Source of the DNA: a virus
Taxonomy: Duplodnaviria; Heunggongvirae; Uroviricota; Caudoviricetes
Length of the DNA stretch: 63,014 nt
Virus record (IMG/VR): IMGVR_UViG_3300045988_147415
Reading direction: 5' to 3' (one strand)
Shown: positions 1-63,014 of the stretch, piece after piece
How positions within the stretch are numbered: position 1 is the first letter of the stretch
How the letters are laid out: each line of letters starts with the position of its first letter
The notes under the pieces: model-generated
Database searches by the model: none
Told to the model about the DNA's origin: nothing
What the model saw: only the letters and a program-made list of their open reading frames with translations
Translations under genes and position numbers: made by a program

Positions 1-1
1 G

Positions 2-247
2 TACGACCGTCTGTTCAGTGTACCGAACCCAGGGGCTGCGGATGATTTCCTGTCGGTGATTAACCCGGAATCGCTGGTGATCAAACAGGGCTTTGCTGAA
101 CCGTCGCTGAAAGAAGCGGTAGCGGGTAAAGCATTCCAGTTTGAGCGTGAAGGTTATTTCTGCCTCGACAGCCGCCATTCCACGGCGGAAAAACCGGTAT
201 TTAACCGCACCGTTGGGCTGCGTGATACCTGGGCGAAGTTAGGTTAA
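2..247 (+). CDS. glnS: glutaminyl-tRNA synthetase, C-terminal fragment (5' part outside window)
   Basis: Open frame enters from window start; C-terminal residues [12 protein letters not shown]...[16 protein letters not shown] match the conserved GlnRS tail; hairpin terminator follows. Confidence 0.8.
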
Positions 248-264
248 TAGGTATTTCGCCACAT

Positions 265-298
265 AAAAAAGTAAACGCCGCTACTGCGGCGTTTTTTA
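265..298. terminator. bidirectional Rho-independent terminator between glnS and the convergent methylase gene
   Basis: GC hairpin AACGCCGC-TACT-GCGGCGTT flanked by an A-run upstream and a T-run downstream. Confidence 0.55.
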
Positions 299-1201
299 CT
301 TCATTATCGCAATTATATCGTTAGCAACTACACGTGTTGACGCCTTGCAGGAAACCGACCGTCTGGCTGCCATATGATGTACTTTAAACCCGTTTCCTTC
401 ATATAGTTCACGGATGTTTGGCGCACCACTATTTGTTATCACTACCTTAGCGCCGCGCTGGTGGGCTTCCACCAATAGAGATACCAGCCGTTTCTGTTCG
501 TCGAAACGGAAGCTATTTCCTGAATAACTGGTAAACCCTTCTGTATCCGGCAGCGGTTCATACGGCGGATCGCAAAAAATCACATCGCCTTCACCAGCCG
601 CCTCGATGACGCCAGCAAAGTCACCTGATACAAAGGACGTGTTTTTGAGTACGTCATCAGCCAAAAATGCCTCCATCTCTGCATGTGGGAAGTAGGGCGC
701 TTTGTATTTGCCATACCCCACGTTGAACTCGCCATTTTGGTTGTACCGCGTTACGCCATTAAAACAGTGCCGATTAAGGTACAAAAAGGCGGCAGCATGA
801 TGTAGCTGGTCATACTTTCCTCTGTTAAATGCCTCACGCACTTCGAGGTAAGCGTCAGCGTTGTTGTAATTTTGGAAAAAACTATATGACAGCGTGACGA
901 GCGAATGTCCTTCTCGCTGCAATGTCTGATAGAAGTTAATCAGGTCACCGTTAATATCATTAAGCAGGTTGTGGCGAAATCCTGCATTTGTAAATACGGA
1001 ACCGCCACCAACGAATGGTTCTATTAACCGCTTGCCGTGTGGTAGATGCTCAAGCACTGTAGGCAACTCTGAGAATTTACCGCCTACCCATTTGAAGATC
1101 GGGCGCTCATATTCATCCGGAGTCCGAATGGTGCGCATATAGCTAATTTCAGCCATCGTATCCTGTTTTTTTATGGCTATGCTTGCTATAGATTTACTCA
1201 T
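296..1201 (-). CDS. DNA adenine methyltransferase (Dam family)
   Basis: FKWVGGK...EPFVGGGSV motif I and DPPY catalytic motif; strong overall resemblance to E. coli Dam; start set at MSKSIA with GGGGG RBS, overlapping the upstream stop. Confidence 0.85.
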   Translation of the reverse strand: MSKSIASIAIKKQDTMAEISYMRTIRTPDEYERPIFKWVGGKFSELPTVLEHLPHGKRLIEPFVGGGSVFTNAGFRHNLLNDINGDLINFYQTLQREGHSLVTLSYSFFQNYNNADAYLEVREAFNRGKYDQLHHAAAFLYLNRHCFNGVTRYNQNGEFNVGYGKYKAPYFPHAEMEAFLADDVLKNTSFVSGDFAGVIEAAGEGDVIFCDPPYEPLPDTEGFTSYSGNSFRFDEQKRLVSLLVEAHQRGAKVVITNSGAPNIRELYEGNGFKVHHMAARRSVSCKASTRVVANDIIAIMK

Positions 1202-1844
1202 AGAGCACCCCCTTATTCGCTTCGAAAACTGCCTTTGCGAATCCATGCGGAGTAGCACTTCGAAAATTAGCCCTTTCAGGTCCAGGTGGCGCGGTATGGA
1301 TTCTGTTATCTGGCTTGCCTAATGATTCGTCCATTAGGGCATCAGGCATGACAAAGCCTTGCCCGCTCCAGAGGCATGTTTTTTTGGTGTAATTGTCTTC
1401 CTTGCAATATGCAGTGAAGTGGTAAGGATGGAAGATGTGATCAGGTTTACGCCAGAATGTCGATATTTGGCTGACCGGGTTTTCAATCATGTACGGGCAA
1501 CCAATCATCTTTGCAATATCGTAACACTGCCAGACGACCTGCATCGCTTTGAACTGGAAAAACGGATCTTTGTCAGCCTTATGCGCAAACCAGCGCGCAC
1601 CGGAAACAGCAAGGTCCGTGCACGGCGGAAAACCAGCTAAAAACACAATACGTTGTAAATTATTTCGGAGAAAAGCATAAACTTCATCACTATCGATAAT
1701 CGCACTGATACGTGTCAGAACTGCGCCTGATTGCATCAGCTCATCTCTGGTCTCTGCGTGTTGTGGATCGACGATAACAGCATCTATACCATGCTCCAGC
1801 CAGGGGGCGACCATTTTCCCCGTGAAATCACAAAGACTCACCAT
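1194..1844 (-). CDS. short C5-cytosine methyltransferase-like protein
   Basis: GFPPCTDLAVSG resembles C5-MTase motif IV (PCQ) and MIENP resembles motif VI (ENV); internal ATG chosen because the longer ORF overlaps rdgC by more than 100 nt. Confidence 0.45.
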   Translation of the reverse strand: MVSLCDFTGKMVAPWLEHGIDAVIVDPQHAETRDELMQSGAVLTRISAIIDSDEVYAFLRNNLQRIVFLAGFPPCTDLAVSGARWFAHKADKDPFFQFKAMQVVWQCYDIAKMIGCPYMIENPVSQISTFWRKPDHIFHPYHFTAYCKEDNYTKKTCLWSGQGFVMPDALMDESLGKPDNRIHTAPPGPERANFRSATPHGFAKAVFEANKGVLYE

Positions 1845-1857
1845 CAGAGGTCTATTG

Positions 1858-2763
1858 TTAACGTTCTGCTTCACCACCAACGGCCTCCACCAGCGAAGTG
1901 AACATCGCGGATAATTCAGCAGTAAACAGGATAAAGTCAGCGTCAAATCGTTGCGCAACATCCTCTCGATCAATATCGTCGTTCTGGTCGTACAATTCGT
2001 CGCTGAACGACAAAGCCTTGATACTCATATCGTCATTCAGTCTGAAAAATGCACGGTCTTGCCAGTTAACCGCAACTGTGGTTGCAACCTTACCAGCTTC
2101 TATATGACTCATGATCTCGTCGGATAGCAGGTCCACTTTTTTGCAGCGGACCGCGCCGCCATCATCAAGCAATGCTTTTAAGGTCGCTTCCTCACCGGCA
2201 TGGAAACCGTTCGGGAAGCCATTTTTAATCCAGCCAGTGATGGTCAGTTCTAATGGGTCTTTCGGAGAGAAGGGGACAACGGGCAAGCTGCCAAGCGATT
2301 TCCGTAACAAAGCCAGCTGATCCTCTGCTTTTTTAGCACTGCTGGCCTCGACAAAAACCAGATGATTGCTTCGGTCTATCAGGATTTTAGCGACTGATTT
2401 TCTCGTGAAAGCACGAGGAAGAAGAGAGTGAAGCACTTCATCCTTCAGCGAATCTTTTTCAGTCTTCTTCAGCTTTCTGTCTTGCTCTTCTTCAAGTGTC
2501 AGGATTTTTTTCTGTAACTCTTCTTTGAGCACTTGAGAGGGTAGGATTTTTTCCTCTCGTTTATGCTGTATCAGAAGAAAACCCTGGTATTCATGGGTGA
2601 GGTTGTCGCCAAGAACGGGGGTCCAACCAGCTTTAGCCATATCCTGAGAACCGCATGGGGTAAACACAAACTTGCTAAGGGCTGCATTTACTTCTGCAGT
2701 ATCCCAGCTAACTTCGCGTGAAAGACGATAGATGAAGATATTTTTGAAAGCGACTGATCTCAT
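1858..2763 (-). CDS. rdgC: recombination-associated protein RdgC homolog
   Basis: Near full-length similarity to E. coli RdgC ([60 protein letters not shown]). Confidence 0.85.
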
Positions 2764-2774
2764 GTCTCACCATT

Positions 2775-2808
2775 TGTGTTAGAAAATACATATTAATTAT
2801 CTAACACA
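2775..2808. promoter_or_regulatory. inverted pair of operator-like motifs (TGTGTTAGAAAATACAT / ATTAATTATCTAACACA) upstream of the rdgC-methylase operon
   Basis: Perfect 9-bp inverted repeat TGTGTTAGA...TCTAACACA; same core TTTCTAACA recurs at 12 or more other promoter regions in the window. Confidence 0.45.
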
Positions 2809-2822
2809 AAGGGGTGCATTTT

Positions 2823-3476
2823 CTATCCTTTCTTGAAATCGAAGTTGCCAGCAGTGGCCTGAAAGGTTCCTCCTGCCTTGAAAGCTATGTCTCCGTTAGC
2901 GGTGACAGCAATATTTTCCCCTTTAACATTGATGTTGTTGGCTGATTTGACGTTAACACTCCCTCCTGCATTCACGATTACATCAGCCGGACCAATGATA
3001 TATATCTGCCCGGACTCATTCATGCCAATCCTTGAGCCTGCTGCCGTATTGGCAATTTCATAGCCGCCACCAGCAGTTCGTACTTCAAGAATATTGTTGC
3101 GGTGAATAACGAAGTCTTTCGTTGCTGAGATTTGGGGGCGGGGAGGTGCTCCATCTACTTCCGGCGGCGTCCAGCCGTTGCCTTTGCCAGATGCTTCTGG
3201 TGCAACGTTTGGAATTCCTCCCGGTGCATCCTGAGCGGCACCAACTATCATTGGGCGTCTGGTGTCTATTCGACCGTTAACATCTAAATAAGGAAACTCT
3301 ACCCAGACCAGGTCACCTTTGACTGTAGGTACAAAAGCGTTTCCGATGGGTAACAGGTATTCCGCCCAGGGTAGATCGTCATCAGGAACGCCATTCCAGT
3401 CAGGTAAAACACGGACTTGAGCACGCATAAGCCCTGCCGGGTGCACAGTTCCAACAATTTGCGCTCTACGCTTCAT
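2823..3476 (-). CDS. phage baseplate assembly protein V-like (spike/OB-fold)
   Basis: N-terminal G.V...G..RV.LP..WAEYLLP...GDLVWVEF pattern typical of gpV/Mu gp45-type baseplate spikes; Gly-rich C-terminal repeats. Confidence 0.65.
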   Translation of the reverse strand: MKRRAQIVGTVHPAGLMRAQVRVLPDWNGVPDDDLPWAEYLLPIGNAFVPTVKGDLVWVEFPYLDVNGRIDTRRPMIVGAAQDAPGGIPNVAPEASGKGNGWTPPEVDGAPPRPQISATKDFVIHRNNILEVRTAGGGYEIANTAAGSRIGMNESGQIYIIGPADVIVNAGGSVNVKSANNINVKGENIAVTANGDIAFKAGGTFQATAGNFDFKKG

Positions 3477-4453
3477 TTGTTCGGCACTCCCAATATCATT
3501 CGTGTTGTGTAGCCTACGCGGTCTTCAAAGTGCGCAACATTTTTTACTATCAGCTTACGGGGCATTGATTCATCAATGCGGTTTTCCTGATCATAGCGGT
3601 ATACGATAATCTCTATCACCATCCCCGGTTTTATATCAGGATTGCCTGCGACTTCTATATCCATTTTGGGGACGAGAGACAGCTGCATATTGCGAAGAGT
3701 TTCCATATCAGAGTCGGATATATAACGCACTGGGAGTGAGCTATCGCCATATTCGACGTAGCCATCGGTCATGGAATACCCAACAAAACGATATTGATTC
3801 TTTGCTGTTGTCGCATGTTCCTGTTGGAGTAGGCGCATTTTTGACAAAGTGTATTCTGCTTTAGGGTTATTCCCCTCGTAGGTAAATGATGGCGTTTGCT
3901 TCATCAGATCAGCCAGGGTGTAAAAGTTAAATTCCCCCCGGCATACCCAACATAATGCACCTTTGTCTCGCGCTATCTGCGAGAGCATTTTTGACGGTTT
4001 GTCACCAGCATTCAGATGATATGTAACTGCGCGTTTTAGCACGCTGCTGGTAATTTTAAGCTTGCCGGAATATGCCTTGAATATAGCGTCTGGTGTTTTG
4101 TTGGTATGTAAATTTGTGCGCGGGGAGGGGATCTTAAACCTGCGCACGTCTTCACTGACAGCAATAACGGTAACAACATCACCAGCCAGCATTGCAGACG
4201 TAACAAAGAAATCTGTTTTAAAAGTGCCTGCATTACCGTTTGGATCGCCCATTTCAGCCACCAGCGATGCACCGTATTTGGCTTTCCAGTCATCAATTAC
4301 GGTGCCGGTAGCGTCATGAATTTCCAGTTTTAGCAAAGGGGCTTTGAGGCTGGTTTTTTCTACATATACTGCGGTAAAAATCCAGTCTCGTGGCACTTTG
4401 TTATCGTTAATGAGCACTGACTGTAGAAAATATTGTTGTAACTCCTGGGCCAC
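3473..4453 (-). CDS. putative phage baseplate/tail protein
   Basis: 326-aa ORF translationally coupled directly upstream of the V-like gene; no recognisable catalytic motifs. Confidence 0.45.
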   Translation of the reverse strand: MAQELQQYFLQSVLINDNKVPRDWIFTAVYVEKTSLKAPLLKLEIHDATGTVIDDWKAKYGASLVAEMGDPNGNAGTFKTDFFVTSAMLAGDVVTVIAVSEDVRRFKIPSPRTNLHTNKTPDAIFKAYSGKLKITSSVLKRAVTYHLNAGDKPSKMLSQIARDKGALCWVCRGEFNFYTLADLMKQTPSFTYEGNNPKAEYTLSKMRLLQQEHATTAKNQYRFVGYSMTDGYVEYGDSSLPVRYISDSDMETLRNMQLSLVPKMDIEVAGNPDIKPGMVIEIIVYRYDQENRIDESMPRKLIVKNVAHFEDRVGYTTRMILGVPNK

Positions 4454-4456
4454 TTA

Positions 4457-5224
4457 TCACCCCATAGATATCGAGGTTTCGGTAATAATACGTTTTGCGT
4501 CCAACTCCCATGCTGTGATCACGTCTGCAATCACACTTATCGGCGCTTGTGTGGCATAAATACGCTCTTCTCCAATTGGTGCCGAAACATCCGTAAATCC
4601 GACTTCTTTGGCATCCTGTATCGAGCAAATCAGCGGGACCGGGACACGAACAAGGTGAGTGGTTGCTTCAAATTGTGTACCTGTCATCAGGCGAAGCCGT
4701 GCGCCCAGCGAATTACACATCAGACTCATGGTCGCTTTATCAGTTGCCATTAACGTAACGTCATACGTCAGAATGGCCTGGGTGTATTCCAGTTCTGCTA
4801 AAGGCATTCCGGTATCCGGTTCGCAAAAACTGGCTACTTTTTTGCGGTCAATCTGCTGATCATCGTTGATATAATTGATATCCATAGTGCGTGAGATATT
4901 GACCAGGGGGAGAGCATCCCGGTTAATGTTCTGGTTTTCAGGTTTTCTCCCTTGCCCGGCATTTGCGCGACGAACTGCTTTAAGAAACTCGATCGAATTG
5001 TCGAAACGGGCCACATAGACACGCTCTGCTGGTGGACGATTCAGGAATGACGCAAAGCGTTTTTCTTCCGGCGCGGGGGCCACCAGTAAGATATCAGAAA
5101 AGATATTGCTGATTAGCGTAGCAAACGCGTTATCCACGCTTTCAAAGCCCGTGGTCTGGAATTTTCCTGTGCGTGAGGTTTGCCATTCACCTGTTCGCGC
5201 CAGGAGGGTTTTATTTGAAGTCAT
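4457..5224 (-). CDS. putative phage tail/baseplate protein
   Basis: 255-aa ORF in the same operon, overlapping start/stop with neighbours. Confidence 0.4.
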   Translation of the reverse strand: MTSNKTLLARTGEWQTSRTGKFQTTGFESVDNAFATLISNIFSDILLVAPAPEEKRFASFLNRPPAERVYVARFDNSIEFLKAVRRANAGQGRKPENQNINRDALPLVNISRTMDINYINDDQQIDRKKVASFCEPDTGMPLAELEYTQAILTYDVTLMATDKATMSLMCNSLGARLRLMTGTQFEATTHLVRVPVPLICSIQDAKEVGFTDVSAPIGEERIYATQAPISVIADVITAWELDAKRIITETSISMG

Positions 5225-6024
5225 TCGATCACTCCGTTTTGAGTCGTATCAAAATTCCTGGCAGGTATGCAGTAGTAAAGCGAACCAACATGCTGTGTGC
5301 CGTAGCTAAAAATACGGTGCACGTACCACCAGCGGCGGGCTACGCCGTTTACCATCTCTTCATTCCATTCAAGAATTGATCCGACGGGGACGTTATTTGC
5401 TGCAATACGCAGAATCAGAACATCATCGGTTAAGCCATCCTGCTCTCCGTCTGCGTCAATCGCATGGAAAGAGTCACGCCCGTCAGGGTTATCCAGCACA
5501 TAAACGATTTCAGGTTCCTGGTAAGTCAGTTCGCGTTGGTTGTTATCCAGTTCAGTGAATGACTCTTCTCCTGTTTCATCGCTGACTACCCCATATGTGC
5601 CAACATCTGGTCGATATAAGAGAGCCTGAAACGCGTCTGGGCTGGATTCAATAATCAGCATCCAGTCTGCGCGGATTTGGTCGTTAAAGGCTTTATGCCC
5701 GTTATAGCGTGCTTTTAGCTGTGGAGTTGGTTCTCTGCCAGCCAGGGAAGGTGGAAGTATGGCTATATCTGATTCGCCAGCATCCGGAGTAAGGCCACCG
5801 TTGCTATCAGCAAAATTATCATGGCTATCAGCTTTGGCGGCGGGTTGCTCTTCCAGAATGCTGAATGAATCCGATCCGGTATTGCCATGTTCCGGCGCGC
5901 CTCCTGCATTCGCTTCAATCGGCGCTGGCGTTTCTCTCTGCGTGCTGTCATGTTCTGACTCCTTACTTGCCAGGTTTGCATCGTCAGCAAACCATTCGTC
6001 AAAACGGCCCATAAGCATCCTCAA
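5221..6024 (-). CDS. hypothetical phage protein (first gene of baseplate operon; acidic N-terminal region)
   Basis: 267-aa ORF with GAGGA RBS; operon position only. Confidence 0.35.
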   Translation of the reverse strand: MRMLMGRFDEWFADDANLASKESEHDSTQRETPAPIEANAGGAPEHGNTGSDSFSILEEQPAAKADSHDNFADSNGGLTPDAGESDIAILPPSLAGREPTPQLKARYNGHKAFNDQIRADWMLIIESSPDAFQALLYRPDVGTYGVVSDETGEESFTELDNNQRELTYQEPEIVYVLDNPDGRDSFHAIDADGEQDGLTDDVLILRIAANNVPVGSILEWNEEMVNGVARRWWYVHRIFSYGTQHVGSLYYCIPARNFDTTQNGVIE

Positions 6025-6102
6025 AGGTCGATCTGTCAGGTATCGAAAGGAAGATTTTCTGGAGATTGTGATTTTGGATGAAGGAGGGGGAATTCATAAA
6101 AT

Positions 6103-6129
6103 GCACTTGCGCACAGTGCAACGGTGCGC
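6103..6129. promoter_or_regulatory. overlapping palindromes GCACTTGCGCACAGTGC / GCGCAC-N9-GTGCGC in the higBA promoter region (candidate HigA operator)
   Basis: Dyad symmetry immediately upstream of a TATAGT -10-like hexamer and the higB RBS. Confidence 0.3.
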
Positions 6130-6174
6130 TATAGTTATGGCATTCGGTAATCATCACGGAGGATCAAATGACTA

Positions 6175-6477
6175 ATGACCAAAAAAATTAACATAAAGGA
6201 TTTCAGGGATGCGTGGCTTGATGATTTTTTTGAATTTTCAACACCACATAGAAAGATACCTCCTGATATTCATATGACATTGTCACGGAAGTTGGACATT
6301 ATCAATGCCGCAACTACCTGTAAGGATTTAAGATCACCACCAGGTAATCGGTATGAGGAACTGTCAGGGAAGCTAAATGGCTATTCATCAGTAAGGGTGA
6401 ATAAGCAATATAGGTTAATTTTTAAGTGGGTTAACGGAAAGGCCGAGGACTTGTATCTCGACCCTCACAAATACTAA
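6175..6477 (+). CDS. higB: HigB-family toxin (plasmid maintenance system killer, RelE/ParE superfamily)
   Basis: DLRSPPGNRYEELSGKLNGYSSVRVNKQYRLIFKWVNG matches the conserved HigB core; toxin-first order with adjacent HTH antitoxin. Confidence 0.8.
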   Translation: MTKKINIKDFRDAWLDDFFEFSTPHRKIPPDIHMTLSRKLDIINAATTCKDLRSPPGNRYEELSGKLNGYSSVRVNKQYRLIFKWVNGKAEDLYLDPHKY

Positions 6478-6547
6478 AACAGATACCCGGTTACGGACCG
6501 GGTTCTGACCAGAGTCCACTTAATACGCACGCTAGTAAGGGCAAAAA

Positions 6548-6886
6548 ATGAAACAGGCAACCAGAAAACCGACGACCGTAGGTGATATCCTGCTGTACGA
6601 ATACCTGGAGCCGTTAGAGCTGAAGATCAACGAGTTAGCAGAAATACTTCATGTTCATCGTAACACCGTAAGTGCTCTTGTTAATAATAATCGTAAGCTA
6701 ACGATGGATATGGCATATCGCCTGGCAAAAGCATTCGATACTTCTGTAGATTTTTGGATTAATCTTCAGACCGCAGTAGATCTGTGGGAAGTCGAAAATG
6801 ATATGCGCGTTCAGGAAGAGTTAAGTCGTATCAATACTGCTGAAAAATTTATTTCTCAGCGGAACCTGAATAAAAAAGCAGCCTGA
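6548..6886 (+). CDS. higA: HigA-family antitoxin (XRE-type HTH)
   Basis: GDILLYEYLEPLELKINELAEILHVHRNTVSALVNNNRKLTMDMAYRLAKAFDTSVDFWINLQ is a classic HigA HTH; directly downstream of higB. Confidence 0.8.
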   Translation: MKQATRKPTTVGDILLYEYLEPLELKINELAEILHVHRNTVSALVNNNRKLTMDMAYRLAKAFDTSVDFWINLQTAVDLWEVENDMRVQEELSRINTAEKFISQRNLNKKAA

Positions 6887-6906
6887 TATAGTAAAACACA
6901 TACAAA

Positions 6907-6935
6907 AAGCCCACTTAGCAAGTGGGCTTTCCTTT
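6907..6935 (+). terminator. Rho-independent terminator after higA
   Basis: Hairpin AAGCCCACT-TAGCA-AGTGGGCTT followed by a T-rich tract. Confidence 0.5.
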
Positions 6936-6942
6936 GTAATTA

Positions 6943-7143
6943 ATGAACATTAAACCTATCCGTACAGAACAAGATTATGAGGCCGCACTGCGTGCGGTCG
7001 AACCGATGTTCGATAACGAACCGGAAATGAATACTCCGGAAGGTGATTTCTTTGAGGTTATGAGTCTTCTCATTGAGGAGTACGAGAAGAAACATTACCC
7101 AATTCAGCCACCATCACCTGTTGAATCTTTTAACTATCCATAA
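6943..7143 (+). CDS. short ORF resembling only the N-terminal (non-HTH) domain of XRE/HigA-type antitoxins; possibly truncated
   Basis: MNIKPIRTEQDYEAALRAVEPMF...EEYEKKHYPI is the usual N-terminal segment of longer antitoxins but the ORF stops before any HTH. Confidence 0.4.
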   Translation: MNIKPIRTEQDYEAALRAVEPMFDNEPEMNTPEGDFFEVMSLLIEEYEKKHYPIQPPSPVESFNYP

Positions 7144-7164
7144 TAAAAGTAATCAGGATAAGCT

Positions 7165-7893
7165 ATGATGTCAGAAAAAGTTAAAGATAATTCGTCTATA
7201 AATGAAACAGAACTAAAATCATTTTCTGAAATAATAAAAGATAAAATATTTAACAAGGTTTTTGCATATGTTGTCATTTCTTTTCTAATCCTTAACTGGA
7301 AGGATATTTTAATTATATTAAAGTCAAAGGACGACATCCTATATACATTATCTATTGTTTTTGTTGGTGGTAATGTACCGTTCTTTGATAATTGGATTGT
7401 ACCCCCGTGGGTTTGTCACGTTGTAATCCCATTTATTTATGGAGTATTTGCATCTGTATTAGCTCCTATTCTCACACTGACGATATCTAAGCTAACAAGT
7501 AAATTATACACTGAAATAAGATATTTAGATGAAGTTGCTGATTATGATAAAAGAATAGAATTGCAAAGAAAGAAAACAAAGTTAAATCAAGCAACCAATG
7601 ACGCTAAATATTCAAAACAAATCTTAGATGAAAATGAAAATAAACTTAATGACTTGGTTACGAAACAGCGAGAAATTTGTGGCGCGATAAAACTATTGCA
7701 TACTGATGTTGGCAGTATTATTGAACTATATAAAAATAAGGGGGTTAGCATTGAATCTCCGCAAGATTTATGTGATTTTATAGTCGCTATAAAAAGCACA
7801 TCATTCTATAATGATGACAAGCATTTTAATAAATTGGTGTCTGATATTTCCAGTTTGTTTGATAATACTGGAATTGATCTTTCAAAAAAATGA
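7165..7893 (+). CDS. AT-rich cargo gene: membrane protein with cytoplasmic coiled-coil domain (candidate abortive-infection/defence protein)
   Basis: Strong drop in GC over the ORF; three hydrophobic helices then a Lys/Glu/Asn-rich coiled-coil region; own terminator. Confidence 0.55.
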   Translation: MMSEKVKDNSSINETELKSFSEIIKDKIFNKVFAYVVISFLILNWKDILIILKSKDDILYTLSIVFVGGNVPFFDNWIVPPWVCHVVIPFIYGVFASVLAPILTLTISKLTSKLYTEIRYLDEVADYDKRIELQRKKTKLNQATNDAKYSKQILDENENKLNDLVTKQREICGAIKLLHTDVGSIIELYKNKGVSIESPQDLCDFIVAIKSTSFYNDDKHFNKLVSDISSLFDNTGIDLSKK

Positions 7894-7899
7894 AAGCCC

Positions 7900-7940
7900 A
7901 GCATAAACTACTAGGCTATGTGTGGTTTATGCTTTTTTTA
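7900..7940 (+). terminator. Rho-independent terminator after the AT-rich membrane-protein gene
   Basis: Hairpin AGCATAAAC...GTTTATGCT followed by TTTTTTT. Confidence 0.5.
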
Positions 7941-9120
7941 CATACTCCATGAACATTTTTTCAGCTTGTGCTGGTGGTGTTCCAGCCATGACAAGCGCAT
8001 CAATGAACGCCTGCTTCTTCAGTGCGAACTGATCGGCAAGGCGTTGCTGAAGCTCCTTGTTTTTCTGTTTCTCACGTTGCAAGGCCGCTTCTTTTGCTGC
8101 CGCCCGTTTTTTCTGTGCATCTGACAACTTTCTGGCCTTGGTCAATTGGTCACGTAGTTTGTCGATCTTGCCGTTGTCCTTTGCCAGTTTTGTACTTAAA
8201 GCTGCCTGGCGCTTCTGATAGAGCCTCCATTCGCGTTTGGCGGCTTCAACGTTCGTTTTACTGCTACGATTGCGATTAAACTCCTTCTCGTCTTCTTTTG
8301 AGAAGTGTTTAGTTGTACGGCGGCGATCGTCACCAAATGCAATTTGCGTTGCAGCCTTTTGTAGCGCACGAGCAATACTCATTTGCCAACTGGCGGACTG
8401 TAACCGCGTCATTGAGTGGATCACGTGTTTACAGGCGACGCCTTGCAGCTTCGGGTTGCGAACTTTTGGATAGGCGTATTCTTTTGGCGGTGCCAGGGCA
8501 AAGTTACCCGCAGTGGCGATGTAACGATACCAGTATTGATGACGACCACAGTCACAATCGAAAGACACTCGCCCGGCGCACAGTGATTTAGTGATTTTGA
8601 GAGCTGATTTATCGTCTTCTGCGATGTCATCAACCATCTGATCCCATTCTTCAAAGCGTATCCTGACGATATGGTGCTGGTGGACGGATATATCCGATGC
8701 TTCTACGCGGATATTAATCACATTGTGGCGAAGAGATACGGGTGTAGCTCTTTTGATACCAGATCCGTCATCCACGGCGTTATTTGCACGCTTAATATCG
8801 ATTGCCTGGCTGGATGCCACCAGCTGGGCGTATGTGATGCCAGCCGTCTTGCTGTCATATTTTTCGCGCGTTTTACTCCGTAGCTTTTCGAAACCTTTCA
8901 GGTCGTCTCGCGTGAAGAACGTGCCGCCTTTTTTCTTCCCTAACTTGAGAATATCTTCGGCGGATTTGTTCCTCAGTCTACCTGGCGTCAGCGTCCGGTG
9001 AGCTTGTCGGCGCTTACGGGTTTGTTCTTTCCTGATAAGGTCGAATAAACGCGTGAAGTCCTTAGAGGACAGGCCGTCAGTGATATAGCGCCCGTCCTGG
9101 TTTTTCAGGAAATCAGGCAT
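7927..9120 (-). CDS. SWIM zinc-finger protein with Lys/Arg-rich coiled-coil C-terminus
   Basis: FDCDCGRHQYWYRY...GVACKHVIH fits the CxCx(n)CxH SWIM motif; 397 aa. Confidence 0.55.
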   Translation of the reverse strand: MPDFLKNQDGRYITDGLSSKDFTRLFDLIRKEQTRKRRQAHRTLTPGRLRNKSAEDILKLGKKKGGTFFTRDDLKGFEKLRSKTREKYDSKTAGITYAQLVASSQAIDIKRANNAVDDGSGIKRATPVSLRHNVINIRVEASDISVHQHHIVRIRFEEWDQMVDDIAEDDKSALKITKSLCAGRVSFDCDCGRHQYWYRYIATAGNFALAPPKEYAYPKVRNPKLQGVACKHVIHSMTRLQSASWQMSIARALQKAATQIAFGDDRRRTTKHFSKEDEKEFNRNRSSKTNVEAAKREWRLYQKRQAALSTKLAKDNGKIDKLRDQLTKARKLSDAQKKRAAAKEAALQREKQKNKELQQRLADQFALKKQAFIDALVMAGTPPAQAEKMFMEYVKKA

Positions 9121-9442
9121 TTTCTATCTCCGGTTCCGCGCTTGCGTAATCACGGATCTTGTTCCTTAGCCATGCCACATCAGGAAGAGTTAACGTGGTC
9201 CCTGCGGGCATTTCTTCCATTTCTGACTCATGGCCCACCAGCACCCGGAATACCCAGCGCAAATCTGCATTGCCATACGCCCTGTAGGCTGCAAGGTCTG
9301 AACGATATACTTCATCAATCTTTATCGTGTACTGGAAATTATCAGAGTGATACTCCGATACCCGCTTAATCATTTCCTGGTGAAACAGCGCACGAAAAAT
9401 ATCGTCTTCAATGTACCTATCGTCGAGTCTGCTATAGCCCAT
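9113..9442 (-). CDS. hypothetical protein
   Basis: 109-aa ORF overlapping the start of the SWIM gene by 8 nt. Confidence 0.45.
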   Translation of the reverse strand: MGYSRLDDRYIEDDIFRALFHQEMIKRVSEYHSDNFQYTIKIDEVYRSDLAAYRAYGNADLRWVFRVLVGHESEMEEMPAGTTLTLPDVAWLRNKIRDYASAEPEIENA

Positions 9443-9635
9443 AACAAAGCCTCTCAGTCATAACCTGGGGGAAACTGTATGCAGGGTGTGAAATGCGAGA
9501 AACAGACAGGCCACCAGTTCAGGGGGATGGGGTTCATAAATCCCCTCACTGGTGACAAGTGACTTTCATTAATCTTTATGCGGGGGCCAGCTTCATTTGC
9601 TGGCATTAGATTAAAAATCAAACGGAGTAAATGAC

Positions 9636-9770
9636 ATGGATGTTATCTTCGAATTATTAATGCTAATTGATCTGTTTATGAACGCTTCATTGACCACTCA
9701 AATACTCGCGTCAATATTTTTGTTACTCTTCTACCTGGTATTGAGGGAGTTAACAAAGCTACTAATGTGA
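9636..9770 (+). CDS. possible small hydrophobic peptide (44 aa)
   Basis: ATG with GGAG about 11 nt upstream; MDVIFELLMLIDLFMNASLTTQILASIFLLLFYLVLRELTKLLM; convergent with the next gene; not in the ORF track because under 60 aa. Confidence 0.25.
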   Translation: MDVIFELLMLIDLFMNASLTTQILASIFLLLFYLVLRELTKLLM

Positions 9771-10424
9771 TCAAAGTATCACGGTATCTTCATCAACTTC
9801 TTTCCCAGCCAGTGACTTTGGCTGGGAGGTGCCTGCTTTAACTTTTTCATGCCCAATAATGGACAGGAACGAAGCGAGTATGCCTGTTTTTTGTTCTTTC
9901 TCGACTGTACCGGTCATCTGCTCTACGTAATCCGCACTGGCAACGTTGTGGTATACGGTCGCGTAGCAACACAGGATCATAATAATATGTTCCGGCCTGA
10001 TGTCCTGCCAGTTCACCCGGTAGACTTCTTCTCCGTTACCGTTGTATTCGGTGTCAACGATGGAGTCGGGGATTTCGAAAGCACCTTTGTTATTTTGCGG
10101 CAGGGATAATAGCTTCTGGAGTTTTAGCTCTCTGTATCTTTCCATCCCGACGATGATTGCTGCTCTGCCATCGGCATGACGGGTCTTGAGAGTCACCTGG
10201 CTTGCTCCGGTGCCAGCGGAGATCGTTGGCGTAATTTCGTCTACTAGAACCTTAAATTTGCTTTTCCGCAGGGCTGCTATAGCTGGAGGAATTTTTTGCT
10301 TTTGCTCCAATGCTGACGCGGGAAGGGGTTTTACTTCGTTAATAATGAGAGCACCGTCTTTCAGTATTGCAGTGAGCATTTGAGGCTTGCTGGTGGTCAG
10401 GCTGAATATTGCGATCTTTTCCAT
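9771..10424 (-). CDS. hypothetical protein
   Basis: Start set at internal MEKIAIF with GGAGGA RBS; the longer ORF would read through a terminator hairpin. Confidence 0.5.
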   Translation of the reverse strand: MEKIAIFSLTTSKPQMLTAILKDGALIINEVKPLPASALEQKQKIPPAIAALRKSKFKVLVDEITPTISAGTGASQVTLKTRHADGRAAIIVGMERYRELKLQKLLSLPQNNKGAFEIPDSIVDTEYNGNGEEVYRVNWQDIRPEHIIMILCCYATVYHNVASADYVEQMTGTVEKEQKTGILASFLSIIGHEKVKAGTSQPKSLAGKEVDEDTVIL

Positions 10425-10450
10425 TGTCCTTCCTCCACGGATGACGGATA

Positions 10451-10476
10451 CAAAAAAAGGCCGCACATGGCGGCCT
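10451..10476 (-). terminator. Rho-independent terminator on the minus strand with no annotated gene upstream
   Basis: Hairpin AGGCCGC-ACATG-GCGGCCT followed on the minus strand by a 7-nt U tract. Confidence 0.5.
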
Positions 10477-10769
10477 GCTTTGGCGTTATGACTCCCTACC
10501 GCGCTTCGGCTGAAAGTTAATCGTCAAAAGAACCTTCAACGGGAGCCGTTAGCGCGATGGATTATGTGCAGTTTGTGATTTCCAAAATAGTGTCAACCAC
10601 TTTTTATGGATTTTATTTTTTGACCGAAATTTGGCCTAAATCATGTTGATTTGGCTGATTATTTTTATAACATAAAAGTCATTTTGATTGCATGAAGGAC
10701 GGTGCAGTGAAGTTAAGGGTTTTAGGGACCGCGCTCGCGGCTAAGATGGTAAAGTATGGAGTTAATGAA

Positions 10770-11591
10770 ATGTTTTTTATAAAAAATGGAAAAAGATGTT
10801 CCTCAACAATACTTGCTACTGTTGTTGCTCTCTCTGTTCCCACATTTGCCTTTGCTTATGATTTTAGCAAAATTGACTGCAATGCCCCTAAAACCAGACA
10901 GATGTTAATCGATGATTATAATGAACTGCTGAAGGACGATCAGGAAGCAATCTCTGTAATTGATGCTTATAATCAGATCAATGAGATAAGAGAAAAAAAT
11001 AAGCTCCAATGCCTGGGAACGTATGAATTCTCAGATGGAAGTGCGCTTAGGGTTAGATATAAGTTATATTTAAATAGCCTCGGCACACCCATATATGAAT
11101 TTTCTCCAGTTGAGGAATTAACGCAAGATGACGTAAGCGCATCTATCCAAAATATCCCTGCAACCACAGCGAGTAAGGCTGGAGGGAATGAAGAAACGTA
11201 CTCCTGTAAAGTGGCTGTAACCTACAATGGAAAGCGCTCTAACTATATGGGGGATACCGGAGTCTGGGATCGTGTGATTACTGACTATGGCACTTATTTC
11301 TCCTGGGATTTGCCGCGCGGAAATCGAGGCAATAGTACAGGCCAGGATGCTTTTAGTGGCATGGACGAATTAAAGCCAGCATTAGAAAATAAGCTGGTGA
11401 GAAAGGAAGTCGAAAAAGATGGTAGCGTGGTTGATGAATTTAGGACTGATGTAAGTTATGGGGAAAAACAACCAGTTCATAAGTTTGTATATGCTCGTAG
11501 AATAAAACCTACAGGCATGAGAGAGTATTATGTTACGGATTTAACAGACAAGCGGGCGTTTATGTTTCTGAATTGTCAGAGAGATTCGTGA
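10770..11591 (+). CDS. AT-rich cargo gene: secreted protein of unknown function
   Basis: Signal-peptide-like N-terminus (KRCSSTILATVVALSVPTFAFA); low GC relative to flanks; start at internal ATG with GGAG RBS. Confidence 0.55.
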   Translation: MFFIKNGKRCSSTILATVVALSVPTFAFAYDFSKIDCNAPKTRQMLIDDYNELLKDDQEAISVIDAYNQINEIREKNKLQCLGTYEFSDGSALRVRYKLYLNSLGTPIYEFSPVEELTQDDVSASIQNIPATTASKAGGNEETYSCKVAVTYNGKRSNYMGDTGVWDRVITDYGTYFSWDLPRGNRGNSTGQDAFSGMDELKPALENKLVRKEVEKDGSVVDEFRTDVSYGEKQPVHKFVYARRIKPTGMREYYVTDLTDKRAFMFLNCQRDS

Positions 11592-11630
11592 TTGACATAG
11601 CAGGCTTACTATTAAGCCTGCTTTTTGGCT

Positions 11631-11990
11631 TTACTCGGTAATAGTTTTGCAGTTGTTTTGATTTAATGACAATCCTAGCTTGCTAGCAGCCAACTCATTT
11701 TCTGTGTGAGAACCAGCAAAAATGAAGCCTTGTTTTATCTTATTTACGGTGAAATATTTATTATACATGAACGCCCAGATAAATGAGGCAATCCACGGGC
11801 CAATTCCGGCTGTGAGGAATGCCAGTATCAGCATCACTACAAATACCCCAATAAAAGTTATAAAGTCTTTCCTGAACAAAGCTGGAAAAGCACCAAACAA
11901 GAATGTAGTCCAGGAAAAACCATAAAAACCGGTGATTGATTCGCCAGTTTGAGGGTTTTCAAGTTTAATTTTAGTAGCCACGATTATCAT
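11631..11990 (-). CDS. AT-rich cargo gene: small inner-membrane protein
   Basis: 119 aa with two or three hydrophobic helices; low GC. Confidence 0.5.
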   Translation of the reverse strand: MIIVATKIKLENPQTGESITGFYGFSWTTFLFGAFPALFRKDFITFIGVFVVMLILAFLTAGIGPWIASFIWAFMYNKYFTVNKIKQGFIFAGSHTENELAASKLGLSLNQNNCKTITE

Positions 11991-12126
11991 CCTTTTACAT
12001 AAAAAACATATAGTTATAGTGCTGTGTGAGATTCTAATGTTACTAATTTACACTTTGTAATGCAATTAAATAACTTTAGGCAGTGGAAGTAACTATTCGT
12101 GGCAGACTATCGTTAAGACCTTTCAA

Positions 12127-12411
12127 TTATGGTTGCTGTAAGTGGAGGGGAACAGCCTGTTCTATCATCTCGCGTATCAAGCCAACTTCAAGTAGTTCCT
12201 CGGATTCCCAGTATCTGTTTGTCACCAGATCCAGGCTGGCTATGACCTTGTGCCGGTCATTCGGCATAGCCAATTTTTCTGCTATAACCATCAGTGAAAA
12301 CTCTTCATCCAGTAGAATTTGATAGCAGTTTTTTGATAGTTCCACTTCCCTTATGAGACTGAAACGTCGCTGGATTGTGGCAGCAGAGTAAGTGAAATCT
12401 ATTTTCTTCAT
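12127..12411 (-). CDS. hypothetical protein
   Basis: 94-aa ORF just downstream of the antirepressor gene. Confidence 0.4.
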   Translation of the reverse strand: MKKIDFTYSAATIQRRFSLIREVELSKNCYQILLDEEFSLMVIAEKLAMPNDRHKVIASLDLVTNRYWESEELLEVGLIREMIEQAVPLHLQQP

Positions 12412-12470
12412 CGTGCGGAGAATCCGGTTATTTAGTAGTTAAAGCCCCGGACAGGCCGGGGCAACAGTAA

Positions 12471-13412
12471 TTAACTAACAATCCAGTCCGTAGCAACAAC
12501 ATCCTCTGGAGCTAAATCAATCGCATGGATTTTCCCATCCCGGATGGTGCGCCAGTGCTTTCGTGATCCACCTTCGGGCCATACCCATACACCTTCAGGC
12601 CAGGATGCTCGACGGCATACGATTGCATACCCTGTTTTAATCCTCTCTCTCGCGGTATGCAACGACAGGTTTGCCTTTGGACTTTCAGGTACAGGATGGT
12701 GAATGGCCTGAAACAGCCCCATTTTGGGGTGATACCAGCGTTTATTACGTGGTTCTGCCTCCGACATCACCTGCTTAAAGGCTTTCCGGAAGGGGGCCAG
12801 GGCCACAATGGAGCGTCGCGCAAGCAAACCATCTGGAGTTAAAAACTCATGCGTATCGGTGGGAATCCGGAAAGCGTTGACCAGGTTGCGACATTTGGCT
12901 TCAGTCAGGCCACATTTCGCCGCCAGCTGGCGGTAGCCAATGTAGCCTTCCGGAATATTGCCTTTCTTGATTTGCTCGACGGTTTCAGCGACTTCGGACA
13001 CTTGTGCCGATACTTCGGCTACCTGGGCATTAACGGCGTTGATCCGGCGTTCATGCTCAAGATGCATTTGCGCCATTTCAGCCAGGATTTCGGCTTTTGA
13101 TTTTAACTGTACCCGGGCATTCTCCAGTTCGCGCCAGCGGTCCACCAGCCGGGCGGTAAATTCGGGAGAAAGCTGTGCGACGACAATGATACTGTCACGC
13201 TTGCCTTGTTCGCCTTCAAAGATGTAAGCCTTGGAAAATCGACGAGGGCCAACTGATTGTTTATTTTCAATTTCCTCAATTTGAGGAAATTGAATGACAC
13301 CACCTTTAGTTAATACTTCAATGGTACGCTTCACATTATCATGACGCTTACCTACCAGTTCCGCGATCTCAATACTGGTCATTGTCGCTTTTTGAGAGAT
13401 GGACAGATTCAT
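12471..13412 (-). CDS. ant: phage antirepressor (N-terminal Rha-type domain, C-terminal Ant domain), immI-like copy 1
   Basis: TSIEIAELVGKRHDNVKR Rha-type N-terminus; 313 aa; paralog of the 51842..52549 gene; preceded by an icd-like ORF as in P1 immI. Confidence 0.75.
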   Translation of the reverse strand: MNLSISQKATMTSIEIAELVGKRHDNVKRTIEVLTKGGVIQFPQIEEIENKQSVGPRRFSKAYIFEGEQGKRDSIIVVAQLSPEFTARLVDRWRELENARVQLKSKAEILAEMAQMHLEHERRINAVNAQVAEVSAQVSEVAETVEQIKKGNIPEGYIGYRQLAAKCGLTEAKCRNLVNAFRIPTDTHEFLTPDGLLARRSIVALAPFRKAFKQVMSEAEPRNKRWYHPKMGLFQAIHHPVPESPKANLSLHTARERIKTGYAIVCRRASWPEGVWVWPEGGSRKHWRTIRDGKIHAIDLAPEDVVATDWIVS

Positions 13413-13627
13413 CAGTGCACCTCCACGCAGTTCATCGGCAGATTCCAGTAATTGAGGATCTCCATCGCATCAAGAGTGAAGCGAGCAGCAAAAATGCAGG
13501 GTTCTTCGGGAAGGTATGAGCGCGCTTCTGCTTCGGTAGCAGCCATGACGCAGATATAGAGGTGTTTTTGGCAGGAATAGAAACGCCAGATAAATTCAGA
13601 ATGAGTTGGGGTAGGGGTAGTAGCCAT
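13412..13627 (-). CDS. icd: Icd-like small protein (host cell division inhibitor-like), immI copy 1
   Basis: 71 aa; EFIWRF...ATE.EARS motif shared with the paralog at 52549..52773; AAGGAGG RBS; translationally coupled to ant. Confidence 0.5.
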   Translation of the reverse strand: MATTPTPTHSEFIWRFYSCQKHLYICVMAATEAEARSYLPEEPCIFAARFTLDAMEILNYWNLPMNCVEVH

Positions 13628-13689
13628 AATGGCAGCCTCCTTTTGCTAATTTAAGGAGCTACCGCGTGAGGTTCCAATCTCAATGGCGG

Positions 13690-13790
13690 TAGCACTGACT
13701 GGGTTGGAACTACCGGCGCAAAAGGGAACCGGCCTGCCTTTCGGCAGCCCAGCCAGCACTACCATTGATCTCTGAGCTAAACGCTACGTA
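13690..13790 (-). ncRNA. candidate c4-like antisense regulatory RNA (tRNA-like features), immI copy 1
   Basis: Minus-strand transcript carries GUUCCAAC complementary to GAUUGGAACC sites both upstream and about 42 nt before the icd start; a UAGCUCAG...GGUAG D-arm-like segment suggests RNase P-type processing; boundaries approximate. Confidence 0.3.
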
Positions 13791-13811
13791 TGGCTGTGCG
13801 ATGGCATGACA

Positions 13812-13835
13812 CAAAAAAAGACGCTTTCGGCGTCT
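13812..13835 (-). terminator. Rho-independent terminator upstream of the c4-like region
   Basis: Hairpin AGACGC-TTTCG-GCGTCT followed on the minus strand by UUUUUU. Confidence 0.5.
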
Positions 13836-13940
13836 GTGTCGCCTTTTGCATTATCCGGGGTTCCAATCCCGGCACCCGTTTTTCTAAGGTGCCGTAGAAA
13901 TATACCCCACGATAATGCCAGGGCGCAACAGTCAGTATTT

Positions 13941-14109
13941 TATGCTTTGGCGGATTTCTTCCGGGCTTGCTTGCAGGCGTAGGCCATTGCTTTAGCTTTC
14001 ACTTCATCCAGCTTCCCGGTGATCACTTCTTTTCCGAGAGTGACAAACCAGTCATAGCAACCGCCAGTAATGTTCTTGATTTGAAAGTTGAGGTAGCGAA
14101 CCGTCATTT
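13941..14109 (-). CDS. possible small protein (55 aa)
   Basis: ATG preceded by GGGGGTG RBS; MTVRYLNFQIKNITGG...; under the ORF-track length cutoff. Confidence 0.3.
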
Positions 14110-14426
14110 TGACACCCCCAGCGCGAGTAAAGAATGCAGATTATCGCGTGAGTGGTGGACGAAGAGTGATGGTAAAAGACTGTAGTTGTTCATAGTGTAG
14201 TGACTCCTTGCTTTCGGAGCCGCCATTGACTGTTCCACGGTCTGGTGGCGGCGCAATAAAGGCTGGAACACCGTGAGTCAACGGGGGCTTTTCAGCCACC
14301 TATATTGCACCGCCATAGGTATAGCGGCGGCAATAATACGAAAAACTAAACAGTTTGTCTCAAAAAGTTGACCGGTGTGCCAATCGGTAGTGAATGTACA
14401 TCGGGGAAATTTACAATTCAACTTAA

Positions 14427-14450
14427 AATGTTAGAAAACTAATTTATCAA
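14427..14450 (-). promoter_or_regulatory. operator-like motif (TTGATAAATTAGTTTTCTAACATTT on minus strand)
   Basis: Instance of the recurrent TTTCTAACA motif, overlapping the 3' end of the ref-like gene. Confidence 0.35.
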
Positions 14451-15017
14451 TTCAATCGCCATCTGATACAACGCCATTTCATCGGCATTGTGCCGTATGA
14501 AATCTGCTTTTCCGCCTATTTTTCCATCAGCATGAACAGGGACCAGCCAGGGATATTGTTCTCGGACCTCGGCTGGCGCTGCGTACTGGTGGTGCCATTT
14601 ACACAAAGGGAGGACATATTTATGCGCGTTCTCTGCCGTTCTCCCGAAGATATGGTGCAGGGATACTACTGGGCTATGTTGCCCGTGAATATGGCAGGCA
14701 ATGCAGGGGAGAGTACCGATAGCGGTCTGTATCCGGCGTTCATCGGCTGTGAGTGATCTGCCCTTCAGGCCGCGTGACGTGCGTGTTTTTTTGGGCGGAG
14801 CGGATACAGCTTTATCTTTTCTCCGCTGTTCATATTGCTTTGCTTTTTCAATTTTCTTTTGCCGATATTCAGGCGATGCGGCTTTTTCTCTCGCTCGCTG
14901 CTGCTGGCGTTGAGCTTGTTGAAGGCGCTTTGCCCTTTGTTCCTCTCGCCAGGCCGGGTCAGCCAATTTTTGCATGGCTTTTTGTCTCTGTTTCTCCCAA
15001 TAACTCTGTTTCTGCAT
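14439..15017 (-). CDS. ref: Ref-like HNH-family nuclease with a highly basic disordered N-terminus
   Basis: About 75 aa Lys/Arg/Gln-rich N-terminus then a Cys/His-rich core (CIACHIHG...HHIFGR...LPLCKWHH); size and architecture fit P1 Ref; operator motif in its promoter. Confidence 0.5.
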   Translation of the reverse strand: MQKQSYWEKQRQKAMQKLADPAWREEQRAKRLQQAQRQQQRAREKAASPEYRQKKIEKAKQYEQRRKDKAVSAPPKKTRTSRGLKGRSLTADERRIQTAIGTLPCIACHIHGQHSPVVSLHHIFGRTAENAHKYVLPLCKWHHQYAAPAEVREQYPWLVPVHADGKIGGKADFIRHNADEMALYQMAIELIN

Positions 15018-15076
15018 GATGGCAGTCTCTTACTTTTCAACGATTTTTCTATGATTGATCAAAATGGTTAGATATT

Positions 15077-15099
15077 CAAAATTGATTTTCTAACACAAA
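15077..15099 (+). promoter_or_regulatory. operator-like motif AAAATTGATTTTCTAACACAAAA upstream of the ref-like gene
   Basis: Recurrent motif about 60 bp upstream of the ref-like start. Confidence 0.4.
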
Positions 15100-15289
15100 A
15101 CATTAATATCATTCCTGATAACTGTTTGGAGGACATGATGCTTATAGCTTTAAGTGCGATCCACCAGCCATCTGTGAATGAAATTGGCCTGTTCTATGTG
15201 TTGTTTTTCGGGGCGTTGGCGCTACTTGAGCTTGGTATTGAGCTTTTCGCAGTGCTTATGTTTTGCGTCACGATTTTGGGGAAATTTTG

Positions 15290-15901
15290 ATGGTGAAACG
15301 TGTTTTGAAAATTTACATCGCGGGGCCGATGACTGGTTATCCAGATTACAACCGTGCTGCGTTTAATGCGAAAGCGAGCGAGCTGATGGCTGAAGGGCAT
15401 ATCGTTCTGAATCCAGCTGTGTTACCTGGTGGCCTTTGTCAGAGTGAATACATGGATATTTGCCTGGCAATGGTGCGTTCTGCTGATGCGATCTACTTGC
15501 TCAATCGATGGGAGGAATCGATTGGTGCTCGTGCAGAGCACGCGCTGGCTGAAAAGCTGGGGCTGACTGTAATTTATGAGTCACCAACCAACATTGAATG
15601 CCAGGTTGCTCCGCATATTTACCGGGAACTGGTCAATGCACTGCGTGATATCGCTGCTGTATATCACGGTACAGAACAGCTTCGTGAGCGTTTAGCCCAT
15701 ACCATTTCCTATTACCTGTCTTTATCTCATGAGCACAAGCTCCGCCAGAAGGTAATGATCAAATTTATCATGAGGTTATCGAAATCCCTGGCAAACGCCG
15801 ATCCAAAGAATCCATTACCGAAAGAGGCAATGAATTACCTGAAGTCCTGCAACGTTGTTTCTGAAGATGGCGTTCTTTTGGTTAGAAGGAGTTCTGCGTG
15901 A
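15290..15901 (+). CDS. DUF4406-like (nucleoside 2-deoxyribosyltransferase-fold) protein
   Basis: N-terminal KIYIAGPMTGYPDYN...LNPA pattern; start at internal ATG. Confidence 0.45.
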   Translation: MVKRVLKIYIAGPMTGYPDYNRAAFNAKASELMAEGHIVLNPAVLPGGLCQSEYMDICLAMVRSADAIYLLNRWEESIGARAEHALAEKLGLTVIYESPTNIECQVAPHIYRELVNALRDIAAVYHGTEQLRERLAHTISYYLSLSHEHKLRQKVMIKFIMRLSKSLANADPKNPLPKEAMNYLKSCNVVSEDGVLLVRRSSA

Positions 15902-16215
15902 GCTGGCGGGGATGGGGAAGGGCAGAAATCATGATACTCCGCCAGTGCGCCGGAACTATGACGGTCGAGAGTATTGGGAAGCTGATCGGTCGTACCGGTG
16001 ATGCCGTCAGGACTAAAGCGCGGGAGTTGGGGATCAGCATGATTCTGAAAGGAGACTTTCATCCGTCAGCCAAATACCGGCAGAGCGATATAGAACTGGC
16101 ACGGCAGCTTCATCAGTGTGGTGTTCCCCGCCGTGAGATCGCGGAAAAACTCGAAATGCCCCTGGGCATGATTAATCAGTACGTTTATTTCGAAAGGAGA
16201 GTGTATGAAGTCTGA
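15898..16215 (+). CDS. small HTH-type DNA-binding protein
   Basis: GTG start overlapping the upstream stop; C-terminal HTH-like segment (RREIAEKLEMPLGMINQYV). Confidence 0.45.
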   Translation: MSWRGWGRAEIMILRQCAGTMTVESIGKLIGRTGDAVRTKARELGISMILKGDFHPSAKYRQSDIELARQLHQCGVPRREIAEKLEMPLGMINQYVYFERRVYEV

Positions 16216-16693
16216 AGGTTTAACGCCCGCACAACTGGCAGAGCGTAACGCTGAGTATGTAACGGAAATTTCCCGACTTGAGAAAGCGTGTGCTGCGCTG
16301 GCGGCGGAGAATGCTGGGCTGAAACATGCAATGGCTGTAACTCTTGAGCATGTGTCGGTCACGGATGCAGGGCAGGCCGGAGTTGCTGCAATGATTATCA
16401 ACGATGCCCTGCACCACAGCGAAACTCCAGCCACCGATGCTTTTCTGGCTGAAATTCGTGCGACGGCTCGCAACGAGGGGATTAACTATACCGCAAGCCG
16501 TCTTGCTGCTGCTTTCAACCACGGATTTATCAATAAGTCTTTACGTGAAGTTTTCGACGTTACGCGCATGATTCTGTCAGCGAAAGAAGAGTTGGCTAAT
16601 GAACCGCACCCGATTGATGGCCTGTCCGGTGAATATGCGGAGAAATCCCTTGAAGAATGGGCGGAACAGATTCGCAAAGGAGCTGACAAGTGA
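16205..16693 (+). CDS. hypothetical protein (coiled-coil; paralogous C-terminal domain shared with 17109..17894)
   Basis: AALAAENAGLK coiled-coil and shared ...TPATD.FL.E...AR.EG....A.R.LAA...GFI... segment. Confidence 0.45.
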   Translation: MKSEGLTPAQLAERNAEYVTEISRLEKACAALAAENAGLKHAMAVTLEHVSVTDAGQAGVAAMIINDALHHSETPATDAFLAEIRATARNEGINYTASRLAAAFNHGFINKSLREVFDVTRMILSAKEELANEPHPIDGLSGEYAEKSLEEWAEQIRKGADK

Positions 16694-17100
16694 AGAGGAT
16701 GATTTTTGTAGCGGCATTGCTGACCATTACCCAACAGGCGCAGGCTTCAGCAGTTATTGTGGCATCTACCGCCGCGACCACGGCTGCTGTAGCTGCTGCG
16801 AACTCTGCGAATATCGCAAACCAACAGTCACAGCGTGCTGCCAATGCATCAGCCAGTGTTCACCCGATCGCCATTAAGACCGGCAAGAAAAATATAGGTT
16901 TCATAACATGCGGCAAACGTTCTGACGAGGCTGTAGGTTCACTTGGATGTACGGTATATGGGGATAGTGAGAGTAGAGAAATTCCATGGAAAACGTGGCC
17001 CGGATACGTTCTCGGATCGAAGCTCCCTGCCAGCTACGAAGTAAATGCCGTATCGTTTGATCACTATAACGGCGTGGCAACTGTCTATTTTACATACTGA
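16690..17100 (+). CDS. secreted protein of unknown function
   Basis: Signal peptide MKRMIFVAALLTITQQAQA; Ala-rich low-complexity region; translationally coupled. Confidence 0.45.
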   Translation: MKRMIFVAALLTITQQAQASAVIVASTAATTAAVAAANSANIANQQSQRAANASASVHPIAIKTGKKNIGFITCGKRSDEAVGSLGCTVYGDSESREIPWKTWPGYVLGSKLPASYEVNAVSFDHYNGVATVYFTY

Positions 17101-17108
17101 GGCTCCGC

Positions 17109-17894
17109 ATGAAATTCTCCAAATTTTCTGAGTTGGTGAATCGTATTTTGTCCAACAACCACAGCCATCGTCGCGATATGGATGTAACGATCGTTGTTCA
17201 TTCGCCTGGCAGCATTGGTTCAACACCCTCAGTTGAGGTTCAGTCAATTCACGCTGGTTTTGATTGGGATTCCGGGAAAGTGCTGATTTTCCCTGCACAG
17301 CCACTGACTACGCTAACACCAGAACAGATTACTGATATTACTGATAGTGTGCGCAAAGGTCAGTCCTGGCACGCATATCAGGAATACAAGAAGCATAAAG
17401 AGCAGTTGGAAAAATTATCGATTGAACTTGATACCGCAAAACAGCGCATTGCAGAGCTGGAGGGTAATCGCGCGGCGCTGGCTGCGGAGAATGCGAGACT
17501 GAAGGCGATATGTGAGGATCGCCGCACGTTCATTATGAATGGCGTGCAGCTTGGTTTTATCAAGGTGCCAACAGTGGAAATAGATCCAGCTCTTGAAACA
17601 ATTCGTATCGCCCTATCACCACAAAAAACCACTCCTGCGACCGACACTTTCCTGGATGAAGTGAAGACTGAAGCACGCAAGGAGGGCGCTTACTTTGTGG
17701 CGAACAGGATGCTGGCTGCTTGGGAAGCTGGTTTTATTGATGATACTGCGAAGAACGCCGCGGATATTGCCCGGATGATTCTTACCTCTACTGAGTTTAT
17801 GGCTAATGCGCGGGAAGGCGATTTTGACCGCTCATTCTCTGATGGGGTTCTCGAAGATATCGCCGAACAGCTTAGAAAAGGAGGTAAACAGTGA
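17109..17894 (+). CDS. hypothetical protein (coiled-coil; paralog of 16205..16693)
   Basis: Shares the AALAAENARLK coiled-coil and C-terminal domain with 16205..16693. Confidence 0.45.
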   Translation: MKFSKFSELVNRILSNNHSHRRDMDVTIVVHSPGSIGSTPSVEVQSIHAGFDWDSGKVLIFPAQPLTTLTPEQITDITDSVRKGQSWHAYQEYKKHKEQLEKLSIELDTAKQRIAELEGNRAALAAENARLKAICEDRRTFIMNGVQLGFIKVPTVEIDPALETIRIALSPQKTTPATDTFLDEVKTEARKEGAYFVANRMLAAWEAGFIDDTAKNAADIARMILTSTEFMANAREGDFDRSFSDGVLEDIAEQLRKGGKQ

Positions 17895-18139
17895 GTAATA
17901 CCGCACGACTACAGCTTGGTTTTTCACCGCTATCAAAAACCATCGTGTTGGCAAAAATGCGTGACTTAGGGGATGGAACAAAACGTCGTGTCGGCAATGA
18001 TCGCGGTCGTGATGTAACCAACGAGGCCGCACAACTCGTTTGGCATCTAGTCATGGCTGAAGGCGGTGAAATTAATTGGGAGCTGGATGATGGTTCTCGC
18101 ATGGTATTGAAGGCAGAAAAGCAGGAGCCACCACAGTGA
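17891..18139 (+). CDS. hypothetical small protein
   Basis: 4-nt overlap with the upstream stop (translational coupling). Confidence 0.4.
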   Translation: MSNTARLQLGFSPLSKTIVLAKMRDLGDGTKRRVGNDRGRDVTNEAAQLVWHLVMAEGGEINWELDDGSRMVLKAEKQEPPQ

Positions 18140-18411
18140 ATATCGACACCACGATAACAATCGATACGGCCCTAAATACCGGTCTGGCACTTTTCGGTTG
18201 GCTTTACATCATGTCCCGTACCTGGCGATGGCTGGGTTCCATTTTCCTAAAAGAGTGGAAAAAACGGCGCAAACAGGAACTACGCCAGAAGGCATTAGAA
18301 GCGTTCTATGACGCATTTGAGCTTAGCCGCATTGAACCAGGCACAACAGCCAGAATAGCGACAAAAGGCGACCTGATGATAGTGATGTTCAGACAGGAGA
18401 AAACCAAATGA
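18136..18411 (+). CDS. hypothetical small membrane protein
   Basis: Coupled ORF; one hydrophobic helix (LALFGWLYIM). Confidence 0.4.
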   Translation: MNIDTTITIDTALNTGLALFGWLYIMSRTWRWLGSIFLKEWKKRRKQELRQKALEAFYDAFELSRIEPGTTARIATKGDLMIVMFRQEKTK

Positions 18412-18632
18412 CAGAACAGACGATGACAAATCGCGAACTTGTTGATGCCGCGATTGAACTTGCTGGCGATTTTTATTCCATGATGGGTTACGAGCATCGA
18501 CCTGGTTTTAAGTATTGGGAGTCACCGCATCCGCAAGAACAACAGGTGTTTGAAATGGCCTGCCGTGCTTTTGAGGTTATTCGCGGTTCTGATGTGATGG
18601 AGGCCGTTGCCGACTTGGAGGATGAAGAGTGA
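18408..18632 (+). CDS. hypothetical small protein
   Basis: Coupled ORF in the same chain. Confidence 0.4.
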   Translation: MTEQTMTNRELVDAAIELAGDFYSMMGYEHRPGFKYWESPHPQEQQVFEMACRAFEVIRGSDVMEAVADLEDEE

Positions 18633-18925
18633 GCATCATTAAAGAAATGCCGGTAGAACGTGATGAATATGGCTGCTGGACACATCCGGAGTATGAGAAG
18701 TTTTGCGCAGGTCGTGAATGTATTTCCACTGAGGAATTTGACGCCTGGATGAAGGAAAATAATCTTCAGTGGACTATTCGCAGTATGGATCTGGACGCAG
18801 CTGGACCCGATATTGCCGCCTGGGAACCGGAGCGACCAGAGGGTGAAGGCTGGTTTGTTGGCTCTATCCATGACACTGAAGATGGTCCAGTTTGTATCTG
18901 GCTGCGGGAGAAGGTTGCCGCATGA
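18629..18925 (+). CDS. hypothetical protein
   Basis: Coupled ORF; stop overlaps the phosphatase start (ATGA). Confidence 0.4.
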
Positions 18926-19614
18926 TCCAGGCTATGCATGAAGTGAATTTATATAGCCGTATTGATGGTTCTGGCTACAGAAACATATGGGTTGTTGGTG
19001 ATCTGCATGGTTGCTACACCAGACTGATGTCCGAACTCCATCGTGTGGATTTTGACCCGGCGCAGGATTTACTGATATCGGTTGGCGACCTTATCGATCG
19101 CGGCACCGAAAATGTTGAATGCCTGGAGCTATTGCAGATGCCCTGGTTTCGGTCGGTTATGGGAAACCACGAGCGATTAATGATCGATGCGTTAAGTCCT
19201 GATGGCAACGTGAATAACTGGCTAATGAATGGCGGGCAATGGTTCTTCATGCTGGACGCTGATCAGGAAATATTAGCCAGGGCGCTGGTGGAGCTGGTAA
19301 GACGTCTGCCCTATATCATTGAGTTGAACACCGGGCATGAAACTATCGTTATAGCCCATGCCGACTATCCAGGTGGAGAGTACCAGTTCGGTAAGGATGT
19401 GTCGCTTTTTGATGTTGTCTGGTCGCGCAGTCGCGTCGGTGATTCGATAGATGGCATTGGTGGAGAAATCACAGGCGCAGATCGCTTTATCTTTGGGCAC
19501 ACACCGGTACGAAGACCAAAAGCATACTGGAATCAGCACTACATAGACACTGGCGCGGTTTTTTGCGGAAATCTGACGCTAATGCATGTGAAGGGAGGGC
19601 AGCTTAAAGTCTGA
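18922..19614 (+). CDS. serine/threonine protein phosphatase (lambda PPase / PrpA-like metallophosphoesterase)
   Basis: GDLHG, GDLIDRG and GNHE metallophosphatase motifs; start at internal ATG overlapping the upstream stop. Confidence 0.85.
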
Positions 19615-19640
19615 TCAAATCATTTACGCACTCAAAATAC

Positions 19641-19672
19641 GTTAGAACATTGATTTTAGTTTTCTAACATAT
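19641..19672 (+). promoter_or_regulatory. operator-like motif pair (GTTAGAACATTGATTTTAGTTTTCTAACATAT)
   Basis: Recurrent motif with a partial inverted half-site, about 40 bp upstream of the 19712 gene. Confidence 0.4.
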
Positions 19673-19711
19673 TATTTTACCACTCGGAACAAAACAGAGT
19701 CGGTATGCATT

Positions 19712-20707
19712 ATGAGTGCAATAATCACCCCATATGTCGTAAATGAAACTGGTGTGGCTGTCTTTCCTGTAGATAAGCCCACCAGCAATTACATCGGCGC
19801 AGGACGCCGTTTTCTTATATCCCCATTGCCGCGCGAACAGGTTGAAAACACCCCTGATGGCGTCGTGGACCTGAATTATTCCCTGGTTGCCAACCAGTCA
19901 CTGACACCCTTTTTTCAAAGTGAGCGCGTATTTAATGCGTTAGGTGGTGAGGATTCTATCGTTCACTGGGTTAGCACCAACATTCACGATTGCCAGGCGC
20001 ATGATAAGCGTGATTGTAGCCACCAGCTAACCACTCACTTCTATAACGGTTCTGCCGTTCGCCTGTGCTGGAAGCATGATGCGGAATACATGATGAAGGG
20101 GTACGGCAAGCTTGACGACCAGCTATCCCTGAATCGCGCCAACTGGATTATGAACTGGGCCGCCAGCGAGTTAAAACTTCCGCCAGACCGCGATCTTAGC
20201 ATGGTTGAACTCACCTTTTGGGCCATTCGCCGGAATCTTAAAGACGAGCTACCTGATGAAGCTGGTCGCATTGCATTTTGTCAGCCAAAGCCTGAGATCC
20301 CTACAGGCACTCTGAAAGAGTCGGATATCACCTGGGAGCACAGCACCCGCGAGCTGGTGGATATTACCGCAGAGCAGATCGTCAACCTGTCTGTAGATGA
20401 AGATTCCGGCCTGCTTTATATGCGCCGACCAAAAACGGTCCTCGGTAAAAGCCCGGCTTATCTCCGGTTTGTGGTTTCTCGTCCGTGCATCGGATGCGGT
20501 GGAAAAGTTAATCACCCGTTCATGTACCGCGCCCGCTCGTTAAACGAACACGATCGCTGGGCTGTTCCTCTTTGCGATGAATGCGCCAGAAGCGCAGAAA
20601 ACGATGTCCGGGCATGGGAAAAAACGCATGGCATACGCCTTTACGTAGCCGCTAACCAGCTTTTCGATTTCGCCATCGAGCGCGGAGTGATCACGTTCAA
20701 TAACTGA
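19712..20707 (+). CDS. hypothetical protein with C-terminal Cys-rich (zinc-ribbon-like) segment
   Basis: 331 aa; C-terminal CIGCGG...CDECA cysteine pairs. Confidence 0.5.
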   Translation: MSAIITPYVVNETGVAVFPVDKPTSNYIGAGRRFLISPLPREQVENTPDGVVDLNYSLVANQSLTPFFQSERVFNALGGEDSIVHWVSTNIHDCQAHDKRDCSHQLTTHFYNGSAVRLCWKHDAEYMMKGYGKLDDQLSLNRANWIMNWAASELKLPPDRDLSMVELTFWAIRRNLKDELPDEAGRIAFCQPKPEIPTGTLKESDITWEHSTRELVDITAEQIVNLSVDEDSGLLYMRRPKTVLGKSPAYLRFVVSRPCIGCGGKVNHPFMYRARSLNEHDRWAVPLCDECARSAENDVRAWEKTHGIRLYVAANQLFDFAIERGVITFNN

Positions 20708-20720
20708 TGGGAACAATGCA

Positions 20721-21020
20721 ATGAGTCAAGGTAATGGTGACGGAGCTGCAAAGTGCAGAATCTCCACTTGTTTGATTAATGACAAAAAAATAGAACCGTG
20801 CGCGGCGTTGGCACAATCCCTGGAGCAGGATGCTGAATACACGACGCGGAAAGGTCTGCTGAAATACAAAATCTATAACCATGAATTAATTCATTCACAA
20901 GACCTGATCATGCTGCGGTCAGGCGAGCTTTCTAAATCGCCGATTCGAATTTCATTTTGCCCGTTCTGTGGTGAAAGTCTGAAAACGTGGGAAGCGGAGG
21001 CAACCAGTGATCAAAATTAA
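20721..21020 (+). CDS. hypothetical small protein (possible zinc ribbon)
   Basis: CRISTC ... CPFCG cysteine pairs. Confidence 0.4.
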   Translation: MSQGNGDGAAKCRISTCLINDKKIEPCAALAQSLEQDAEYTTRKGLLKYKIYNHELIHSQDLIMLRSGELSKSPIRISFCPFCGESLKTWEAEATSDQN

Positions 21021-21816
21021 CTATCAAGAACTGCGCGAGGCGGCGGAACAGGCAACGCAAGATGAATGGGTAGCATATATTTTGCCGGGTCATAACGGCA
21101 TTTATCCTGCGCGCACGTCTGAGGGTAGGCATTGCGGATACTTTATTGACTGGCCTGGCATTGATGGACAAAGGAATGCTGGTGCTAATGCCCGTTATAT
21201 CGCGTCTATCCCACCAAAAGTTGCGCTGGCACTCCTGGCCGAAATTAAGTGCCTGGAAGACACAAATATTGATGCCATGTGCCGAATTGCAGAACTGGAA
21301 AAACAATGCGCTGAATGGGAGCGAAAAGCATTAAGCAACTTTGAAGAGTGTGCTGCTATGGCTGAACGTATCGAAGAGTTGCAGACAAACTCTGCACCAG
21401 GTTCGTTTGGCATCATCGGTGAAAACATTCGAACACAGGATAATCGAATAACGTCAGACCCTATGTTTTGTGTGTATCAAAAGCGCGAAATCGTTGTTGA
21501 TGCTGATTATGACTATGACCGGATTGTCTGGGTTGATGAAGATGGCAATGAAGCCAATAAACGCCAAAGTCGTCGTCTCGAACTACTTCACGAAAACTTT
21601 CGAGAGCCACCAGAAAAATGGCGGCGCGTTGCTGTGAAAGATATTGATGAATTCGTGACCTGCTGTTTCACCGAGCAGGGTTGTAAAGACTACTTGGCAG
21701 CCAATGGTCACAATCTTCGCTTGCCTTTTATATATGTAAAAAGCGGTTTCAGGAACGCTGAATATATCGGCATAAGAAACTGGCTTGCTGGCATTCGCAT
21801 CAAAGGAGGTGAGTAA
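21007..21816 (+). CDS. ead/Ea22-like family protein
   Basis: N-terminal ELREAAEQATQDEW...ANARYIASIPPKVALALLAEI typical of Ea22-like prophage proteins. Confidence 0.55.
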   Translation: MIKINYQELREAAEQATQDEWVAYILPGHNGIYPARTSEGRHCGYFIDWPGIDGQRNAGANARYIASIPPKVALALLAEIKCLEDTNIDAMCRIAELEKQCAEWERKALSNFEECAAMAERIEELQTNSAPGSFGIIGENIRTQDNRITSDPMFCVYQKREIVVDADYDYDRIVWVDEDGNEANKRQSRRLELLHENFREPPEKWRRVAVKDIDEFVTCCFTEQGCKDYLAANGHNLRLPFIYVKSGFRNAEYIGIRNWLAGIRIKGGE

Positions 21817-21992
21817 TGCGTGTGGCATGTATCGGCTTGTTACCGTACCCGACTCGTTTTTGGGCTTCTGCGCTAATTGCAAAGCCACATGTCCTGATGG
21901 CTGACAACATCATCCCGGCACCAAAGCGCCGCCATACCGGTATTGCAGCGGCACGACGAGCAGCAAAGAAACGCAGGAGAGCAAAACGATGA
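21816..21992 (+). CDS. possible small basic protein (58 aa)
   Basis: AGGAGGTGA RBS; TAATG overlap with the upstream stop and ATGA overlap with the next start; below ORF-track cutoff. Confidence 0.3.
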   Translation: MRVACIGLLPYPTRFWASALIAKPHVLMADNIIPAPKRRHTGIAAARRAAKKRRRAKR

Positions 21993-22180
21993 AAAACCGT
22001 AAAGCAAAGATGCTTATTTCCCGTGTATACAGACGTTGCCATCCCAGCCAGTGGTTGAGAGTTAGCAATCGCCGTGTGGTGTTGTACTTATATTCTGGAA
22101 TTGCCAGAGAGGGAGTCCGAGATAAGCGCAGCGCGGCGCAAAACCGCTGGAAAAACCACCTGCGCACTAAAGGAGACTGA
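21989..22180 (+). CDS. hypothetical small basic protein
   Basis: Translationally coupled on both sides. Confidence 0.35.
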   Translation: MKNRKAKMLISRVYRRCHPSQWLRVSNRRVVLYLYSGIAREGVRDKRSAAQNRWKNHLRTKGD

Positions 22181-22181
22181 T

Positions 22182-22391
22182 ATGGCTATTGCCGCAAGTT
22201 ACACCATGCATCTCTACTGTGATTGTCGCCAGTGTACAAATGGTAAATATCAAACGCCAGACTTCGGTGAGTATATCGGTACGTCATGGGCTGGCTGTGC
22301 AAAAGAGGCGCGCAAGGACGGCTGGCGAATAAGCAAAGACAAAACGCGTGCTTTTGCGCCCGGGCATAAAGTTTTGAGGGTTAATAAATGA
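22182..22391 (+). CDS. small Cys-containing protein (possible zinc-binding)
   Basis: Internal ATG with AAAGGAG RBS; YCDCRQC motif. Confidence 0.45.
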   Translation: MAIAASYTMHLYCDCRQCTNGKYQTPDFGEYIGTSWAGCAKEARKDGWRISKDKTRAFAPGHKVLRVNK

Positions 22392-22837
22392 CCACTATTA
22401 CCAAAGAACGTGCGGAGATTAAATCATTCATCACAGGCTTCCTGAGCGACCCAGCGCACGATAACCAATCTTCAGACAGCCTGCTTGCCAATGTGTTTCG
22501 TATCGCGCTGGCATCGCTGGAAGCAGAACCGATGGCATGGCGATATCGCTACGTGAAAAAAGGCATTACGGACTCACAGGGGGAGCCGTGGGTTGGTGAC
22601 TGGAAATATGTACCGACAAAAGAGGATTGCAACGACAGACCGAACTATGAAATTCAGGCGTTATTCACTGCCCCGCCTGTGCCACTGACACCAGAAGGAT
22701 TGATTAAAGCAGTGCGCTTCTATGAACAGGTTAAGCGTGAGAATCCGCCAGTCGAAACCGGAGCATGGAAAGACGCTGTTGACTGGGTGCTCAAAGAGGC
22801 TTGCCAGGCTGTAAACATTGGTACCAAAGGAGATTGA
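22388..22837 (+). CDS. hypothetical protein (paralogous N-terminal motif with the next gene)
   Basis: Shares ALASLEAEP and TAPP(V/A)P segments with 22839..23681. Confidence 0.45.
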   Translation: MTTITKERAEIKSFITGFLSDPAHDNQSSDSLLANVFRIALASLEAEPMAWRYRYVKKGITDSQGEPWVGDWKYVPTKEDCNDRPNYEIQALFTAPPVPLTPEGLIKAVRFYEQVKRENPPVETGAWKDAVDWVLKEACQAVNIGTKGD

Positions 22838-22838
22838 T

Positions 22839-23681
22839 ATGACCACTTTCACCGACAAAGAACTGATTAAAGAAATCAAAGAGCGCATAGGCAGCCTGGA
22901 CGTTCGAGACAATATTGAGCGCCGTGCTTATGAAATTGCACTGGCATCGCTGGAAGCAGAGCCTATTGGTGAAGTTTCAGAGAAGCGACACGGCCTTGTT
23001 ATGGATGGAACGGTAGACCTTGGCGGGAAATCAACTTATCGCATCATTAAGGGAGAAAAAGCGATGAAGTTGTTGCCGTTGGGGACGAAGTTTTATACCG
23101 CACCGCCAGCGCCGGTAATACAGGCTGATGTCGCGCAAGCAATTGAAAATCTCAAGCAGAAATTAGTGGAATGCAATCGCTATAACTACTGCGCAGATGC
23201 AGTTAAGGGCGTAGAGGATGCCTGCCACGCTGCCATGCTTCAGGGTATCCAACCTGTAAGCCAAACTTACAACTTGCCAGAATTAATCGAAGGGATGGAA
23301 GTTTCCATTGATGTAAGCACTTGTGATGCTGATTTAGGTAATCGCTATTTCGGCACCGTCACCGAGGCGTTAGAACTTGATACAGCCAAGAATGGTTACA
23401 TCCTCCTGGTTCAGGACGCAGAGCCAAACTTCGATGTAAATGGCAACTCTCCGGGAACTCCGGATAGTTGGATAAGCTGTAGTGATCGAATGCCTGAAAA
23501 GGGCCAGAACGTGCTTATTTCGGTGAATTTCGATAGCTCTCTGGTTGAACCGCTAATATGCTCCGCACGCTATACCGGAAGCACCTTTCGGCGCGGAGAT
23601 GCAACGATTAAGCCGGGTAATGGTATTGAGCAAGCAACTCACTGGATGCCGCTACCGGAACCGCCGCAGGAGGCGAAATGA
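22839..23681 (+). CDS. hypothetical protein with DUF551-like C-terminus
   Basis: C-terminal W(M)PLPEPP motif; AAAGGAG RBS at internal ATG. Confidence 0.5.
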   Translation: MTTFTDKELIKEIKERIGSLDVRDNIERRAYEIALASLEAEPIGEVSEKRHGLVMDGTVDLGGKSTYRIIKGEKAMKLLPLGTKFYTAPPAPVIQADVAQAIENLKQKLVECNRYNYCADAVKGVEDACHAAMLQGIQPVSQTYNLPELIEGMEVSIDVSTCDADLGNRYFGTVTEALELDTAKNGYILLVQDAEPNFDVNGNSPGTPDSWISCSDRMPEKGQNVLISVNFDSSLVEPLICSARYTGSTFRRGDATIKPGNGIEQATHWMPLPEPPQEAK

Positions 23682-23938
23682 TGGATGTAAAAGAGAAGGT
23701 TTTGCAGGTGATGCGTTCCCGGGCTGCCCTGCAAGATAAAGCTCTCGGCGGGGAATATCCATTCAGGATGGCAACCTGGAATTTGCGGTTGGCAATGGAG
23801 AAGGAATTTCCTGATGAAGAATGGCGTTCGGCAGATTTGCGCAAAATTCTTATGGAGATTGCTAAAGACGGAACAGTATCTAAAGATAAACATGCCAGCC
23901 GGATTGGTCAGGCAGTATGGAGACTGGAGGAGCGGTAA
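23678..23938 (+). CDS. hypothetical small protein
   Basis: ATGA overlap with the upstream gene. Confidence 0.4.
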   Translation: MMDVKEKVLQVMRSRAALQDKALGGEYPFRMATWNLRLAMEKEFPDEEWRSADLRKILMEIAKDGTVSKDKHASRIGQAVWRLEER

Positions 23939-24237
23939 TGGCTAACCTGCAACTTGCCGTCAAAGGTGAATACTTCGATGCCATGATTCGCGGGGAGAAA
24001 ACGGAAGAGTATCGCCTGTGCAATGACTACTGGAATAAACGCCTCGTTAATCGTAAGTATGACCGCCTGATTATCACAAAGGGATATCCGAAGCGCGACG
24101 ATTCCAGCCGCAGACTTGACGTCCCGTATGACGGATATGAAATCAAGACAATCACACATCCACACTTCGGAGATAAACCGGTAAAGGTGTTCGCGATAAA
24201 AGTAAAATTAACACGGAGTAATTATGTGGTGCGGTAA
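23938..24237 (+). CDS. ASCH/DUF3850-like small protein
   Basis: LAVKGEYFDAMIRGEKTEEYR pattern; TAATG-coupled start. Confidence 0.45.
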   Translation: MANLQLAVKGEYFDAMIRGEKTEEYRLCNDYWNKRLVNRKYDRLIITKGYPKRDDSSRRLDVPYDGYEIKTITHPHFGDKPVKVFAIKVKLTRSNYVVR

Positions 24238-24256
24238 TAATCATGGCGGAAGCCAG

Positions 24257-24517
24257 ATGATACTTACCGAATATACGTTCGACCACAAAACCAATAAATC
24301 ACGTTCAGTATATTTGCTTCGGCACAATAGCCGCGTAAGAAATACCGTGCTGGAGCAAAATCTGACTGTTGAAATGGATAATTTGGGAAACTTCAAGCCA
24401 ACAATATCGCTTGATGATTTTCCTCGTGGTTTAAGCGAAAGAGAAGCAATGCTGAAATTAGCAGAATGGTTACAAAGATTGAGCATTGCTATTGAGGATA
24501 ACTGGATTCAACCATAA
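24257..24517 (+). CDS. hypothetical small protein
   Basis: Start ambiguous (24224 or 24257). Confidence 0.35.
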   Translation: MILTEYTFDHKTNKSRSVYLLRHNSRVRNTVLEQNLTVEMDNLGNFKPTISLDDFPRGLSEREAMLKLAEWLQRLSIAIEDNWIQP

Positions 24518-24541
24518 TGAAAAACAGAAAGAAAGATTGCT

Positions 24542-24751
24542 ATGGCAACATTTAGTAAATTCGCAGTAATTATGATTTTATTAATCCCCCTCACTGTTAC
24601 AGCAGGGGAACAGCAACATTGCACAAAAGAGAATGAACACCCTTTCATCGTTATTCAATGTGATGACGGAACGGTGACAGTGGTTAATGTAAGAAATGAC
24701 CGTGTAGCTGTATGCCGTAAAGGCGAACCATGCAAGGAGATAAAGCTATGA
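24542..24751 (+). CDS. small secreted protein
   Basis: Signal-peptide-like N-terminus (FAVIMILLIPLTVTA) with several Cys. Confidence 0.4.
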   Translation: MATFSKFAVIMILLIPLTVTAGEQQHCTKENEHPFIVIQCDDGTVTVVNVRNDRVAVCRKGEPCKEIKL

Positions 24752-25527
24752 CCAAAATCACTAAAGAGCGTATATCAGAGATTATTTCCCGTATCGAAAT
24801 GTATGGTCACGGTGCTGGATATACGGCAGATGAAGTATTGGCACTTGCCCAAATGGCTTTGGCGGCTTGCAAAGATGATAAAAAAATGAAGCTTATCGAC
24901 TTGTTAGTGAAGGAGCTGCCTAAGTGCGGCGGGTGGCCTGATGGAATGAGTTATTGTTACCTACCCAGTGTCAATTTAATGGCACCATGCGCGACTTTTG
25001 CTTTTGGCTCAGACCTCAAAAAAGACACTTTCTTTGGGCGCAATTTTTGTTGTGAGATTGAGCTTCCAATTGGTGACCTTGATAGCGATGAATACCAGTC
25101 AGTTGTCACTCGCGAACAATACGAATCAGCTCTCATAGCGTCGCAGAAAGTCGAGTTCAATGGTGATGAACCTGAAAGTAAGGCTTACAAGTTAGATTTT
25201 GAGCAATTAGATTTTGAGCAATGGCTGGAGCAGCAACGCGGGGAAATCGATGTGGACTGCGGTTGTGTGTCTGCGGAAACATTCATGCACTGGTTGCGGG
25301 TAGCTTATGAGGCTGGGAACCATCCGGTTCTTCCGGATAGTTCCCAACAAGCGCCCAGGAAAAGCGTAAAAACCACTCTGGAAAGAGGCTATCTTGAGGC
25401 CGCATTAAAGATTAAGCCGGGCCATACGCTAGGCGTCATTGATGCCATGTTGGTTCATGAAATGGCTAAGGCTTTATTGCCGCTGGTGGCTGATAAACAT
25501 GAGGCGGGCCATGCCAACGAAAGCTGA
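24748..25527 (+). CDS. hypothetical protein
   Basis: AAGGAG RBS; ATGA overlap with the upstream stop. Confidence 0.45.
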   Translation: MTKITKERISEIISRIEMYGHGAGYTADEVLALAQMALAACKDDKKMKLIDLLVKELPKCGGWPDGMSYCYLPSVNLMAPCATFAFGSDLKKDTFFGRNFCCEIELPIGDLDSDEYQSVVTREQYESALIASQKVEFNGDEPESKAYKLDFEQLDFEQWLEQQRGEIDVDCGCVSAETFMHWLRVAYEAGNHPVLPDSSQQAPRKSVKTTLERGYLEAALKIKPGHTLGVIDAMLVHEMAKALLPLVADKHEAGHANES

Positions 25528-25843
25528 GTTACAGGCTCGCGTAGAGATTCTTGAAAAAGAAAATGCGAGTCTAAAAGGAATGCTGGCGCGGGCGGAAAGG
25601 GAATTATAAGGCAAATTATTGCCAGAAGAGCTGCCACCAGCAGATATATCTGATCGAGTGTCCTGGTGGATGAAGTATTTCCGTGCACCGTGGGAGGCGT
25701 TTTGGTGCTACGACCATCGCAGATGGTGTGATGAGCTTGATAGCAGTTTCCCCTATTTTGCGGAAGGGAACTCTTGCCCTGAATGTAGGAGTTAATGATG
25801 ACCGGCGATAACGCGTTTGCACCAAAGGTGTCTCTTTAATGTA

Positions 25844-25863
25844 TACTGTATAAATGAACAGTA
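25844..25863. promoter_or_regulatory. LexA (SOS) box TACTGTATAAATGAACAGTA upstream of humD
   Basis: Perfect CTGT-N8-ACAG LexA consensus about 20 bp upstream of the humD start. Confidence 0.7.
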
Positions 25864-25882
25864 TTATTGAGGTGAAAACGCT

Positions 25883-26272
25883 ATGGGCTTCCCTTCTCCT
25901 GCGGCGGATTATGTTGAAAGCAGAATTTCTCTTGATCAGCAACTAATCAGGCATCCATCAGCGACATACTTCATGCGGGCGGCAGACAGCCATCACCGTG
26001 AGGGAATATTGCAGGGTGCTTTGCTGGTGGTTGATTCCTCGCTTACTCCGGTTGATGGCTCTCTGCTTGTGTGCGCTATGGAGGGCGAATATCGCATAAA
26101 GAGATACCGAAAGTATCCGCGCCAGCACCTGGAGGATTTAAGCACCGGGAAGAAAGAGGCGTTACCAGTGGATGACGATGGATACACGGGCAGTAATGCT
26201 GTTTTTGGTGTGATCACTCATGTCATCAATGATGCCCGAAGTGGGGAGTTTGATGATTGTCCGGTTATTTAA
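25883..26272 (+). CDS. humD: UmuD'-like protein (HumD)
   Basis: Begins at GFPSPAADYVE, matching the post-cleavage UmuD' N-terminus; S24 peptidase fold residues retained. Confidence 0.85.
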   Translation: MGFPSPAADYVESRISLDQQLIRHPSATYFMRAADSHHREGILQGALLVVDSSLTPVDGSLLVCAMEGEYRIKRYRKYPRQHLEDLSTGKKEALPVDDDGYTGSNAVFGVITHVINDARSGEFDDCPVI

Positions 26273-26344
26273 GCTGCAAAGTGCTGGTGCTTTATGCCTG
26301 TGAAGTTTATAATCGTGTACACATAACGAGTACACGAGGTGTTT

Positions 26345-26566
26345 ATGCAATCCATTAACTTCCGTACCGCGCGCGGCAACCTTTCTGAAGTGCTCAACAA
26401 TGTTGAAGCCGGGGAAGAGGTTGAAATCACCCGCAGAGGCCGTGAGCCAGCAGTAATTGTCAGCAAGGCTACTTTCGAAGCCTACAAAAAAGCGGCGCTG
26501 GATGCTGAATTTGCATCCCTGTTTGACACCCTGGACTCCACCAACAAGGAACTGGTTAACCGATAA
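26345..26566 (+). CDS. phd: Phd antitoxin (prevent-host-death)
   Basis: [39 protein letters not shown]... matches P1 Phd essentially throughout. Confidence 0.9.
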
Positions 26567-26946
26567 TGAGGCATATATCACCGGAAGAACTTATTGCGCT
26601 TCATGATGCGAATATAAGCCGCTACGGCGGCCTGCCGGGAATGTCAGATCCGGGTAGGGCAGAGGCCATTATCGGGAGAGTTCAGGCCAGAGTTGCCTAC
26701 GAAGAGATCACCGACCTTTTCGAAGTCTCCGCCACCTACCTGGTGGCTACGGCGAGAGGGCATATATTCAATGATGCCAATAAGCGTACCGCGCTAAACA
26801 GTGCGCTGCTATTTCTACGCCGTAACGGTATACAGGTATATGATTCTCCCGTGCTGGTGGAGCTTACAGTGGGGGCTGCAACTGGTGAAATCCCCGTATC
26901 TTCAGTAGCGAAAAAACTACGTGAACTATATGGTTCCAATATTTGA
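26566..26946 (+). CDS. doc: Doc toxin (death-on-curing, Fic fold)
   Basis: [25 protein letters not shown]...[12 protein letters not shown] matches P1 Doc; TAATG overlap with phd. Confidence 0.9.
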
Positions 26947-26950
26947 AAAG

Positions 26951-26974
26951 AAGCCCGCTCAACCAGGCGGGCTT
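26951..26974. terminator. hairpin shared by convergent doc and terminase-paralog genes
   Basis: AAGCCCGC-TCAACCAG-GCGGGCTT; on the minus strand it is followed by a U-rich tract. Confidence 0.4.
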
Positions 26975-26981
26975 CCTACTA

Positions 26982-28088
26982 TCACTCAATGATTTTTTCT
27001 GCTGTCAGCCAGCTAATTTCTTGCCTGTCTTTCGGCGGTTTTAGCATGTGGGCGTATTCAGCGACATTCTCCCACGGAATTGTTTTTGCCCACTCAACGA
27101 TAGCATTGTGATCTGCAGTGAAGAGTGGAATGGTGTGCGATTTCAACCACTCTAATGTTGTAACGCCATGTTTTTTTGCGTGGTGCTGTGCATGATGCCG
27201 GGCTATCACTTGTAATGGCATTGTCCATTCACTACCATCAGGCATCGAAAAGCGCATTGTTTTCGGCATATCTGATTCAAGAACAGCCTCCCGAATACCC
27301 GGGAACTCACCAAGAACCATGCGACGGTAATCATCGCCGATTTTACCACCATACATTTCTGCAATCCCATCAAGATAATCTTGAGTAAGCAGAGGTGATT
27401 CTTCTGCGTTCAGCTTGATGGCTGTATAAATACCACATGGATTTTCTTCAGTTTTTGCACGACCATGATGGGAATCGTAAAAGTGTCCATGTTCCTCCTC
27501 TGGAGGAGCAGACATTAAAAGTATACGTGAATCGTCACTCACTAAAGATGCTCTTAACATCCCGAATAGCCGATAGCTTACAAGAGCCGCGTCCATAACA
27601 ATGATCAAAAGATGTTCAGCATAATATCCGGCTACATCTTCCTCATAATTTAGGCGATATGGTTTAATTTCGCAGCCCCAAGATTTTTGGTAACGATGAT
27701 TGAGGCCATTTTGGTCGATTTGAAAATACTCTCCCAGTAATGGCGCTTTTGTTTTAGCTTTCTCCCAATACATATTCATGAGTGAGAGAGTTACCATTCC
27801 ATTACGCTCAAAGTCTGGAGCGACCATGACCGTTTTAGACTCAGGCATCAGGATCGTATAAAGGATACAAATGATAGCCAGAGCAGACTTATGCCCTATC
27901 CCAGTCGGTGTGGTAACGCTGACTGCTGAACCTTTTTGTTGAATCGCCTCAACAATTAATTTTTGCTGGTGGGTTAACTTAACCCCCATCAACTCTTCTG
28001 CTGCTAATGCCCAGTCATGGCTATATTTGCTTACCAGCTCTATCCACTCTGGTAATTCGGTGATGTTTTTAGGCGTCAGCATCAGCAT
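26982..28088 (-). CDS. terminase large-subunit ATPase-domain paralog with degenerate catalytic motifs
   Basis: Aligns with the pacB-like protein over about 250 aa (THQQKLIVEAIQ, HFYDSHHGRAKTEENP) but Walker A is GIGHKS rather than GTGKS and Walker B is VMDAAL rather than ILDEAS. Confidence 0.55.
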   Translation of the reverse strand: MLMLTPKNITELPEWIELVSKYSHDWALAAEELMGVKLTHQQKLIVEAIQQKGSAVSVTTPTGIGHKSALAIICILYTILMPESKTVMVAPDFERNGMVTLSLMNMYWEKAKTKAPLLGEYFQIDQNGLNHRYQKSWGCEIKPYRLNYEEDVAGYYAEHLLIIVMDAALVSYRLFGMLRASLVSDDSRILLMSAPPEEEHGHFYDSHHGRAKTEENPCGIYTAIKLNAEESPLLTQDYLDGIAEMYGGKIGDDYRRMVLGEFPGIREAVLESDMPKTMRFSMPDGSEWTMPLQVIARHHAQHHAKKHGVTTLEWLKSHTIPLFTADHNAIVEWAKTIPWENVAEYAHMLKPPKDRQEISWLTAEKIIE

Positions 28089-28875
28089 CCTCCGCTACCT
28101 CTGCTTCCACATCAGCCACGGCTTCATCGGACGGTTCTTCTTTGGCCTGCTCTGCAATCGCCGCACGGCATTTCGCCCTGGCTGTAGCGATTGCTTCAGC
28201 TCGCACATCATCAGGAATCGTTGACGTGATATACATATCCAGTTCTTCGGCGCGGAACACTGTTTGGTCCAGATATTCGCGTAGCATCCAGGTAAATTCG
28301 AAATCACACGCGATAATTTCTGCGCTACCTTCTGCACCATTTGGGAAATGAATAAATGCCTGTTTAGCCAAACCGATAACACGACATGCGGTTGCCAAAA
28401 CAGCGACAACCAGGTTTACATTTTCACACGCTACGGGCTGATTAACGCCGGAGATTACTCCATTTAACTGTCGGTTATATGGAAGGTAGTTTGAGATGCG
28501 TTCTACGCGCCATGTGCCAGTCAGGCTGCCATTTTTAAAGATAATTGGTGTAACGGATAGCCCAAGCTCGCGTATAAGTCGTTGCGCTATAGCAGGATCA
28601 TTAAACAGGTCTAATGCTACACATTCGAAAGACTGCGCAAGGGCAAACAGTTCTTCCAGCGAGTAGTCTTTGCCCCTGGCGGTGATGTAACGACGAACGC
28701 CGCTGTCCGCATCACTCCATATAGCTACGCCATGCTCTTCATTCAGTTCTTCATTAAAGCCGAGATACGTCATGATAGTGCGTTCAATCGTGTCAAACGG
28801 CAGTGACATGTCGGCGTTAACAGCCACCAGCAGGCCATTACGCAAGCGGTATTGAATTGCTTTAGTATTTTCCAC
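28069..28875 (-). CDS. hypothetical protein with acidic C-terminal tail
   Basis: 268 aa; C-terminus EAVADVEAEVAEDADADA. Confidence 0.45.
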   Translation of the reverse strand: MENTKAIQYRLRNGLLVAVNADMSLPFDTIERTIMTYLGFNEELNEEHGVAIWSDADSGVRRYITARGKDYSLEELFALAQSFECVALDLFNDPAIAQRLIRELGLSVTPIIFKNGSLTGTWRVERISNYLPYNRQLNGVISGVNQPVACENVNLVVAVLATACRVIGLAKQAFIHFPNGAEGSAEIIACDFEFTWMLREYLDQTVFRAEELDMYITSTIPDDVRAEAIATARAKCRAAIAEQAKEEPSDEAVADVEAEVAEDADADA

Positions 28876-28881
28876 GTTAAA

Positions 28882-29544
28882 TCACTCCACTACAAACCAG
28901 TCACATGCCAGTAAGTCGCCTACAGAAGGAACCCACGGAACAACTACACCTTGTGCATTTTTTAAGGCGAAATAAGCACCATACGGAACGAGGTCGCCGG
29001 GGAAATATCCCTTAATGGCTTCCATTCGTGCCGGGTACTGTCCTTCAGGAACCAGCCAGCAGAATTGGTTTTCGCCGTTCCACCCGCGTCGGGCAACTTT
29101 CTTGCCATCCTTCAGCCACATCAGCGCGTCAGAAAAGTCGGCTGCTTCAAGGTCGATTTCTTCTTGTAGAGTAGCGATACCGCCAGCAGAAATAGTTACG
29201 TCCCTGGCTGTAATGAATGTCACCCCATTGTGACCTTCAATGCTGAGCGATACCCCATTTTCGGAGGCGTCGTTAACCCGGCTATAGCATTTTTCAAATG
29301 CTTTCTCTGGCACATAGACCAGATAGCCATTTTCAGCAGTGACGAGATATCCTCCTATTTGCGGTCGGAATTTTTCCAAGAACACACCATCAACACGAAG
29401 CGTCATTCCTTTTGGCTCAACGACTTCGATACTGCCAAAAATGGGCGCATAAGCTTCGCCGACAATAACAATATCTTTGATTTTCGATGCCCGAATGACG
29501 CTGTGGCTTTTGTATTTGGGGAACACCTGAAAAGTGCTGGCCAT
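28882..29544 (-). CDS. hypothetical protein with DUF2829-like C-terminal motif
   Basis: ALMWLKDGKKVARRGWNG motif, repeated in 37191..37766. Confidence 0.45.
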   Translation of the reverse strand: MASTFQVFPKYKSHSVIRASKIKDIVIVGEAYAPIFGSIEVVEPKGMTLRVDGVFLEKFRPQIGGYLVTAENGYLVYVPEKAFEKCYSRVNDASENGVSLSIEGHNGVTFITARDVTISAGGIATLQEEIDLEAADFSDALMWLKDGKKVARRGWNGENQFCWLVPEGQYPARMEAIKGYFPGDLVPYGAYFALKNAQGVVVPWVPSVGDLLACDWFVVE

Positions 29545-29558
29545 AATCTTTCCTCTAC

Positions 29559-30053
29559 TTAAAACTTTTCGTACTGAAGCGGTGTACGCTTGATTTCAAT
29601 GCGGTCTTCCGATGTGCTACCAAAGCCACCAGCACCACGTTCCGTTTCGTTGAGTTCCTCAACCTCGACTAGTGAGACTTGTTCAACACGCTCAAAAATT
29701 CCTTGCATGACAGCCATTCCAGGCTTGAGACAAACGCCTTCCCCGCCGGGATCAGTAATCAGTTTTGCCATGATTTCACCGCGATAATCGGAGTCGATAA
29801 TTCCTACGCAGTTAGCCAGGCGAGTATGTTTTTTGCAGCCCAATCCGGAACGCGGATAGAGTTTCAGACACCAGCCGGGCGGGATCTCCATAGCCAGTCC
29901 GGTGTACACCCACCAGCTTGAGGAAATTGCACCATTGCTATCGACACATGGTTTTATTTCAACAGCCTCAAAATCCATCGCCGCCGATCCGGAGGTGGCA
30001 TAAGCTGGAAGTTTTGCTGCCGGATGTAGGCGTTTCACTTTTACGTAAATCAT
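29559..30053 (-). CDS. dut: dUTPase
   Basis: AYATSGSAAMD, PRSGL and GIIDSDYRGE motifs of trimeric dUTPases. Confidence 0.8.
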   Translation of the reverse strand: MIYVKVKRLHPAAKLPAYATSGSAAMDFEAVEIKPCVDSNGAISSSWWVYTGLAMEIPPGWCLKLYPRSGLGCKKHTRLANCVGIIDSDYRGEIMAKLITDPGGEGVCLKPGMAVMQGIFERVEQVSLVEVEELNETERGAGGFGSTSEDRIEIKRTPLQYEKF

Positions 30054-30526
30054 TGTTTTTTAGCTCTCTGCGTGAAGGTGTAAACCCGACGTTTGATATG
30101 TGGAACGGTAGGAACAGGAAGACAGGAACTTTCAATAACTCCTTGCTCCTCCAGCGATCGCACCGCCCGCAAGAACTGCGACGTGTCGCCGCCAAACTGG
30201 CGGGCATAGGTGCTGCCGTTATGAAGTATTTGAGCTATTACCCGAGCTTTTGTCTGGCTGTCACGATATGCGAATAGCCGCACGGCCTCTTCTGGCGCAA
30301 TCGATAACTGATAGCCTTTACCGGCACGGTGTCGAATGAATCCATGCGCCAGTAGGTTTTTGAGTTCGTTACGAGTGCGAACAGATCCGTAATCCAGGAA
30401 GTGTGGATTGATAACGACTGGCTTAAACCATTCCGTAGGTGCTTTAGCTAATAGAGCTAACAGCTTTCCGGACAATTCTGGATAGGAAGACGGGTAGCAA
30501 TTCAGAGATGGGTAATAAGTTTTCAC
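30050..30526 (-). CDS. hypothetical protein
   Basis: 158-aa ORF coupled to dut. Confidence 0.45.
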   Translation of the reverse strand: MKTYYPSLNCYPSSYPELSGKLLALLAKAPTEWFKPVVINPHFLDYGSVRTRNELKNLLAHGFIRHRAGKGYQLSIAPEEAVRLFAYRDSQTKARVIAQILHNGSTYARQFGGDTSQFLRAVRSLEEQGVIESSCLPVPTVPHIKRRVYTFTQRAKKQ

Positions 30527-30867
30527 CGACGCCCCCTTGCAGGATATCGACCTGCATCAGTATCCGGTGCGATAAAGCCGGTAGTGGGGCGAGTGAAAGC
30601 GAGATTAATCTTCTCGACCATAGTGCGATAATTTTCCTGATAGTGGGCCAGGAGTTTTTCGGCGGCAATGATGGTTACTTTCCGGACGTAGCTTTCTGCT
30701 TCCTCCAGATTTCGCCAGTTTTTTTCGAGGGTAAACACAGGGACGGCCTCAAGCCCGGTCATGATGCCGAACACAACGACAGCATGACTGTTCTTAACAC
30801 CAGCGGCGAAGGTTACGGTGTAACCATCCACCTTGAAGCGTCTTGATTCCGTGATTTGACTCTGCAA
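30523..30867 (-). CDS. hypothetical protein downstream of cre
   Basis: 114-aa ORF; operator motif in its promoter. Confidence 0.4.
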   Translation of the reverse strand: MQSQITESRRFKVDGYTVTFAAGVKNSHAVVVFGIMTGLEAVPVFTLEKNWRNLEEAESYVRKVTIIAAEKLLAHYQENYRTMVEKINLAFTRPTTGFIAPDTDAGRYPARGRR

Positions 30868-30924
30868 AGCACCCTCCTAAATAGGCGAGGGTACTTTACA
30901 GCAAAGGCGTTAATCTAAAAAGAT

Positions 30925-30946
30925 GTGTTAGAAATTTAATTTACGA
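30925..30946 (-). promoter_or_regulatory. operator-like motif (CGTAAATTAAATTTCTAACACA on minus strand)
   Basis: Recurrent motif at the cre 3' end, upstream of 30523..30867. Confidence 0.4.
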
Positions 30947-31969
30947 ATCCATAAGGCGGCTATTAGCCCCCACAGACACGCCGCCACGGCGAAGATACCG
31001 CATAAGTGTTTCCGGTTTCTTCCAGGTTCCTTCCTGCATGATCTCCACCATAGACACCTGCTTTTCAGCCATATCAATAGCGGCCCCGACGCGTGCACTA
31101 TGCCCGGTCCACGTCCGGTATCTTCCTTTGTTTGGCGTAGCATCTCTTTTATTCAGCAACACCCAGGCGTCGCTGAATATTTTCTCCATTGCAGGTGCAG
31201 TAAGGGGCGTTGTCGTGATCCTGGCCTTATTGCTACGGTGTATCGGCGGGAACAGCACTGCGTCAGGATGTTCGCGAAGCCCGGAAACATCCAGCCAGTC
31301 ATTCAGCACAGCGGTAGTGCGACGGGAAAGCACCTTATCAAGCCCGGCGGCGGTCGTTATTGTCTTCGTGTGTGAAATATGTAGCGTGACAGTGTCACCT
31401 GTTTGGTCCAGATCTCCTACACGAATACGCGAGATTTCCGACATACGCATCAGCGTATTGTATGCAACAAAGAGAAAAGCCCGGTTGCGCAGGTCCACCA
31501 GCCGTTCTGACCTGGACAACAGGACGTCGAGCAGTTTCAGATCGTCCCACCGCAGCGGTATAGCCTGGCCTGTTCGTTCGCCTTTTTCAGTTGCCGCTTC
31601 GCGCCGGATGCGCCGCATAGCCAGAGAAACACTTTTATCATCCGAAAGTGGCGCAAGGCCACAATGCGAAAGCAGCATGTTCAGCATGGCGTAGTGCTTA
31701 TCAATGGTGGTCGAAGCCAGATCGGCATCATGCAGCTGAAGAAAATACTCGCGGGCCATTTCTGGTGAGATCGGAAACCAGGCAAGCTGGCGAGCGTGAC
31801 ACCAGCGCGCCCAGGAATGAAACACCAACCGGAGGTCGCGCAGAGTATTCGGCGCATAAGCCCCCTGGTCATTCATGAACCGCATAAAGTTTTCTGCGGC
31901 TTCCTGGTACTCTTTGCCAATGTTGCGCAGAAAACCACCGGAACTGCCAGAGATAATTAATTCACTCAT
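30941..31969 (-). CDS. cre: Cre-like tyrosine recombinase
   Basis: Colinear similarity to P1 Cre (SWARWC, VSLAMRRIRRE, RNRAFLFVAYNTLMRMSEISRIRVGD, HTKT, SGHSARVGAAIDMA, EIMQEGTW); roughly 40 percent identity by eye. Confidence 0.85.
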   Translation of the reverse strand: MSELIISGSSGGFLRNIGKEYQEAAENFMRFMNDQGAYAPNTLRDLRLVFHSWARWCHARQLAWFPISPEMAREYFLQLHDADLASTTIDKHYAMLNMLLSHCGLAPLSDDKSVSLAMRRIRREAATEKGERTGQAIPLRWDDLKLLDVLLSRSERLVDLRNRAFLFVAYNTLMRMSEISRIRVGDLDQTGDTVTLHISHTKTITTAAGLDKVLSRRTTAVLNDWLDVSGLREHPDAVLFPPIHRSNKARITTTPLTAPAMEKIFSDAWVLLNKRDATPNKGRYRTWTGHSARVGAAIDMAEKQVSMVEIMQEGTWKKPETLMRYLRRGGVSVGANSRLMDS

Positions 31970-32120
31970 GAAACTATTTGACCTCTATATACAGATGACG
32001 CTACGCGAAAAATATAAAAATGACAGGGTAGCTATAAGTTAATTTTCAAAATACAAGCCTTTGATTCGAGGCACGTATTTTCAGTGATGTCAACACTGTT
32101 CATCTACACATGATTATAGC

Positions 32121-32154
32121 CTAACTTTAAATAATGCCAATTATTTAAAGTTAT
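32121..32154. other. lox-like recombination site CTAACTTTAAATA-ATGCCAAT-TATTTAAAGTTAT
   Basis: 13-bp inverted arms around an 8-bp asymmetric spacer; arms resemble loxP arms (ATAACTTCGTATA); about 150 bp upstream of the cre-like start. Confidence 0.65.
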
Positions 32155-32334
32155 AAAATGCCGATTTTTTTTAATCCATCATAGATTGATGATGACCAGT
32201 AACACGTTGCCTTCATGGTCTTTAATTTGCGAAGTGTGGTTTCTACGGTTGGTTTTCTAAAATTGATGACAAAAAATCACAGTTCGATCCTTTACTCACT
32301 CTGTTATTCGACATAAATTTGTCATAGTAATTTT

Positions 32335-32355
32335 ATGTTAGAAAACTAAATCGAG
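32335..32355 (-). promoter_or_regulatory. operator-like motif (CTCGATTTAGTTTTCTAACAT on minus strand) just upstream of the candidate repressor gene
   Basis: Recurrent motif 10-30 bp before the 32364 start; weaker variants at about 32251-32270 and 32036-32056. Confidence 0.4.
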
Positions 32356-32363
32356 TAGGAATA

Positions 32364-33401
32364 ATGAGTAAGAAGTCGATCGAGAAAGAGTACAAACGGT
32401 TCCTGCAAACCGCTGAACGGTGGAAAGAGCTGGTGGTCGCAAACTCTGTTTTCCATGATACCAGTTATGCTGGCGAGGAATTCCGCCATGTTGCATTAAC
32501 GCATGACCAAAACATATTAGAAGAAGCTGAAAAATGTCTTGCTGAATGGAAAGCCTTCGTTGACATGTGCCGCGATGCCGACGGCAAAGCGTCGAACATT
32601 GTTGAGTCTGTATATTCTCCGATCCCATTCATCATTGAGGACACCAATCAAAGCACGCATGTCGTTGTGCAAAGCGCTACAACAACACGTACATTTACAC
32701 GTGAACAATTGCTAAAAAAATACGACAAAATCATAAAGAAAAGCCTGAAAAACAGGGTTTTTTCTCAAATTGTAGGTGCTCTTGAAGAAGAACAGCGCTT
32801 CTTTGAAGCTGAGCCTGAAGGCGAGATCTACCGGGCGCGTAAAGAGGCATATACAGATGTTGTGCTGACAACAAACATCGAAGGCAGCAATGCCCTTTCT
32901 CGCTTTAGAGTTGGCGCACATGGCGCATTGGTTTTCGCAAGACTACCGAAGACAACGATCCCCGTTGTCAATAATGTTGGTGAACGCCGGAGCATTACAA
33001 TTTATTCTGGCGTCGAATCGGTACCTTGCAGCCTTCTCGGCGATTTTAACTTATATCGTGTTCGTGACCTGGAAAAACACCAGCCAAGCTACGTTGCGAA
33101 GTCGTACATCTTAAGGAACATCGATATTCGCAATGAAAGCCTTAAGCAGAAATCCGCTAAGATGCTGGAGGATGCCGATCCGGCTATTCGCCATATCATT
33201 GAGCGTAAGATACGTACATCACGTGAAGCAATGGCAAGGCTGGATAAAATGGATCTGGAATTGTTAGACGTAATGATGGCCTCTGGAGACGACCTGACCG
33301 GCATTAAACTGAATGAAGCTCGTAAAAAATACGGCAAAGCAATCGAAGAACGTTACGGATACACATTCCCCCAAACGCAGTACGCCGCGAAGCTCTGGTA
33401 A
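32364..33401 (+). CDS. hypothetical protein; candidate C1-type master repressor by position
   Basis: 345-aa ORF divergent from cre across the lox site and convergent with pacB, the topology of c1 in P1; no sequence-level confirmation. Confidence 0.35.
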   Translation: MSKKSIEKEYKRFLQTAERWKELVVANSVFHDTSYAGEEFRHVALTHDQNILEEAEKCLAEWKAFVDMCRDADGKASNIVESVYSPIPFIIEDTNQSTHVVVQSATTTRTFTREQLLKKYDKIIKKSLKNRVFSQIVGALEEEQRFFEAEPEGEIYRARKEAYTDVVLTTNIEGSNALSRFRVGAHGALVFARLPKTTIPVVNNVGERRSITIYSGVESVPCSLLGDFNLYRVRDLEKHQPSYVAKSYILRNIDIRNESLKQKSAKMLEDADPAIRHIIERKIRTSREAMARLDKMDLELLDVMMASGDDLTGIKLNEARKKYGKAIEERYGYTFPQTQYAAKLW

Positions 33402-33410
33402 TCACAACCG

Positions 33411-33427
33411 GCCCCGCATCGCGGGGC
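33411..33427. terminator. terminator hairpin shared by the convergent candidate repressor and pacB genes
   Basis: GCCCCGC-ATC-GCGGGGC followed by TTTATATAT. Confidence 0.5.
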
Positions 33428-33428
33428 T

Positions 33429-34937
33429 TTATATATCCAGATCTGGCATTTCGATATCCGCCAGAACCTGATCTCGGAAAGTTGCCATTTCGGCACCAAT
33501 ATCTTCATTAGCAGGCACATAGTCCACCAGCATAGTGAAGCAGTAGGTATCCCATCGGTCAGGCGATTTGATGTTTAGCTTTTGCCGCATGTGCTCTTTG
33601 CGCATCATCGCCATTTTCCCTTCCTCATTCAGTAAAAAGGGGATTTTTGACGCTTGCTCTGCCGTTTTAGGGTCACTGTCTATCCGCATACGCCCTGACT
33701 TTATGGCATCACGCGCCATAATATTTGCGTAGGCACGCTGATTAACAAATCGCTCCCTGTCTTTGTTCGCAAACATGGGTTTTCCCCACCGAATACGTAC
33801 CGGGTTCGCACCACGACGCACCAACTGCGCACACGTATCAGAACCAAAACCATCGGCATCAACCGCGATTGTTATATTCGGGTATTTTTCCGGCGTACAT
33901 TCGTTATATATGAAGTCAGCAAAGGCCAATGGGTCCATAGTGCCAGGCATCTCCATTACCTTAAAGTTAACAACGCGCCGCTTATCCCTGTGACCAGATA
34001 CCTTGCAGATGTTGAGGACCGACTTATCTCGCCCATTACCAACGTCAGCCGTTGCCACCCATCCCCAGTTTTTCTCCAACAACACCTTGCGGCGAGCAGC
34101 GCGATCGCATTCATCACGACCAAGCAAATAGCCGTTAATTTCTCGTGGGAACTGACCAAGCACCTTGACCATGTACTCAATAGAATCGCGCCCGCCATAT
34201 TCCAGAAGCTTCTGCTTGATGAATTGTGGTGTGACGAACGGTGATTCTTCCGAGTTAAGAACAATTGCTGTCCAGATCCCTTTCGGGTTGTCTGGGGTTT
34301 TTGCTTGAGAATGGTGCGAATCGTAGAAATAACCACTTGGCCTTGTTGGCTGGGATAGCATCAACATCCGGTTATCTTCTTCAGTAAGAGCACCGGTCAT
34401 TACGCCGATCGCCTTATCAGATATACCAGATGCTTCATCCAGAATTAGAAGCAAATGTGCCGCGTGTTCACCCGCCAGCGCTTCTTCGTTGCCGAGTCGA
34501 TAACCTTTGCAGAGAACTTCCCAAATCCCCTTACGGGAGCGCTCATAAAACATGGTGTCAGAGAGGACAAAATAGGTCTGCAACCACCCATGACGCTTAA
34601 CTGCATTCGCCCAATACTGTTTAACGTATTTGAATACGCCTGTTTTTACCTGGCCTATCTTGTTAGCAACAATGATGACACGGGCATCGGGGAACAGGAT
34701 CATGAAAATCAACAGCAACATCGCGGTAAGGGACGACTTCCCCGTTCCGTGTCCGGACGTGACGGTCGTCCTACTCCCCGTTTCCTGCACGGACTGAATG
34801 ATCTGCTGCTGCTGGTGGGAGGGGAACATCCCAAAAATATCGACAACAGCCTGGGTAAAGTTGTAGCGGTATTTGATTACCATATCGCGCCAGCGTGGAT
34901 CGCTGGTGACGCATTTAATCTTGCGCCCTCCAGCCAT
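33429..34937 (-). CDS. pacB: terminase large subunit (PacB-like)
   Basis: Walker A SGHGTGKSS and Walker B LLLILDEASG; 502 aa; directly downstream of the small-subunit gene. Confidence 0.8.
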   Translation of the reverse strand: MAGGRKIKCVTSDPRWRDMVIKYRYNFTQAVVDIFGMFPSHQQQQIIQSVQETGSRTTVTSGHGTGKSSLTAMLLLIFMILFPDARVIIVANKIGQVKTGVFKYVKQYWANAVKRHGWLQTYFVLSDTMFYERSRKGIWEVLCKGYRLGNEEALAGEHAAHLLLILDEASGISDKAIGVMTGALTEEDNRMLMLSQPTRPSGYFYDSHHSQAKTPDNPKGIWTAIVLNSEESPFVTPQFIKQKLLEYGGRDSIEYMVKVLGQFPREINGYLLGRDECDRAARRKVLLEKNWGWVATADVGNGRDKSVLNICKVSGHRDKRRVVNFKVMEMPGTMDPLAFADFIYNECTPEKYPNITIAVDADGFGSDTCAQLVRRGANPVRIRWGKPMFANKDRERFVNQRAYANIMARDAIKSGRMRIDSDPKTAEQASKIPFLLNEEGKMAMMRKEHMRQKLNIKSPDRWDTYCFTMLVDYVPANEDIGAEMATFRDQVLADIEMPDLDI

Positions 34938-36301
34938 TAATCATCCTCCGGCGGTTCTATCGCGATATCATCATCTCCGGCGTCATACCCTGCATCAGAT
35001 GCATCATAATCACCGTAAATTTCAGCCGTTGCCGAAGGGTCAATATCCAGCTCTTCGTCGTTGGCCTCGAATTCTCCAGCTTTACGCTCGCCATTGCGGT
35101 CGTAATCTCCGCACCCCAATTCTTCAACAATGGTTGCCACATCCGCCCGGCGCTCTGCCAGCCATTGCGGATGGTTAGCCTGAAGCGTTGCAAACTCCCT
35201 TGCCTCTTTGTCCAGCTGTTCATCATCAACATCATTGACGTCAGAAACAGGTGGTTCGAGAAGAGTGATAGCTTTCGCCGCGCGCGCCGCGAGGATAGCC
35301 GGGACGCTGACCCCCTGGCGCTCGATGTATTCAGCAACACCGATATCATCCAGTTCCTCGCGCTCACGCATACGTATAGCGGCGGCGATAACTCTGGCTG
35401 CGCGTGCGTCAGCGCCAATGCGATATTCAATCTCTTTGCCACGCTGTTCGGCCTGTAGGCGTGCTAATTCGAGTTTTTCTCTGGCCTCAGCCTCTTTGAA
35501 TGCTTGCTGGCGAGCGCTCTGACGAAGCTTTTCATCCCCCTGTCGCAGCTTTTGTTCGGACTGATATATAGCTGCCAACCTACTGATAAAATCATTCATG
35601 TAGTAGGCCGCGTCACTGATTAGACCGAGAAGGCGCTGCCCAGGGTGCATTCCTTCTGGCTCTTTATCGCCCAAGGCGTCTATTTCCGCCTGTAGACGTT
35701 CGGCCTCCTGATCAACAATGCTTTGATACTGAAGTGCGCGCTCTTGCGCCATTTGAATTGCTAACCGCAGGTGTTCTTCTGCGCCGTTCTTCATCATATC
35801 GCGAGCCACATTCGTAGTGGGCAATGTGGCACGCTGCACAGCACCGCCAGGGATCATTGCTGAAGATCCCTCAATTTTTGGGGCGCTTTTATCTTCTTCG
35901 GGGATCATTTTCGCCATTTTTTCGCGCAATGATCTCCTGACAGATTCTTTTATCTCATTGTTATTATTGGTATTACTTTCATGATCCGAAGTTTTCTTTC
36001 TTGGCATACTTCGGAAAGAACCTGCACCCTGCGAATTGTCAATTTCTGTAAATTTTGTTTTTTCTGCACCCTCTTCCAGCTTTTTTGTTGCTCTTCCCGC
36101 CCGTTTTTTTTCAGGTGATTTGGTGCTTTTTTTTGTTGTCTTTACCTGCGACCGCACCTCATTTTTTTTCATATTGAGATGCTTTCTGGCTGTATTGAAG
36201 CTAAGGCCATGCTCCTCACAGTATTCCTTTACAGTGATCCCTTTTTCTTCACGCAACGCTATAAAGCGGGCGCGGTGCTCCTCCCAATTAACCAGACTCA
36301 T
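34937..36301 (-). CDS. pacA: terminase small subunit (PacA-like) with N-terminal HTH
   Basis: N-terminal HTH (ITVKEYCEEHGLSFNTARKHL); overlaps the pacB start; contains an internal GATC-hexamer cluster. Confidence 0.6.
   Translation of the reverse strand: MSLVNWEEHRARFIALREEKGITVKEYCEEHGLSFNTARKHLNMKKNEVRSQVKTTKKSTKSPEKKRAGRATKKLEEGAEKTKFTEIDNSQGAGSFRSMPRKKTSDHESNTNNNNEIKESVRRSLREKMAKMIPEEDKSAPKIEGSSAMIPGGAVQRATLPTTNVARDMMKNGAEEHLRLAIQMAQERALQYQSIVDQEAERLQAEIDALGDKEPEGMHPGQRLLGLISDAAYYMNDFISRLAAIYQSEQKLRQGDEKLRQSARQQAFKEAEAREKLELARLQAEQRGKEIEYRIGADARAARVIAAAIRMREREELDDIGVAEYIERQGVSVPAILAARAAKAITLLEPPVSDVNDVDDEQLDKEAREFATLQANHPQWLAERRADVATIVEELGCGDYDRNGERKAGEFEANDEELDIDPSATAEIYGDYDASDAGYDAGDDDIAIEPPEDD
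35850..35990. other. candidate pac packaging site: cluster of GATC hexamers inside pacA
   Basis: Five GATC sites within about 135 bp (near 35852, 35865, 35903, 35931, 35983) plus TGATCA near 35710, against about 0.5 expected by chance. Confidence 0.45.
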
Positions 36302-36690
36302 AAAGCAACACCACGCTTTTTAACGGCGGCATTCCACAGCTTATTCGCCATGTCCACCAGCTCTCGTTGCTCTTTTCGCGCCTGTTCGACTGATTTCCTG
36401 CTACAGTTTTTAACCAGTAAGCTACCGTATTCAGGCGTGCGCCCGCGCACCTTGAACTGATATCCGTTCAGACCATGTAGCCAGTATTTTCGTGGATACA
36501 CACGATCATCCAGCTCACAGATTGCCCTGCTTGAACGAACAAAATGACGAATGATGTTAGTTACACTTACTCGTGAAACATGGAGATGAGGGTATTTTTC
36601 TTTGGCGAGAGTGGTAATTTCAGTGACTGTCAGATAGCAGTCAGCCCTGATCATGATATCCGCAATTTCTGCGCTGCTGATTTGTTCCAT
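36298..36690 (-). CDS. hypothetical protein; candidate late-promoter activator (Lpa-like) by position
   Basis: 130-aa basic protein immediately upstream of and coupled to pacA; operator motif in its promoter. Confidence 0.3.
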   Translation of the reverse strand: MEQISSAEIADIMIRADCYLTVTEITTLAKEKYPHLHVSRVSVTNIIRHFVRSSRAICELDDRVYPRKYWLHGLNGYQFKVRGRTPEYGSLLVKNCSRKSVEQARKEQRELVDMANKLWNAAVKKRGVAL

Positions 36691-36767
36691 TAATCCCCCG
36701 GGCAGGAAATGACCGAGGGGATGATAATGAGAATGTTAAAACTGTATAGACTGGTAAAAAGATGATT

Positions 36768-36790
36768 ATATTAGAAAATTAATATTAAAT
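36768..36790 (-). promoter_or_regulatory. operator-like motif (weaker variant) upstream of the Lpa-like gene
   Basis: ATTTAATATTAATTTTCTAATA on the minus strand. Confidence 0.3.
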
Positions 36791-36798
36791 ACCTAACG

Positions 36799-37191
36799 CT
36801 ACCAGCGAGACAAACGAACAACATGTTTCACTTTTGCGATCCACTTTCCGCGATAACTATTGATTACGGCCTGTGCCAGCTTCAAATTGGCTTCAAAATC
36901 AGCCTTACTACCATCAGACTCCACCAGCATTCCTCCATCTATTTCTGGTAAACATAGATAATCCTGCTCAACCTGCAGCGGCATTGATGGCTCTCTGAAT
37001 GGCGTTACTTGCTCTGCTTTCCAGCGAAATCTAACCCTCATCCCCCTGGTGGTCATTACTAGATAGCCTGTTATAGTGCTTTTATGGCCCACATCAGTAC
37101 GCGTGGCATTGCATGACACGATCTTACAGTTAGCGATAGACCACTCCATATTGGTGGCCTGTTGAGTGCTTAATTTGGTAGTCCCGTACAT
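36799..37191 (-). CDS. hypothetical protein
   Basis: 130-aa ORF coupled to the upstream gene. Confidence 0.4.
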   Translation of the reverse strand: MYGTTKLSTQQATNMEWSIANCKIVSCNATRTDVGHKSTITGYLVMTTRGMRVRFRWKAEQVTPFREPSMPLQVEQDYLCLPEIDGGMLVESDGSKADFEANLKLAQAVINSYRGKWIAKVKHVVRLSRW

Positions 37192-37766
37192 CAGAAAGCC
37201 TCCCAGTCAGTCGCGATTATATCCACACCAGTTGCAAACCAGTCTGTCTGCGCCTGTAAATCCCCATTCATCATTACCAGGCGAGGCATCACCATCACAT
37301 CGCACCCTTCCACAATATCGAATGCCTCTTCCGGCAAGAATTCGAAGAGCTTTTCTTTGCTGCCAATGCTGCCACGGAACATCGATATATAGCTCCCTTT
37401 AGGCCATGATGTCCGCCGGGCATCAAGCCCTTTCATCATCCAGTAAAAAGCCGAGGAAAAAGGGATATTCTTTTTGCCAATGATTACATTATTCGCTTCT
37501 GTGTACTTCAGGAACTTAACTAACCTTACCATTGACTCGGATAACGCAACGTATGGCTCATGATTGATTGCTGACACGCTTACACCGTGCAATCCAACGC
37601 TTACCACTGTCATATCGCCGCTCTGTGCGGTTTCGATATTGACGCCTTTGCGAACTAATGAGGCGTAAAGTTCCTCTCGCTTTTGGGTCCAGCGTTCCCG
37701 CTTCCCTATGAAGTCACTCAAAATGAGATCTTCTTCTGCATATGCGTTATCGTTCGCCATTAACAT
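37191..37766 (-). CDS. hypothetical protein with DUF2829-like motif
   Basis: FYWMMKGLDARRTSWPKG resembles the motif in 28882..29544. Confidence 0.45.
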   Translation of the reverse strand: MLMANDNAYAEEDLILSDFIGKRERWTQKREELYASLVRKGVNIETAQSGDMTVVSVGLHGVSVSAINHEPYVALSESMVRLVKFLKYTEANNVIIGKKNIPFSSAFYWMMKGLDARRTSWPKGSYISMFRGSIGSKEKLFEFLPEEAFDIVEGCDVMVMPRLVMMNGDLQAQTDWFATGVDIIATDWEAF

Positions 37767-37974
37767 AACGTCTCCTTTTTACACGCGCGACCATCTCTCG
37801 GTTAAACCGATAGAGATGTCGAAACTTCGTATTAATTAAGGGTTACAGCCTGAGCGGCTATATGATGAATTGAAAGGAGTTGTGGCGGTGGTGCCTCCAC
37901 CTGCCAGGTCAGCCACGCCCGGCGACGACACTTATCAGAACCTCAATGAATGAAAATGGCTTCGTCACGAGCGC

Positions 37975-38040
37975 ATAGCCGCAATTACCACAACGGAAAC
38001 GGCGCTCGCGTTAATTAAACGCCTTTTCCTGTTGTGCGCC
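37975..38040. repeat. hairpin element, copy 0 of a repeated tRNA-trailer module
   Basis: CCACAACGG ... CCTGTTGTG inverted repeat resembling the elements at 38800, 39130 and 39367. Confidence 0.35.
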
Positions 38041-38220
38041 GTACTCTTCCGGCTGTCACACCGAATCGCCAGGATGGTGAGTCCTCGGTCCGACGATATG
38101 AACGGGGCTTGCACATTCCGGCTACCTGGTTTGTTGCCTGAGCTAGGGGAAAAGGTAACCCCTTTAACGTCACCAGACCGCTAACGACGCATGTGCCAGA
38201 CGCCGTGTTACAACCAAATA

Positions 38221-38296
38221 TGGTGGCCCCTACCGGATTTGAACCGGTGACCGTGCGATTATGAGTCGCCAGCTCTAACCACTGAGCTAAAGGGCC
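38221..38296 (-). tRNA. tRNA-Ile (anticodon CAU, ileX-like; Met cannot be excluded)
   Basis: 76-nt cloverleaf GGCCCTTTAGCTCAGTGGTTAGAGC...GGCGACTCATAATCGC...GGTTCAAATCC...GGGGCCACCA, closely resembling E. coli ileX. Confidence 0.8.
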
Positions 38297-38433
38297 AGAT
38301 TACTGTTAATTCCGCTTACGCTTTTTGCCAGAACCGCGTAAGGCTTTTGCCGCTTGCTCGGCCCCATATGCAACCACCAGCAAAAATAAAAATGTCCAAC
38401 CAGGGTTCTTATCGGCAAACGCCCAAAAATTCA

Positions 38434-38667
38434 TCACTTACAGCCACCTTGCATTTCCTTGGATAATTCATTGATTTTAGTGCTCAATAAGTAATCAAAG
38501 TAAAGATAAAACACAAAAGTAACGATAGTGCTTAAAGTGTCTGAAATTGCGTATTTCAGCTCAGGAAGCATGACAAAGCAGACAAATAGCGGAAGAAATA
38601 ACTGCACTATGCACAGGCTCTTCTTCCACAACCATCTATATCTGAAGTCTGACAACAAAAACTCCAT
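38434..38667 (-). CDS. possible small membrane protein inside the tRNA cluster
   Basis: AT-rich ORF with two hydrophobic helices; start ambiguous and RBS weak. Confidence 0.3.
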   Translation of the reverse strand: MEFLLSDFRYRWLWKKSLCIVQLFLPLFVCFVMLPELKYAISDTLSTIVTFVFYLYFDYLLSTKINELSKEMQGGCK

Positions 38668-38799
38668 TGCTTGAAACTTTATTAGGTTGCGGTGCCTGGT
38701 GCCTCCAGGTGACGTTAACCAGTTAACAATTAACGCCGGGATGTTTGACTTAACCACTAAGGAGGATTGTTTTAACTGTTCCGCGTGCGCTTAGCCGCA

Positions 38800-38920
38800 T
38801 TCACCGCAATGGTAAGAGCACTTGGCTGGCTGGGCGGCGATGACGCCTGTACGCATTTGGTGATCCGGTTCTGCTTCCGGCATTCGCTTAATTAGCCAAA
38901 TACTCTTAACGTTGCACTGG
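38800..38920. repeat. hairpin trailer element, copy 1 (immediately 3' of tRNA-Ser)
   Basis: Conserved TCACCGCAATGGTAAGAGCACTTGG paired with CCAAATACTCTTAACGTTGCACTGG about 70 nt away. Confidence 0.4.
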
Positions 38921-39004
38921 CGGAGAGTAATGGAATCGAACCATCATCGCTTGCGCAATGGGACGGTTTTCAAGACCGCTTGAGCACCATGCTCCCTACT
39001 CTCC
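38918..39004 (-). tRNA. tRNA-Ser (anticodon UGA), long variable arm
   Basis: 87 nt; acceptor GGAGAGT/ACTCTCC, anticodon loop CTTGAAA, T-loop TTCGATT, CCA encoded. Confidence 0.75.
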
Positions 39005-39129
39005 AGTGATTGTGGCGACCGGTGCTGATCTCCGGCTTGCGGTTATTTCAGACTCTCACGGGCGTTTAATTGCCCCGCCGAACAGCTCTTTTCCGCAATA
39101 GCTGCAATGTCTTTCGCGCATCAGCCTGC

Positions 39130-39240
39130 GCATTCACCACAATGTTGAGAACACTGGTTGTCACGCTGCAACGCAACATTTATTCGTAGATTGGGATATG
39201 ACCCCGTTACGCCGGTGTTCTCAACGTTGTAGTGCCGGTT
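39130..39240. repeat. hairpin trailer element, copy 2, with a duplicated fragment of the tRNA-Thr 3' end
   Basis: CACAATGTTGAGAACAC ... GTGTTCTCAACGTTGTAG 17-bp inverted repeat followed by GTGCCGGTTACGG. Confidence 0.4.
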
Positions 39241-39366
39241 ACGGTTCCGGCCAGGCCTCTTCCTCAACGGGGTGTTCTCCATACGGACTACCGTTTATTG
39301 GTCGTTCCTGCGGTTTATGTTGTGAAGCCAGATGCTTATCTTCTGGTTGCTTCTAGGAGCTGCACT

Positions 39367-39452
39367 TCATCACAACGGTAAGAGCATTTATGGCTCGCAT
39401 CGCGGGAAAAAGCCCACGGTAGAGAGTCGAACTCTACAAATGCTCTTACCTG
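39367..39452. repeat. hairpin trailer element, copy 3 (immediately 3' of tRNA-Thr)
   Basis: GGTAAGAGCATTT ... AAATGCTCTTACC 13-bp inverted repeat enclosing two internal hairpins; no valid cloverleaf on either strand. Confidence 0.4.
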
Positions 39453-39458
39453 TTGTGT

Positions 39459-39534
39459 TGGTGCCGGTTAACGGGATCGAACCGCTGACCATTCGCTTAC
39501 AAAGCGACTGCTCTACCAACTGAGCTAAACCGGC
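39459..39534 (-). tRNA. tRNA-Thr (anticodon UGU)
   Basis: 76 nt; acceptor GCCGGTT/AACCGGC, D-arm GCTCAGTTGGTAGAGC, anticodon loop TTTGTAA, T-loop TTCGATC, CCA encoded. Confidence 0.8.
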
Positions 39535-39538
39535 AATT

Positions 39539-39625
39539 TGGTGGGGAGTGATGGAGTCGAACCACCCGAGTCGCAATGACAGTAGATTTACAGTCTACCC
39601 CGCTACCCCTACGGACTAACTCCCC
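39539..39625 (-). tRNA. tRNA-Tyr (anticodon GUA), long variable arm
   Basis: 87 nt; anticodon stem-loop GTAGACTGTAAATCTAC as in E. coli tRNA-Tyr; acceptor GGGGAGT/ACTCCCC; CCA encoded. Confidence 0.7.
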
Positions 39626-39630
39626 TAAAT

Positions 39631-39707
39631 TGGCGATGGTGGGTGGATTCGAACCACCGACCGACAGCTTAGAAGGCTGCTGCTCTATCCTACTGAGCTA
39701 CACCATC
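39631..39707 (-). tRNA. tRNA-Arg (anticodon UCU, reads rare AGA)
   Basis: 77 nt; acceptor GATGGTG/CACCATC, anticodon loop CTTCTAA, T-loop TTCGAAT, CCA encoded. Confidence 0.8.
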
Positions 39708-40912
39708 ACTTGCCGGGTACGTCTCCGGCGAGGGCTTCCACCTCCGTATGCTTTTCGGCGCACCGCGCCCTGGCTGCAATTCGGTAACAGGGGATGCACA
39801 ACCCTGGCTTCCAGCGTGATTAGCGCCTTCAGCATGACGGGATATACCCGTTACAAGAGATTTCCCAGGATGCCATTAACCAATGGCTGTTACGCGGGAG
39901 GGACGTAACAGGTAAGGGCGCTGACCAGAAAGACCTGACCCTTCTCATTCATCTGGTTAATCACACCAGCGCCCTTGCCTGTTATGCCTCCCCGTTCCCT
40001 AATACACAGACGGGGACACTCTGCGGTCGATTTTTTGACGGGGGACGACTCATACCCCGTGGCGTCTGGCTTCTTAGGCCGCTACCATCATCAGATCATC
40101 GTTTGCATTTACTTTAATGGTCGGTTTCTAAACCGCCGCAAAGTCGCTAACCATGACGAAAACCCTAAAAAAGCCCACCCGAAGATGGGCAAATACGCTA
40201 CATCTCACACAAGAAAGAAGCCGACTGCCTGAGCTGGATTCACTTTCAAATGCCCGCTGAAAGGGATCACAAGTCGGCTTCTTTCTTGATGCGGCACTCT
40301 CTCCGCCCGTCACCGCTCTGTCTCGGTTGTCGCGTTTGCCACGCCAGCCGTAACGAGGTTTAAAGTCTTTACACGTTTCCATCACTCGACTGCCGTCTGT
40401 GGCTGTTCGTTGCAGCGGGGGTGCCTCCCCCTGGGGATATCCCCGGCCTTACCCCATTCTTTCAAGACACAATGCAAGGCCACATCCGCATAGGTGCATT
40501 ACCGCAACATTAAGGAGACTCAGGGCAAAAGGTAACCGCCACAAAAATCCCTATGCCTCCTTAATGTTGAAGATGTGCATTGATGATTAGATGCAGCATG
40601 TACCGTTACTCTCTGCCGGACCATCATCAATGAACACCTTAAAAAGACCTTCCGTGGCTCAACATGTATTGTCGTTTACTCCGCAAAGTGCTCTCTCTGA
40701 AACCACTTTCCGCACTAAACCTGCTGAACTTTGGCCTGCACGGTGCCAAAGCGTGCTCTTGCATTACTATACATTTCTAACACTTTAATTTGTTAAATGC
40801 TGGTGGGAGAACAATAACCAATAAGTGACTATCAAGCCCAGCAAGCGAAACGTGGGTACCGCCCACCAGCAAGGAAAATTCTATGTTAAGTTATCTTCAC
40901 AATCAATACATT

Positions 40913-40940
40913 CGAATTGTGATTTTAGATTTCTAACACA
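40913..40940 (+). promoter_or_regulatory. operator-like motif ATTGTGATTTTAGATTTCTAACACA (second copy at about 40768-40792)
   Basis: Good match to the recurrent motif at the edge of the 1.2-kb noncoding region. Confidence 0.4.
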
Positions 40941-42149
40941 TTATTTCCCATAAAGATCTTCTACACCCCCATTCTTCTTATCCCATTCGTTCGCCCATAC
41001 CCGGCAAGCGTCAATGATTTCCTGACGACGATCTCCTTGCATGAACGGGATGCTTTCATGGAAACAGCTTGGAATGCAGGCCACACTGAATACAGTATCA
41101 AACTCCGTCTGCTTGATTGCCTCCAGCGTCTCCGGACGCATTTTTAATTCATCGATTGGCGCATCCTTAGAGTCCATAATCCGGCGATATAAGCGCGGAA
41201 AATCCGTCTCCAGGTACGCCATAATTTTATCTGCGAGACATTCGTCTATGTCGGTATTCCAGTCCTTTTCGAAGCCCGGCAGGCGATAGTAAAGCGGCGT
41301 TCCCCATACCGATGGGATCACATCCATCGTTAACAGGCGATTGGTTCTGATTTGTTGATGGTAATTAGCCGTCAGCAGTGCTTCGCCACGCTGCCCAGTT
41401 TCCGCAACCAGGCCGTGTGGATACTCATGGATGTAGGCAATGGCATCCCTTCCATCATACATAAGTGGAAATGTCTCTGGTCTTTGTCCCATGCCACAAG
41501 CACGGTTCAGATCGTGACCAAGCTGTGAGCACTCTCGCTTTAATGTTTCGATAATGCTCTGCGCTGTAGCCAACTTTTTACGCAGTGTGACGCCTTCGCC
41601 TTGATAATCAATGCATTGCTGATTGAGCTTGGTTAAACGCTCTTTTAGTTCCCGGCGCTCTCTTTTCAGCGTGCGGTTATCCTTCTCCGCAACATCCAGC
41701 CGCTTTGTCAGGCTGGGCGGATAGTCTTTTTTGTAACGGTTCAAATCGGCTTCGGCAGATTTACGCAGTGTATTTGCCTGTTCAAGACGCGCTTCCAGAT
41801 TGCCGATCTCATTACGCATATTCGCGGCAAATTGATTAACTGCATCACCCAGGCTTTCAACTGTCGCTGATACGCCTGTGACTTGTGAAAAACGGATCAA
41901 GCCATCATTAACGGCTTGTTGGTATTCCTCAAACTGATCCACCAGCTTATTGTAATCAACTGCCCCATCATCAAGCAGCTTGTTGATTTCCGCCACCAGG
42001 TTATCTGTAGTGGCAATGACACTCTCGTGCAGTCGCTTTGACAGGTCATCACCCGGATTCCGTTTCTGTATAAGAGCGATTTGTGTGCGCAGCGTTTCAA
42101 TTGCTGTCGAGATAATTTCCAGATTAGAAGTATCAGTGTGTTGACTCAT
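40941..42149 (-). CDS. hypothetical protein (N-terminal coiled-coil, C-terminal globular domain)
   Basis: Start set at internal ATG (MSQHTD) because the ORF-track start is GTG; operator motif directly upstream. Confidence 0.5.
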   Translation of the reverse strand: MSQHTDTSNLEIISTAIETLRTQIALIQKRNPGDDLSKRLHESVIATTDNLVAEINKLLDDGAVDYNKLVDQFEEYQQAVNDGLIRFSQVTGVSATVESLGDAVNQFAANMRNEIGNLEARLEQANTLRKSAEADLNRYKKDYPPSLTKRLDVAEKDNRTLKRERRELKERLTKLNQQCIDYQGEGVTLRKKLATAQSIIETLKRECSQLGHDLNRACGMGQRPETFPLMYDGRDAIAYIHEYPHGLVAETGQRGEALLTANYHQQIRTNRLLTMDVIPSVWGTPLYYRLPGFEKDWNTDIDECLADKIMAYLETDFPRLYRRIMDSKDAPIDELKMRPETLEAIKQTEFDTVFSVACIPSCFHESIPFMQGDRRQEIIDACRVWANEWDKKNGGVEDLYGK

Positions 42150-42166
42150 TGCTGTTCCCGTCACCT

Positions 42167-42193
42167 TGTTAAATTAGTTTTCTAACATATTTT
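42167..42193 (+). promoter_or_regulatory. operator-like motif CCTTGTTAAATTAGTTTTCTAACATAT
   Basis: Near-identical to the reverse complement of the site at 54320-54346; about 20 bp upstream of the 40941..42149 start. Confidence 0.45.
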
Positions 42194-42230
42194 ATTAGTT
42201 TGATGGCGGTATCGGAAGATGCAATAAACA

Positions 42231-42257
42231 AAAAACCCGCTAATTGGCGGGTTTTTA
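42231..42257. terminator. bidirectional Rho-independent terminator
   Basis: AACCCGC-TAATTG-GCGGGTT flanked by an A-run and a T-run. Confidence 0.55.
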
Positions 42258-42262
42258 TGCAA

Positions 42263-42577
42263 TTACTGTGTTGCAGCCTGATAAATAAGATACGCGATAA
42301 ATACAGGTACGATGGCCCATTGCAGCAATGAAAGTAGCCTCATTACTGTTATTGGGGTAACTCCATTCACGTATTGCTTCTCTGACATTTTCCCTAACCA
42401 ACTAACCGACAACAGTGCCGAGTTTTCCCCCAATTCCAGCTCTCTGAGAGCTTCACGGATTAACGGCGCTGTCACAGCCTTAACCGGCGTGCTCAACGTG
42501 ATACTCCGCGTCCTCCCCGCATCGTCAGCGAACGCCAGACTCACATAATATTTTTTGCTCAATGTACAAACTCCCAA
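42263..42577 (-). CDS. hypothetical protein with C-terminal transmembrane helix
   Basis: 104 aa; hydrophobic C-terminus (WAIVPVFIAYLIY); followed by a terminator. Confidence 0.4.
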   Translation of the reverse strand: MGVCTLSKKYYVSLAFADDAGRTRSITLSTPVKAVTAPLIREALRELELGENSALLSVSWLGKMSEKQYVNGVTPITVMRLLSLLQWAIVPVFIAYLIYQAATQ

Positions 42578-42759
42578 TCATCAGCGCTTGCACTTTCCGG
42601 GGTTATGTGAACCTTATCGCCAGTAACAATATTGCGAGCTTCAAAACTTCCATTGATACGTTTCGAGATCTCAATACATAGAGCCTGCTGCCATGAGCGA
42701 CGACGAGCGATAGCATTAGTTCCTGCAGGGATAAGTTCTGCCACGTTAAGTAAACGCAA
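42559..42759 (-). CDS. hypothetical small protein
   Basis: 66-aa ORF overlapping the downstream gene by 19 nt. Confidence 0.35.
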   Translation of the reverse strand: MRLLNVAELIPAGTNAIARRRSWQQALCIEISKRINGSFEARNIVTGDKVHITPESASADDWEFVH

Positions 42760-42773
42760 AACGATTTCTCCGT

Positions 42774-43265
42774 TTAATCAAGACAAACATATTCCGTGAT
42801 AGCTTTTATGGCTTCAGCGGCACTGCGCGCCTCAAAGCAGTAGTAACCTGCTTCAGTGAGGCGAGTCATCCAGACGAGTTGTTCGGGAGTCAGGCGATTT
42901 CTCCCATGTTTCATCTCAATGCGCATTCCGTGGTATCCCCCGCAAGCAAGGTCTATAGAAAGATCGGGATATCCCTTCTTTTGGCCTTCTGCCACCATCT
43001 TTATTGCCGTCCTTATGCCTCGCAGACCGCCGTTTGGAGTGGCGTGAGTATGCTCATACACATAGCGCATATTGCGATACAACCAATCCAGGACGCGAAC
43101 CTGTTCGTAATGCTCATGGTTCCTTTTGATTAGATCTGGGTTTTTCTCCAGTTCTCTGAGAGCTGCGGCATGTGGGGATGTTTCAGAATATTCACTGCGA
43201 CGCCTTCTTTTTCGCGCTATTTTTCTAACACACCCATTGATAGTAAATAAGCGAAATAATAACAA
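42774..43265 (-). CDS. VRR-NUC domain nuclease
   Basis: HEHYEQVRVLDWL...HATPNGG...GYPDLSI...GGYHGMRIEMK...LTPEQLVWM pattern of VRR-NUC; start uncertain because an operator motif lies within the first 20 codons. Confidence 0.55.
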   Translation of the reverse strand: MLLFRLFTINGCVRKIARKRRRRSEYSETSPHAAALRELEKNPDLIKRNHEHYEQVRVLDWLYRNMRYVYEHTHATPNGGLRGIRTAIKMVAEGQKKGYPDLSIDLACGGYHGMRIEMKHGRNRLTPEQLVWMTRLTEAGYYCFEARSAAEAIKAITEYVCLD

Positions 43266-43404
43266 CTACGTTAGATTTGTAAAACAAGAGAGATACTACT
43301 CAAGGATGGGCTATATGCAACAGGTCGGATTTGCTTTTAGAGTAAAGAGTGACCTTAATCAACAAGGAGGGTAAATCGCATGGCATTTACCCAACCTGTT
43401 ATTT

Positions 43405-43665
43405 TTAAAGGGTTATTTTATCCTGTTCGGATAATTCTTTGATTGTCTTGTCGATTGCGATCAACCAACCTTCATAGGTTAAATCATCAACAAGTTCTAC
43501 CAACTTATCATCGGTGTGAGGAAAGTATATCCAGCTCCAGTTCGCAGGGTTTTCTGCTTTTCGCAGCGTAAAAACCTTCTTGTATCGGTGGAACTCAAGG
43601 ATATACCCCTTCGATATGGAATATTCCTTTAGGTCTTCGACCGTAAACCTACGATTCTTTCGCAT
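43405..43665 (-). CDS. hypothetical small protein
   Basis: 86-aa ORF coupled to the upstream gene. Confidence 0.4.
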   Translation of the reverse strand: MRKNRRFTVEDLKEYSISKGYILEFHRYKKVFTLRKAENPANWSWIYFPHTDDKLVELVDDLTYEGWLIAIDKTIKELSEQDKITL

Positions 43666-43667
43666 GG

Positions 43668-44102
43668 CTACCCCATGATTCGATATTTCTCTATAGACTC
43701 GTCGTAACTTGTGTACACGTATGGCTCTGTATCATCAGCATAAGGTGCGACTTCCAGAGCATGAACGGGATTGTATACCGCGTCATTTTCCAGGCGATCG
43801 CTCGAATACAGATGCCCAGCCAAAACCGTAAGCGCCGGGCGACTCATTTTGTAGATCTCTGCCACATCACTATCTACAACTTGTCCAAATGATATGTCGC
43901 CGCGCTCCAGCAATATCGTTTTGAGCGCGGGCCACCACGGACCATAAAGGTGATAAAGCTGTGGATTTTTCTTCAGTCTTTCTACCATGCCATCAAGATA
44001 AACTGTCAGGTATTCTTCTTCACTCCTGCCATTGAGCGCCTGCGGCAAAATGTCCTCAAGGTAGGATTCCGTCGGTTTTACAGTGTCAATTAATGTCGTC
44101 AT
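43668..44102 (-). CDS. hypothetical protein (second gene of the giant-protein operon)
   Basis: 144-aa ORF 36 nt downstream of the giant gene. Confidence 0.45.
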   Translation of the reverse strand: MTTLIDTVKPTESYLEDILPQALNGRSEEEYLTVYLDGMVERLKKNPQLYHLYGPWWPALKTILLERGDISFGQVVDSDVAEIYKMSRPALTVLAGHLYSSDRLENDAVYNPVHALEVAPYADDTEPYVYTSYDESIEKYRIMG

Positions 44103-44138
44103 TCAAATTCGGCCCCGGTTGGGGCCGCTCCTTATCTG

Positions 44139-47100
44139 TTAGGCCGCATCGGCGATTATTTTACGCAGTTCATCTACCGAGTAACGCGTAGATACCATCC
44201 ATGCAGGACGGTCAAAGTTCACATCAGCAACCGGGTTTGCTTCAAAATTCCAGAAACGCCCGCCAATCTTCTTAATCGCGTCTTTGGCGTTCCGTATTGT
44301 CGAGGAACCTGGTTGGTCGGCAATGAGATAAACCGCGCCAACGTCCTCGCTGACGCTCCACCAGCGCCCGCGAACACGCGCCTTAGCGCGAATCGGCTTA
44401 TCATTAACCACAATGATATAGTCATCATTCGCCGCTTCATCAGCTCTGGCTTCAGCCACTGCCGCCTGCTCTTCTCTTTTGCTTTCAGCCTGCTCAAGCC
44501 TTTCCGCGATCTCTGATTCAGTGGCCCCGCCGTTTTTCAGCGATACATAGTCCTGCCACGTTGCCGATTTGAGCGTATCCGGCAACTCATTCACATAGTC
44601 GCCGTCTTTCAACTCACGGGCGCGGCGGGTAGCCATTTCTACCAGGCGATTAACAGAAACAGCATCAGCAAAATCGTCCTTACTAATGTATTTTTCATCA
44701 AATGCATTGATGACAGCCCCCACCTTAATCCACTGTGCTGCCGGTGATTCCAGGGGGTTATCAGCCTGAACAATGGCGAGTTTCGCTCCATCTACCCCAT
44801 TATTCGCCAGCTGTTCCAATGCCGCCCATCCATCTGCATCACTGAGTGATTTATATTGCTCAAACAATGCATCGCGCCAGGCCACCAGCGCAGAACGTGT
44901 TTTTTCGATCTTCGTCTTAATTTTCGCTATCTTGACCTGATTAAACATCCGTTCAATATCATCGATATTGCTAAAGGCTTTCATCCTGCCCTGGAATAAA
45001 CGGTATGCCAGCACGGTCCTCCAGAATGATTCCAGACCTTCTCCGGACGGTTTGCGGAACAAGCTAAGAATATCTTCAGAAGTGACTTTATTAAGCGAAC
45101 GACCTGACAGACCACGCCCAGCCATCCAGTTTTCGAACTCCTGGGCAACATCATCCATCGTTGCCTGTGCGCCCCATGCCTGCATTCCCTGGATGTAATC
45201 ATACCCATACAATGCCTGGAGGAATCCCTCTCCGTCCACGATATTCAGCGGATTATCACTGGCTTGTATTTTTGCCACTTCACGCTTCAGCGCCTCATTG
45301 TTGATATCAGGGTAAATCCACTGCTCTGGTGCAATATCCGATGTACGCCCGATTTTCTGTCCTATCATGCCATCATAGGTCGATGACAGCGCGATCTGAC
45401 CATCATCGGTGCGATAGGCCCAGTATTTAATACCTGGTTCACCGCCCCATGCTCTACCAGGCTGGCCTGTAGTGACCTTCATTACTCCGTTACGAATAGC
45501 ATCATAGAACTGATCGCGAGTAAGTGACGTTGATAGCTGGTGGCACTGAACACCACGCGCAGCTGTTGCACGCGATTCTGCAACACCCTCTTCAAAAGTT
45601 ACCGCTTCAATCACTGAGTCAAACGGTAATGTTACGATTGACCCCGGTGATCGAGCGTAACGGCTTGCTCTATCCAGCCAGGCGATACGACAGATGTATT
45701 GTGCTTTTTCACCATCAATTTTTTCCACCCGGACAATCGCTGTTGTTTCGCGATCATCAATGACTGCACGGTAATAACTACCTTTATGCAACAGAATGTT
45801 CTTGTCAGTGCGCATATATTCTTGCGGGTTCTGAATAACATCGATGCTGATATCCAGCACACCAGACTTAATAGCGCGTTCCACATCACCACGAGAGCGT
45901 TTCATAATGGTATCCGCGTCTTTTGCCCTGGTGATCGCAAACCGCAGCACCCGCGCACGTTTTCTGTAGCTACTCAACTGCTCAAGCGCGTATTTTTGCC
46001 CATTCCTGTTCGTACCCGCTTTTATCAGGTCGTCAAGATTGCGCTGGTAATACTCTATCTGTTCCATCGCGCTTTTCAGTTCTGTCTCCATCATGCCGAT
46101 ATCTTTTCCGGCGGCGTTTGCCGCTTTCAGGTAGATATCGAGAGCATTGTTGGCCTCGCGCTGTGCTTTCAGTTTCAGACGTTCTTCACGCTCTTGCGCC
46201 TGGCGAGCCATGATTGCGCGGCGTTCTTCCGGGTTTGCCGCCAGCATAATGGCGCGTTCATCAGCATCATCCGCATCACCATTGGCGATCTCTGACATGT
46301 CGGATGTCATCACCATCTTGATCCAGTCTTTCTTACGTTTCAGCGTATCCAGACGGAAGTCGTCGAATGTGCCTTTGCCACAATAGTAGTGAACATTGAC
46401 CTTTTCTTGCGGTGAACCTACGCGCGCACCGCGCCCATTTCGTTGGTCGATACTGGCTGGTGTCCAGGGTAGTGTCAGGTGATGGATATCGGTTGTCCCG
46501 ATGTGCAGGTTAATACCTACTTCAGCCTTCTTGTTACAGATTATGATGCGCGTGCGACCTTCGTTATAGTCGGCGGCAATGCCTTCCATGCCCTCAAGGC
46601 CAGCATCATTTTTAGCTGAGAGATAATCCTCATATTGTGCAAGTTTGCTGTAGTAGGTTTCCCATGCCCCTTCTTTGTATTCACCGTTTTTGTTTGGAGT
46701 AGGTTCGGTCGGCTTATTCACCTTCTTCAGCTTGATGCCGCCAGCCTGGCTAACTGTCGTCGCATTGATAATGCCAATCTCCTGCTCCGGCATTTGCAGT
46801 GCACTGGCGATAATACGGCGAAGCTTCTGGTGCTGGGCTTTTTCATCAATAAAGACGATCTGCTTACCGTTCTTCAGACCTTCACGAAGATTTTCGATCA
46901 GCGCGGCATACTTCGGCGGGATGGGGTGCGATACCTGCTGCATATCAATACCGGCAGCCGCAATGGCCTTCAGTATTTCAGCTTCCAGTTCAATGCTGGC
47001 ACGTATTTCAACATGCGTCGGATGTTCACTAAAAGCGGTCTTCACTACCTTGCTGGTACGCGTACTGACCAGCCCGCCAGCGCCGTCTTCCTCGGCCTCA

Positions 47101-50100
47101 TCAACATCATCTGCCACTTTACCGCCAGCTACTTTTGGCAAGGCATCAGCAATAGCTTTTACCTGGTCTGCAAGCTCAACGGGGAACTGGAATGTAATTG
47201 CACTGGCATACAGATCCGGGTCTATAGCAACCTTGTCCATGTCACGGATGATGGAGAAGATGAAATCATCCGGTTTGTCGTTAGTGATATGCCCGTTTTC
47301 ATCGACTGTCAGCTCATCATTGCGACTTAACTCCTGAGCACGCTTACGAAGCTCTTCATAAGCAGTCTCCTGCTCCCCTGTCATCGGGATCTGCAAGGTG
47401 TTCTCGATGATGTCGGGAATTTTAACCGTCGCTCCGACATCTGCAGCAGTCTTCAGAGTGGTCCAACGATGGAAAATACCACGCAGGCCGTCAAGGTTCT
47501 GGAAGCCCACCAGCCCCTGCTTCTCTTCCACTTCCCCGGAAATTTTCTGGACCTGAACTGTGGCTGTTTTGCCAAACACACGAACGAAATCATCAGGCGT
47601 AATGATGCCCATGCGCATCCACTCTTCCTGCGGAATGACAGTAGACAGCATGTTGAAGGCATCAATCGGACTGTTCACCAGCGGAGTTGCCGTCAGCATG
47701 ACTACACCACGCCCGTTGTTGCGTTTCATCATGTACGCAGCTTTTACAGCCATGTCGCGGGCCATCTTGGATACTGCCGGGTTAGGCAAATATGCCAGTT
47801 GTCCCGCTTCACGCCCGGCATTAAAGGAGTTGCGGTAGTTATGCCCCTCGTCGGCAATCACGCTATCGAAGTTCATATCCTCAAAGTACGGGATATTCTG
47901 CTTCTTCGTTGTACCGGTATTCGCGGCCTGATCCTTAATCTTGTTCTTCTTCTGCGCATCACGGTGTTTACCGGACGCCAGGTCAAGACGCCCCATTTCC
48001 ACAGCATTAAAGACAGCTTGCTGTGAGTTCTCCTCGATGGTTTTTTCTCGTAGCGGGATAGACGCGAATTGTTCTTTTGTCATGATGACCGTTCGCCAAT
48101 TTGACGACGGGATCATGTTCATACGCTGAACGATAACGGCGCTGGCGGACTCTTTCACAACATTTCTGGTAAGAGGCTGCCCGTTACTGTCGAGGCGTGG
48201 TTCGCCATTTTCATCAAGCACCGGCGAGGTCAGAATATTTCCGCTGTCATCACGAACTTCATCCAAACCGATAAACATCATATTGGCGAAGGCATCAGCA
48301 CTGTAGAAACTCTGTGCCTCGTGATACCAGTTCTGATAAACCGCCTTCGGAACAACAATACACGTGCGTTTAGTGCGACCTGTTTCGAAGTTATACGCCT
48401 CAAGCGCAAGCGCGGTCGTGGTTTTACCCAGCCCGGTACCAAATCCCATGATGCCGCGCCCATCTTCTGACAAGCGCCGAACTTCTTCATTCTGATAAGT
48501 AAGAGGAATGCGCTTTCCACTAAGCCCTTCCAGGCCAAGCGGTGCGTCAGAATGCGTGAACGGAATGAAACCATTGAATGCGTCGTTATACTCGCGGGCT
48601 ATCTGATCAGCCTGCGGGTGAGTGCGTAACCAGTCGTTAAAACTAACTTCCAGTTGAGCAATTTTATCCAGGTACTCGTTAGCGTTCTGCCCACGCGGTT
48701 TAACACCGTTCAGGTAGTTTTCTAACTGGTTCAGGAAGCCGTCTTTATTGTTGGCCTTCTTGAACTCATTCCCGTTTTTGCCGTTTACGGTTCGTAGCTG
48801 ATAGCCGGTAAATACCCCGTCCTTACCTTCGTAATCGTCCGGAGATACCAGAATGCCATCGACGACCTTCAGATCAGGTTCAGTGTATTTAAACTCGTCA
48901 TAGCCCTGCTCTGCCAGGAACTCTTTTATCAAGCGGCGATCCAGCCAGCGGGCATTCAGATTAACGGTGACTTTATTTAGTGGCGTGAAAATACGTTTCT
49001 CTTCGATTTTCGCCAACTGACGCTCAAAGTTCGCTTTCTGCTCACCTGTTGACGCATCACGCCAGCCCATCAGCAATGCTGTTTTGGTTGCAATATCGCC
49101 GCTGGTGGCGCGGTCCATCGGCAGCAGGCAGCCATACCCATCAATAGCGATATCATCAAATTTCGCCAGGTATTCAAGGGCCGCGTCGTCGTCCTCTGGC
49201 AGTTCACCAGCAAACGCCTCACGAAAGTCTCCCAGCGTTATAGGATTAAGGGCTACATCACTGAAAAGATGTGCTATCACTTGTTCAGGACGTGTAAAGT
49301 CAATACCGGCAGCACCATCCGTTACATCAAGTCGCCCTGCCAGAAGGTCAGAAGTGGAACCATCCTGTTTCACATTGCCAGTGAACGTCATCCAGTTTTT
49401 AGCGCCAGCTTCAGCAAGCCCATTCAGCTTAATGGCGTGCGGTGGTCCATACTTCGCAACTTCTGCTGCCGCCAGGCGGGATGCATCTGCCAGTTTGTCA
49501 TCAACGTTCACACCCAGGTTACGCAAATCAAGTGCCTTGTTGATCAACTGACCTATCAGCGCACCGCGCATAACGCGCTCCCTGTCTTTTTCTCGCTGCT
49601 TGCCAGCAAAGCGAATCATTGCTGCCACTTCATCACTGACAACCGATGGATAGTCGGACGCGATCGCCGATATCTGGTCCCATGACAAAGCCAGAATCCC
49701 GTTTGTTGACTGGAACGCGATCTGCAGATCGCCAAACGTCGAAACACCATATCGACTTACATCAAGCGCGGAGGATTTGGTTGTCGTGTCCTTAACCCAT
49801 TTCAGACCATCAAACTCATGCCAGATACCGCCTACAAGGCGTTTATCGCCCACTTTCGCACCCTGCCATGCCTGAGTAGTTACGCCGAGCAAATCCCAAT
49901 TGATGCGACTATCAAAGCGACGAGATAGCGCGGTTTTCATCGACTCATTGGATACACGACCGTCTTTTTTCACCACCAGGGTATTGCGGAAGCTGGTACG
50001 TTCCATGTCGCCGTAAACAAATCGCTTCCCTTCGGTTGTAAACCATTTTCCTTTGAGGAAGGTATCCCAAAGGACGTTTGCCGATTTGAGTGTTGAATCA

Positions 50101-50975
50101 TCCGTGTCGGGGATCATCTCCAGGAAGGTTTCCGGGTGTTTACGCAATACCCATACGTCCACCACGGTATCTGTACCGGATTCGCTGAACGTACCAGAAG
50201 GCATACGATGTGCGCCCAAAAATTCCGCTTTACGGCTGACTTTATCGCGCAATTTTTTATATTTCGCACCATCGGTCATGCCATTCGGCACCACCAATAC
50301 GATAAGCCCACCAGGCTTAACCTTGTCGATCGTGCGCAGCACAAAGTAATTGCCAACGTTCTTCTCGTTTGCATATGCCGGATCAAGCCCGGCGACACCG
50401 GAACGCCCTTCACCAAACGGTACGTTACCAACAGCGTGATCATACATTGCGTCTTTCGCCGCCAGCGCCTCAAACGCCCCGATATTCACATCGTCTTCCG
50501 GGTGCAAAAGCTGGTTTATTCGACCGGAAATCGGAGACAGTTCGGCGCTGGTCATTATCATGCCCTGCCGTTTTGTCTCCTGGAAAATACCTGTGCCCGC
50601 TGATGGTTCCAGTACGTGCCCGCCATCAATACCGTAGTCAGCAAACAGATCCCATATACCTTCAGCCATAAACTGTGGCGTGTAGTATTCGTATTGGCTG
50701 CCCTCACCATCTGTCAGGCCGCCTTCACCGGTATACCCGGCAAGAATCTGACGTTGTTCGTCAGTTAATTTCGCCCCATCGAAGCCGGGCGGAAGGGAAT
50801 TAAGAAGATCTACTGCGGCATTATTTGCTGCCCGGCGTGTTTTCTGAATACTGACGCCATCGGCTTTCCTGACGCCAAAGGTCGCAACAGCACGTAATTT
50901 ATGCAACCGACTAACAATTTCAATCAGTTCGCCTAAGCTGGAGGCTTCACTGATTGAATGAAGTAGTTTGTCCAA
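44139..50975 (-). CDS. darB: 2278-aa DNA methyltransferase-helicase fusion (DarB-like putative antirestriction protein)
   Basis: N-terminal SAM-MTase motif I (LEPSAGTGIF) and N6-adenine motif IV (NVPFGEG); central SF2 helicase motifs (GLGKTT, DEGHNYRN, LTATPLVNSP, QRNGRGARVGS); AGAGGGGGA RBS. Confidence 0.8.
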   Translation of the reverse strand: MDKLLHSISEASSLGELIEIVSRLHKLRAVATFGVRKADGVSIQKTRRAANNAAVDLLNSLPPGFDGAKLTDEQRQILAGYTGEGGLTDGEGSQYEYYTPQFMAEGIWDLFADYGIDGGHVLEPSAGTGIFQETKRQGMIMTSAELSPISGRINQLLHPEDDVNIGAFEALAAKDAMYDHAVGNVPFGEGRSGVAGLDPAYANEKNVGNYFVLRTIDKVKPGGLIVLVVPNGMTDGAKYKKLRDKVSRKAEFLGAHRMPSGTFSESGTDTVVDVWVLRKHPETFLEMIPDTDDSTLKSANVLWDTFLKGKWFTTEGKRFVYGDMERTSFRNTLVVKKDGRVSNESMKTALSRRFDSRINWDLLGVTTQAWQGAKVGDKRLVGGIWHEFDGLKWVKDTTTKSSALDVSRYGVSTFGDLQIAFQSTNGILALSWDQISAIASDYPSVVSDEVAAMIRFAGKQREKDRERVMRGALIGQLINKALDLRNLGVNVDDKLADASRLAAAEVAKYGPPHAIKLNGLAEAGAKNWMTFTGNVKQDGSTSDLLAGRLDVTDGAAGIDFTRPEQVIAHLFSDVALNPITLGDFREAFAGELPEDDDAALEYLAKFDDIAIDGYGCLLPMDRATSGDIATKTALLMGWRDASTGEQKANFERQLAKIEEKRIFTPLNKVTVNLNARWLDRRLIKEFLAEQGYDEFKYTEPDLKVVDGILVSPDDYEGKDGVFTGYQLRTVNGKNGNEFKKANNKDGFLNQLENYLNGVKPRGQNANEYLDKIAQLEVSFNDWLRTHPQADQIAREYNDAFNGFIPFTHSDAPLGLEGLSGKRIPLTYQNEEVRRLSEDGRGIMGFGTGLGKTTTALALEAYNFETGRTKRTCIVVPKAVYQNWYHEAQSFYSADAFANMMFIGLDEVRDDSGNILTSPVLDENGEPRLDSNGQPLTRNVVKESASAVIVQRMNMIPSSNWRTVIMTKEQFASIPLREKTIEENSQQAVFNAVEMGRLDLASGKHRDAQKKNKIKDQAANTGTTKKQNIPYFEDMNFDSVIADEGHNYRNSFNAGREAGQLAYLPNPAVSKMARDMAVKAAYMMKRNNGRGVVMLTATPLVNSPIDAFNMLSTVIPQEEWMRMGIITPDDFVRVFGKTATVQVQKISGEVEEKQGLVGFQNLDGLRGIFHRWTTLKTAADVGATVKIPDIIENTLQIPMTGEQETAYEELRKRAQELSRNDELTVDENGHITNDKPDDFIFSIIRDMDKVAIDPDLYASAITFQFPVELADQVKAIADALPKVAGGKVADDVDEAEEDGAGGLVSTRTSKVVKTAFSEHPTHVEIRASIELEAEILKAIAAAGIDMQQVSHPIPPKYAALIENLREGLKNGKQIVFIDEKAQHQKLRRIIASALQMPEQEIGIINATTVSQAGGIKLKKVNKPTEPTPNKNGEYKEGAWETYYSKLAQYEDYLSAKNDAGLEGMEGIAADYNEGRTRIIICNKKAEVGINLHIGTTDIHHLTLPWTPASIDQRNGRGARVGSPQEKVNVHYYCGKGTFDDFRLDTLKRKKDWIKMVMTSDMSEIANGDADDADERAIMLAANPEERRAIMARQAQEREERLKLKAQREANNALDIYLKAANAAGKDIGMMETELKSAMEQIEYYQRNLDDLIKAGTNRNGQKYALEQLSSYRKRARVLRFAITRAKDADTIMKRSRGDVERAIKSGVLDISIDVIQNPQEYMRTDKNILLHKGSYYRAVIDDRETTAIVRVEKIDGEKAQYICRIAWLDRASRYARSPGSIVTLPFDSVIEAVTFEEGVAESRATAARGVQCHQLSTSLTRDQFYDAIRNGVMKVTTGQPGRAWGGEPGIKYWAYRTDDGQIALSSTYDGMIGQKIGRTSDIAPEQWIYPDINNEALKREVAKIQASDNPLNIVDGEGFLQALYGYDYIQGMQAWGAQATMDDVAQEFENWMAGRGLSGRSLNKVTSEDILSLFRKPSGEGLESFWRTVLAYRLFQGRMKAFSNIDDIERMFNQVKIAKIKTKIEKTRSALVAWRDALFEQYKSLSDADGWAALEQLANNGVDGAKLAIVQADNPLESPAAQWIKVGAVINAFDEKYISKDDFADAVSVNRLVEMATRRARELKDGDYVNELPDTLKSATWQDYVSLKNGGATESEIAERLEQAESKREEQAAVAEARADEAANDDYIIVVNDKPIRAKARVRGRWWSVSEDVGAVYLIADQPGSSTIRNAKDAIKKIGGRFWNFEANPVADVNFDRPAWMVSTRYSVDELRKIIADAA

Positions 50976-51126
50976 AGGATTTCCCCCTCTAAACCGTAAA
51001 AAATTCCGCTATGCGGTACGATTGAGAGGGTATGGAGAATGTTATTTTCAGGGGGACGATACTACCGTCAAAATCACATACTCCCCATAGTTTGCCTACT
51101 TATTAACCCATGACCGGGAGAAAAAT

Positions 51127-51612
51127 ATGGCAAACATTGAACCTCGCTGGCTAATTGAAGCCCGTAAGCACATTGGCCTGACTGAAATAAAAGGCGCTAA
51201 ACACAACCCTGAAATCGTTCAGTTCTGGCGCGACATCAAGCGCGGCGGAATTAAAGACGATGAAACGCCGTGGTGCGCAGCATTTGTCGGTGCAATGCTG
51301 GAACGTGTAGGCATCCGCTCAACAAGATTTGAGTCGGCAAAATCCTATCTGGATTGGGGCGAGAAATTAGATACACCGGCATACGGATGTATCGTTGTAT
51401 TTACCCGCGTAGGCGGTGGGCACGTAGGCTTCGTTGTCGGACGCCGCGCCAATGGCGATCTGCTTGTCCTGGGTGGGAACCAGGGGGATGCGGTTAATAT
51501 TCGCGCATTCCCAACATCAAGAGTGTCTGGCTATCGCTGGCCTGCTGGCGAACCACGCAATACCGCTCTGTTACCAGTCGGAGACGCAGCAACCTCAACT
51601 AATGAGGCATGA
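51127..51612 (+). CDS. TIGR02594-family protein (CHAP/NlpC-P60-like putative peptidoglycan peptidase)
   Basis: Conserved WCAAFV...GCIVVF...GGGHVGFVVG pattern (Cys/His dyad). Confidence 0.5.
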   Translation: MANIEPRWLIEARKHIGLTEIKGAKHNPEIVQFWRDIKRGGIKDDETPWCAAFVGAMLERVGIRSTRFESAKSYLDWGEKLDTPAYGCIVVFTRVGGGHVGFVVGRRANGDLLVLGGNQGDAVNIRAFPTSRVSGYRWPAGEPRNTALLPVGDAATSTNEA

Positions 51613-51637
51613 AAAAAGCCCCGGCCAGGCCGGGGCA
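51611..51637 (-). terminator. Rho-independent terminator after the split antirepressor gene
   Basis: GCCCCGGCC-AGG-CCGGGGC followed on the minus strand by UUUUUU. Confidence 0.5.
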
Positions 51638-51644
51638 TCACGCT

Positions 51645-51845
51645 TCAAGTCACGATCCAATCATTACCGACTATATCAGCCGTCGATAAATCAACTTCCC
51701 GGATCTGGAGTCCATTAATACAAAACCATCCGGTAGTAGAGTAATTATCAGGCCAGGCCCATACACCAACACTCCATGCTTTACGGCGGCACACTTCAGC
51801 CTGTCCTTCCCTGATTTTTTTTACCGCCTGCATGATGTCCATCAC
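51645..51845 (-). CDS. antirepressor C-terminal domain encoded as a separate ORF (immI-like copy 2)
   Basis: 66 aa aligning with the last 60 residues of the intact antirepressor (...VCRRKAW..GVWAWP...DWIVT); start overlaps the upstream stop (ATGA) in a different frame. Confidence 0.5.
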   Translation of the reverse strand: MMDIMQAVKKIREGQAEVCRRKAWSVGVWAWPDNYSTTGWFCINGLQIREVDLSTADIVGNDWIVT

Positions 51846-52549
51846 TCACCTCCCCAACCGATCACCTGGAATTGCCCCATTTTGGGGTGATACCAGCGTT
51901 TTCCTCGGTGTTCAGCCTCCGACATCATCCGGTTAAAAGCATTCATGAAGGGAGATAAGGCCACGATGGAACGACGCGACAATACCCCCTCTGGAGTTAA
52001 AAACTCATGTGTATCGGTGGGAATCCGGTAAGCGTTGACAAGGTTGCGGCATTTGGCTTCGGTCAGGCCGCATTTTGCCGCCAGCTGGCGGTATCCAATG
52101 TAACCATCTGGCATGTTGCCCTTCTTGATTTGCTCGACGGTTTCTACCACCTGGCTAACCTTTGACTCAACAACATGAAGCCGCTTTTGCTGCTGAACTG
52201 CATTTGCAGCCATTGCGGCGATCATCTCTATTTCGGTCAACGGCTGGCGTGCTTGTTCTTCCAGTTCGCGCCAGCGGTCCACCAGCCGGGCGGTGAATTC
52301 GGGAGAGAGCTGCGCAACGACAATAATGCTGTCTCGTTTGCCTTGCTCGCCTTCGAAGACGTAAGCCTCGACACTACGGCGTAGTCCTAAGTTATTGATT
52401 TTTTCGAAAACCTGCAATGCAGGAAGTTGAATAACTCCAGATTTAGCCAGGCGCTCTATTGATATTTTTACGTTATCTGGACGACTTCCCACCAGCTCCG
52501 CGATCTCAATGCTGGTCATTGATGGCTTTTCAAGAATGCAGATATCCAT
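51842..52549 (-). CDS. ant: antirepressor N-terminal Rha-type portion (immI-like copy 2; gene split relative to copy 1)
   Basis: TSIEIAELVGSRPDNVK Rha N-terminus; high similarity to 12471..13412 over about 230 aa, then terminates early. Confidence 0.65.
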   Translation of the reverse strand: MDICILEKPSMTSIEIAELVGSRPDNVKISIERLAKSGVIQLPALQVFEKINNLGLRRSVEAYVFEGEQGKRDSIIVVAQLSPEFTARLVDRWRELEEQARQPLTEIEMIAAMAANAVQQQKRLHVVESKVSQVVETVEQIKKGNMPDGYIGYRQLAAKCGLTEAKCRNLVNAYRIPTDTHEFLTPEGVLSRRSIVALSPFMNAFNRMMSEAEHRGKRWYHPKMGQFQVIGWGGE

Positions 52550-52773
52550 CAGTGTGCCTCCGCAATGCCGGGATTGGTAATATTGCGATACCAGGGATTA
52601 GTGTTTGGTTGTGGGGAAGTAGAGAAACGACCAGTAAGAACACCATGCTGATCAGGGATCAGAGAACGGGCTTCTTTTTCGGTTGCGGCAATTGCGAAGT
52701 GATCGCAGTGTTTTTGCAGGGAGTGGAAACGCCAGATGAATTCTGGACGTGAGCAAGGATTGGCATTAACCAT
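52549..52773 (-). CDS. icd: Icd-like small protein, immI copy 2
   Basis: 74 aa; paralog of 13412..13627 (PEFIWRFHSLQKH...ATEKEARS); GAGG RBS. Confidence 0.5.
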   Translation of the reverse strand: MVNANPCSRPEFIWRFHSLQKHCDHFAIAATEKEARSLIPDQHGVLTGRFSTSPQPNTNPWYRNITNPGIAEAH

Positions 52774-52829
52774 AGTTACGGCCTCACTAACAGGTTTAAC
52801 AACCTGCTACCCGCTGTCAAACAGGTGGC

Positions 52830-52920
52830 AGGACGTGACAGGGTTGACAGACTGGCGTTAGTGAAACCAGCAGGCCGAAGCCTCCCCATCACGCCCCACC
52901 ATAATTCGGGCGTAACGCGG
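52830..52920 (-). ncRNA. candidate c4-like antisense regulatory RNA, immI copy 2
   Basis: CUGUCAAC element complementary to UUGACAGC sites located about 41 nt before the icd start and again about 170 nt upstream; same geometry as copy 1 with a different sequence; boundaries approximate. Confidence 0.3.
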
Positions 52921-53116
52921 TTTACGGACACAAAAATACCGCAATATCGGAAATCTGCGGTTGTCCGCACTAACATTCAGGCTGTCAAACCTGGTCGCAG
53001 AATTTGCTACGACGGCATGAATATAAGCCTGAAAACATGGAAGATCAACTAAAAATTTCAGCAATGGATGACTTCAGTCGATGATGCAGATCATACATTC
53101 CGATTTAGAAACAGCA

Positions 53117-53135
53117 AATTAATTTTCTAACACAG
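53117..53135 (+). promoter_or_regulatory. operator-like motif AAATTAATTTTCTAACACA upstream of the immI copy 2 operon
   Basis: Recurrent motif about 340 bp upstream of the icd start. Confidence 0.4.
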
Positions 53136-53186
53136 ATTATCGAGCGAGCATTTTCCGATCATTGGGATGTTTTGTAGACACACAGG

Positions 53187-54149
53187 TCATCCCCTAAAGC
53201 CCGCCGGGATTGACCAATCCTCACGGTCAAATTCAGACCGATAGCCACGCTGTTTCATCAGGTCAAAGGCTTCACCAATGGTTGCACACCCCTGGGAGCC
53301 AGAATAATCCATTGAGAAATCCAGGGCACTGGATTGTTTAGGCTTATTCACTGCGGTAGCGGCACTACGTATCCATGCAAATTTTTTTGCCAGCTTTTCA
53401 GCGGTACGATACAGAGCCTGCCGTTTTGCGTGCCCCTCGTCTGAACGACGCTTTGCAGCTCTCGCTTTTGCCGCCGCCAGGCAGTGGTTGGTATGTTCTT
53501 CCCTGATTACTGGTTTTTTATCCAGCCCCCCATTATCCGCTTGAGAACTATCTTCTGGTGAAGCCTTTGGCTGAACCGCGCATGATCTTTCTCTTCTTTT
53601 GGCTATAGAGTGACTCTTATTTTCTATTGGCTGTCCATTTTGAACATGGGGGGACTTGTTCAATTTGAACAGGGGGTTCCCAGTTTCAAAAAAATAACGA
53701 ACCTTTGAAATCAACTGCTTAACCAGTTTTGTGGCGTTGGCAAATTTGATGCCCTGCTTACCCCCTATCTCCATTGCTACATGAATGAAGTGGAGAAATT
53801 GTGTCGTAAACCGATATACGTTACACACCTGGGCATTGTTATTCGCTACCTGATGTTGCTTAACAAGCATTCCGCACTTCGTCGCTTCAGCAAATGCCCG
53901 GCGCACAGTAGAAATACTGCGTCCTGTAATCTCGGACATATCAGCATATGAGCGACGGATCATGTATTCATCGGTAGACCCTGCCAGGTTGGCGAACTCG
54001 GCAATAATGGCGCTATGTGAAGGGGAAAGAAGACCGCTATGACGAGCAAAAAAACTCAACTGATGACCTTTGATTTTTTTGTGGTATTCAGTGTTGTTTT
54101 TATACTCAGAAGTGTTGAAAGTTACTGAAACTGAATTTAAAATACTCAC
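53187..54149 (-). CDS. HTH-containing protein; possible replication/regulatory protein (RepL-like position)
   Basis: Internal HTH (ADMSEITGRSISTVRRAFAEATKCGMLV); own promoter after a terminator. Confidence 0.35.
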   Translation of the reverse strand: MSILNSVSVTFNTSEYKNNTEYHKKIKGHQLSFFARHSGLLSPSHSAIIAEFANLAGSTDEYMIRRSYADMSEITGRSISTVRRAFAEATKCGMLVKQHQVANNNAQVCNVYRFTTQFLHFIHVAMEIGGKQGIKFANATKLVKQLISKVRYFFETGNPLFKLNKSPHVQNGQPIENKSHSIAKRRERSCAVQPKASPEDSSQADNGGLDKKPVIREEHTNHCLAAAKARAAKRRSDEGHAKRQALYRTAEKLAKKFAWIRSAATAVNKPKQSSALDFSMDYSGSQGCATIGEAFDLMKQRGYRSEFDREDWSIPAGFRG

Positions 54150-54212
54150 CAGATAGTTCCGTGAAAAAATCTATCTACCGTATAAATCTATGGCAGTGGA
54201 TTTATACACCCA

Positions 54213-54236
54213 AAAAGCCGCTTCTCAGCGGCTTTT
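54213..54236. terminator. bidirectional Rho-independent terminator
   Basis: AAGCCGC-TTCTCA-GCGGCTT with flanking A/T runs. Confidence 0.5.
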
Positions 54237-54319
54237 GCTTTTTTGGCAGTCGCTACCGGAGCAGTGACCGCGATCCTACTCGATCCCATCCACCAGGATC
54301 AACAGTGTATATAAATACA

Positions 54320-54346
54320 CTATGTTAGAAATTTAACTTAACAAGG
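54320..54346 (-). promoter_or_regulatory. operator-like motif (CCTTGTTAAGTTAAATTTCTAACATAG on minus strand) next to palindrome GTGTATATAAATACAC
   Basis: Near-identical to the site at 42167-42193; adjacent perfect 6-4-6 palindrome at about 54305-54320. Confidence 0.45.
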
Positions 54347-54349
54347 CAA

Positions 54350-55348
54350 TCACCCCCTTCTAGAAACGAAGAGTAACGGGGTGGTGTTTTTGTTCTCCTT
54401 CGGTGATAACTCTGGTTCTTTCTTGCCTGATACCGGTAAGCCATAAGTAGCATTTGCCCCAAGAGATTCAAGCATCGCAGCCACTATGCGGGCATCATCT
54501 TCAGACTGCATACGGCAGAGCGCCCGGCGCTGTTCTGCGCTGATAAAAACAGGCATTTCCTGGATAGCGTCACGCAAAATCCGGCGGCATTGCTTTGCAT
54601 TTTCCCCTTGGCTTTCCATCATCGCTGTTTGAGCGCGCAGCTTATCTCGAAGCTGTATGTTTTCCACTTCAAGGAGCATCAATTCTGATTCCAGGGCTTC
54701 ACGATGTGCAGATTCGAGCATGGCTTGCTGATTTTTCATTGCTGAAAAGTGGTGAACCAGATCCGTAGCTGCGTTATCGGTAAAACCTTGTTCGATAAGT
54801 GCTGCATGAATAGCCGCATCGCGCTCTTCTGCTGATTCAAGCATCAGGCTTTTCTTGTCGAGGCTGATATAGTTAGGCACAGTTACGTAATCAAAGCCGT
54901 GGAAAGACTTTACCAAGGATACCGATGAATCTGGACCAGATGTAGCCCACGACCAACCACCAGCACCAGAATTAATCATGCCCTGAACAATACGCCCGGT
55001 GTCTGTATCCAGTATTTCCTGCGTATGCGTAACAATGCCGTTGTCGTCAATCGAAATGTCGATAGTCCTGTTTGACGGCACGTTCTCCAATACAACAGGC
55101 TTCCCATCTACCATCACAACAGAGACTTCCGGCAAGTTCAGGCTTTTCGTTTTGTTATAGTGCATCGCCCGGCGACCATGACCGTAATAACCATACATCT
55201 CACCCAGCGCGATACGCTCTTTTGTTTCTGGCGAGTTGAATGTGTCTCGTACCGACTGAATGACGTAATTTCGGTTGTTCTGCGGTGTGTGTTTGCGGAT
55301 TTTCTCTACCAGGGAGAAGCGATCCGTAACAGTATTCAGTGATTGCAT
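54350..55348 (-). CDS. putative head morphogenesis protein (protease/scaffold-like by position)
   Basis: 332-aa ORF directly downstream of the portal-sized gene; coiled-coil C-terminal half. Confidence 0.3.
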   Translation of the reverse strand: MQSLNTVTDRFSLVEKIRKHTPQNNRNYVIQSVRDTFNSPETKERIALGEMYGYYGHGRRAMHYNKTKSLNLPEVSVVMVDGKPVVLENVPSNRTIDISIDDNGIVTHTQEILDTDTGRIVQGMINSGAGGWSWATSGPDSSVSLVKSFHGFDYVTVPNYISLDKKSLMLESAEERDAAIHAALIEQGFTDNAATDLVHHFSAMKNQQAMLESAHREALESELMLLEVENIQLRDKLRAQTAMMESQGENAKQCRRILRDAIQEMPVFISAEQRRALCRMQSEDDARIVAAMLESLGANATYGLPVSGKKEPELSPKENKNTTPLLFVSRRG

Positions 55349-55361
55349 TATTTCCCTCCGG

Positions 55362-57044
55362 TTAATTGCTCATCACAAATTTTGCAAAGTTTATTAACTG
55401 TTCTGGCGTCCAGTTTTCCGGATCGTCACCGGACGACAACGGCGCGGATTCATACATTCCATGCTCGTTGTTTTGCTCTGATTCATTCGCCTTAAACTCT
55501 TTGATCATGGTATTGAGAGTGTCATCGTCGATGTGCAGCTGTTCGGTGAACAGATAGCGCATAAACGCGTCGCTGCCAGCCAGTTTCGGGTTGTTCTGGA
55601 CCTGGTCCATAATTTGGGAGATGACAGCAACAAAGTTGGCGCGTGCATCCAGTTCTCGGTTTTCCTCTTCCTGGATAGCAGTGTTCATTGAGTTGAATTG
55701 CACGTCATAAGGACGGTTTTTTTCGGTGTAAACCTTCCCGTATTTATAAGCGAGGTGAATATCATGAAGCCGATAAATAGTTCGCTGGGCGGCCTGTCTG
55801 ATCCAGTTCGCACGTAATGCGGCCTGGATAGCTGTTTGTTGCCATCCGCCCTCTCCAAGCCCACCGCTCATTTGATCTGCCCAGCCGAGCATCGTGGCGT
55901 CAATGCCTAAACTGGCCGCTAACTGACGAAGATGAAACATAACGTCTTCAATGCCGCTGATATCTGCGGGTATAGACTGCGTATCAATAGTGATGCCGTT
56001 CTTCCCATCTCCCATAACAGGTATCAGATGGTTAAGCACAGTCGGAATAGCGTTGGCATTAATCGACCTTTGCGCCACCAGGTCACTATGACGCTTCAAT
56101 GCCTGGCTGACGCCACGCGTATAGTTCGCCGCATTAACCGGGTCCAGTGTGTTCGTGGTAAGAGCAATCAGGCGGTCAATTTTGGCTGCATTATTTCGCG
56201 TTGATTTCAGCGCGGCGAGCGCAGCACATAAATTCAGGTAAGGTTCATAGCTGTATTCAAGGAATGAAGTTCCGTAATTCTGCGTCTCCATTAACGGCTT
56301 ATCAGCCTGCTCACTTAACAGTGAGTACCCTTTTGTGCCGTAGCTAACCGGAATAACTTTATGCTGTGGCGTCCAATAGGGATTTTTCATGGAAACCAAA
56401 TTCCACGGTTCGGTTATTACTCTGCGCAAACTATGCGTATCCAGGATGTAATCACCACTGAAACCTACCAGCTGGCTACCACGATAAAACTCCTGGACGA
56501 AGTGTGGCAGAGTGTAATAACTGGACTCAATGCCTGTTATCCCCCTGCCCTGTTCAGCATAAGGGCGGACATAAGACACCCCAAAGATCGCCATAATCAT
56601 GGCCCATGAAGGAAGTCCGTCATTAATCATCGCCCCCAAATCAGCAGTTAACTCTTCACACCTACTTACCGCCTCGGCATCGGAACCATCTTTTGGCGAA
56701 AGCATGAATGCCAGCCCGGTTTTCTTTGAAGGCGCAAGCGCATGTGCAATATGAATGTTTAAAGCCGTCGAGATAGTCGGGCTTTTAGCCATCGTTTCCA
56801 GGATGTTGTACTTTTGCAGGCGCTCGCCTGGCAGTTCAGCGGATAAAGAAATTGAATCTGCTGCACTCGTCATGCCATCGCTGTTGCTCCCCAGTATACC
56901 TGGACGTAAAGCAGACAGGCCGGAACGAGCAACGACACTATGCCCGCTCGTAAAAACGACCGGATCGGCGGGCGTAACATCACCACCGTTGAAGGCTTTC
57001 TTCAATGCTGACAGAAAGCCTTTGTTTTTGTCTTTCGTTGCCAT
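55362..57044 (-). CDS. putative portal-like head protein
   Basis: 560-aa ORF in the structural operon; assignment by size and position only. Confidence 0.35.
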   Translation of the reverse strand: MATKDKNKGFLSALKKAFNGGDVTPADPVVFTSGHSVVARSGLSALRPGILGSNSDGMTSAADSISLSAELPGERLQKYNILETMAKSPTISTALNIHIAHALAPSKKTGLAFMLSPKDGSDAEAVSRCEELTADLGAMINDGLPSWAMIMAIFGVSYVRPYAEQGRGITGIESSYYTLPHFVQEFYRGSQLVGFSGDYILDTHSLRRVITEPWNLVSMKNPYWTPQHKVIPVSYGTKGYSLLSEQADKPLMETQNYGTSFLEYSYEPYLNLCAALAALKSTRNNAAKIDRLIALTTNTLDPVNAANYTRGVSQALKRHSDLVAQRSINANAIPTVLNHLIPVMGDGKNGITIDTQSIPADISGIEDVMFHLRQLAASLGIDATMLGWADQMSGGLGEGGWQQTAIQAALRANWIRQAAQRTIYRLHDIHLAYKYGKVYTEKNRPYDVQFNSMNTAIQEEENRELDARANFVAVISQIMDQVQNNPKLAGSDAFMRYLFTEQLHIDDDTLNTMIKEFKANESEQNNEHGMYESAPLSSGDDPENWTPEQLINFAKFVMSN

Positions 57045-57108
57045 GAATCACCGCAAATTGTTTCCAGTTTTGCGGCAGCATAATCAGTATGTGATTTCAG
57101 CGGTTGGT

Positions 57109-58506
57109 TTAGTTTTCCGTACGGCAATTATTTAGATCTGTAGAATTTTCAAACATAGCAAAGTTCAGACCTTTCCCTTCGCCAAATTCACCCTCAATTT
57201 CATCAGATACAGCAGACAAAATACGACGCAGATCAACATCGCCACCGCCGAACATATCGCCCAATGCCTGTTGTTTATGAGTCAGCTCGTCGTTGATTTT
57301 TTGCGCCATTTTTTTGAATGCTGCCCCCATACGCTTCGCACTGCGATTATTTGCTACGATGAATAACGCCAATGCCTCAGCTTCCGGTGTACTGTCGCCG
57401 AATAACCCCCTTTGGGCGATCACTTCTTCAACGGCCTGACCGTTGTCTTTGGCTTCACGTACAAGATTAATTGCTTCCTGGAGTGCTGCTATCGCCTGTG
57501 TATCCAGGCCATTAACCTGCTCTATACCGTCCACTAAGCCTGTTACTGCGTCATGGTGAGCGTCGCCAGACAGCGACTGCATTTGCGCAAAATCGCTGGC
57601 TGCCGTATTTAATGCGGTCAGGATATTACGCATTTCCGGATCTGGCTCTTCCGACACCAGCCGAACAAGCCTTTCATCCTTGTACGCTTTGGCAAAAATT
57701 GCATTCTGGATGCGATCGATAAGCTGTTTCGTGGGACGCCCATCGGCAGTAAGCAAGCCTGCCGTCGCTGTATCGCCAATTTCGCGCAAAAACGCACGAA
57801 TAAACGCATCATTGGACCGCGCCAGCAGATTTCCATCATCTGAAGGATTAAATAGCGCCATGACGCTCTCAGTGAGAAATTGCGCATCCGCATACGCTTT
57901 TTCACTTGCTGCCATCTCTTGCAGATCGCTAATGTTTGAATCGCGGGCAAATTGAGCGCGGTCTACATCTGTGAGTCTTTCTCGCACCAGTACGGGCATA
58001 GACATTTGCGAAATTTCGTCAGGATTCAGACCAAACTCTTTCGCATGGTCGATCAGGTACTGGCGATACTCATCCGCCTGTCCTTGCTCATAGGCACGCC
58101 AGATACCCATACTCCTTCCGTTGCCGGATTCAACAACGTTGTCCGGACCAACTATCGGCGCTCCGTGGCTGCTCATACCGGAATCCGTTAATTGTGCCGG
58201 GCGTAAATTGGAGGCAATACGGTTAACCTGGAGTTTGCTGGATAGCCGGGTACGATCTCGTGGTTGGAGTTCTTCCGGGAAGGCCGGGTTAATCGTACCG
58301 TCAAGGTTGTTCGAAATGATCAGACTGCTGGCATCAACGACCTTAAAAGCCGTCTTTACCTCTGCACCTTTGCTGGTGACTACGTAGCTACTTCGCCCCA
58401 GGCGTGTTTCTTTCCTCTCTAATGAAGAAACCAGAGCAATGACGCTGTTAATATCTGCGGCCCCGGAAAGCGCAGAAGTAACTGATTTGTTCAAAATACA
58501 CTCCAA
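57109..58506 (-). CDS. hypothetical phage structural protein
   Basis: 465-aa Ala/Glu-rich ORF in the same operon. Confidence 0.35.
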   Translation of the reverse strand: MECILNKSVTSALSGAADINSVIALVSSLERKETRLGRSSYVVTSKGAEVKTAFKVVDASSLIISNNLDGTINPAFPEELQPRDRTRLSSKLQVNRIASNLRPAQLTDSGMSSHGAPIVGPDNVVESGNGRSMGIWRAYEQGQADEYRQYLIDHAKEFGLNPDEISQMSMPVLVRERLTDVDRAQFARDSNISDLQEMAASEKAYADAQFLTESVMALFNPSDDGNLLARSNDAFIRAFLREIGDTATAGLLTADGRPTKQLIDRIQNAIFAKAYKDERLVRLVSEEPDPEMRNILTALNTAASDFAQMQSLSGDAHHDAVTGLVDGIEQVNGLDTQAIAALQEAINLVREAKDNGQAVEEVIAQRGLFGDSTPEAEALALFIVANNRSAKRMGAAFKKMAQKINDELTHKQQALGDMFGGGDVDLRRILSAVSDEIEGEFGEGKGLNFAMFENSTDLNNCRTEN

Positions 58507-58588
58507 CTATAGAGAAAGCTGTGAGTGTAAAAAGTGTGTGATTTATGTGAGAACAGATAAGTGAAAGGGGCATTTCAGCCCCTTTTGA

Positions 58589-58957
58589 TTACCCGGCATA
58601 ACCGTTAGCTTTCACCCAGCTTATGGTCTGCTCTTTAGCCTGCTCCAACGTAAGGAACTCGCCAACATAGTTTGAGATCCCACGCAGCGCATCAATAAAT
58701 TCCATTTGTGTGGACTTTGTGAACACACCGCCCAGGAAGTCAGTCACTATCTTAGGGACTTCATCTACAACAGGATCAGTCTGTTGTTGCGGTTCCGCTG
58801 CCGGTTGCGCGGCAGTCCCCAGGCCCAATTTCAGCATCACATCAACAATCTGCTTACCAATGGTGACGCGTTGCAATACTGGCGCAGTTTTCTGCGCCTG
58901 CATTAGATCTGATAGCTCTTTACCTAATTTCAGGCGGTCTAAAACAGAGATGGTCAT
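58589..58957 (-). CDS. hypothetical protein downstream of the DarA-like gene
   Basis: 122-aa ORF coupled to the upstream gene. Confidence 0.4.
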   Translation of the reverse strand: MTISVLDRLKLGKELSDLMQAQKTAPVLQRVTIGKQIVDVMLKLGLGTAAQPAAEPQQQTDPVVDEVPKIVTDFLGGVFTKSTQMEFIDALRGISNYVGEFLTLEQAKEQTISWVKANGYAG

Positions 58958-60894
58958 TAAGCACCTCCCTGCTGAATTTCAGCCAGAATGTTGATCAGGT
59001 AGTCAACTGCTGCACCAACAGTGGCTTCGTTCTCGTCGTATCGACCTGCACTGATTAGAGCGTTTGCAGCTTCCTGCACATGGTCAAGTTCGGCACTGAT
59101 TACCGTCAGATCGCGAGATGTAAACTGCACCGGGACGGATTTAAGGTACTCCAACGCTTTATCTGCTTCCTGATCAGCTTCAGTTGCCGCTTCTTCAGCG
59201 TCTTCCGGCGTTGGCTGTTGCTCTGGTGCTGTTTGTGGGTGTGATTCTGGCTCAACTACAGGTGCTAATTCAGGCTCTGGCGTTGCTTCGTTTGAATGAT
59301 TTTGAAGGGCGTTATATACGTCCATAATGAAAAGGTTCTCCCCATCACCAAGCGGATAAGCCACGTTCGGAAACTCTTTGCGGAAAAGAATTTTTACTTG
59401 CGCCTTGAATGTTTTCAAGTCGCTGCCAAACAGGTCTACATAGCCATCAATGTGTTCTGCCATGCTGGACGCAACCAGTTCCCTCGCCATATTTTTCAGT
59501 TCATCGTCATCAGGTAGATAGCGTAATTCATACTGACTGACTTCTTCATCTGTCAGTTTACGGTCATACGTAATGATACCGTGACGAGCATATTCGTAAT
59601 ACTGATCAGCCTGGTCAGGACGATCAAGCACGGCTTTATTTCCATCCGGCACAGCACCAACACCAGCCGGGCGAGATTGAAGTGCATAGTGGTATTTACC
59701 TACATCTTGGCTCTCTGGTTGTGATACTGGGTTCGTCTCGGGGTCTGTCTGTGGTGGTTCGGAGTCTTCCTGCTGGCCTGGTAACACATCAACTTTATAT
59801 TTATCTGCGTTATGCTCTCGGTAGGCTTTAAGTAATTTGGTTGCAGCATCTGCCAAACTGCCTCCTTTGACAGCACTGGCATCAATACTGAATTTACCTT
59901 CAGGTGCTACTATCGTAACGAAATTGTCACTGCCGGACGTGACATAATTAACTTCAGCGCCATTATCCAGCACTGTTTTTCCGTCAATGGCAAGATTATG
60001 TTTTACATGTCGCAGCTGGTCACTAAACGCTCGCTCTTTCGTTTTTTCACCTTTAGCAGACAACAATTTATCGCGTTTTGCTTGTAATTCCTCGTTGATG
60101 GCTTTCTGGGCATCAAGTTTTTTTTGCATCTCCGTAAGAGCAGCACGCTTTTCAGTCAGCCCACGTTGCGCAACGTCCACCTGATCAATCATTATTGACC
60201 GTTCTTCTGCCAGTTTATCTGCTTCATTGAGATAACTCTCAATATCTGCCTTCATTTTGTCCTGGCGCTCTTTTGCTTTCTTAAATTTTTCGCTGTTACG
60301 CTCAATCAAATTAGATAGCGCCTGGCATACCTGGCTTAAAGAAACATCTCTCCCACCAATCGGGGCGACAACGTGAGTTACGTTACGCTTATTAAGTAAA
60401 AACTGAAATGCAACAAGCTCGTCGTTACTCTTTATTTTTGCCCCGTCAGCTGTTGGAGAGTGGAAAATTATGCTTGTACTCTGCCCGTCAGTAAGCGGTA
60501 TCTGCGCGGTCAAAACAGGGATATTAGCTATCCGACGCACACGACCGATAATCGCACCACCAATACAATTACGTCCATTTTCATCGGTCCCAGCTTCATC
60601 AGTCCCTGCCATAATATTCGTACCATTCAGGCCACGATTCAGCGCACGGACGAAAGCTCGCATTGTTTGAGCTAACCGAATTCTGGTTGTAGTTATGGAC
60701 TCAAACATAGCTTCGTCAGACACAACCAGAATTTCATTGCCCATATAGGCAAGCTCAATATCTTCTAAGGTCGCCGCCTCAAAAATCAGGTCATCTTCGT
60801 TTAATTCTTCTGAAGACCAGCGACTTGGCATATAGCCGGGGATCGTATCAGCAAAAGTAGACTGAATATTAATTCGTAAAGGATTGTTAATCAT
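58957..60894 (-). CDS. large internal-head-type protein (DarA-like by size and operon context)
   Basis: About 645 aa with central coiled-coil and Pro/Glu-rich low-complexity segments; start at internal ATG (MINNPL) with GGAGG RBS. Confidence 0.35.
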   Translation of the reverse strand: MINNPLRINIQSTFADTIPGYMPSRWSSEELNEDDLIFEAATLEDIELAYMGNEILVVSDEAMFESITTTRIRLAQTMRAFVRALNRGLNGTNIMAGTDEAGTDENGRNCIGGAIIGRVRRIANIPVLTAQIPLTDGQSTSIIFHSPTADGAKIKSNDELVAFQFLLNKRNVTHVVAPIGGRDVSLSQVCQALSNLIERNSEKFKKAKERQDKMKADIESYLNEADKLAEERSIMIDQVDVAQRGLTEKRAALTEMQKKLDAQKAINEELQAKRDKLLSAKGEKTKERAFSDQLRHVKHNLAIDGKTVLDNGAEVNYVTSGSDNFVTIVAPEGKFSIDASAVKGGSLADAATKLLKAYREHNADKYKVDVLPGQQEDSEPPQTDPETNPVSQPESQDVGKYHYALQSRPAGVGAVPDGNKAVLDRPDQADQYYEYARHGIITYDRKLTDEEVSQYELRYLPDDDELKNMARELVASSMAEHIDGYVDLFGSDLKTFKAQVKILFRKEFPNVAYPLGDGENLFIMDVYNALQNHSNEATPEPELAPVVEPESHPQTAPEQQPTPEDAEEAATEADQEADKALEYLKSVPVQFTSRDLTVISAELDHVQEAANALISAGRYDENEATVGAAVDYLINILAEIQQGGA

Positions 60895-61522
60895 GCTCAT
60901 CCTCCAGGCGCGCGATTTCTTCTTTAAGAGCACGTGTCTTAGCTACTTCCTGAGACAAGGCAGCTTTAACGTTACCCGTATCTTGCATTACTTTGTCTGA
61001 CTTGCTCTGGAGTTTAGACAGTTTGTCGTTAGCATTAGCGATATCTTCACGGAGTGCATCACGTGATTCTTTCGCTTCAGCTAATTTCTGAGCGTTAGAT
61101 TTAACTCCCTGCCGCTTCTTATTTCCGTCATCAATATTTTTTGCTGCACGAGCAAGTTTTCGAGCTAATGACTTCTGGAAAGAAGTTGCTCCGCGATTAA
61201 ATAAAGCCGCAAGAGATTGCCCCAAAGCCGACATTGTTTTTACTGGCTTGAACGGTACTGTTTTACCATTCAGTTTGATCCCAGATATATCACCGGTATC
61301 GTTAACCTGAACTTCCATTGTCTGTTCATCAATACCAATAAGGGTAAACGTGCGCGTCATGATCCCATCTTTCTTCCTGCCATTACTGGCAGGGATCACC
61401 CTCGCTATCTTGTAACCACCTTTGCTGATTTCTTTGACGAGTTTTGCCAGCCCCTTTTCGTTTAACTCATCATAATTAAGAAGAACATAATTATTCTTAT
61501 TTGACATCCCAGTCTCCTTCAC
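60887..61522 (-). CDS. hypothetical protein with C-terminal coiled-coil
   Basis: 211-aa ORF between the antiholin-like and DarA-like genes. Confidence 0.4.
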   Translation of the reverse strand: MKETGMSNKNNYVLLNYDELNEKGLAKLVKEISKGGYKIARVIPASNGRKKDGIMTRTFTLIGIDEQTMEVQVNDTGDISGIKLNGKTVPFKPVKTMSALGQSLAALFNRGATSFQKSLARKLARAAKNIDDGNKKRQGVKSNAQKLAEAKESRDALREDIANANDKLSKLQSKSDKVMQDTGNVKAALSQEVAKTRALKEEIARLEDEHD

Positions 61523-61943
61523 GCTTTTCGATCGTAAACTGGCGCTCTATGCAGTCATTGATAGGGAAAATGCGATAAAGCGGATTCAGTCGGCAGTTAC
61601 CGTTAGTCAATGTGACTTTCAGATCCCACTTCGTTGGCTCAAGATATTTCGTATCGATGAGCAAATACTCTTCTCTCTCACCGCGTTTTGAGGCGTCAAC
61701 TGGTCGCGTTTTCCCTGAAATAACCACAGATGGATTTTTCAGGTCTTGCAACCAATATTCGATTTGAGCATTGCTGACCCAGCTTCGCTTAACACGTAGC
61801 GAAACAGGAAATGCTATAGCTGATTCTTTCACTACAGCGTCACCAATACTCAAAATCTCAACACTCTTGCGACGAAAAATGAAACGGTCAATGATGGCAA
61901 CAAATGCCATGATAAAAATGAAATAATTTCCAAAGTTACCCAT
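61497..61943 (-). CDS. putative holin antagonist (LydB-like by position)
   Basis: 148 aa with one N-terminal hydrophobic helix; ATGA-coupled to the upstream holin-like gene. Confidence 0.3.
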   Translation of the reverse strand: MGNFGNYFIFIMAFVAIIDRFIFRRKSVEILSIGDAVVKESAIAFPVSLRVKRSWVSNAQIEYWLQDLKNPSVVISGKTRPVDASKRGEREEYLLIDTKYLEPTKWDLKVTLTNGNCRLNPLYRIFPINDCIERQFTIEKREGDWDVK

Positions 61944-62269
61944 TATTTCTCTCCACCTTTTCCCCCATTCGCTATTACGCTTAAGAGATTCAAGACGTTA
62001 CTAGCTCTGGACTTCAAGCCCTGTAAAATTTCACTACCGTTGTTACTGGCAATCAGAACAACACAGAAAATGATGCCTTCAGGCCATTCTTGGCTAACCG
62101 CCACCCCATACCCCGCAAGCCCGGCTGTTACCGCAGTAAACAATTCACTCGCAAGATTGAGCAGGGACGCAGAAATGCGCCCGTCTCTAACTCCGAGAAG
62201 GAATACGCCGGTTCCACTTAGTAGGGATGTTATGACTACTACAGCCAGATTTTCATAATCTGCAAACAT
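61943..62269 (-). CDS. putative holin (three transmembrane segments, LydA-like)
   Basis: 108 aa; three hydrophobic helices and a charged C-terminus; GGAGGGG RBS. Confidence 0.4.
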   Translation of the reverse strand: MFADYENLAVVVITSLLSGTGVFLLGVRDGRISASLLNLASELFTAVTAGLAGYGVAVSQEWPEGIIFCVVLIASNNGSEILQGLKSRASNVLNLLSVIANGGKGGEK

Positions 62270-62347
62270 ACCCCTCCAGAAATAACATCTAATGCGCCAC
62301 TAACTTAGTCAGTTTGTTATTTCCTTACAGGACATCTTCTAAAATCT

Positions 62348-62373
62348 CCCCCCTTAACATACAAGGGGGGACA
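62348..62373. promoter_or_regulatory. GC-rich hairpin in the divergent promoter region immediately upstream of cin
   Basis: TCCCCCCTT-AACATAC-AAGGGGGGA; the stem ends 2 nt before the cin ATG. Confidence 0.3.
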
Positions 62374-62374
62374 T

Positions 62375-62935
62375 ATGCTTATTGGATACATTCGCGTATC
62401 AACTAATGACCAAAACACCGCTTTACAACGAAACGCCCTTGAAAGCGCAGGATGTGAGCTAATTTTTGAGGATAAGGCGAGCGGCAAAAAGGCTGAACGC
62501 CCAGGGTTAAAAAAGGTTCTGCGTATTCTTTCCAGAGGTGACACCCTGGTCGTATGGAAGTTAGATCGTCTTGGGCGCAGCATGCGTCACTTGGTTGTGC
62601 TGGTGGAAGAGCTGCGTGACAGAGGCATTAACTTCCGAAGTCTCACTGACTCCATCGACACCAGTACACCAATGGGGCGCTTTTTCTTTCACGTAATGGG
62701 GGCGCTGGCAGAAATGGAACGTGAGCTTATCGTTGAACGTACACGCGCAGGACTTGATGCAGCTCGCGCAGAAGGTCGTATAGGTGGGCGTCGGCCTAAA
62801 TACAAAGAAGAAACATGGCAGCAAATGCGGCGATTGCTGGAGAAGGGCATCCCCCGTAAGCAGGTTGCAATCATCTATGATGTGGCTGTTTCCACGCTTT
62901 ATAAGAAGTTTCCGGCGTCATCATTTCAATCCTAA
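62375..62935 (+). CDS. cin: serine DNA invertase (Cin/Gin/Hin/Pin family)
   Basis: MLIGYIRVSTNDQNT...GDTLVVWKLDRLGRSMRHLV...GINFRSLTDSIDTSTPMGRFFFHVMGALAEMERELI...IPRKQVAIIYDVAVSTLYKK matches Cin/Gin throughout. Confidence 0.9.
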   Translation: MLIGYIRVSTNDQNTALQRNALESAGCELIFEDKASGKKAERPGLKKVLRILSRGDTLVVWKLDRLGRSMRHLVVLVEELRDRGINFRSLTDSIDTSTPMGRFFFHVMGALAEMERELIVERTRAGLDAARAEGRIGGRRPKYKEETWQQMRRLLEKGIPRKQVAIIYDVAVSTLYKKFPASSFQS

Positions 62936-62955
62936 ACCTTGGTTTAAGAGAACTC
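62924..62955. other. candidate crossover site (cix/gix/hix-like) overlapping the 3' end of cin
   Basis: TTCAATCCTAAACCTTGGTTTAAGAGAA contains the AAACCTTGGTTT palindromic core seen in hix/gix sites. Confidence 0.45.
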
Positions 62956-63014
62956 GGTACCAGTGGTGAAAAGATCCCCCTGTTGAGCACGGCTAACACA
63001 TGGAGTGCGCGCCA

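Follow-up and report, generated by a model that had tools for sequence, protein, structure and literature searches.

Recurrence of an operator-like word in a D6-like prophage

The question raised by this locus is which protein reads an A/T-rich word that is repeated in front of the genes of a plasmid prophage, and whether the copies together form the operators of its repressor. The DNA examined (the window, 63,014 nucleotides) is a D6-like P1-family plasmid prophage with 95-99% identity to phage D6 (MF356679/NC_050154; pac-c1-dre segment, AY753669) over most of its length, and the segments that lack a D6 match (16463-18133, 21028-21959, 22380-25392 and 26904-28123) are mosaic replacements. All sites in the window could be found at matching D6 coordinates, and D6 contains one additional strong site (54200-54219) that lies beyond the extent of the window. 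No operators are annotated in the D6 GenBank record, which places the tRNAs on the + strand, whereas the five tRNAs of the window are on the - strand according to ARAGORN and Rfam. As argued below, the 20-base word, found in about a dozen copies before early, immunity and replication genes, is very probably the D6-type C1 operator set. This regulon is of a kind already known, the expected heteroimmune counterpart of the well-studied C1 operators of phage P1.

The core TTTCTAACA was found in 12 exact copies in 63 kb against 0.57 expected, a count reached by 0 of 100 dinucleotide shuffles, and the 19-mer AAATTAGTTTTCTAACAYA, with three or fewer mismatches allowed, occurred 11 times in the window where 0.04 copies are expected. 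In an unbiased 9-mer count, TGTTAGAAA was the top word of the window once Chi-derived words were set aside, a rank equal to that of the P1 operator words among the 9-mers of P1. A 20-mer weight matrix identified 12 strong sites in the window (leave-one-out scores of 17-30 bits), along with two weaker core-only sites, 40765 and 43213. It also located weak inverted partners at 19638, 36781 and 43267. The two core-only sites score no better than the single top match in 50 random sequences, and it is their conservation that speaks for them. The features are collected in Table 1.

Table 1. Operator-like sites and the c1 gene in the window, with their P1, D6 and other counterparts
Coordinates (strand)	Class	Context in the window	P1 counterpart	D6 and relatives
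2775-2794 (-), 2789-2808 (+)	Bivalent operator, two inverted 20-mers, TGTTAGAAA-N12-TATCTAACA (full pair TGTGTTAGAAAATACATATTAATTATCTAACACA)	12-45 nt upstream of hrdC (start 2763, -), first gene of hrdC/C-methylase/dmt operon	Odmt (Op68)	D6 64114-64147, between D6_65 hrdC and D6_66
14427-14446 (-)	Monovalent operator; candidate promoter TTGAAT-16-TAACAT overlaps core	Overlaps last 8 nt of ref (14439-15017, -); downstream on - strand: isrK 13814-13892, second C4 antisense RNA 13682-13769 (Rfam match), icd, antirepressor 12471-13412	Overlaps ref end like Omat (2628-2645; P1 ref 2077-2637); functionally resembles Oc4	
15078-15097 (+)	Operator; weak inverted partner GTTAGA at 15066	Divergent region, ref (start 15017, -) versus orf88 early operon (+)	Oref (1962-1978)	Full second half-site in relatives L007 and L008
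19638-19657 (-, weak), 19652-19671 (+, strong)	Operator pair; candidate promoter TTGATT-17-TATTTT	Between ppp and pdcB; heads pdcB...pmgU...hot/humD operon	Probably OpmgT (Op88)	D6 80707-80740, between D6_97 and D6_98
30924-30943 (-)	Monovalent operator	Overlaps dre stop (30941-31969, -); upstream of orf117/orf116/dut/orf114/isaA operon	Probably Ossb (Op21), head of ssb-isaA	D6 89946-89965; syntenic copy in all relatives compared
32245-32264 (+)	Degenerate distal site; TTTCTAAAA at 32254-32262, one mismatch to core	Before c1		Full TTTTCTAACA in relatives with 51% and 44% C1 identity (L011, L012)
32334-32353 (-)	Operator	11-30 nt upstream of c1 start codon	Oc1 (Op99)	
32364-33401 (+)	c1	345-aa D6-type prophage repressor, proposed binding protein		
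36767-36786 (-, strong, core TTTCTAATA), 36781-36800 (+, weak)	Operator pair	77-110 nt upstream of lpa (36298-36690, -)	Olpa (Op94; 89904-89920)	
40765-40784 (+)	Core-only operator-like site	Within tRNA/tci operon leader	Jointly with 40921, Obanab (Op72), there then tRNAs and tciABC	Conserved in all relatives examined
40921-40940 (+)	Operator, just upstream of candidate promoter TTGATT-17-TAGAAT	Adjoins pmgS stop codon; promoter reads - strand into five tRNA genes and tciA/B	Jointly with 40765, as above	
42170-42189 (+)	Operator	Between pmgR (42263-42577, -) and pmgS (40941-42164, -)	Nearest is OpmgRa/b (Op86)	
43213-43232 (+), 43267-43286 (weak)	Core-only site and weak site; candidate promoter TTTACA-16-TATTAT at 43283-43256	Within pmgM 5' end; weak site at pmgM start	Roughly O26/Oppp	43213 core invariant, flanks vary
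53115-53134 (+)	Operator; weak inverted partner TTTAGAAA at 53103	~210 nt upstream of C4 antisense RNA (52821-52906, -; Rfam match); a1/b1 C4 target element 52974-53026 (Rfam c4-a1b1) between operator and C4; then icd, ant	Oc4 (Op51; 48140-48156; P1 c4 48343)	
54321-54340 (-)	Operator; overlaps candidate promoter TTGCCT-16-TAACAT	172 nt upstream of repL (53187-54149, -)	OrepL (Op53)	

An initial annotation had listed 13 places for the motif, and every one of those coordinate ranges contains it; the inverted pair that it described at 2775-2808 is a true one. The sites at 42167 and 54320, presented there as near-identical 27-mers, are out of register as written but agree at 22 of 25 positions after a 2-nt shift. 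Two weaker copies were also proposed ahead of c1, of which that near 32251 is present, one base off the core, whereas that near 32036 scores below 8 bits with the weight matrix.

In total, the window has 12 dispersed operator-like loci and D6 has 13, mostly in intergenic, promoter-proximal positions. The intergenic placement noted previously holds for 14 of the 15 strong D6 sites, although genes cover 89.8% of the annotated genome (binomial P = 1.8e-13). As to the frequency of the motif elsewhere, phage P1, which has a similar G+C content and the same lifestyle, lacks the exact TTTCTAACA core, and none of its sites exceeds 14 bits. The sites at 14427, 30924, 32334, 40921, 42170 and 54321 are single and non-palindromic, and inverted pairs with a core-to-core spacing of 21 bp are present at 2775-2808, 19638-19671 and 36767-36800, with further pairs in relatives. 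Read on the strand comparable to that of P1, the operator is very likely TRTGTTAGAAAAnTAATTT, an invariant 10-bp box, TGTTAGAAAA, with a looser A/T-rich arm. Putative sigma-70 promoters overlap or adjoin most sites by low-stringency consensus matching; at the threshold used, none was found at 30924 and 36767.

Correspondence with the P1 operators

The sites were compared one by one with the protein_bind features of the P1 record AF234172, together with RNA and tRNA genes. The ImmC operators of P1 and P7 comprise Op2, Op21, Op51, Op53, Op68, Op72, Op82-88, Op94 and Op99, with the consensus ATTGCTCTAATAAATTT. Sites in the window occupy the P1 positions of Odmt, Oref, Omat/Oc4, Oc4, OrepL, Olpa, Oc1, Oban, OpmgR and O26/Oppp, and probably those of Ossb and OpmgT; the pmgR/pmgS intergenic site and the site internal to pmgM have no exact positional match in P1. 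The proposal that the motif precedes operons controlled by C1 in P1 is borne out for ref, lpa, c4/ant, the methylase operon and c1. The exception is the site at 30925, which is not ahead of cre but lies across the 3' end of dre and precedes the following operon.

Several features are common to P1 and the window: about 12 operator loci scattered around a plasmid prophage of ~90 kb, a homologous repressor (PF27008), the same map positions for c1, lpa, repL, c4/icd/ant, ref, the dmt operon, the tRNA/tci operon and the pmg genes, operators that may face either way with respect to the promoter, and a mixture of asymmetric single sites and inverted bivalent sites in which the A/T-rich arms meet centrally. 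A C4 RNA and an a1/b1 target upstream of icd-ant with an operator ahead, the arrangement of ImmI-type modules, are found behind 53115 (for the second C4, the operator is 14427). Unlike P1, the window contains a second c4/icd/antirepressor module, and both modules have an operator; the operator before c1 is 11 nt from the ATG, with no coi/imcAB-sized leader in between. Lxc is reportedly absent in D6-like elements (PMC6799933, citing the D6 genome paper).

The recognition sequences differ, TGTTAGAAAAnTAATTT in the window versus ATTGCTCTAATAAATTT in P1, and neither genome has sites that match the motif of the other. The P1 core TGC[TA]CTAAT has 18 matches in P1 and 0 in the window. The loose resemblance to the P1 C1 operator that had been noted extends to an A/T-rich arm and a (T)CTAA element in common, with the homologous strand and register uncertain, and not to the P1 core. 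Because the motif sets of P1 and the window are mutually exclusive, the immunity system of the window would be of the P1 kind with another specificity.

The C1 protein and the proposed operators of its relatives

By pairwise BLASTP, the C1 of the window shares 21% identity with P1 C1 over 240 amino acids (E 2e-8), and the D6-type, Citrobacter-type and P1 C1 proteins share 13 invariant residues in a 12-sequence alignment. Relatives of the window C1 carry the Pfam family PF27008 (Phage_P7_repressor_C1); a local Pfam search matched neither the window C1 nor P1 C1. This sequence evidence makes the window C1 a distant homologue of the P1 protein. It has 345 rather than 283 amino acids, with a helical C-terminal extension of ~90 amino acids.

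In plasmids and contigs with C1 at 90, 80, 70, 51 and 44% identity, the same places hold an invariant TTTTCTAACA amid drifting flanks. Within the c1 leader intergenic region, TGTTAGAAAA is the sole invariant block among C1 variants from 100 to 44% identity, and the site at 32334-32353 is likely the autoregulatory site of c1. Citrobacter and Leclercia P1-D6-like plasmid prophages (NZ_CP099368, NZ_CP042508) have the recombinase-c1-pacBA gene order of the window and a C1 with ~30% identity. These lack the D6-type motif and have TCTAAGG at the same places, namely before rdgC, ref and c1 and at the recombinase 3' end (15 copies versus 3.1 expected). Their word, (A/T)TCTAAGG(C)TTT as against TTTCTAACA(Y)A in the window, appears to represent a third specificity class with the TCTAA element in common. 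The initial proposal of a master repressor regulon, read by the product of 32364-33401, thus gains support from C1 homology, from synteny with the P1 operators and from a motif that changes with C1 type. We infer C1 as the binder, together with the repressive effect of binding and its stoichiometry, from the assignment of C1 by homology and synteny.

Other readings of the motif

The motif could instead be bound by a regulator other than C1, such as a small DNA-binding protein of the phage early operons, an Xre/HigA-type protein or a host factor, and would then mark an early regulon rather than immunity operators. Further predicted DNA-binding proteins are annotated in the element, and the motif changes only in relatives where all proteins have diverged alongside C1, so covariation does not single out C1 among the phage proteins. 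This reading is nevertheless improbable, given that the sites match the positions of C1 operators annotated in P1, down to the overlap with the ref stop and the distance of ~200 nt upstream of c4, that one site directly precedes c1 and is the only invariant block there, and that P1, with a different C1, is without the motif despite a common host and many common genes.

Lower still is the probability that the word is a positive-acting element of promoter architecture, either an early promoter box or a site for the late activator Lpa. TAACAT could serve as the -10 element at 14427 and 54321, and TTGATT or TTGTTA lies just upstream in several sites. The sense of the motif relative to the downstream gene is mixed, however (about five same, about five opposite and the rest bivalent), and its distance to the start codon varies from 11 to ~210 nt. 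The regions upstream of the late operons gp26, gp7, lydA, prt, darB and mat are without the motif, and lpa itself has a site in front. Late promoters of P1 use another box, AAGTGACTT at -22, of which a separate copy is found in the window at 9556. Because the orientation is mixed and the late operons lack it, the motif is better read as an operator than as a promoter box. The least credible reading is that of a non-functional word, arising by chance in A/T-rich intergenic DNA or left by short dispersed repeats: the motif is rich in A/T, and so is intergenic DNA in comparison with coding DNA, but the observed count is beyond all of the shuffles, P1 is without a copy, and this reading is effectively refuted by a core that is invariant at orthologous places where the flanks have diverged. 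The diverged flanks also speak against the relatives being recent recombinants with these segments in common.

Proposed role of C1 and a possible Tus fold

Under the C1 operator reading, C1 in a lysogen would occupy about a dozen dispersed loci, some as single asymmetric sites and some as inverted half-site pairs with cores 21 bp apart. Occupancy of operators that overlap or flank sigma-70 promoters would shut these off, so that C1 may repress its own gene (autoregulation), the late-gene activator lpa and lytic replication through repL. Both of the c4/icd/antirepressor modules would be silenced as well, together with ref, the methylase operon hrdC-dmt, the tRNA/tci operon and a number of early operons. 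As the recognized sequence differs from that of P1, the element is expected to show heteroimmunity towards P1 and P7.

The binding of an asymmetric operator by P1 C1 without a recognizable helix-turn-helix is a long-known oddity. The predicted model of the window C1, which is of moderate confidence (pLDDT 79, 8-sequence alignment), appears to resemble Tus, a monomeric terminator protein, but with TM-scores of only 0.26-0.29 against E. coli Tus. A search of all PDB sequences with a 12-sequence C1 profile gave no Tus match at E values up to 10, nor did phmmer, and the model had no significant match in a viral structure library. The two also differ in role, Tus-Ter arresting replication forks at asymmetric Ter sites and C1 of the window being a predicted repressor of transcription. 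It is tentatively suggested, as a rather doubtful possibility, that the P1/D6-family C1 proteins have a Tus fold and recognize long asymmetric sites as monomers by means of beta-strands, with an evolutionary or architectural link to Tus and with the operator classes of P1 (GCTCTAAT), D6 (TTTCTAACA) and the Citrobacter type (TTCTAAGG) as specificity variants around TCTAA. Such a fold, if true, would explain asymmetric binding by P1 C1 without a helix-turn-helix, and bound C1 might block transcription or replication in a polar manner.

Recurrence and anatomy of the operator-like motif

The core TTTCTAACA was found 12 times in the window against 0.57 expected, and the 19-mer with up to three mismatches 11 times against 0.04 expected. 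In an unbiased 9-mer count of the window, TGTTAGAAA was the top word after those derived from Chi, a rank identical to that of the C1-operator words in the 9-mer count of P1. A 20-position weight matrix was built from 14 sites and scored by leave-one-out; 12 sites reached 17-30 bits in this way and 24-31 bits with the full matrix, which also picked up weak inverted partners. First-order Markov sequences (50 trials) gave 3.7 matches of at least 8 bits per window and a best single score of 20.9, and the twelve strong sites, at 24-31 bits, are therefore clear of this background. Two core-only sites (40765 and 43213) scored ~11 bits with the leave-one-out matrix, and as candidate sites they rest on conservation. 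In Escherichia phage D6, annotated genes cover all but 10.2% of the genome, yet 14 of 15 strong sites fall outside them (P = 1.8e-13). Chi itself (GCTGGTGG) occurs 44 times in the whole window against 1.7 expected, a count reached in 0 of 100 shuffles, and Chi-derived words also lead the 9-mer counts in P1 and the relatives examined.

The motif was present at all 13 places listed in the initial annotation. The sites at 42167 and 54320, described there as near-identical 27-mers, are similar (22 of 25 positions identical after a 2-nt shift), although the near-identity does not hold as written. Of the weaker copies, the one near 32251 is a perfect site in relatives but one mismatch from the core in the window, and the one near 32036 was unsupported.

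The informative part of the motif, A-(A/T)-TTA-(G/A)-(T/A)-TTTCTAACA-(C/T)-A, is non-palindromic, its left arm TTAR mirroring the invariant right arm CTAAC in degenerate form. Single sites are found at six loci, and an inverted second copy on the other strand is present at 2775-2808, 19638-19671, and 36767-36800, with weaker copies at 15066 and 53103. The paired 20-mers are offset by 14 nt, giving TGTTAGAAA-N12-TTTCTAACA with the cores 21 bp apart, and are complete more often in relatives than in the window. The pairs are laid out like the bivalent P1 operators Op72ab and Op99ab, in which a pair of asymmetric 17-mers point toward one another and have their A/T-rich ends in common.

Correspondence with the P1 operator map

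The sites were compared with the 20 monovalent C1 operators and 11 late promoters annotated in the P1 record AF234172, and the site-by-site match bore out the earlier proposal that they stand ahead of operons controlled by C1 in P1 (see table). In P1, Omat covers the final 10 nt of ref, Oc4 lies 187 nt upstream of c4, and Obanab is followed by tRNAs and tciABC, much as in the window. The D6-type core is absent from P1, in which no site exceeds 14 bits, and the P1 operator core occurs 0 times in the window versus 18 times in P1. The cores are mutually exclusive, and the two related phages therefore have different words at equivalent regulatory places, as would be expected of heteroimmune repressor-operator pairs.

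Operator-like sites of the window with their P1 counterparts and low-stringency promoter matches, and positions of the replacement word in two relatives
Position	Context	P1 counterpart	Promoter match
2775-2808	upstream of hrdC-dmt	Odmt	
14427	covers last 8 nt of ref; upstream of second C4 RNA/icd/antirepressor module	Omat	TTGAAT-16-TAACAT at 14427
15078	ahead of ref	Oref	
19652	head of pdcB...pmgU...hot	probably OpmgT (heads pmgT-U-V...hot)	TTGATT-17-TATTTT at 19652
30924	head of operon with isaA last	probably Ossb (heads ssb-isaA)	
32334	ahead of c1	Oc1	
36767	77-110 nt ahead of lpa	Olpa (71-87 nt)	
40921 + 40765	after preceding gene's stop; head of - strand unit with five tRNAs and tciA/B	Obanab	TTGATT-17-TAGAAT adjoining 40921
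42170	region of pmgR/pmgS	OpmgR	
43213/43267	region of pmgM	O26/Oppp	
53115	~210 nt upstream of C4 RNA, a1/b1 target element in between	Oc4	
54321	ahead of repL	OrepL	TTGCCT-16-TAACAT at 54321
L010 (Citrobacter): 5778, 13546, 13617, 18377, 19887, 26036, 26216, 29273, 39801	(A/T)TCTAAGG(C)TTT		
L009 (Leclercia): 8084, 9479, 19213, 24326, 27783	(A/T)TCTAAGG(C)TTT		

Two C4 antisense RNA genes are present (window 13682-13769 and 52821-52906, both on the - strand), hence two immI-like c4/icd/antirepressor modules, with one operator ahead of each. An a1/b1 target element is recognisable in one module (52974-53026, -), and an isrK-family sRNA match lies just upstream in the other (13814-13892, -). 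At 38221-39707 lie five genes for tRNAs (Met-CAT, Ser, Thr, Tyr, and Arg), each on the - strand and in the same direction as tciA/B and the operator/promoter upstream at 40878-40940; only three, on the + strand, are given in the D6 GenBank record, which looks like a slip in annotation or else a true difference. An Rfam search of the 1.2-kb leader between 40921 and the tRNAs for a dicF-like RNA as in P1 gave nothing credible.

The C1 protein and the candidate operator words of relatives

C1 of the window (ORF 32364-33401; 345 aa) matches P1 C1 (283 aa) from the N terminus onward, with 21% identity over ~240 aa, and across aligned D6-type, Citrobacter-type, and P1 proteins 13 residues do not vary. 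A helical C-terminal region of ~90 aa is an addition in the D6-type protein. Pfam family PF27008 (Phage_P7_repressor_C1) is present in database relatives of the window C1, which itself, like P1 C1, had no match in the Pfam copy searched. Using tblastn, C1 was found in 149 plasmid records, at identities of ~100, 90, 80, 70, and 30%.

The core TTTCTAACA is kept at orthologous places, with differing flanks, in three plasmid relatives (L006-L008; 90, 80, and 70% C1 identity) and two metagenomic contigs (L011 and L012; 51 and 44%), and in an alignment of c1 leaders no block other than the ten columns TGTTAGAAAA is invariant. The 9-mer AGTGTGAAG/CTTCACACT occurs in six copies in 15.9 kb of L012 (Logan SRR12267734). 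In the Leclercia (NZ_CP042508) and Citrobacter (NZ_CP099368) relatives, whose C1 is ~30% identical, the D6 word is all but missing and is replaced by (A/T)TCTAAGG(C)TTT before rdgC/hrdC, ref (twice), and c1 and at the recombinase 3' end, with 15 copies versus 3.1 expected in the Citrobacter element. This word looks like a third operator specificity class, and the relatives thus point to three C1 classes with three words, namely GCTCTAAT in P1, TTCTAACA in D6, and TTCTAAGG in the Citrobacter type, all of which contain TCTAA. No clear repeated motif was seen in the Pantoea plasmid pPSP-26e (C1 28% identical), which has just two copies of TCTAAGA. The covariation of word and C1 is consistent with C1 as the reader without proving it, because distant elements differ everywhere.

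Alternative readings and proposed mechanism

Chance as the source of the recurrence is excluded, since none of 100 dinucleotide shuffles reached the count of the core and the core is conserved in relatives. It is improbable that a protein other than C1 reads the motif, as such a binder would have to reproduce the operator map of P1 C1. The motif is unlikely to be a directional promoter box, given that it runs with the downstream gene at ~5 loci and against it at ~5, at 11 to ~210 nt from the start codon. A late promoter was rejected because the motif is absent from the leaders of late operons, one site precedes lpa itself, and P1 late promoters use AAGTGACTT at -22. Sequence alone also led to the rejection of an IHF site, a consistent IHF consensus being missing, and of an iteron or centromere, the sites being dispersed at promoters and not clustered at rep/par genes.

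The P1 late-promoter box is matched by GTGACAAGTGACTTTC (9556-9567, +), between gp26 (9113..9442, -) and mat (9771..10466, -). Other clear copies in the window are few, so the box of D6-type late promoters may have diverged. A box with CCCCC, seen ahead of some late operons, was dropped, as the word is too frequent across the window and D6.

C1 would occupy each asymmetric site, with two molecules at each bivalent one; P1 C1 reportedly binds its operator as a monomer, according to the work of Schuster and Heinzel. A strict promoter scan returned almost nothing and a relaxed version low-confidence matches only; these overlap or abut most sites, so that C1 occupancy would block RNA polymerase. 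The units blocked would comprise repL, lpa, both antirepressor modules, ref, the methylase operon, the tRNA operon, and several early operons, and c1 would be autoregulated by the same occupancy.

A possible Tus-like fold of C1

An AlphaFold model of the window C1 was obtained from an 8-sequence alignment (mean pLDDT 79, pTM 0.54). Its only significant PDB matches in Foldseek were four Escherichia coli Tus structures bound to Ter DNA (E 4e-6 to 3e-4, probability 1.0, TM only 0.26-0.29). Sequence searches of C1 against the PDB gave no matches, sequence similarity to Tus being absent, and the viral structure library yielded nothing significant for the model. The family-invariant residues R41, R157, and R159 lie in predicted beta-strands and H186 directly ahead of another, a placement of basic residues that would suit Tus-like groove reading by strands. 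TerB (AATAAGTATGTTGTAACTAAAGT; PMC4499146) has TATGTT...CTAA in common with the D6-type operator TATGTTAGAAAACTAATTT, and these shared letters may be chance. A Tus-like fold is no firmer than a doubtful lead, and no link between C1 and Tus was found in the literature searched.

Immunity type and relationship to phage D6

The system belongs with the C1/operator system of P1 but does not have the P1 specificity; it is one more immunity type within a kind already known. The D6-type operator word was not found in the accessible literature, which did not include the D6 genome paper (Gilcrease & Casjens 2018), and an earlier description is possible. The operator sequence and probable regulon of the D6 immunity type are now defined; D6-like phage-plasmids occur widely in E. 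coli, Salmonella, and Shigella. The motif falls into at least three classes that follow the divergence of C1, offering a simple sequence test for immunity groups of P1-like phage-plasmids, and the system provides repressor/operator pairs that are orthogonal as well as targets for work on induction. The D6 system is the expected biological analogue of P1, so the surprise is modest; to a specialist the result is useful and expected, and a wider interest would attach only to the C1 family's possible Tus-like fold.

The repressor-region segment of the window is 99-99.6% identical to D6 (AY753669, MF356679), and the remainder aligns at ~95-98% identity with a few mosaic replacements. D6 is a P1-related plasmid prophage, most genes of which are named after P1 counterparts in its record, and that record annotates no operator or protein-binding features. 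D6 coordinate 1, at the centre of rox, falls at window 32138/32139. One extra strong operator, AATTTTGGTTTTCTAACACA, lies outside the window in D6 MF356679 (54200-54219), in the divergent region that separates the major capsid gene from orf52, and no P1 counterpart is obvious. The early-gene stretches 16463-18133, 21028-21959, 22380-25392, and 26904-28123 have no D6 nucleotide match; the early region is in part matched by genes of lambdoid/Stx phage and phiV10 (ea22-like, DUF551, and ASCH), and the accessory early genes are, judged by such matches, a case of mosaic exchange.

Follow-up and report, generated by a model that had tools for sequence, protein, structure and literature searches.

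Positions 6943–7893 of a 63,014-nucleotide stretch of viral DNA (henceforth referred to as the window) appear to be the distal half of a fixed moron island of the D6 lineage, carried on the opposite strand to its surroundings, and the membrane protein encoded there may act in phage-phage conflict. This is the reading that we favour, if tentatively and at slightly less than even probability. The region would hold a decaying 66-aa remnant of a HigA antitoxin, followed by an intact gene (7165–7893) for a 242-aa membrane coiled-coil protein, to which we give the name MCC.

An island between two tail genes

The window is 94.6% identical to phage D6, which places its genome in the D6-like class and excludes P1 proper, so the label 'P1-like' attached to it in an earlier, sequence-only reading of this DNA has to be amended. 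Both ORFs described in that reading (6943–7143 and 7165–7893) were found again. Their surroundings are not the border between structural and regulatory modules that had been proposed: the actual neighbours are two tail genes on the minus strand, the homologue of P1 gene 7 (D6 orf69; 5221–6024) to the left and the homologue of P1 gene 25 (D6 orf74; 7927–9120) to the right. The block is nevertheless cargo relative to P1, as had been supposed, since genes 25 and 7 adjoin each other there, separated by just 3 nt, and they are likewise adjacent in Cronobacter phage JK004, a second relative without the insert. The island itself lies on the plus strand, opposite to the flanking tail genes. No direct or inverted repeats pointing to a transposon or an integration site were seen at the island flanks, and a search of Rfam returned nothing above threshold in 5900–8200.

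Upstream of the region lies a HigB/HigA pair that is complete, in agreement with the sequence-only reading: higB (6175–6477, plus strand) encodes a toxin of the Rts1/Vibrio type (PF05015; Pfam E=4.4e-35) and higA (6548–6886, plus strand) encodes its cognate antitoxin (TIGR02607; NCBIfam E=7.9e-30; HTH_3 E=7e-11). The cassette is closed by a strong hairpin at 6904–6932 (z=-4.8), terminator-like on both strands, which ends 10 nt 5' of the ATG of the 66-aa ORF. Homology to type C loci, in which the toxin is a HigB of PF09907, starts right after this hairpin, at ~6936. The PF05015 higB is 100% identical in all type A loci (those that carry the 66-aa ORF) and type B loci of E. coli, and in PADLOC the HigB of the window had no match at E of 0.1 or better.

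The 66-aa ORF and the junction behind it

The 66-aa ORF (6943–7143, plus strand) appears to be a relic of a K-12-type HigA antitoxin, represented by D6 orf72, which has retained the N-terminal domain and lost the C-terminal HTH by deletion. Its DNA is 100% identical to the 5' part of D6 orf72 through position 7104 (residues 1–54); beyond this point follow ~30–40 nt of diverged orf72 sequence and then a stop, and the final 5–12 residues of the ORF are unrelated read-through. Because D6 orf72 (119 aa) consists of an N-terminal domain and a C-terminal HTH_3 (residues 63–115), the window ORF corresponds to the non-HTH segment of a longer antitoxin, just as had been proposed, and Pfam gave no HTH match in it. 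Residues 6–112 of orf72 align with residues 24–132 of HigA in PDB 5ifg_B (E=8.7e-8), and the intact 119-aa protein is a HigA of the K-12 type, with its HTH at the C-terminus (PMC7984235). Against the PADLOC model PD-Lambda-2_B, the relic covers positions 1–65 of 402 (E=2.5e-16) and D6 orf72 covers positions 1–119 (E=4e-43). An identical copy of the relic on plasmid pE2863-2 is called a pseudogene, 'missing C-terminus', by RefSeq/PGAP.

The setting of the ORF has changed as well. In type C plasmids, the only relatives to have a PF09907 HigB, HigA starts 4 nt after this toxin gene, with the Shine-Dalgarno sequence inside it. The GGAG seen in type C loci is absent before the window relic, which is preceded by a terminator instead, and no PF09907 HigB lies next to it, the upstream genes being those of the PF05015/TIGR02607 cassette. 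HigA of the orf72 type is intact in 9/9 loci that retain a PF09907-type HigB, and separate HigA lesions occur where this HigB is absent, namely a stop codon in place of Q69 in locus L022 and, in L025, a +1 frameshift close to codon 52. The 66-aa ORF looks like a non-functional, decaying orphan antitoxin remnant, probably left over after its cognate PF09907 HigB had been replaced, and the 'gene pair' that had been claimed would dissolve into this orphan and an independent membrane gene. The idea that HigA regulates or neutralises MCC was also considered and was rejected, MCC being intact where HigA is destroyed.

We considered whether the 66-aa ORF could instead be alive, as a selected HigA reduced to its N-domain that binds PF09907-type HigB without binding DNA and serves as a partner of MCC or as an anti-addiction decoy, directed at rival D6-like plasmids or at a HigB of the chromosome. 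The truncation falls at a domain boundary, and in the 5IFG structure the N-terminal domain of E. coli HigA presumably contacts the toxin. Furthermore, the ORF is open in 10/10 type A sequences compared, the nonsense codon at position 69 in L022 likewise leaves the N-domain, PHROGs contains a 66-residue family (phrog_10398), and L033, an unrelated P1-like phage, carries a 68-aa HigA N-domain-only ORF directly 5' of its MCC homologue; this second ORF matches residues 23–74 of 5ifg_B (E=9e-12) and is preceded by a different toxin-antitoxin pair and a terminator. Against a live 66-aa ORF stand the missing Shine-Dalgarno sequence and the terminator that ends so close to its start, the read-through tail, the pseudogene call and the frameshift in L025, which lies inside the N-domain. 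The 10 type A copies differ at only 3 variable nucleotides and so give no signal of selection either way. Overall, we regard a functional 66-aa ORF as improbable and the decayed orphan as the better description.

The fall in identity to D6 from 100% at 7104 marks a recombination or deletion junction (7105–7164, plus strand), at which the HTH-coding half of orf72 is missing together with the hairpin that parts orf72 from MCC in other alleles. In those alleles a GC-rich hairpin with a T-run lies between the antitoxin and MCC, and in L006 it is a strong terminator. In the window, AGGA is found 6 nt 5' of the MCC ATG at 7165. A promoter scan gave 8 sites versus 6.5±2.7 in shuffled sequence, that is, no excess, and revealed no convincing sigma-70 promoter between the higA terminator and MCC, so that expression of MCC in the window is something we infer. 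Genes of 29% GC may be silenced by H-NS. The membrane gene does have its own terminator, as the sequence-only reading had it: an intrinsic terminator at 7900–7940 (plus strand) with a 12-bp stem (7900–7933) followed by U7 (z=-2.7 versus shuffles). It reaches into the 3' end of gene 25, which is convergent with MCC, and on the minus strand gene 25 is itself followed by a hairpin (7917–7895).

The membrane coiled-coil protein MCC

MCC (7165–7893, plus strand) is a member of phrog_8191, an uncharacterised family. The AT-richness reported for its gene is evident in a GC content of 29.1% (GC3 22.6%), compared to 47.6% for the window and 49–50% for the flanking tail genes. The protein had been described as having three transmembrane helices and a long coiled coil; the coiled coil stands, as a predicted cytoplasmic segment of ~80 residues (~110–190), whereas the count of helices does not, as hydropathy gives two strong transmembrane (TM) segments (residues ~32–52 and ~82–108). 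The middle segment (58–72) is weakly hydrophobic and takes the form of a short helix plus hairpin in the AF2 model. Residues 64–84 are assigned to a variable outward loop or hairpin and residues 199–234 to a C-terminal helical domain. Positive charges lie N-terminal of TM1 and again behind TM2, and the hydropathy, the charge distribution and the AF2 helix model are together consistent with a predicted Nin-Cin two-TM inner-membrane protein. The AF2 model built from 13 sequences has a pLDDT of 74.8 and an unbroken helix from 81 to 191, compared to a pLDDT of 50 for a model built from 3 sequences. The most conserved part of MCC is TM1 plus the motif 'NW..IL.L.KSK.DI..TL', the membrane core being kept.

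MCC had no match in Pfam, NCBIfam or the PDB, by sequence or by fold; a sequence-profile search of the PDB gave coiled-coil noise only, and PHROGs matches were to families of unknown function only. In PADLOC 2.0 neither the window allele nor the D6 allele matched any family at E of 0.1 or better. A resemblance to a KcsA-like 2-TM pore was discarded as non-significant, since the best Foldseek matches, to the 2-TM pore domains of the KcsA and NaK channels, had E of 2.3 or worse and a probability of 0.08. MCC showed no conserved motif resembling a selectivity filter. Among 1.84 billion proteins, only 43 representatives of the family were found. A word-indexed protein search returned only E. coli alleles and a few metagenomic relatives, and relatives were absent from the scanned GTDB species-representative genomes. 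In the literature on D6-like elements, on defence and on third genes of HigBA systems, we found no description of the MCC family.

Alleles, selection and distribution of MCC

MCC alleles are 24–97% identical to one another while their flanks are 97–100% identical. Comparison of the window with D6 gives a median identity of 0.99 genome-wide and of 1.00 at 6501–6901, dropping to 0.66–0.76 across 7201–7801 and returning to 1.00 from 8001. Every MCC allele is AT-rich (29–40% GC), and since low GC is common to all of them, composition cannot date the acquisition; we reject the recent acquisition that had been read from it. The distribution of the gene also speaks against a recent arrival. An MCC-family gene occupies the same site in essentially all D6-like elements, even those with tail genes 68–82% identical, and a toxin-antitoxin module plus MCC is present there in all 22 IMG/VR loci as well as in D6, L006, L035 and L037. 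Gene 25 (at least 80% coverage) is present in 99 complete E. coli genomes, a match to window positions 6887–7950 (the orf72 piece and MCC) in 95, and type A in 51.

Within the allele group of the window, the pN/pS of MCC is 0.33–0.36, and its C-terminal domain has 3 synonymous and 0 nonsynonymous variable codons. In contrast, codons 64–108 hold 8/15 variable amino-acid positions, with a pN/pS of 0.92 (8 distinct alleles, recombination ignored). Judged from these codon patterns, MCC is under purifying selection and the replacements cluster in the outward loop and the second TM. We therefore give almost no credence to the idea that the whole of 6943–7893 is non-functional debris in which a long ORF is open by chance: although the ORF is preceded by a pseudogene and no convincing promoter emerged from the scan, stop codons are abundant in AT-rich DNA and yet a frame of 242 codons is open, in a family conserved despite its wide allelic divergence and with the low pN/pS and unchanged C-terminal domain just described.

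Solitary copies of MCC are found in decayed P2-like prophage remnants. The gene is disrupted in L029 and L024, both otherwise D6-like, and in L033, L034 and Klebsiella plasmids, and by these disruptions MCC is evidently accessory and not essential. It also has the marks of a moron: a site that is empty in P1 and JK004, a strand and terminator of its own, a low GC content and disruption in some relatives.

That a toxin-antitoxin module regularly lies just 5' of MCC might point to functional coupling and away from autonomy, with MCC as the third working part (effector, sensor or accessory factor) of a tripartite module. Very different MCC alleles, next to different toxin-antitoxin families, share one gene order, with the toxin first, the HTH antitoxin second and MCC third: the partners are PF09907 HigB/HigA in L003, L023 and L026-30, distant HigB/HigA in L028 and L037, ParE/HTH_3 in L006, and TacA/TacT, upstream, in L033. 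The island has also been copied into Klebsiella IncFIB plasmids as a single block, which starts 50 nt within gene 7 and extends to the stop codon of MCC, and PD-lambda-2, with a HigB-like gene, a HigA domain and a required third gene, offers a precedent (PMC9519451). However, these same Klebsiella plasmids keep the toxin-antitoxin pair while MCC is interrupted, and the converse is seen in type A, the commonest type, where MCC is intact in 10/10 sequences compared and under purifying selection although none has a cognate HigB or a whole HigA, only the stump. Moreover, the partners are non-homologous to each other, the hairpin with a T-run parts antitoxin from MCC in other alleles, and MCC genes exist alone. 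A tripartite module is thus unlikely in our estimation, though it deserves some weight.

Similar weight is due to the possibility that MCC serves the phage-plasmid itself or its host, through lysis timing, help with virion function or DNA entry, membrane stress or plasmid maintenance, which we likewise consider unlikely. Known defence hot spots usually house unrelated systems in different genomes; the D6 site, unlike these, always holds one family, which could equally mean a function for the element itself. The universality of MCC at a single site throughout the D6 lineage, its position embedded in the tail-gene block and its conserved membrane core agree with such a role. Other properties do not: the gene runs counter to the late tail operon and deviates strongly in composition; P1 and JK004 have the same tail module but lack the gene, and in the otherwise D6-like L029 and L024 it is interrupted; holin and antiholin genes of the P1 type are already present in D6; and alleles that diverge so extremely within such sharp boundaries are unlike those of housekeeping phage genes.

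Discussion

Our favoured reading, a fixed moron island whose MCC acts in phage-phage conflict, would entail the following history. An older form of the island would have read HigB(PF09907)-HigA-MCC. In the lineage of the window, the HigB gene and the ribosome-binding site may then have given way to a PF05015 higB-higA cassette that carries a terminator of its own, which would have orphaned HigA, and a subsequent recombination or deletion may have taken the HTH half of HigA and the hairpin before MCC. Throughout, MCC would have been the constant, autonomous cargo, diversifying in its outward loop, coiled coil and C-terminal domain, with alleles exchanged as a cassette via recombination in the conserved flanks. 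MCC would be expressed from the plasmid prophage and act against other phages, either through superinfection exclusion, with the entry of DNA blocked at the inner membrane, or as a coiled-coil-oligomerised, membrane-perturbing effector of abortive infection, the variable parts determining specificity. The opposite-strand moron character, the hypervariable alleles, the dispensability and the copies in other mobile elements make the exclusion or abortive-infection function suggested in the sequence-only reading compatible with the data, and MCC a reasonable candidate for a role in phage exclusion or defence. A bolder version holds that MCC founds a new single-gene membrane exclusion or abortive-infection family, present throughout one lineage of phage-plasmids with alleles that are swapped, in which the hypervariable outward loop, TM2 and coiled coil set 'exclusion groups' between rival D6-like elements and towards other phages, and that the recurrent HigA N-domain-only ORF (window type and L033) is a functional toxin-binding or regulatory partner; this we think rather doubtful.

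Phage-plasmids of the D6 type have a wide distribution in E. coli, Shigella and Salmonella and occur in ~2% of the complete E. coli genomes examined, and a recent survey recognised almost no defence systems on them (bioRxiv 10.1101/2025.09.12.675607). A gene found at one site in every member, with alleles down to 24% identity within 99%-identical genomes, is a likely type of locus for undiscovered functions in phage-phage conflict. The locus also reads as a natural series of toxin-antitoxin turnover, from a cognate pair through replacement of the toxin by another toxin-antitoxin cassette to an orphan antitoxin and its decay by nonsense mutation, frameshift or deletion. Should MCC have no exclusion phenotype, the finding would shrink to an ordinary pseudogene beside a hypothetical protein.

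Comparison with known systems places the two ORFs differently. The layout of E. coli K-12 HigA (PDB 5IFG/5YCL), the partner of the PF09907 HigB/YgjN, with an N-terminal domain and a C-terminal HTH, is that of D6 orf72, whereas the window copy is without the HTH domain, the cognate HigB and the Shine-Dalgarno sequence and sits behind a PF05015/TIGR02607 higBA. The PD-lambda-2 defence system consists of a HigB-like gene, a HigA-peptidase fusion and a third gene, its B component being toxic (Vassallo et al. 2022, PMC9519451). Type C loci resemble it in having three genes with the HigB-like one first, but orf72 and the relic end at 119 aa and 66 aa without a peptidase domain, and the third gene encodes a membrane coiled-coil protein and not a P4-antitoxin-like one. 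The order HigB, HigA, third gene is also that of TAC systems (HigB-HigA-SecB-like, CmdTAC), from which the island differs in that MCC is a membrane protein and not a SecB-like chaperone, is preceded by a hairpin, and persists without the toxin-antitoxin pair. HK97 gp15, T4 Imm and P22 SieA are small inner-membrane superinfection-exclusion proteins from phage or prophage accessory genes; HK97 gp15 is encoded within the block of tail genes, and such morons are dispensable and expressed independently of the late genes. MCC is like these exclusion morons in position, strand, composition and dispensability, and differs from them in sequence and fold, with no similarity found, and in its C-terminal domain and long, predicted cytoplasmic coiled coil, both of which those proteins lack. 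Finally, MCC resembles lambda RexB and the TM effectors of CBASS and Pycsar in that it is predicted to be membrane-embedded and could oligomerise, and stands apart from them in having no homology to them and no partner sensor gene of such systems.

Results

Across 5200-9200 the window shares 94.6% identity with Escherichia phage D6. Its segment 6100-7950 matches 112 PLSDB plasmids, which are ~90 kb long, come from E. coli, Salmonella and Shigella and are almost all non-mobilizable, and the same segment is 100% identical in E. coli plasmid pE2863-2; these matches indicate that the element is a phage-plasmid of the D6 type, related to P1 but not P1 itself. Median 200-bp identity to the whole D6 genome is 0.99. 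Other sharply diverged segments (63-85% against the median of 99%) lie at 1501-2301, which corresponds to the D6 orf63/orf64 DNA methylase region, and at 13101-13400, 38201-38400 and 39001-39600, and the D6 counterpart is poor or absent at 16463-18133, 21039-21959, 22392-25828 and 26937-28123.

Both ORFs described in the sequence-only reading were found at their positions (6943-7143, 66 aa, and 7165-7893, 242 aa, + strand), downstream of a complete HigB/HigA pair (PF05015 HigB, E=4e-35; TIGR02607 HigA, E=8e-30) that is followed by a strong hairpin (6904-6932). The flanking tail genes have a GC content of 48-50%, higBA and the 66-aa ORF one of 38-42%, and the gene for the membrane coiled-coil protein (MCC) is as markedly AT-rich as that reading had it (GC 29.1%, GC3 22.6%). 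It also has the expected terminator of its own (12-bp stem plus U7, 7900-7933, + strand), which overlaps the end of the convergent tail gene 25. MCC begins 21 nt after the stop of the 66-aa ORF and is preceded by AGGA; a promoter scan for MCC in the window returned nothing convincing. A membrane coiled-coil protein was confirmed as the predicted product, although with two strong transmembrane (TM) segments (~32-52 and ~82-108) by hydropathy instead of the three helices proposed, the intervening segment 58-72 being only weakly hydropathic. In an AF2 model built from 13 sequences (pLDDT 74.8), residues 58-72 form a short helix plus hairpin, and an unbroken helix spans 81-191 before two short C-terminal helices.

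In P1 and Cronobacter phage JK004, relatives lacking the insert, genes 25 and 7 are separated by 3 nt with nothing between them. In every D6-like locus examined (22 IMG/VR loci, D6, the 87-kb metagenomic scaffold L006, the divergent E. coli lineage L035 and the Enterobacter plasmid L037) this gap is filled, on the opposite strand, by a toxin-antitoxin (TA) pair and MCC. Among complete E. coli genomes, 99 have a full gene 25 and 95 match the query 6887-7950, comprising the orf72 piece and MCC. The TA partner differs among islands (PF09907 HigB/HigA, a distant HigB/HigA, ParE/HTH_3, or PF05015 HigBA plus an orphan), and the membrane gene is the last gene of the island in all cases. The recent acquisition suggested earlier is not supported, given this occurrence in every examined locus, and composition is no guide to its date, all MCC alleles being AT-rich: the island is old and fixed.

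In P1, genes 26-25-7-24-6-5 form a contiguous late operon, which the island splits in D6-like phages. Since the island bears a hairpin at each end, one following higBA and one, minus-strand and terminator-like, immediately 3' of the gene 25 stop (7895-7917), gene 7 and the genes downstream would depend on a promoter of their own, on antitermination or on read-through. Some D6-like elements have an additional HigA-like HTH gene in the intergenic gap that comes next, between gene 26 and mat: in one locus (L018:8394-8687) it is 97 aa long, and in another (L025:9136-9713) a 93-aa HigA-like ORF precedes a 99-aa ORF with only a weak match to the HTH antitoxin of L006. In this gap the window has only short ORFs (9443-9770). 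The gap may represent a second small-cargo hot spot adjoining the first.

Identity between window and D6 is 1.00 at 6501-6901, drops to 0.66-0.76 at 7201-7801 and is again 1.00 by 8001. MCC alleles are 24-97% identical in loci that are otherwise 97-100% identical, and their GC content is 29-33% in E. coli D6-like elements and 35-40% elsewhere, with flanks at 45-52%; MCC is a hypervariable cassette. Across 13 alleles, mean pairwise column identity is highest in residues 25-63 (TM1 and an NW..KSK..TLS motif; 0.66-0.72), followed by TM2 (0.55), loop 64-84 (0.35), the C-terminal domain (0.33) and the coiled coil (0.24). Within the window's own allele group (8 distinct alleles), MCC has a pN/pS of 0.33-0.36, against 0.05-0.26 for neighbouring genes. 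Of the 15 variable amino-acid positions, 8 fall in codons 64-108 (pN/pS 0.92) and none in the C-terminal domain, which has 3 synonymous changes. Replacements therefore seem to centre on the predicted outward loop and TM2, and the pN/pS pattern together with allele conservation argues that the gene encodes a functional protein.

The MCC family is rare and unannotated, and its population signature is unusual. When 1.84 billion representatives were searched exhaustively with a HMMER profile, 43 proteins (200-320 aa) matched at E <=1e-3; these have the N-terminal membrane core in common and diverge in their coiled coils; Pfam gave nothing beyond coiled-coil noise in these 43, and a scan of GTDB representative genomes found no relatives. 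MCC also occurs on other mobile elements. Lone genes lie in two decayed P2-like prophage remnants with integrase and Ogr (L007, L008), a Citrobacter copy (L034) is cut short by IS21, and the MCC query matches 54 PLSDB records of Klebsiella plasmids. In the one examined, the non-phage IncFIB/IncU K. pneumoniae plasmid pHNAH8161B-2 (L036), a HigB-HigA-MCC island sits amid IS elements (5010-7800) and extends from 50 nt inside gene 7 through the MCC stop. It is a copy, 96.8% identical, of the island of an Enterobacter/Klebsiella D6-like element; HigBA is whole and MCC was later split by a ~1-kb insertion. In otherwise typical D6-like loci MCC is split into 147 + 83 aa (L029:5938-6668) or shortened to 209 aa (L024:3811-4634), and it is therefore dispensable for persistence of the element.

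One main rival to an autonomous MCC makes it a working third member of the TA module. In other alleles the antitoxin and MCC are separated by a conserved GC-rich hairpin (GCGGTCTGGATGACCGC plus T-run at L001:3604-3640, L003:3868-3905, L006:5890-5915 and equivalents; in L006 it is a strong terminator), which argues for at least partial insulation of MCC from TA transcription. A conserved CATAAAAT motif after this hairpin could be a -10 element. In the window the hairpin was removed by deletion and the CATAAAAT motif is deleted or altered.

Three architectures occur at this single site in complete E. coli genomes. In type C, a PF09907 HigB is followed 4 nt on by orf72 and then by a 243-aa 'coiled-coil domain-containing protein'; in type B, that of D6, come PF05015 higB, higA, a terminator, intact orf72 and the membrane gene; type A, the architecture of the window and found in 51 of the 95 matching genomes, has the type B layout with orf72 cut. 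The type C adjacency suggests that orf72 is the antitoxin to a cognate PF09907 HigB, which in types A and B would have been displaced by another higBA cassette, orphaning orf72. Between-type homology begins ~7 nt 5' of the orf72 ATG, so the type C Shine-Dalgarno sequence (GGAG, within higB) would have been lost too. Orphan copies carry independent lesions, with Q69 changed to a stop in L022 and the frame shifted by +1 near codon 52 in L025, and orf72 or its homologue is undamaged in 9/9 loci still carrying HigB.

The truncated antitoxin-like ORF noted earlier is indeed the N-terminal non-HTH segment of a homologue of D6 orf72, which is intact in D6 (119 aa; N-terminal domain plus HTH_3, residues 63-115). 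The window is identical to D6 from before the ATG through 7104, continues with ~30-40 nt of diverged orf72 sequence to a stop codon, and lacks the HTH half and downstream spacer. PGAP calls an identical copy a pseudogene, 'missing C-terminus', and we regard the 66-aa ORF as a relic of clear history. The main rival reading, that it is retained as an N-domain-only toxin binder, draws on two observations. The nonsense codon of the L022 copy falls at the domain boundary, and a second P1-like phage (L033, Logan ERR10227508 contig) carries an island at 5627-6691, between bplB-like and pmgC-like genes instead of genes 7/25. There TacA-TacT and a strong terminator precede a 68-aa ORF that starts with GTG and matches only the K-12 HigA N-domain (5ifg_B residues 23-74, E=9e-12); the MCC homologue that comes next has a frameshift within a C7 run (6533-6539). 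Both L033 and the window (7134-7144) have the 11-mer TATCCATAATA upstream of MCC, and the L033 arrangement is an independent parallel to that of the window. The 66-aa frame is open in ten type A copies, whose three variable nucleotides are too few for selection on it to be judged.

Discussion

The MCC gene is accessory, intact and selectively constrained, and it is hypervariable with sharp recombination boundaries. Its anatomy and population pattern lead us to propose, with moderate confidence, a putative autonomous anti-phage-conflict membrane protein: the prophage would make an inner-membrane protein in conflict with other phages, acting either in superinfection exclusion, by blocking DNA entry, or as an abortive-infection effector that oligomerises through its coiled coil and perturbs the membrane. 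Of this picture, membrane topology, oligomerisation, lysogen expression and any anti-phage activity are inferred. Another main rival is that MCC serves the element's own life cycle. The sequence-only reading stands as an observation and in part as an interpretation, and the gene, of putative function, is a sensible target for experiments.

Among known systems, orf72 residues 6-112 align with E. coli K-12 HigA 24-132 (5ifg_B, E=8.7e-8), which carries its HTH at the C-terminus (PMC7984235). A PADLOC match to PD-Lambda-2_B is limited to the N-terminal HigA-like part of the model (positions 1-119/402). PD-lambda-2B is a HigA fused to a peptidase (PMC9519451), and this locus lacks the peptidase.

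Follow-up and report, generated by a model that had tools for sequence, protein, structure and literature searches.

The AT-rich island and the terminator at its left edge are probably separate neighbors: an accessory cargo cassette carrying a SimB-like gene, and a late leader RNA that would gate the mat operon. The whole stretch of DNA analyzed (the window, 63,014 nucleotides) is a D6-like plasmid prophage of the P1 family with 96.8% identity to phage D6, and the region studied here is matched in 119 plasmids. The sequence-only reading had tied an "orphan" terminator to the island. Instead, the terminator is part of the conserved mat side and stays with mat whatever the cargo. The features on the mat side are listed below; promoter, transcription start and termination are predictions throughout.

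9771..10424, minus strand: mat, encoding the maturation control protein (217 aa), the first gene past the terminator (annotation of D6 and related plasmids; phrog_1837)
10451..10476, minus strand: intrinsic terminator (terminator scan, folding, lineage comparison)
10451..10555, minus strand: structured leader RNA of ~105 nt (folds, RNAalifold, covariance models; 5' end placed from the -10 position)
10561..10581, minus strand: late-type promoter with box AAATCACAAACT at 10581-10570, spacer GCA and -10 hexamer CATAAT at 10566-10561 (repeated pattern)
10591..10596, minus strand: TTGACA hexamer, left edge of the conserved mat-side module (allele C breakpoints; P1 annotation)

A strong terminator on the minus strand had been noticed from the letters alone, and it is the region's best terminator match, kept in every relative examined. 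Its sequence, AGGCCGC-CATGT-GCGGCCT plus T7, places the stem at 10476-10458 and the T-tract at 10457-10451; the 7-bp stem has six G-C pairs and a 5-nt loop, is followed by a U7 tail and folds at -13.1 kcal/mol. It was also correct that no gene lies upstream on this strand, as there is no credible ORF between 10477 and 11630. The small RNA or leader proposed for 10490-10690 survives in altered form: we do infer an RNA, but one running from about 10555 to 10451 behind a promoter at 10561-10581. In single-sequence folds and RNAalifold, the leader consists of an outer helix (GGCUCCC/GGGAGUC), hairpin 1 with the invariant loop YUUUUGRCRA, hairpin 2 with an invariant GCGCGG, a linker and then the terminator.

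Covariation supports three helices. Compensatory changes affect 16 of the 32 base pairs, compared to 6.4 +/- 1.8 in shuffles (0 of 500 shuffles as high), and paired cells reach 92%, compared to at most 52% with the partners slid, in an alignment that was fitted to the covariance model and contains many closely related sequences. RNAalifold returns the same helices from this model-built alignment and is thus not independent of the model. An alternative helix, CGCGCU/AGCGCG, shows one compensatory change; it crosses the outer helix and leaves the terminator uninvolved. We found no convincing conserved antiterminator helix in the leader, and no termination-relieving factor was identified. The leader has no match in Rfam 15 at gathering thresholds, and at relaxed thresholds the best scores, Hrs13 with 15.6 bits and isrK with 14.7 bits, are driven by the terminator.

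In 96 of 121 plasmids the 150-nt module reaches at least 99% identity, and none of them annotates it. Even where Mat identity falls to 77-85% and the flanking sequences are unrelated, the module still shows ~95%. All 15 lineage representatives keep the terminator stem, either unchanged or with compensatory changes, and in Enterobacter the terminator is kept through a register shift. Matches to the leader covariance models score 36-141 bits, and models from the D6 clade find the leader, with 29-100 bits, upstream of Mat homologs that are 35-64% identical (lineages L137, L140 and L187-L192). In roughly 130 loci it lies directly upstream of mat; one further copy, in Enterobacteriaceae RIT691 (L077), has no mat nearby. 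Pattern scans of metagenomes and genomes added just one new lineage. A search of about 8 million papers, the P1 and D6 genome papers aside, returned no description of a mat leader or of LPmat.

By its sequence, the leader promoter is a putative late promoter of the Lpa type. The box pattern AAATCACAWWCT-N3-(-10) occurs seven times in the window, compared to 0.14 expected copies, and 0 of 100 shuffles reach seven. All seven copies precede late genes, lying upstream of tail gene 7, mat, a darB-like gene, lysozyme, portal, a 465-aa ORF and a holin operon, and the box-N3-(-10) layout is kept in divergent lineages. An initial promoter candidate, AAGTGGTTG-N4-TATTTT, has no repeats elsewhere and was replaced by the AAATCACAWWCT box. 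The P1-type late-promoter consensus occurs in the window at chance level except for one exact site at 9557-9575 on the plus strand, and the consensus of the P1 C1 operator has no match there. In the E. coli clade, 24 nt separate the TTGACA hexamer from the -10 hexamer, which makes it doubtful that the predicted promoter would be active without an activator; in P1, a TTGACA (Pmat) is likewise found upstream of LPmat.

The region has the layout of an attenuator: promoter at 10581-10561, structured leader, terminator ending at 10451 and, 27 nt further on, the mat ATG at 10424. Because no promoter-like sequence was seen in this 27-nt gap, mat and the baseplate/tail genes 26 and 25 would be transcribed by read-through only, and the leader would then be a transcription-attenuation gate on the late operon. 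Minus-strand transcription from the Lpa-type promoter would produce a structured RNA of ~105 nt ending at the terminator, and terminated transcripts would be released as a short RNA. Consistent with a single operon, the three genes mat, 26 and 25 touch or overlap one another in L187-L192. The best reading of the sequence is that the leader attenuates and in this way gates the mat-26-25 late operon, by a mechanism that we infer, and it may possibly be a small RNA as well. Mat's predicted fold resembles the large-terminase nuclease/RuvC fold, and such a nuclease-like fold is a plausible reason for tight gating.

P1 presents the same arrangement, with LPmat, a three-way-junction leader of ~115 nt, a terminator at 2787-2815 and the Mat-homologous ATG at 2827. 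The P1 leader, terminator included, covers 2697-2815, and P1 Mat is predicted to begin with MDKKICVV. There, leader and terminator are hidden inside an over-long annotated mat ORF: the P1 reference begins a 250-aa Mat at 2716, inside the leader, and PGAP calls a 213-aa Mat. The P1-type leaders escaped detection by covariance model R2, and homology between them and the D6-type leaders is therefore tentative. It is possible, though less likely than not, that the mat leader is an unrecognized riboregulator of the whole P1/D6 supergroup, in which a factor-switched terminator would time production of Mat and the baseplate genes. The invariant loops YUUUUGRCRA and GCGCGG would bind a phage or host factor, with Mat itself, Lpa/SspA-modified RNA polymerase and Hfq as candidates. 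The ~105-nt product could also work in trans as a late sRNA, a role suggested by the stand-alone chromosomal copy.

Next to this module, the cargo island is an ordinary one that has in part been published. It contains or adjoins the following features.

10646..10673, plus strand: predicted sigma-70 promoter of the cargo gene, TTGATT-N16-TAACAT (read from the sequence)
10709..10749, plus strand: in-frame remnant of an alternative allele's start and signal peptide, VKLRVLG.ALAA (translation, intergenic alignment, breakpoints)
10750..12140, no strand: exchangeable AT-rich cargo cassette, allele A (breakpoints against alleles B and C and composite alleles; GC; allele census)
10770..11591, plus strand: predicted exported two-domain protein, 273 aa (BLASTP, PHROG profile, hydropathy)
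11599..11632, plus strand: intrinsic terminator of the SimB-like gene (terminator scan; -15.3 kcal/mol)
11631..11990, minus strand: small inner-membrane protein, DUF2628-like (phrog_4915 match, homologs, hydropathy)
12031..12060, minus strand: predicted promoter of the membrane-protein gene, TTACAA-N18-TAGAAT (read from the sequence)

Composition analysis confirmed the low-GC segment, as 10746-12120 and the cassette as a whole (10750-12140) both have a GC content of 38.5% compared to a window mean of 47.6% (sd 3.0% among same-size windows), and just 2% of same-size windows reach a value this low. Its description as a cargo island also holds up, both in its deviant composition and in the presence of relatives with other cassettes between fixed breakpoints. 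At least four alleles occur between these breakpoints, which lie at 10749/10596 on the left and about 12141 on the right, and every allele encodes proteins with an N-terminal signal peptide. Related plasmids carry other secreted-protein cassettes at the same site. Translation of the alternative allele, the intergenic alignment and the breakpoints place the left recombination junction at ~10749/10750, and the alignments and breakpoints of allele C stop exactly at 10596. The predicted cargo promoter diverges from the leader promoter and is kept in alleles A and B. From these sequence comparisons, we conclude that the stretch from the mat promoter to pmgF/immI is a recombination hot spot and that the segment within it is a "moron", an accessory cassette open to exchange. 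Variability around simB has already been described for D6-like plasmids (PMC6799933).

The predicted signal-peptide gene at 10770..11591 is real and has a GGAG 7 nt 5' of its ATG. The phrog_13054 profile aligns over positions 1-273 of 276, starting from exactly the ATG at 10770; the D6 record instead begins the ORF further out in the same frame, at 10692, and so passes through the signal-peptide remnant of the alternative allele. In the hydropathy profile, the sole hydrophobic segment covers residues 10-32 and is followed by AFA|YD. The protein comprises a signal peptide (residues 1-29), a SimB-like N-domain (~30-116), a linker and a conserved C-domain (~141-273), with two conserved cysteines per domain, and its sequence suggests that it is probably an exported, disulfide-bonded periplasmic protein. 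BLASTP aligns the N-domain alone (residues 8-116) with the 111-aa P1 SimB at 46% identity (E 1e-27), and tblastn also matches the P1 simB region. The likeness to SimB is already recorded for D6, and a SimB-like N-domain was noted previously for pYU39_89 (PMC6799933). Homologs form just 11 clusters in 5.8 billion proteins, with N-domains swapped among clusters. The AlphaFold model of the 273-aa protein is weak (pLDDT 59.5); a Foldseek search with it against the PDB found nothing at E <= 0.001, and each domain shows a weak cystatin/latexin/NTF2-like resemblance.

The small membrane-protein gene is likewise confirmed, with a hydrophobic core of 38 residues. The GTG at 11981 (116 aa) is a likelier start than the ATG at 11990 (119 aa), as the former agrees with the PGAP call and with the lengths of homologs. 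We found 183 homologs, on chromosomes of Enterobacterales and beta- and alpha-proteobacteria and in jumbo phages, and comparing their chromosomal neighborhoods revealed no conserved gene neighborhood. The window protein has no Pfam match at E <= 1, including to DUF2628 (PF10947), and homolog P0021 scores 12.4 bits against this family, below the cutoff of 23. UniRef names some of the homologs DUF2628, and we assign the protein on sequence grounds to a widespread DUF2628-like family. The sequence-only reading had seen no recognizable motifs in either cargo protein. This agrees with our searches of Pfam, NCBIfam and PADLOC, in which the cargo proteins and the alternative alleles had no match, but the N-domain is a clear SimB homolog and both proteins belong to PHROG families.

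The secreted-protein gene would be expressed from its own predicted promoter and end at its own predicted terminator, and the membrane-protein gene would likewise use its own predicted promoter. By analogy with the sim locus of P1, the cargo products are most likely envelope proteins that would interfere with superinfecting phage, which makes them superinfection-exclusion candidates of ordinary interest.

Several other accounts of the conserved module must be weighed against attenuation. We consider it unlikely that the module is primarily a free-standing gene for a late, trans-acting sRNA whose place before mat is incidental or dual-purpose, as for IsrK of Gifsy-1, with the invariant loops as seed regions or protein-binding sites. 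The RIT691 copy fits such an sRNA better than a pure leader, since it has no mat; its homology spans exactly the region from promoter box to T-tract, and it keeps the helices through compensatory changes. Further, the invariance of the YUUUUGRCRA loop, GCGCGG and terminator stem exceeds what a simple terminator needs, the U7 tail is typical of Hfq-type sRNAs, and an RNA that doubles as sRNA and mRNA leader is reported from a prophage immunity region (PMC4825925). However, the roughly 130 other loci all have the module directly upstream of mat, down to a Mat identity of ~35%, and the RIT691 copy could be a remnant. Nor did we find a target: scanning for pairing between the leader and the window's translation-initiation regions gave long, meaningless duplexes, an uninformative output. 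Among the features of Hfq-type sRNAs, a predicted promoter and U7 terminator are present, and the stand-alone copy is suggestive.

It is quite improbable that the hairpin is a mere insulator that shields mat and the tail genes from cargo transcription, with the upstream sequence conserved as promoter or operator DNA. The adjoining slot does change its cargo often and holds a minus-strand gene with its own promoter, and on the minus strand the hairpin at 11599-11622 lacks a T-tract, which could let antisense transcription run as far as the mat-side terminator. However, this terminator lies downstream of the late promoter rather than upstream, so that it would stop mat's own transcripts too. In addition, the module is identical in allele B, whose cargo genes are all on the plus strand, and the compensatory changes in three helices 5' of the terminator point to selection on RNA structure. 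A protein-coding region, either an N-terminal extension of Mat or a leader peptide controlling termination, is hardly credible. It could explain why the P1 reference Mat starts within the leader and why a 17-codon TTG ORF keeps its frame in three D6-type lineages. Yet translating the P1 extension means reading across the terminator (..RRWWLFFFV), and many P1-like contigs, with four instead of five G before the ATG, lose the frame of the extension. Both the alignment of D6 Mat, from the downstream ATG, and the 213-aa form used by PGAP leave the extension out. The TTG ORF, for its part, has nonsynonymous differences and no Shine-Dalgarno sequence, and is absent or truncated in L187, L189 and L192. 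We rejected a coding role, and attenuation of the mat operon by the leader stays our preferred reading.

P1 is one of the classic model phages, and accessory and resistance genes in the Enterobacteriaceae are widely carried by P1/D6-like phage-plasmids. With a conserved structured leader and strong terminator before mat, late expression in the P1 family, now ascribed to Lpa-activated promoters alone, would gain an RNA-level control step; the P1 mat reference annotation would be corrected, and annotation pipelines would gain a new RNA family. The leader module is also the fixed border of the cargo hot spot. The equivalent site in P1 is the gap between ref and mat, which takes insertions of resistance transposons (PMC11117986).

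The cargo side is best compared with the P1 sim locus, where simA-simB-simC stand beside immI. In both, signal-peptide proteins are encoded by a c4-icd-ant immunity region (here, pmgF-ant-icd-C4 lies directly to the right of the cargo), and the N-domain is 46% identical to SimB. The P1 sim genes are dispensable for lytic growth (PMC10695390), the locus varies among relatives, and simA and simC are missing from a D6-like plasmid (both PMC6799933). The locus described here also has no homolog of SimA or of SimC, the exclusion protein according to the P1 record (BLASTP E 0.78; hhalign probability of 0.06% between the C-domain family and SimC). It differs further in that the SimB-like domain is joined to an unrelated C-domain of 135 aa, a small membrane protein accompanies the fusion, and the gene is found downstream of ant/pmgF, not upstream of c4. 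To our knowledge, the role of SimB in P1 itself is unproven.

On the mat side, the Lpa-dependent late promoters of P1 have a 9-bp box at about -22 and a -10 hexamer, as in LPmat, AAGTGACTT-N4-CAGAAT. They share with the D6-type promoters a conserved box at a fixed distance from the -10 hexamer, before late operons including mat, and the lack of a properly spaced -35. The D6-type box sequence and spacing, AAATCACAWWCT-N3, are a variant of the P1 box. In lambda, the late promoter PR' yields a short terminated transcript, the 6S RNA, that ends at tR', and the late genes are reached through antitermination by Q. The mat leader has in common with PR'-tR' a strong intrinsic terminator ~100-200 nt past a late promoter, which must be passed, and release of a short RNA. 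Here, however, we identified no Q-like protein or Q-binding element, late promoters in the P1 family are activator-dependent (Lpa) rather than constitutive, and the leader occurs at the mat-26-25 operon only, with none seen by eye at the other late-type promoters. Attenuation leaders and riboswitches likewise have a structured 5' leader with covarying helices that closes with an intrinsic terminator just before the ORF under control, although for the mat leader we found no convincing alternative antiterminator fold and no Rfam match. Finally, IsrK of Gifsy-1 and the C4 RNA of P1 immI, both of which also occur elsewhere in the window (isrK once, C4 twice), are likewise temperate-phage RNAs with a single promoter for a short terminated isoform and a read-through mRNA isoform. 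Within the mat leader, the isrK model matches nothing but the terminator part (14.7 bits, compared to a cutoff of 50), and the promoter of the mat leader is a late one rather than one of an immunity region.

Across 9700-12500 the DNA shares 96.8% identity with Escherichia phage D6, a plasmid prophage of the P1 family. The region also matches 119 plasmids, non-mobilizable and about 90 kb in size, from E. coli, Salmonella and Shigella. The D6 annotation lists mat (maturation control), orf79 ("similar to P1 simB") and orf80 ("similar to p492 of phage 121Q"), then pmgF, ant and icd. Just to the right, at 13682-13892, Rfam identifies one C4 antisense RNA and one isrK-like RNA; together with the D6 gene order, this places our segment between the late morphogenesis block (25, 26, mat) and immI, the immunity region. 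The window holds two C4 copies, implying two immI-like modules, and all four RNA elements are on the minus strand:

13682-13769 and 13814-13892, minus strand, C4 antisense RNA with an isrK-like RNA upstream
52821-52906 and 52974-53026, minus strand, C4 antisense RNA with a c4-a1b1 target element upstream

Four tRNA genes are found at 38224-39707.

The sequence-only reading had described an AT-rich cargo island here, and composition bears this out: 10746-12120 has 38.5% GC against 47.6% for the window, a value as low in only 2% of equal-sized windows. The cargo interpretation also holds, with relatives carrying different cassettes at the same site between shared flanks. The common left flank, on the mat side, extends to 10749 in alleles A and B and to 10596 in allele C, and the right flank begins at ~12141. 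At least four kinds of cassette occupy this slot:

Allele A (window and D6), a SimB-like/C-domain protein and a membrane protein
Allele B (the most frequent), a 202-aa and a 130-aa protein, both secreted
Allele C, a different N-domain with the same C-domain, the membrane protein present or absent
Composite alleles

In Enterobacter plasmid pJBIWA008_2 (L013, 1997-2830, compared with locus L005, 2509-3530), the 202-aa and 130-aa proteins of allele B occur as one fusion of 277 aa, which suggests that the two work jointly. The left recombination junction cuts through the allele B signal-peptide codons, so the window retains an in-frame remnant of that signal peptide (VKLRVLGTALAA) 5' of the true start of its SimB-like gene. 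Such a cassette is of known type and already published in part. Another low-GC stretch (7001-8000 and 6175-6886; 31-33% GC) is presumably the "first" cargo island; its 242-aa ORF (7165..7893, plus strand) adjoins a RelE/ParE-HigA toxin-antitoxin pair and is flanked by tail genes 7 and 25.

The signal-peptide-bearing protein proposed at 10770..11591 is real: GGAG stands 7 nt 5' of the ATG, and phrog_13054 aligns over the full length. By hydropathy, the sole hydrophobic segment of this 273-aa protein is residues 10-32, followed by AFA|YD. In the D6 entry and in some plasmid entries the gene begins at 10692 or 10716. These longer ORFs cross a remnant of the alternative allele's signal peptide within 10709-10769 (plus strand); the ribosome-binding site and PHROG profile favor 10770. 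Over residues 8-116 the protein shares 46% identity with P1 SimB (111 aa; E = 1e-27); no relationship to SimC was found for the rest. Homologs form only 11 clusters among 5.8 billion proteins, in which the N-domain is shuffled, the C-domain is highly conserved and each domain has a conserved cysteine pair. The structure model was weak (pLDDT 59.5), with only non-significant cystatin/latexin-like resemblances. The convergent small membrane protein (11631..11990) was likewise upheld, with a hydrophobic core of 38 residues, and its start is more likely GTG 11981 (116 aa), judging from the PGAP call and most homologs. Its 183 homologs, some of which are named DUF2628 in certain sources, occur in jumbo phages, Lactobacillus phages and the chromosomes of many Proteobacteria; we found no conserved gene context among them, and the protein fell below the Pfam threshold. 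The P1 sim genes encode exported proteins beside immI that are dispensable for lytic growth (PMC10695390), and any function for the two cargo proteins would have to be read from this precedent alone.

The minus-strand terminator to the left, the top match in the scan, has a stem at 10476-10458 and a T7 tract at 10457-10451 (-13.1 kcal/mol), and upstream of it the minus strand holds no credible ORF. It had been described as an orphan to the left of the island, suggesting an unannotated small RNA or leader in 10490-10690. A conserved RNA module does end there, and the terminator is part of this module rather than of the cargo island, from which the module is separate; the underlying observation is confirmed and the overall interpretation supported in part. 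In 96 of 121 plasmids the module, which runs from TTGACA (10596) to the T-tract (10451), shows at least 99% identity. Among 5,426 complete E. coli genomes it is present in 101, plasmid-borne every time, and it stays ~95% identical where the mat CDS has only ~80% DNA identity and the flank upstream is of unrelated sequence. Annotation over it is almost absent, a few records having hypothetical-protein calls. No Rfam family matched the leader, and no description of a mat leader was found in the searchable literature, which did not cover the P1 and D6 genome papers.

The sequence 5' of the leader, AAATCACAAACT-GCA-CATAAT (10581-10561), belongs to the motif AAATCACAWWCT-N3-(xAxxxT), found seven times in the window against 0.14 expected, a count reached by 0 of 100 shuffles:

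6054-6074, minus strand, motif copy
10561-10581, minus strand, motif copy 5' of the leader
51027-51047, minus strand, motif copy
51071-51091, plus strand, motif copy
57077-57097, minus strand, motif copy
58524-58544, minus strand, motif copy
62302-62322, minus strand, motif copy

All seven are correctly oriented before late genes: tail gene 7, mat, a 2278-aa DarB-like gene, lysozyme, portal, a 465-aa ORF and the holin operon, which also encodes a 658-aa protein with the PHROG description "released from the phage upon host infection". From its sequence, the leader promoter is predicted to be of the late type, and transcription would start near 10555 to give an RNA of ~105 nt. The box-N3-(-10) layout is retained in every divergent lineage.

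The leader folds into a three-way junction, comprising an outer helix (GGCUCCC/GGGAGUC), hairpin 1 with loop CUUUUGACGA and hairpin 2, followed by the terminator. A covariance model trained on eight sequences of the D6 clade found it upstream of Mat homologs 49-64% identical (36-100 bits, E 1e-7 to 1e-23) from Salmonella, the Enterobacter cloacae complex, Pantoea and metagenomes; a second model recovered it in a lineage with a 35% identical Mat (29.5 bits). In a 15-sequence alignment, fitted to the model and made of related sequences, 92.2% of cells are paired, compared to at most 52% with slid partners. Compensatory changes affect 16 of 32 pairs, compared to 6.4 +/- 1.8 in shuffles, and none of 500 shuffles reached any observed measure. 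RNAalifold gave the helices again, with 9 compensated pairs, on the same model-built alignment and hence not independently. Three sequence elements do not vary: the loop YUUUUGRCRA, a GCGCGG motif and the terminator stem (GGCCGC/GCGGCC). This suggests that they may be specifically recognized, beyond plain termination.

The T-tract and the mat ATG are only 27 nt apart, an interval that holds a GGAGG ribosome-binding site and in which nothing promoter-like was seen. Because mat, gene 26 and gene 25 abut or overlap in six other lineages, the terminator heads a late operon with baseplate and tail genes. In the window, a 328-nt slot (9443-9770) lies between mat and gene 26; other lineages lack it, the genes overlapping there. 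In an E. fergusonii plasmid this slot holds higBA. In the window it has a very hydrophobic 44-aa ORF (9636..9770, plus strand) preceded by the window's sole exact match to the P1-type late-promoter consensus, AAGTGACTT-TCAT-TAATCT (9557-9575, plus strand). The model of Mat (9771-10424, minus strand; pLDDT 79, core > 90) is structurally similar to nuclease domains of large terminases and to RuvC-type resolvases (Foldseek E 5e-4 to 1e-3, TM ~0.45-0.53). This suggests that the "maturation control" protein may be an RNase H-fold nuclease, and a nuclease would be a plausible reason for tight gating. Mat also has conserved acidic residues.

The best-supported reading is that the leader attenuates the operon. 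Late transcripts from the box promoter would mostly end at the hairpin and be released as a ~105-nt RNA, while a fraction, possibly factor-dependent, would continue into mat-26-25. The main rival, a trans-acting late small RNA, draws on a stand-alone promoter-leader-terminator copy, 80% identical, in a 318-kb contig of Enterobacteriaceae bacterium RIT691 (WJYM01000007.1, 1563-1695). Homology there runs exactly from box to T-tract, with helices preserved via compensatory changes; the copy adjoins a 454-aa lipoprotein-like gene and tail-fibre assembly genes, mat is absent and there is no further similarity to the window. It is unlikely that the hairpin is a pure insulator. A coding role for the leader region is also unlikely, the frame that extends P1 mat upstream being broken in many P1-like contigs; among such contigs the run of G ahead of the ATG is 4 or 5 long.

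The GenBank mat CDS of P1 (NC_005856, 2716..3468, 250 aa) has a 37-aa extension read through the leader and an intrinsic terminator (2787-2815), all within the stretch 2697-2830. P1 Mat aligns with D6 Mat from ATG 2827, and the 213-aa form is already called by PGAP; on sequence grounds, the GenBank start appears to be 37 codons too early, the D6-homologous start being ATG 2827. The D6-type motif is paralleled by the P1 late promoters that depend on the activator Lpa, such as LPmat (AAGTGACTT-N4-CAGAAT, with TTGACA upstream there too), and the AAATCACAWWCT box is a variant of the P1 Lpa box. The architecture seen in the window recurs in all P1-like loci, where LPmat is followed by a ~115-nt leader, AAGCCGCCGCTGGTGGCTT+TTCTTTTTT (P1 2787-2815), GGGG and ATGGATAAG (2827). 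The leaders of P1 and L164, a P1-type leader locus, form a three-way junction with a loop containing CUUUUCAA (z-scores -2.6 and -3.3) and one compensatory pair between them; P1-type leaders were not scored by the D6-derived covariance model. Common ancestry of D6-type and P1-type leaders is plausible, and the terminator points to an RNA element conserved across the P1/D6 supergroup. A leader with a terminator at a late operon is itself an arrangement of known type.
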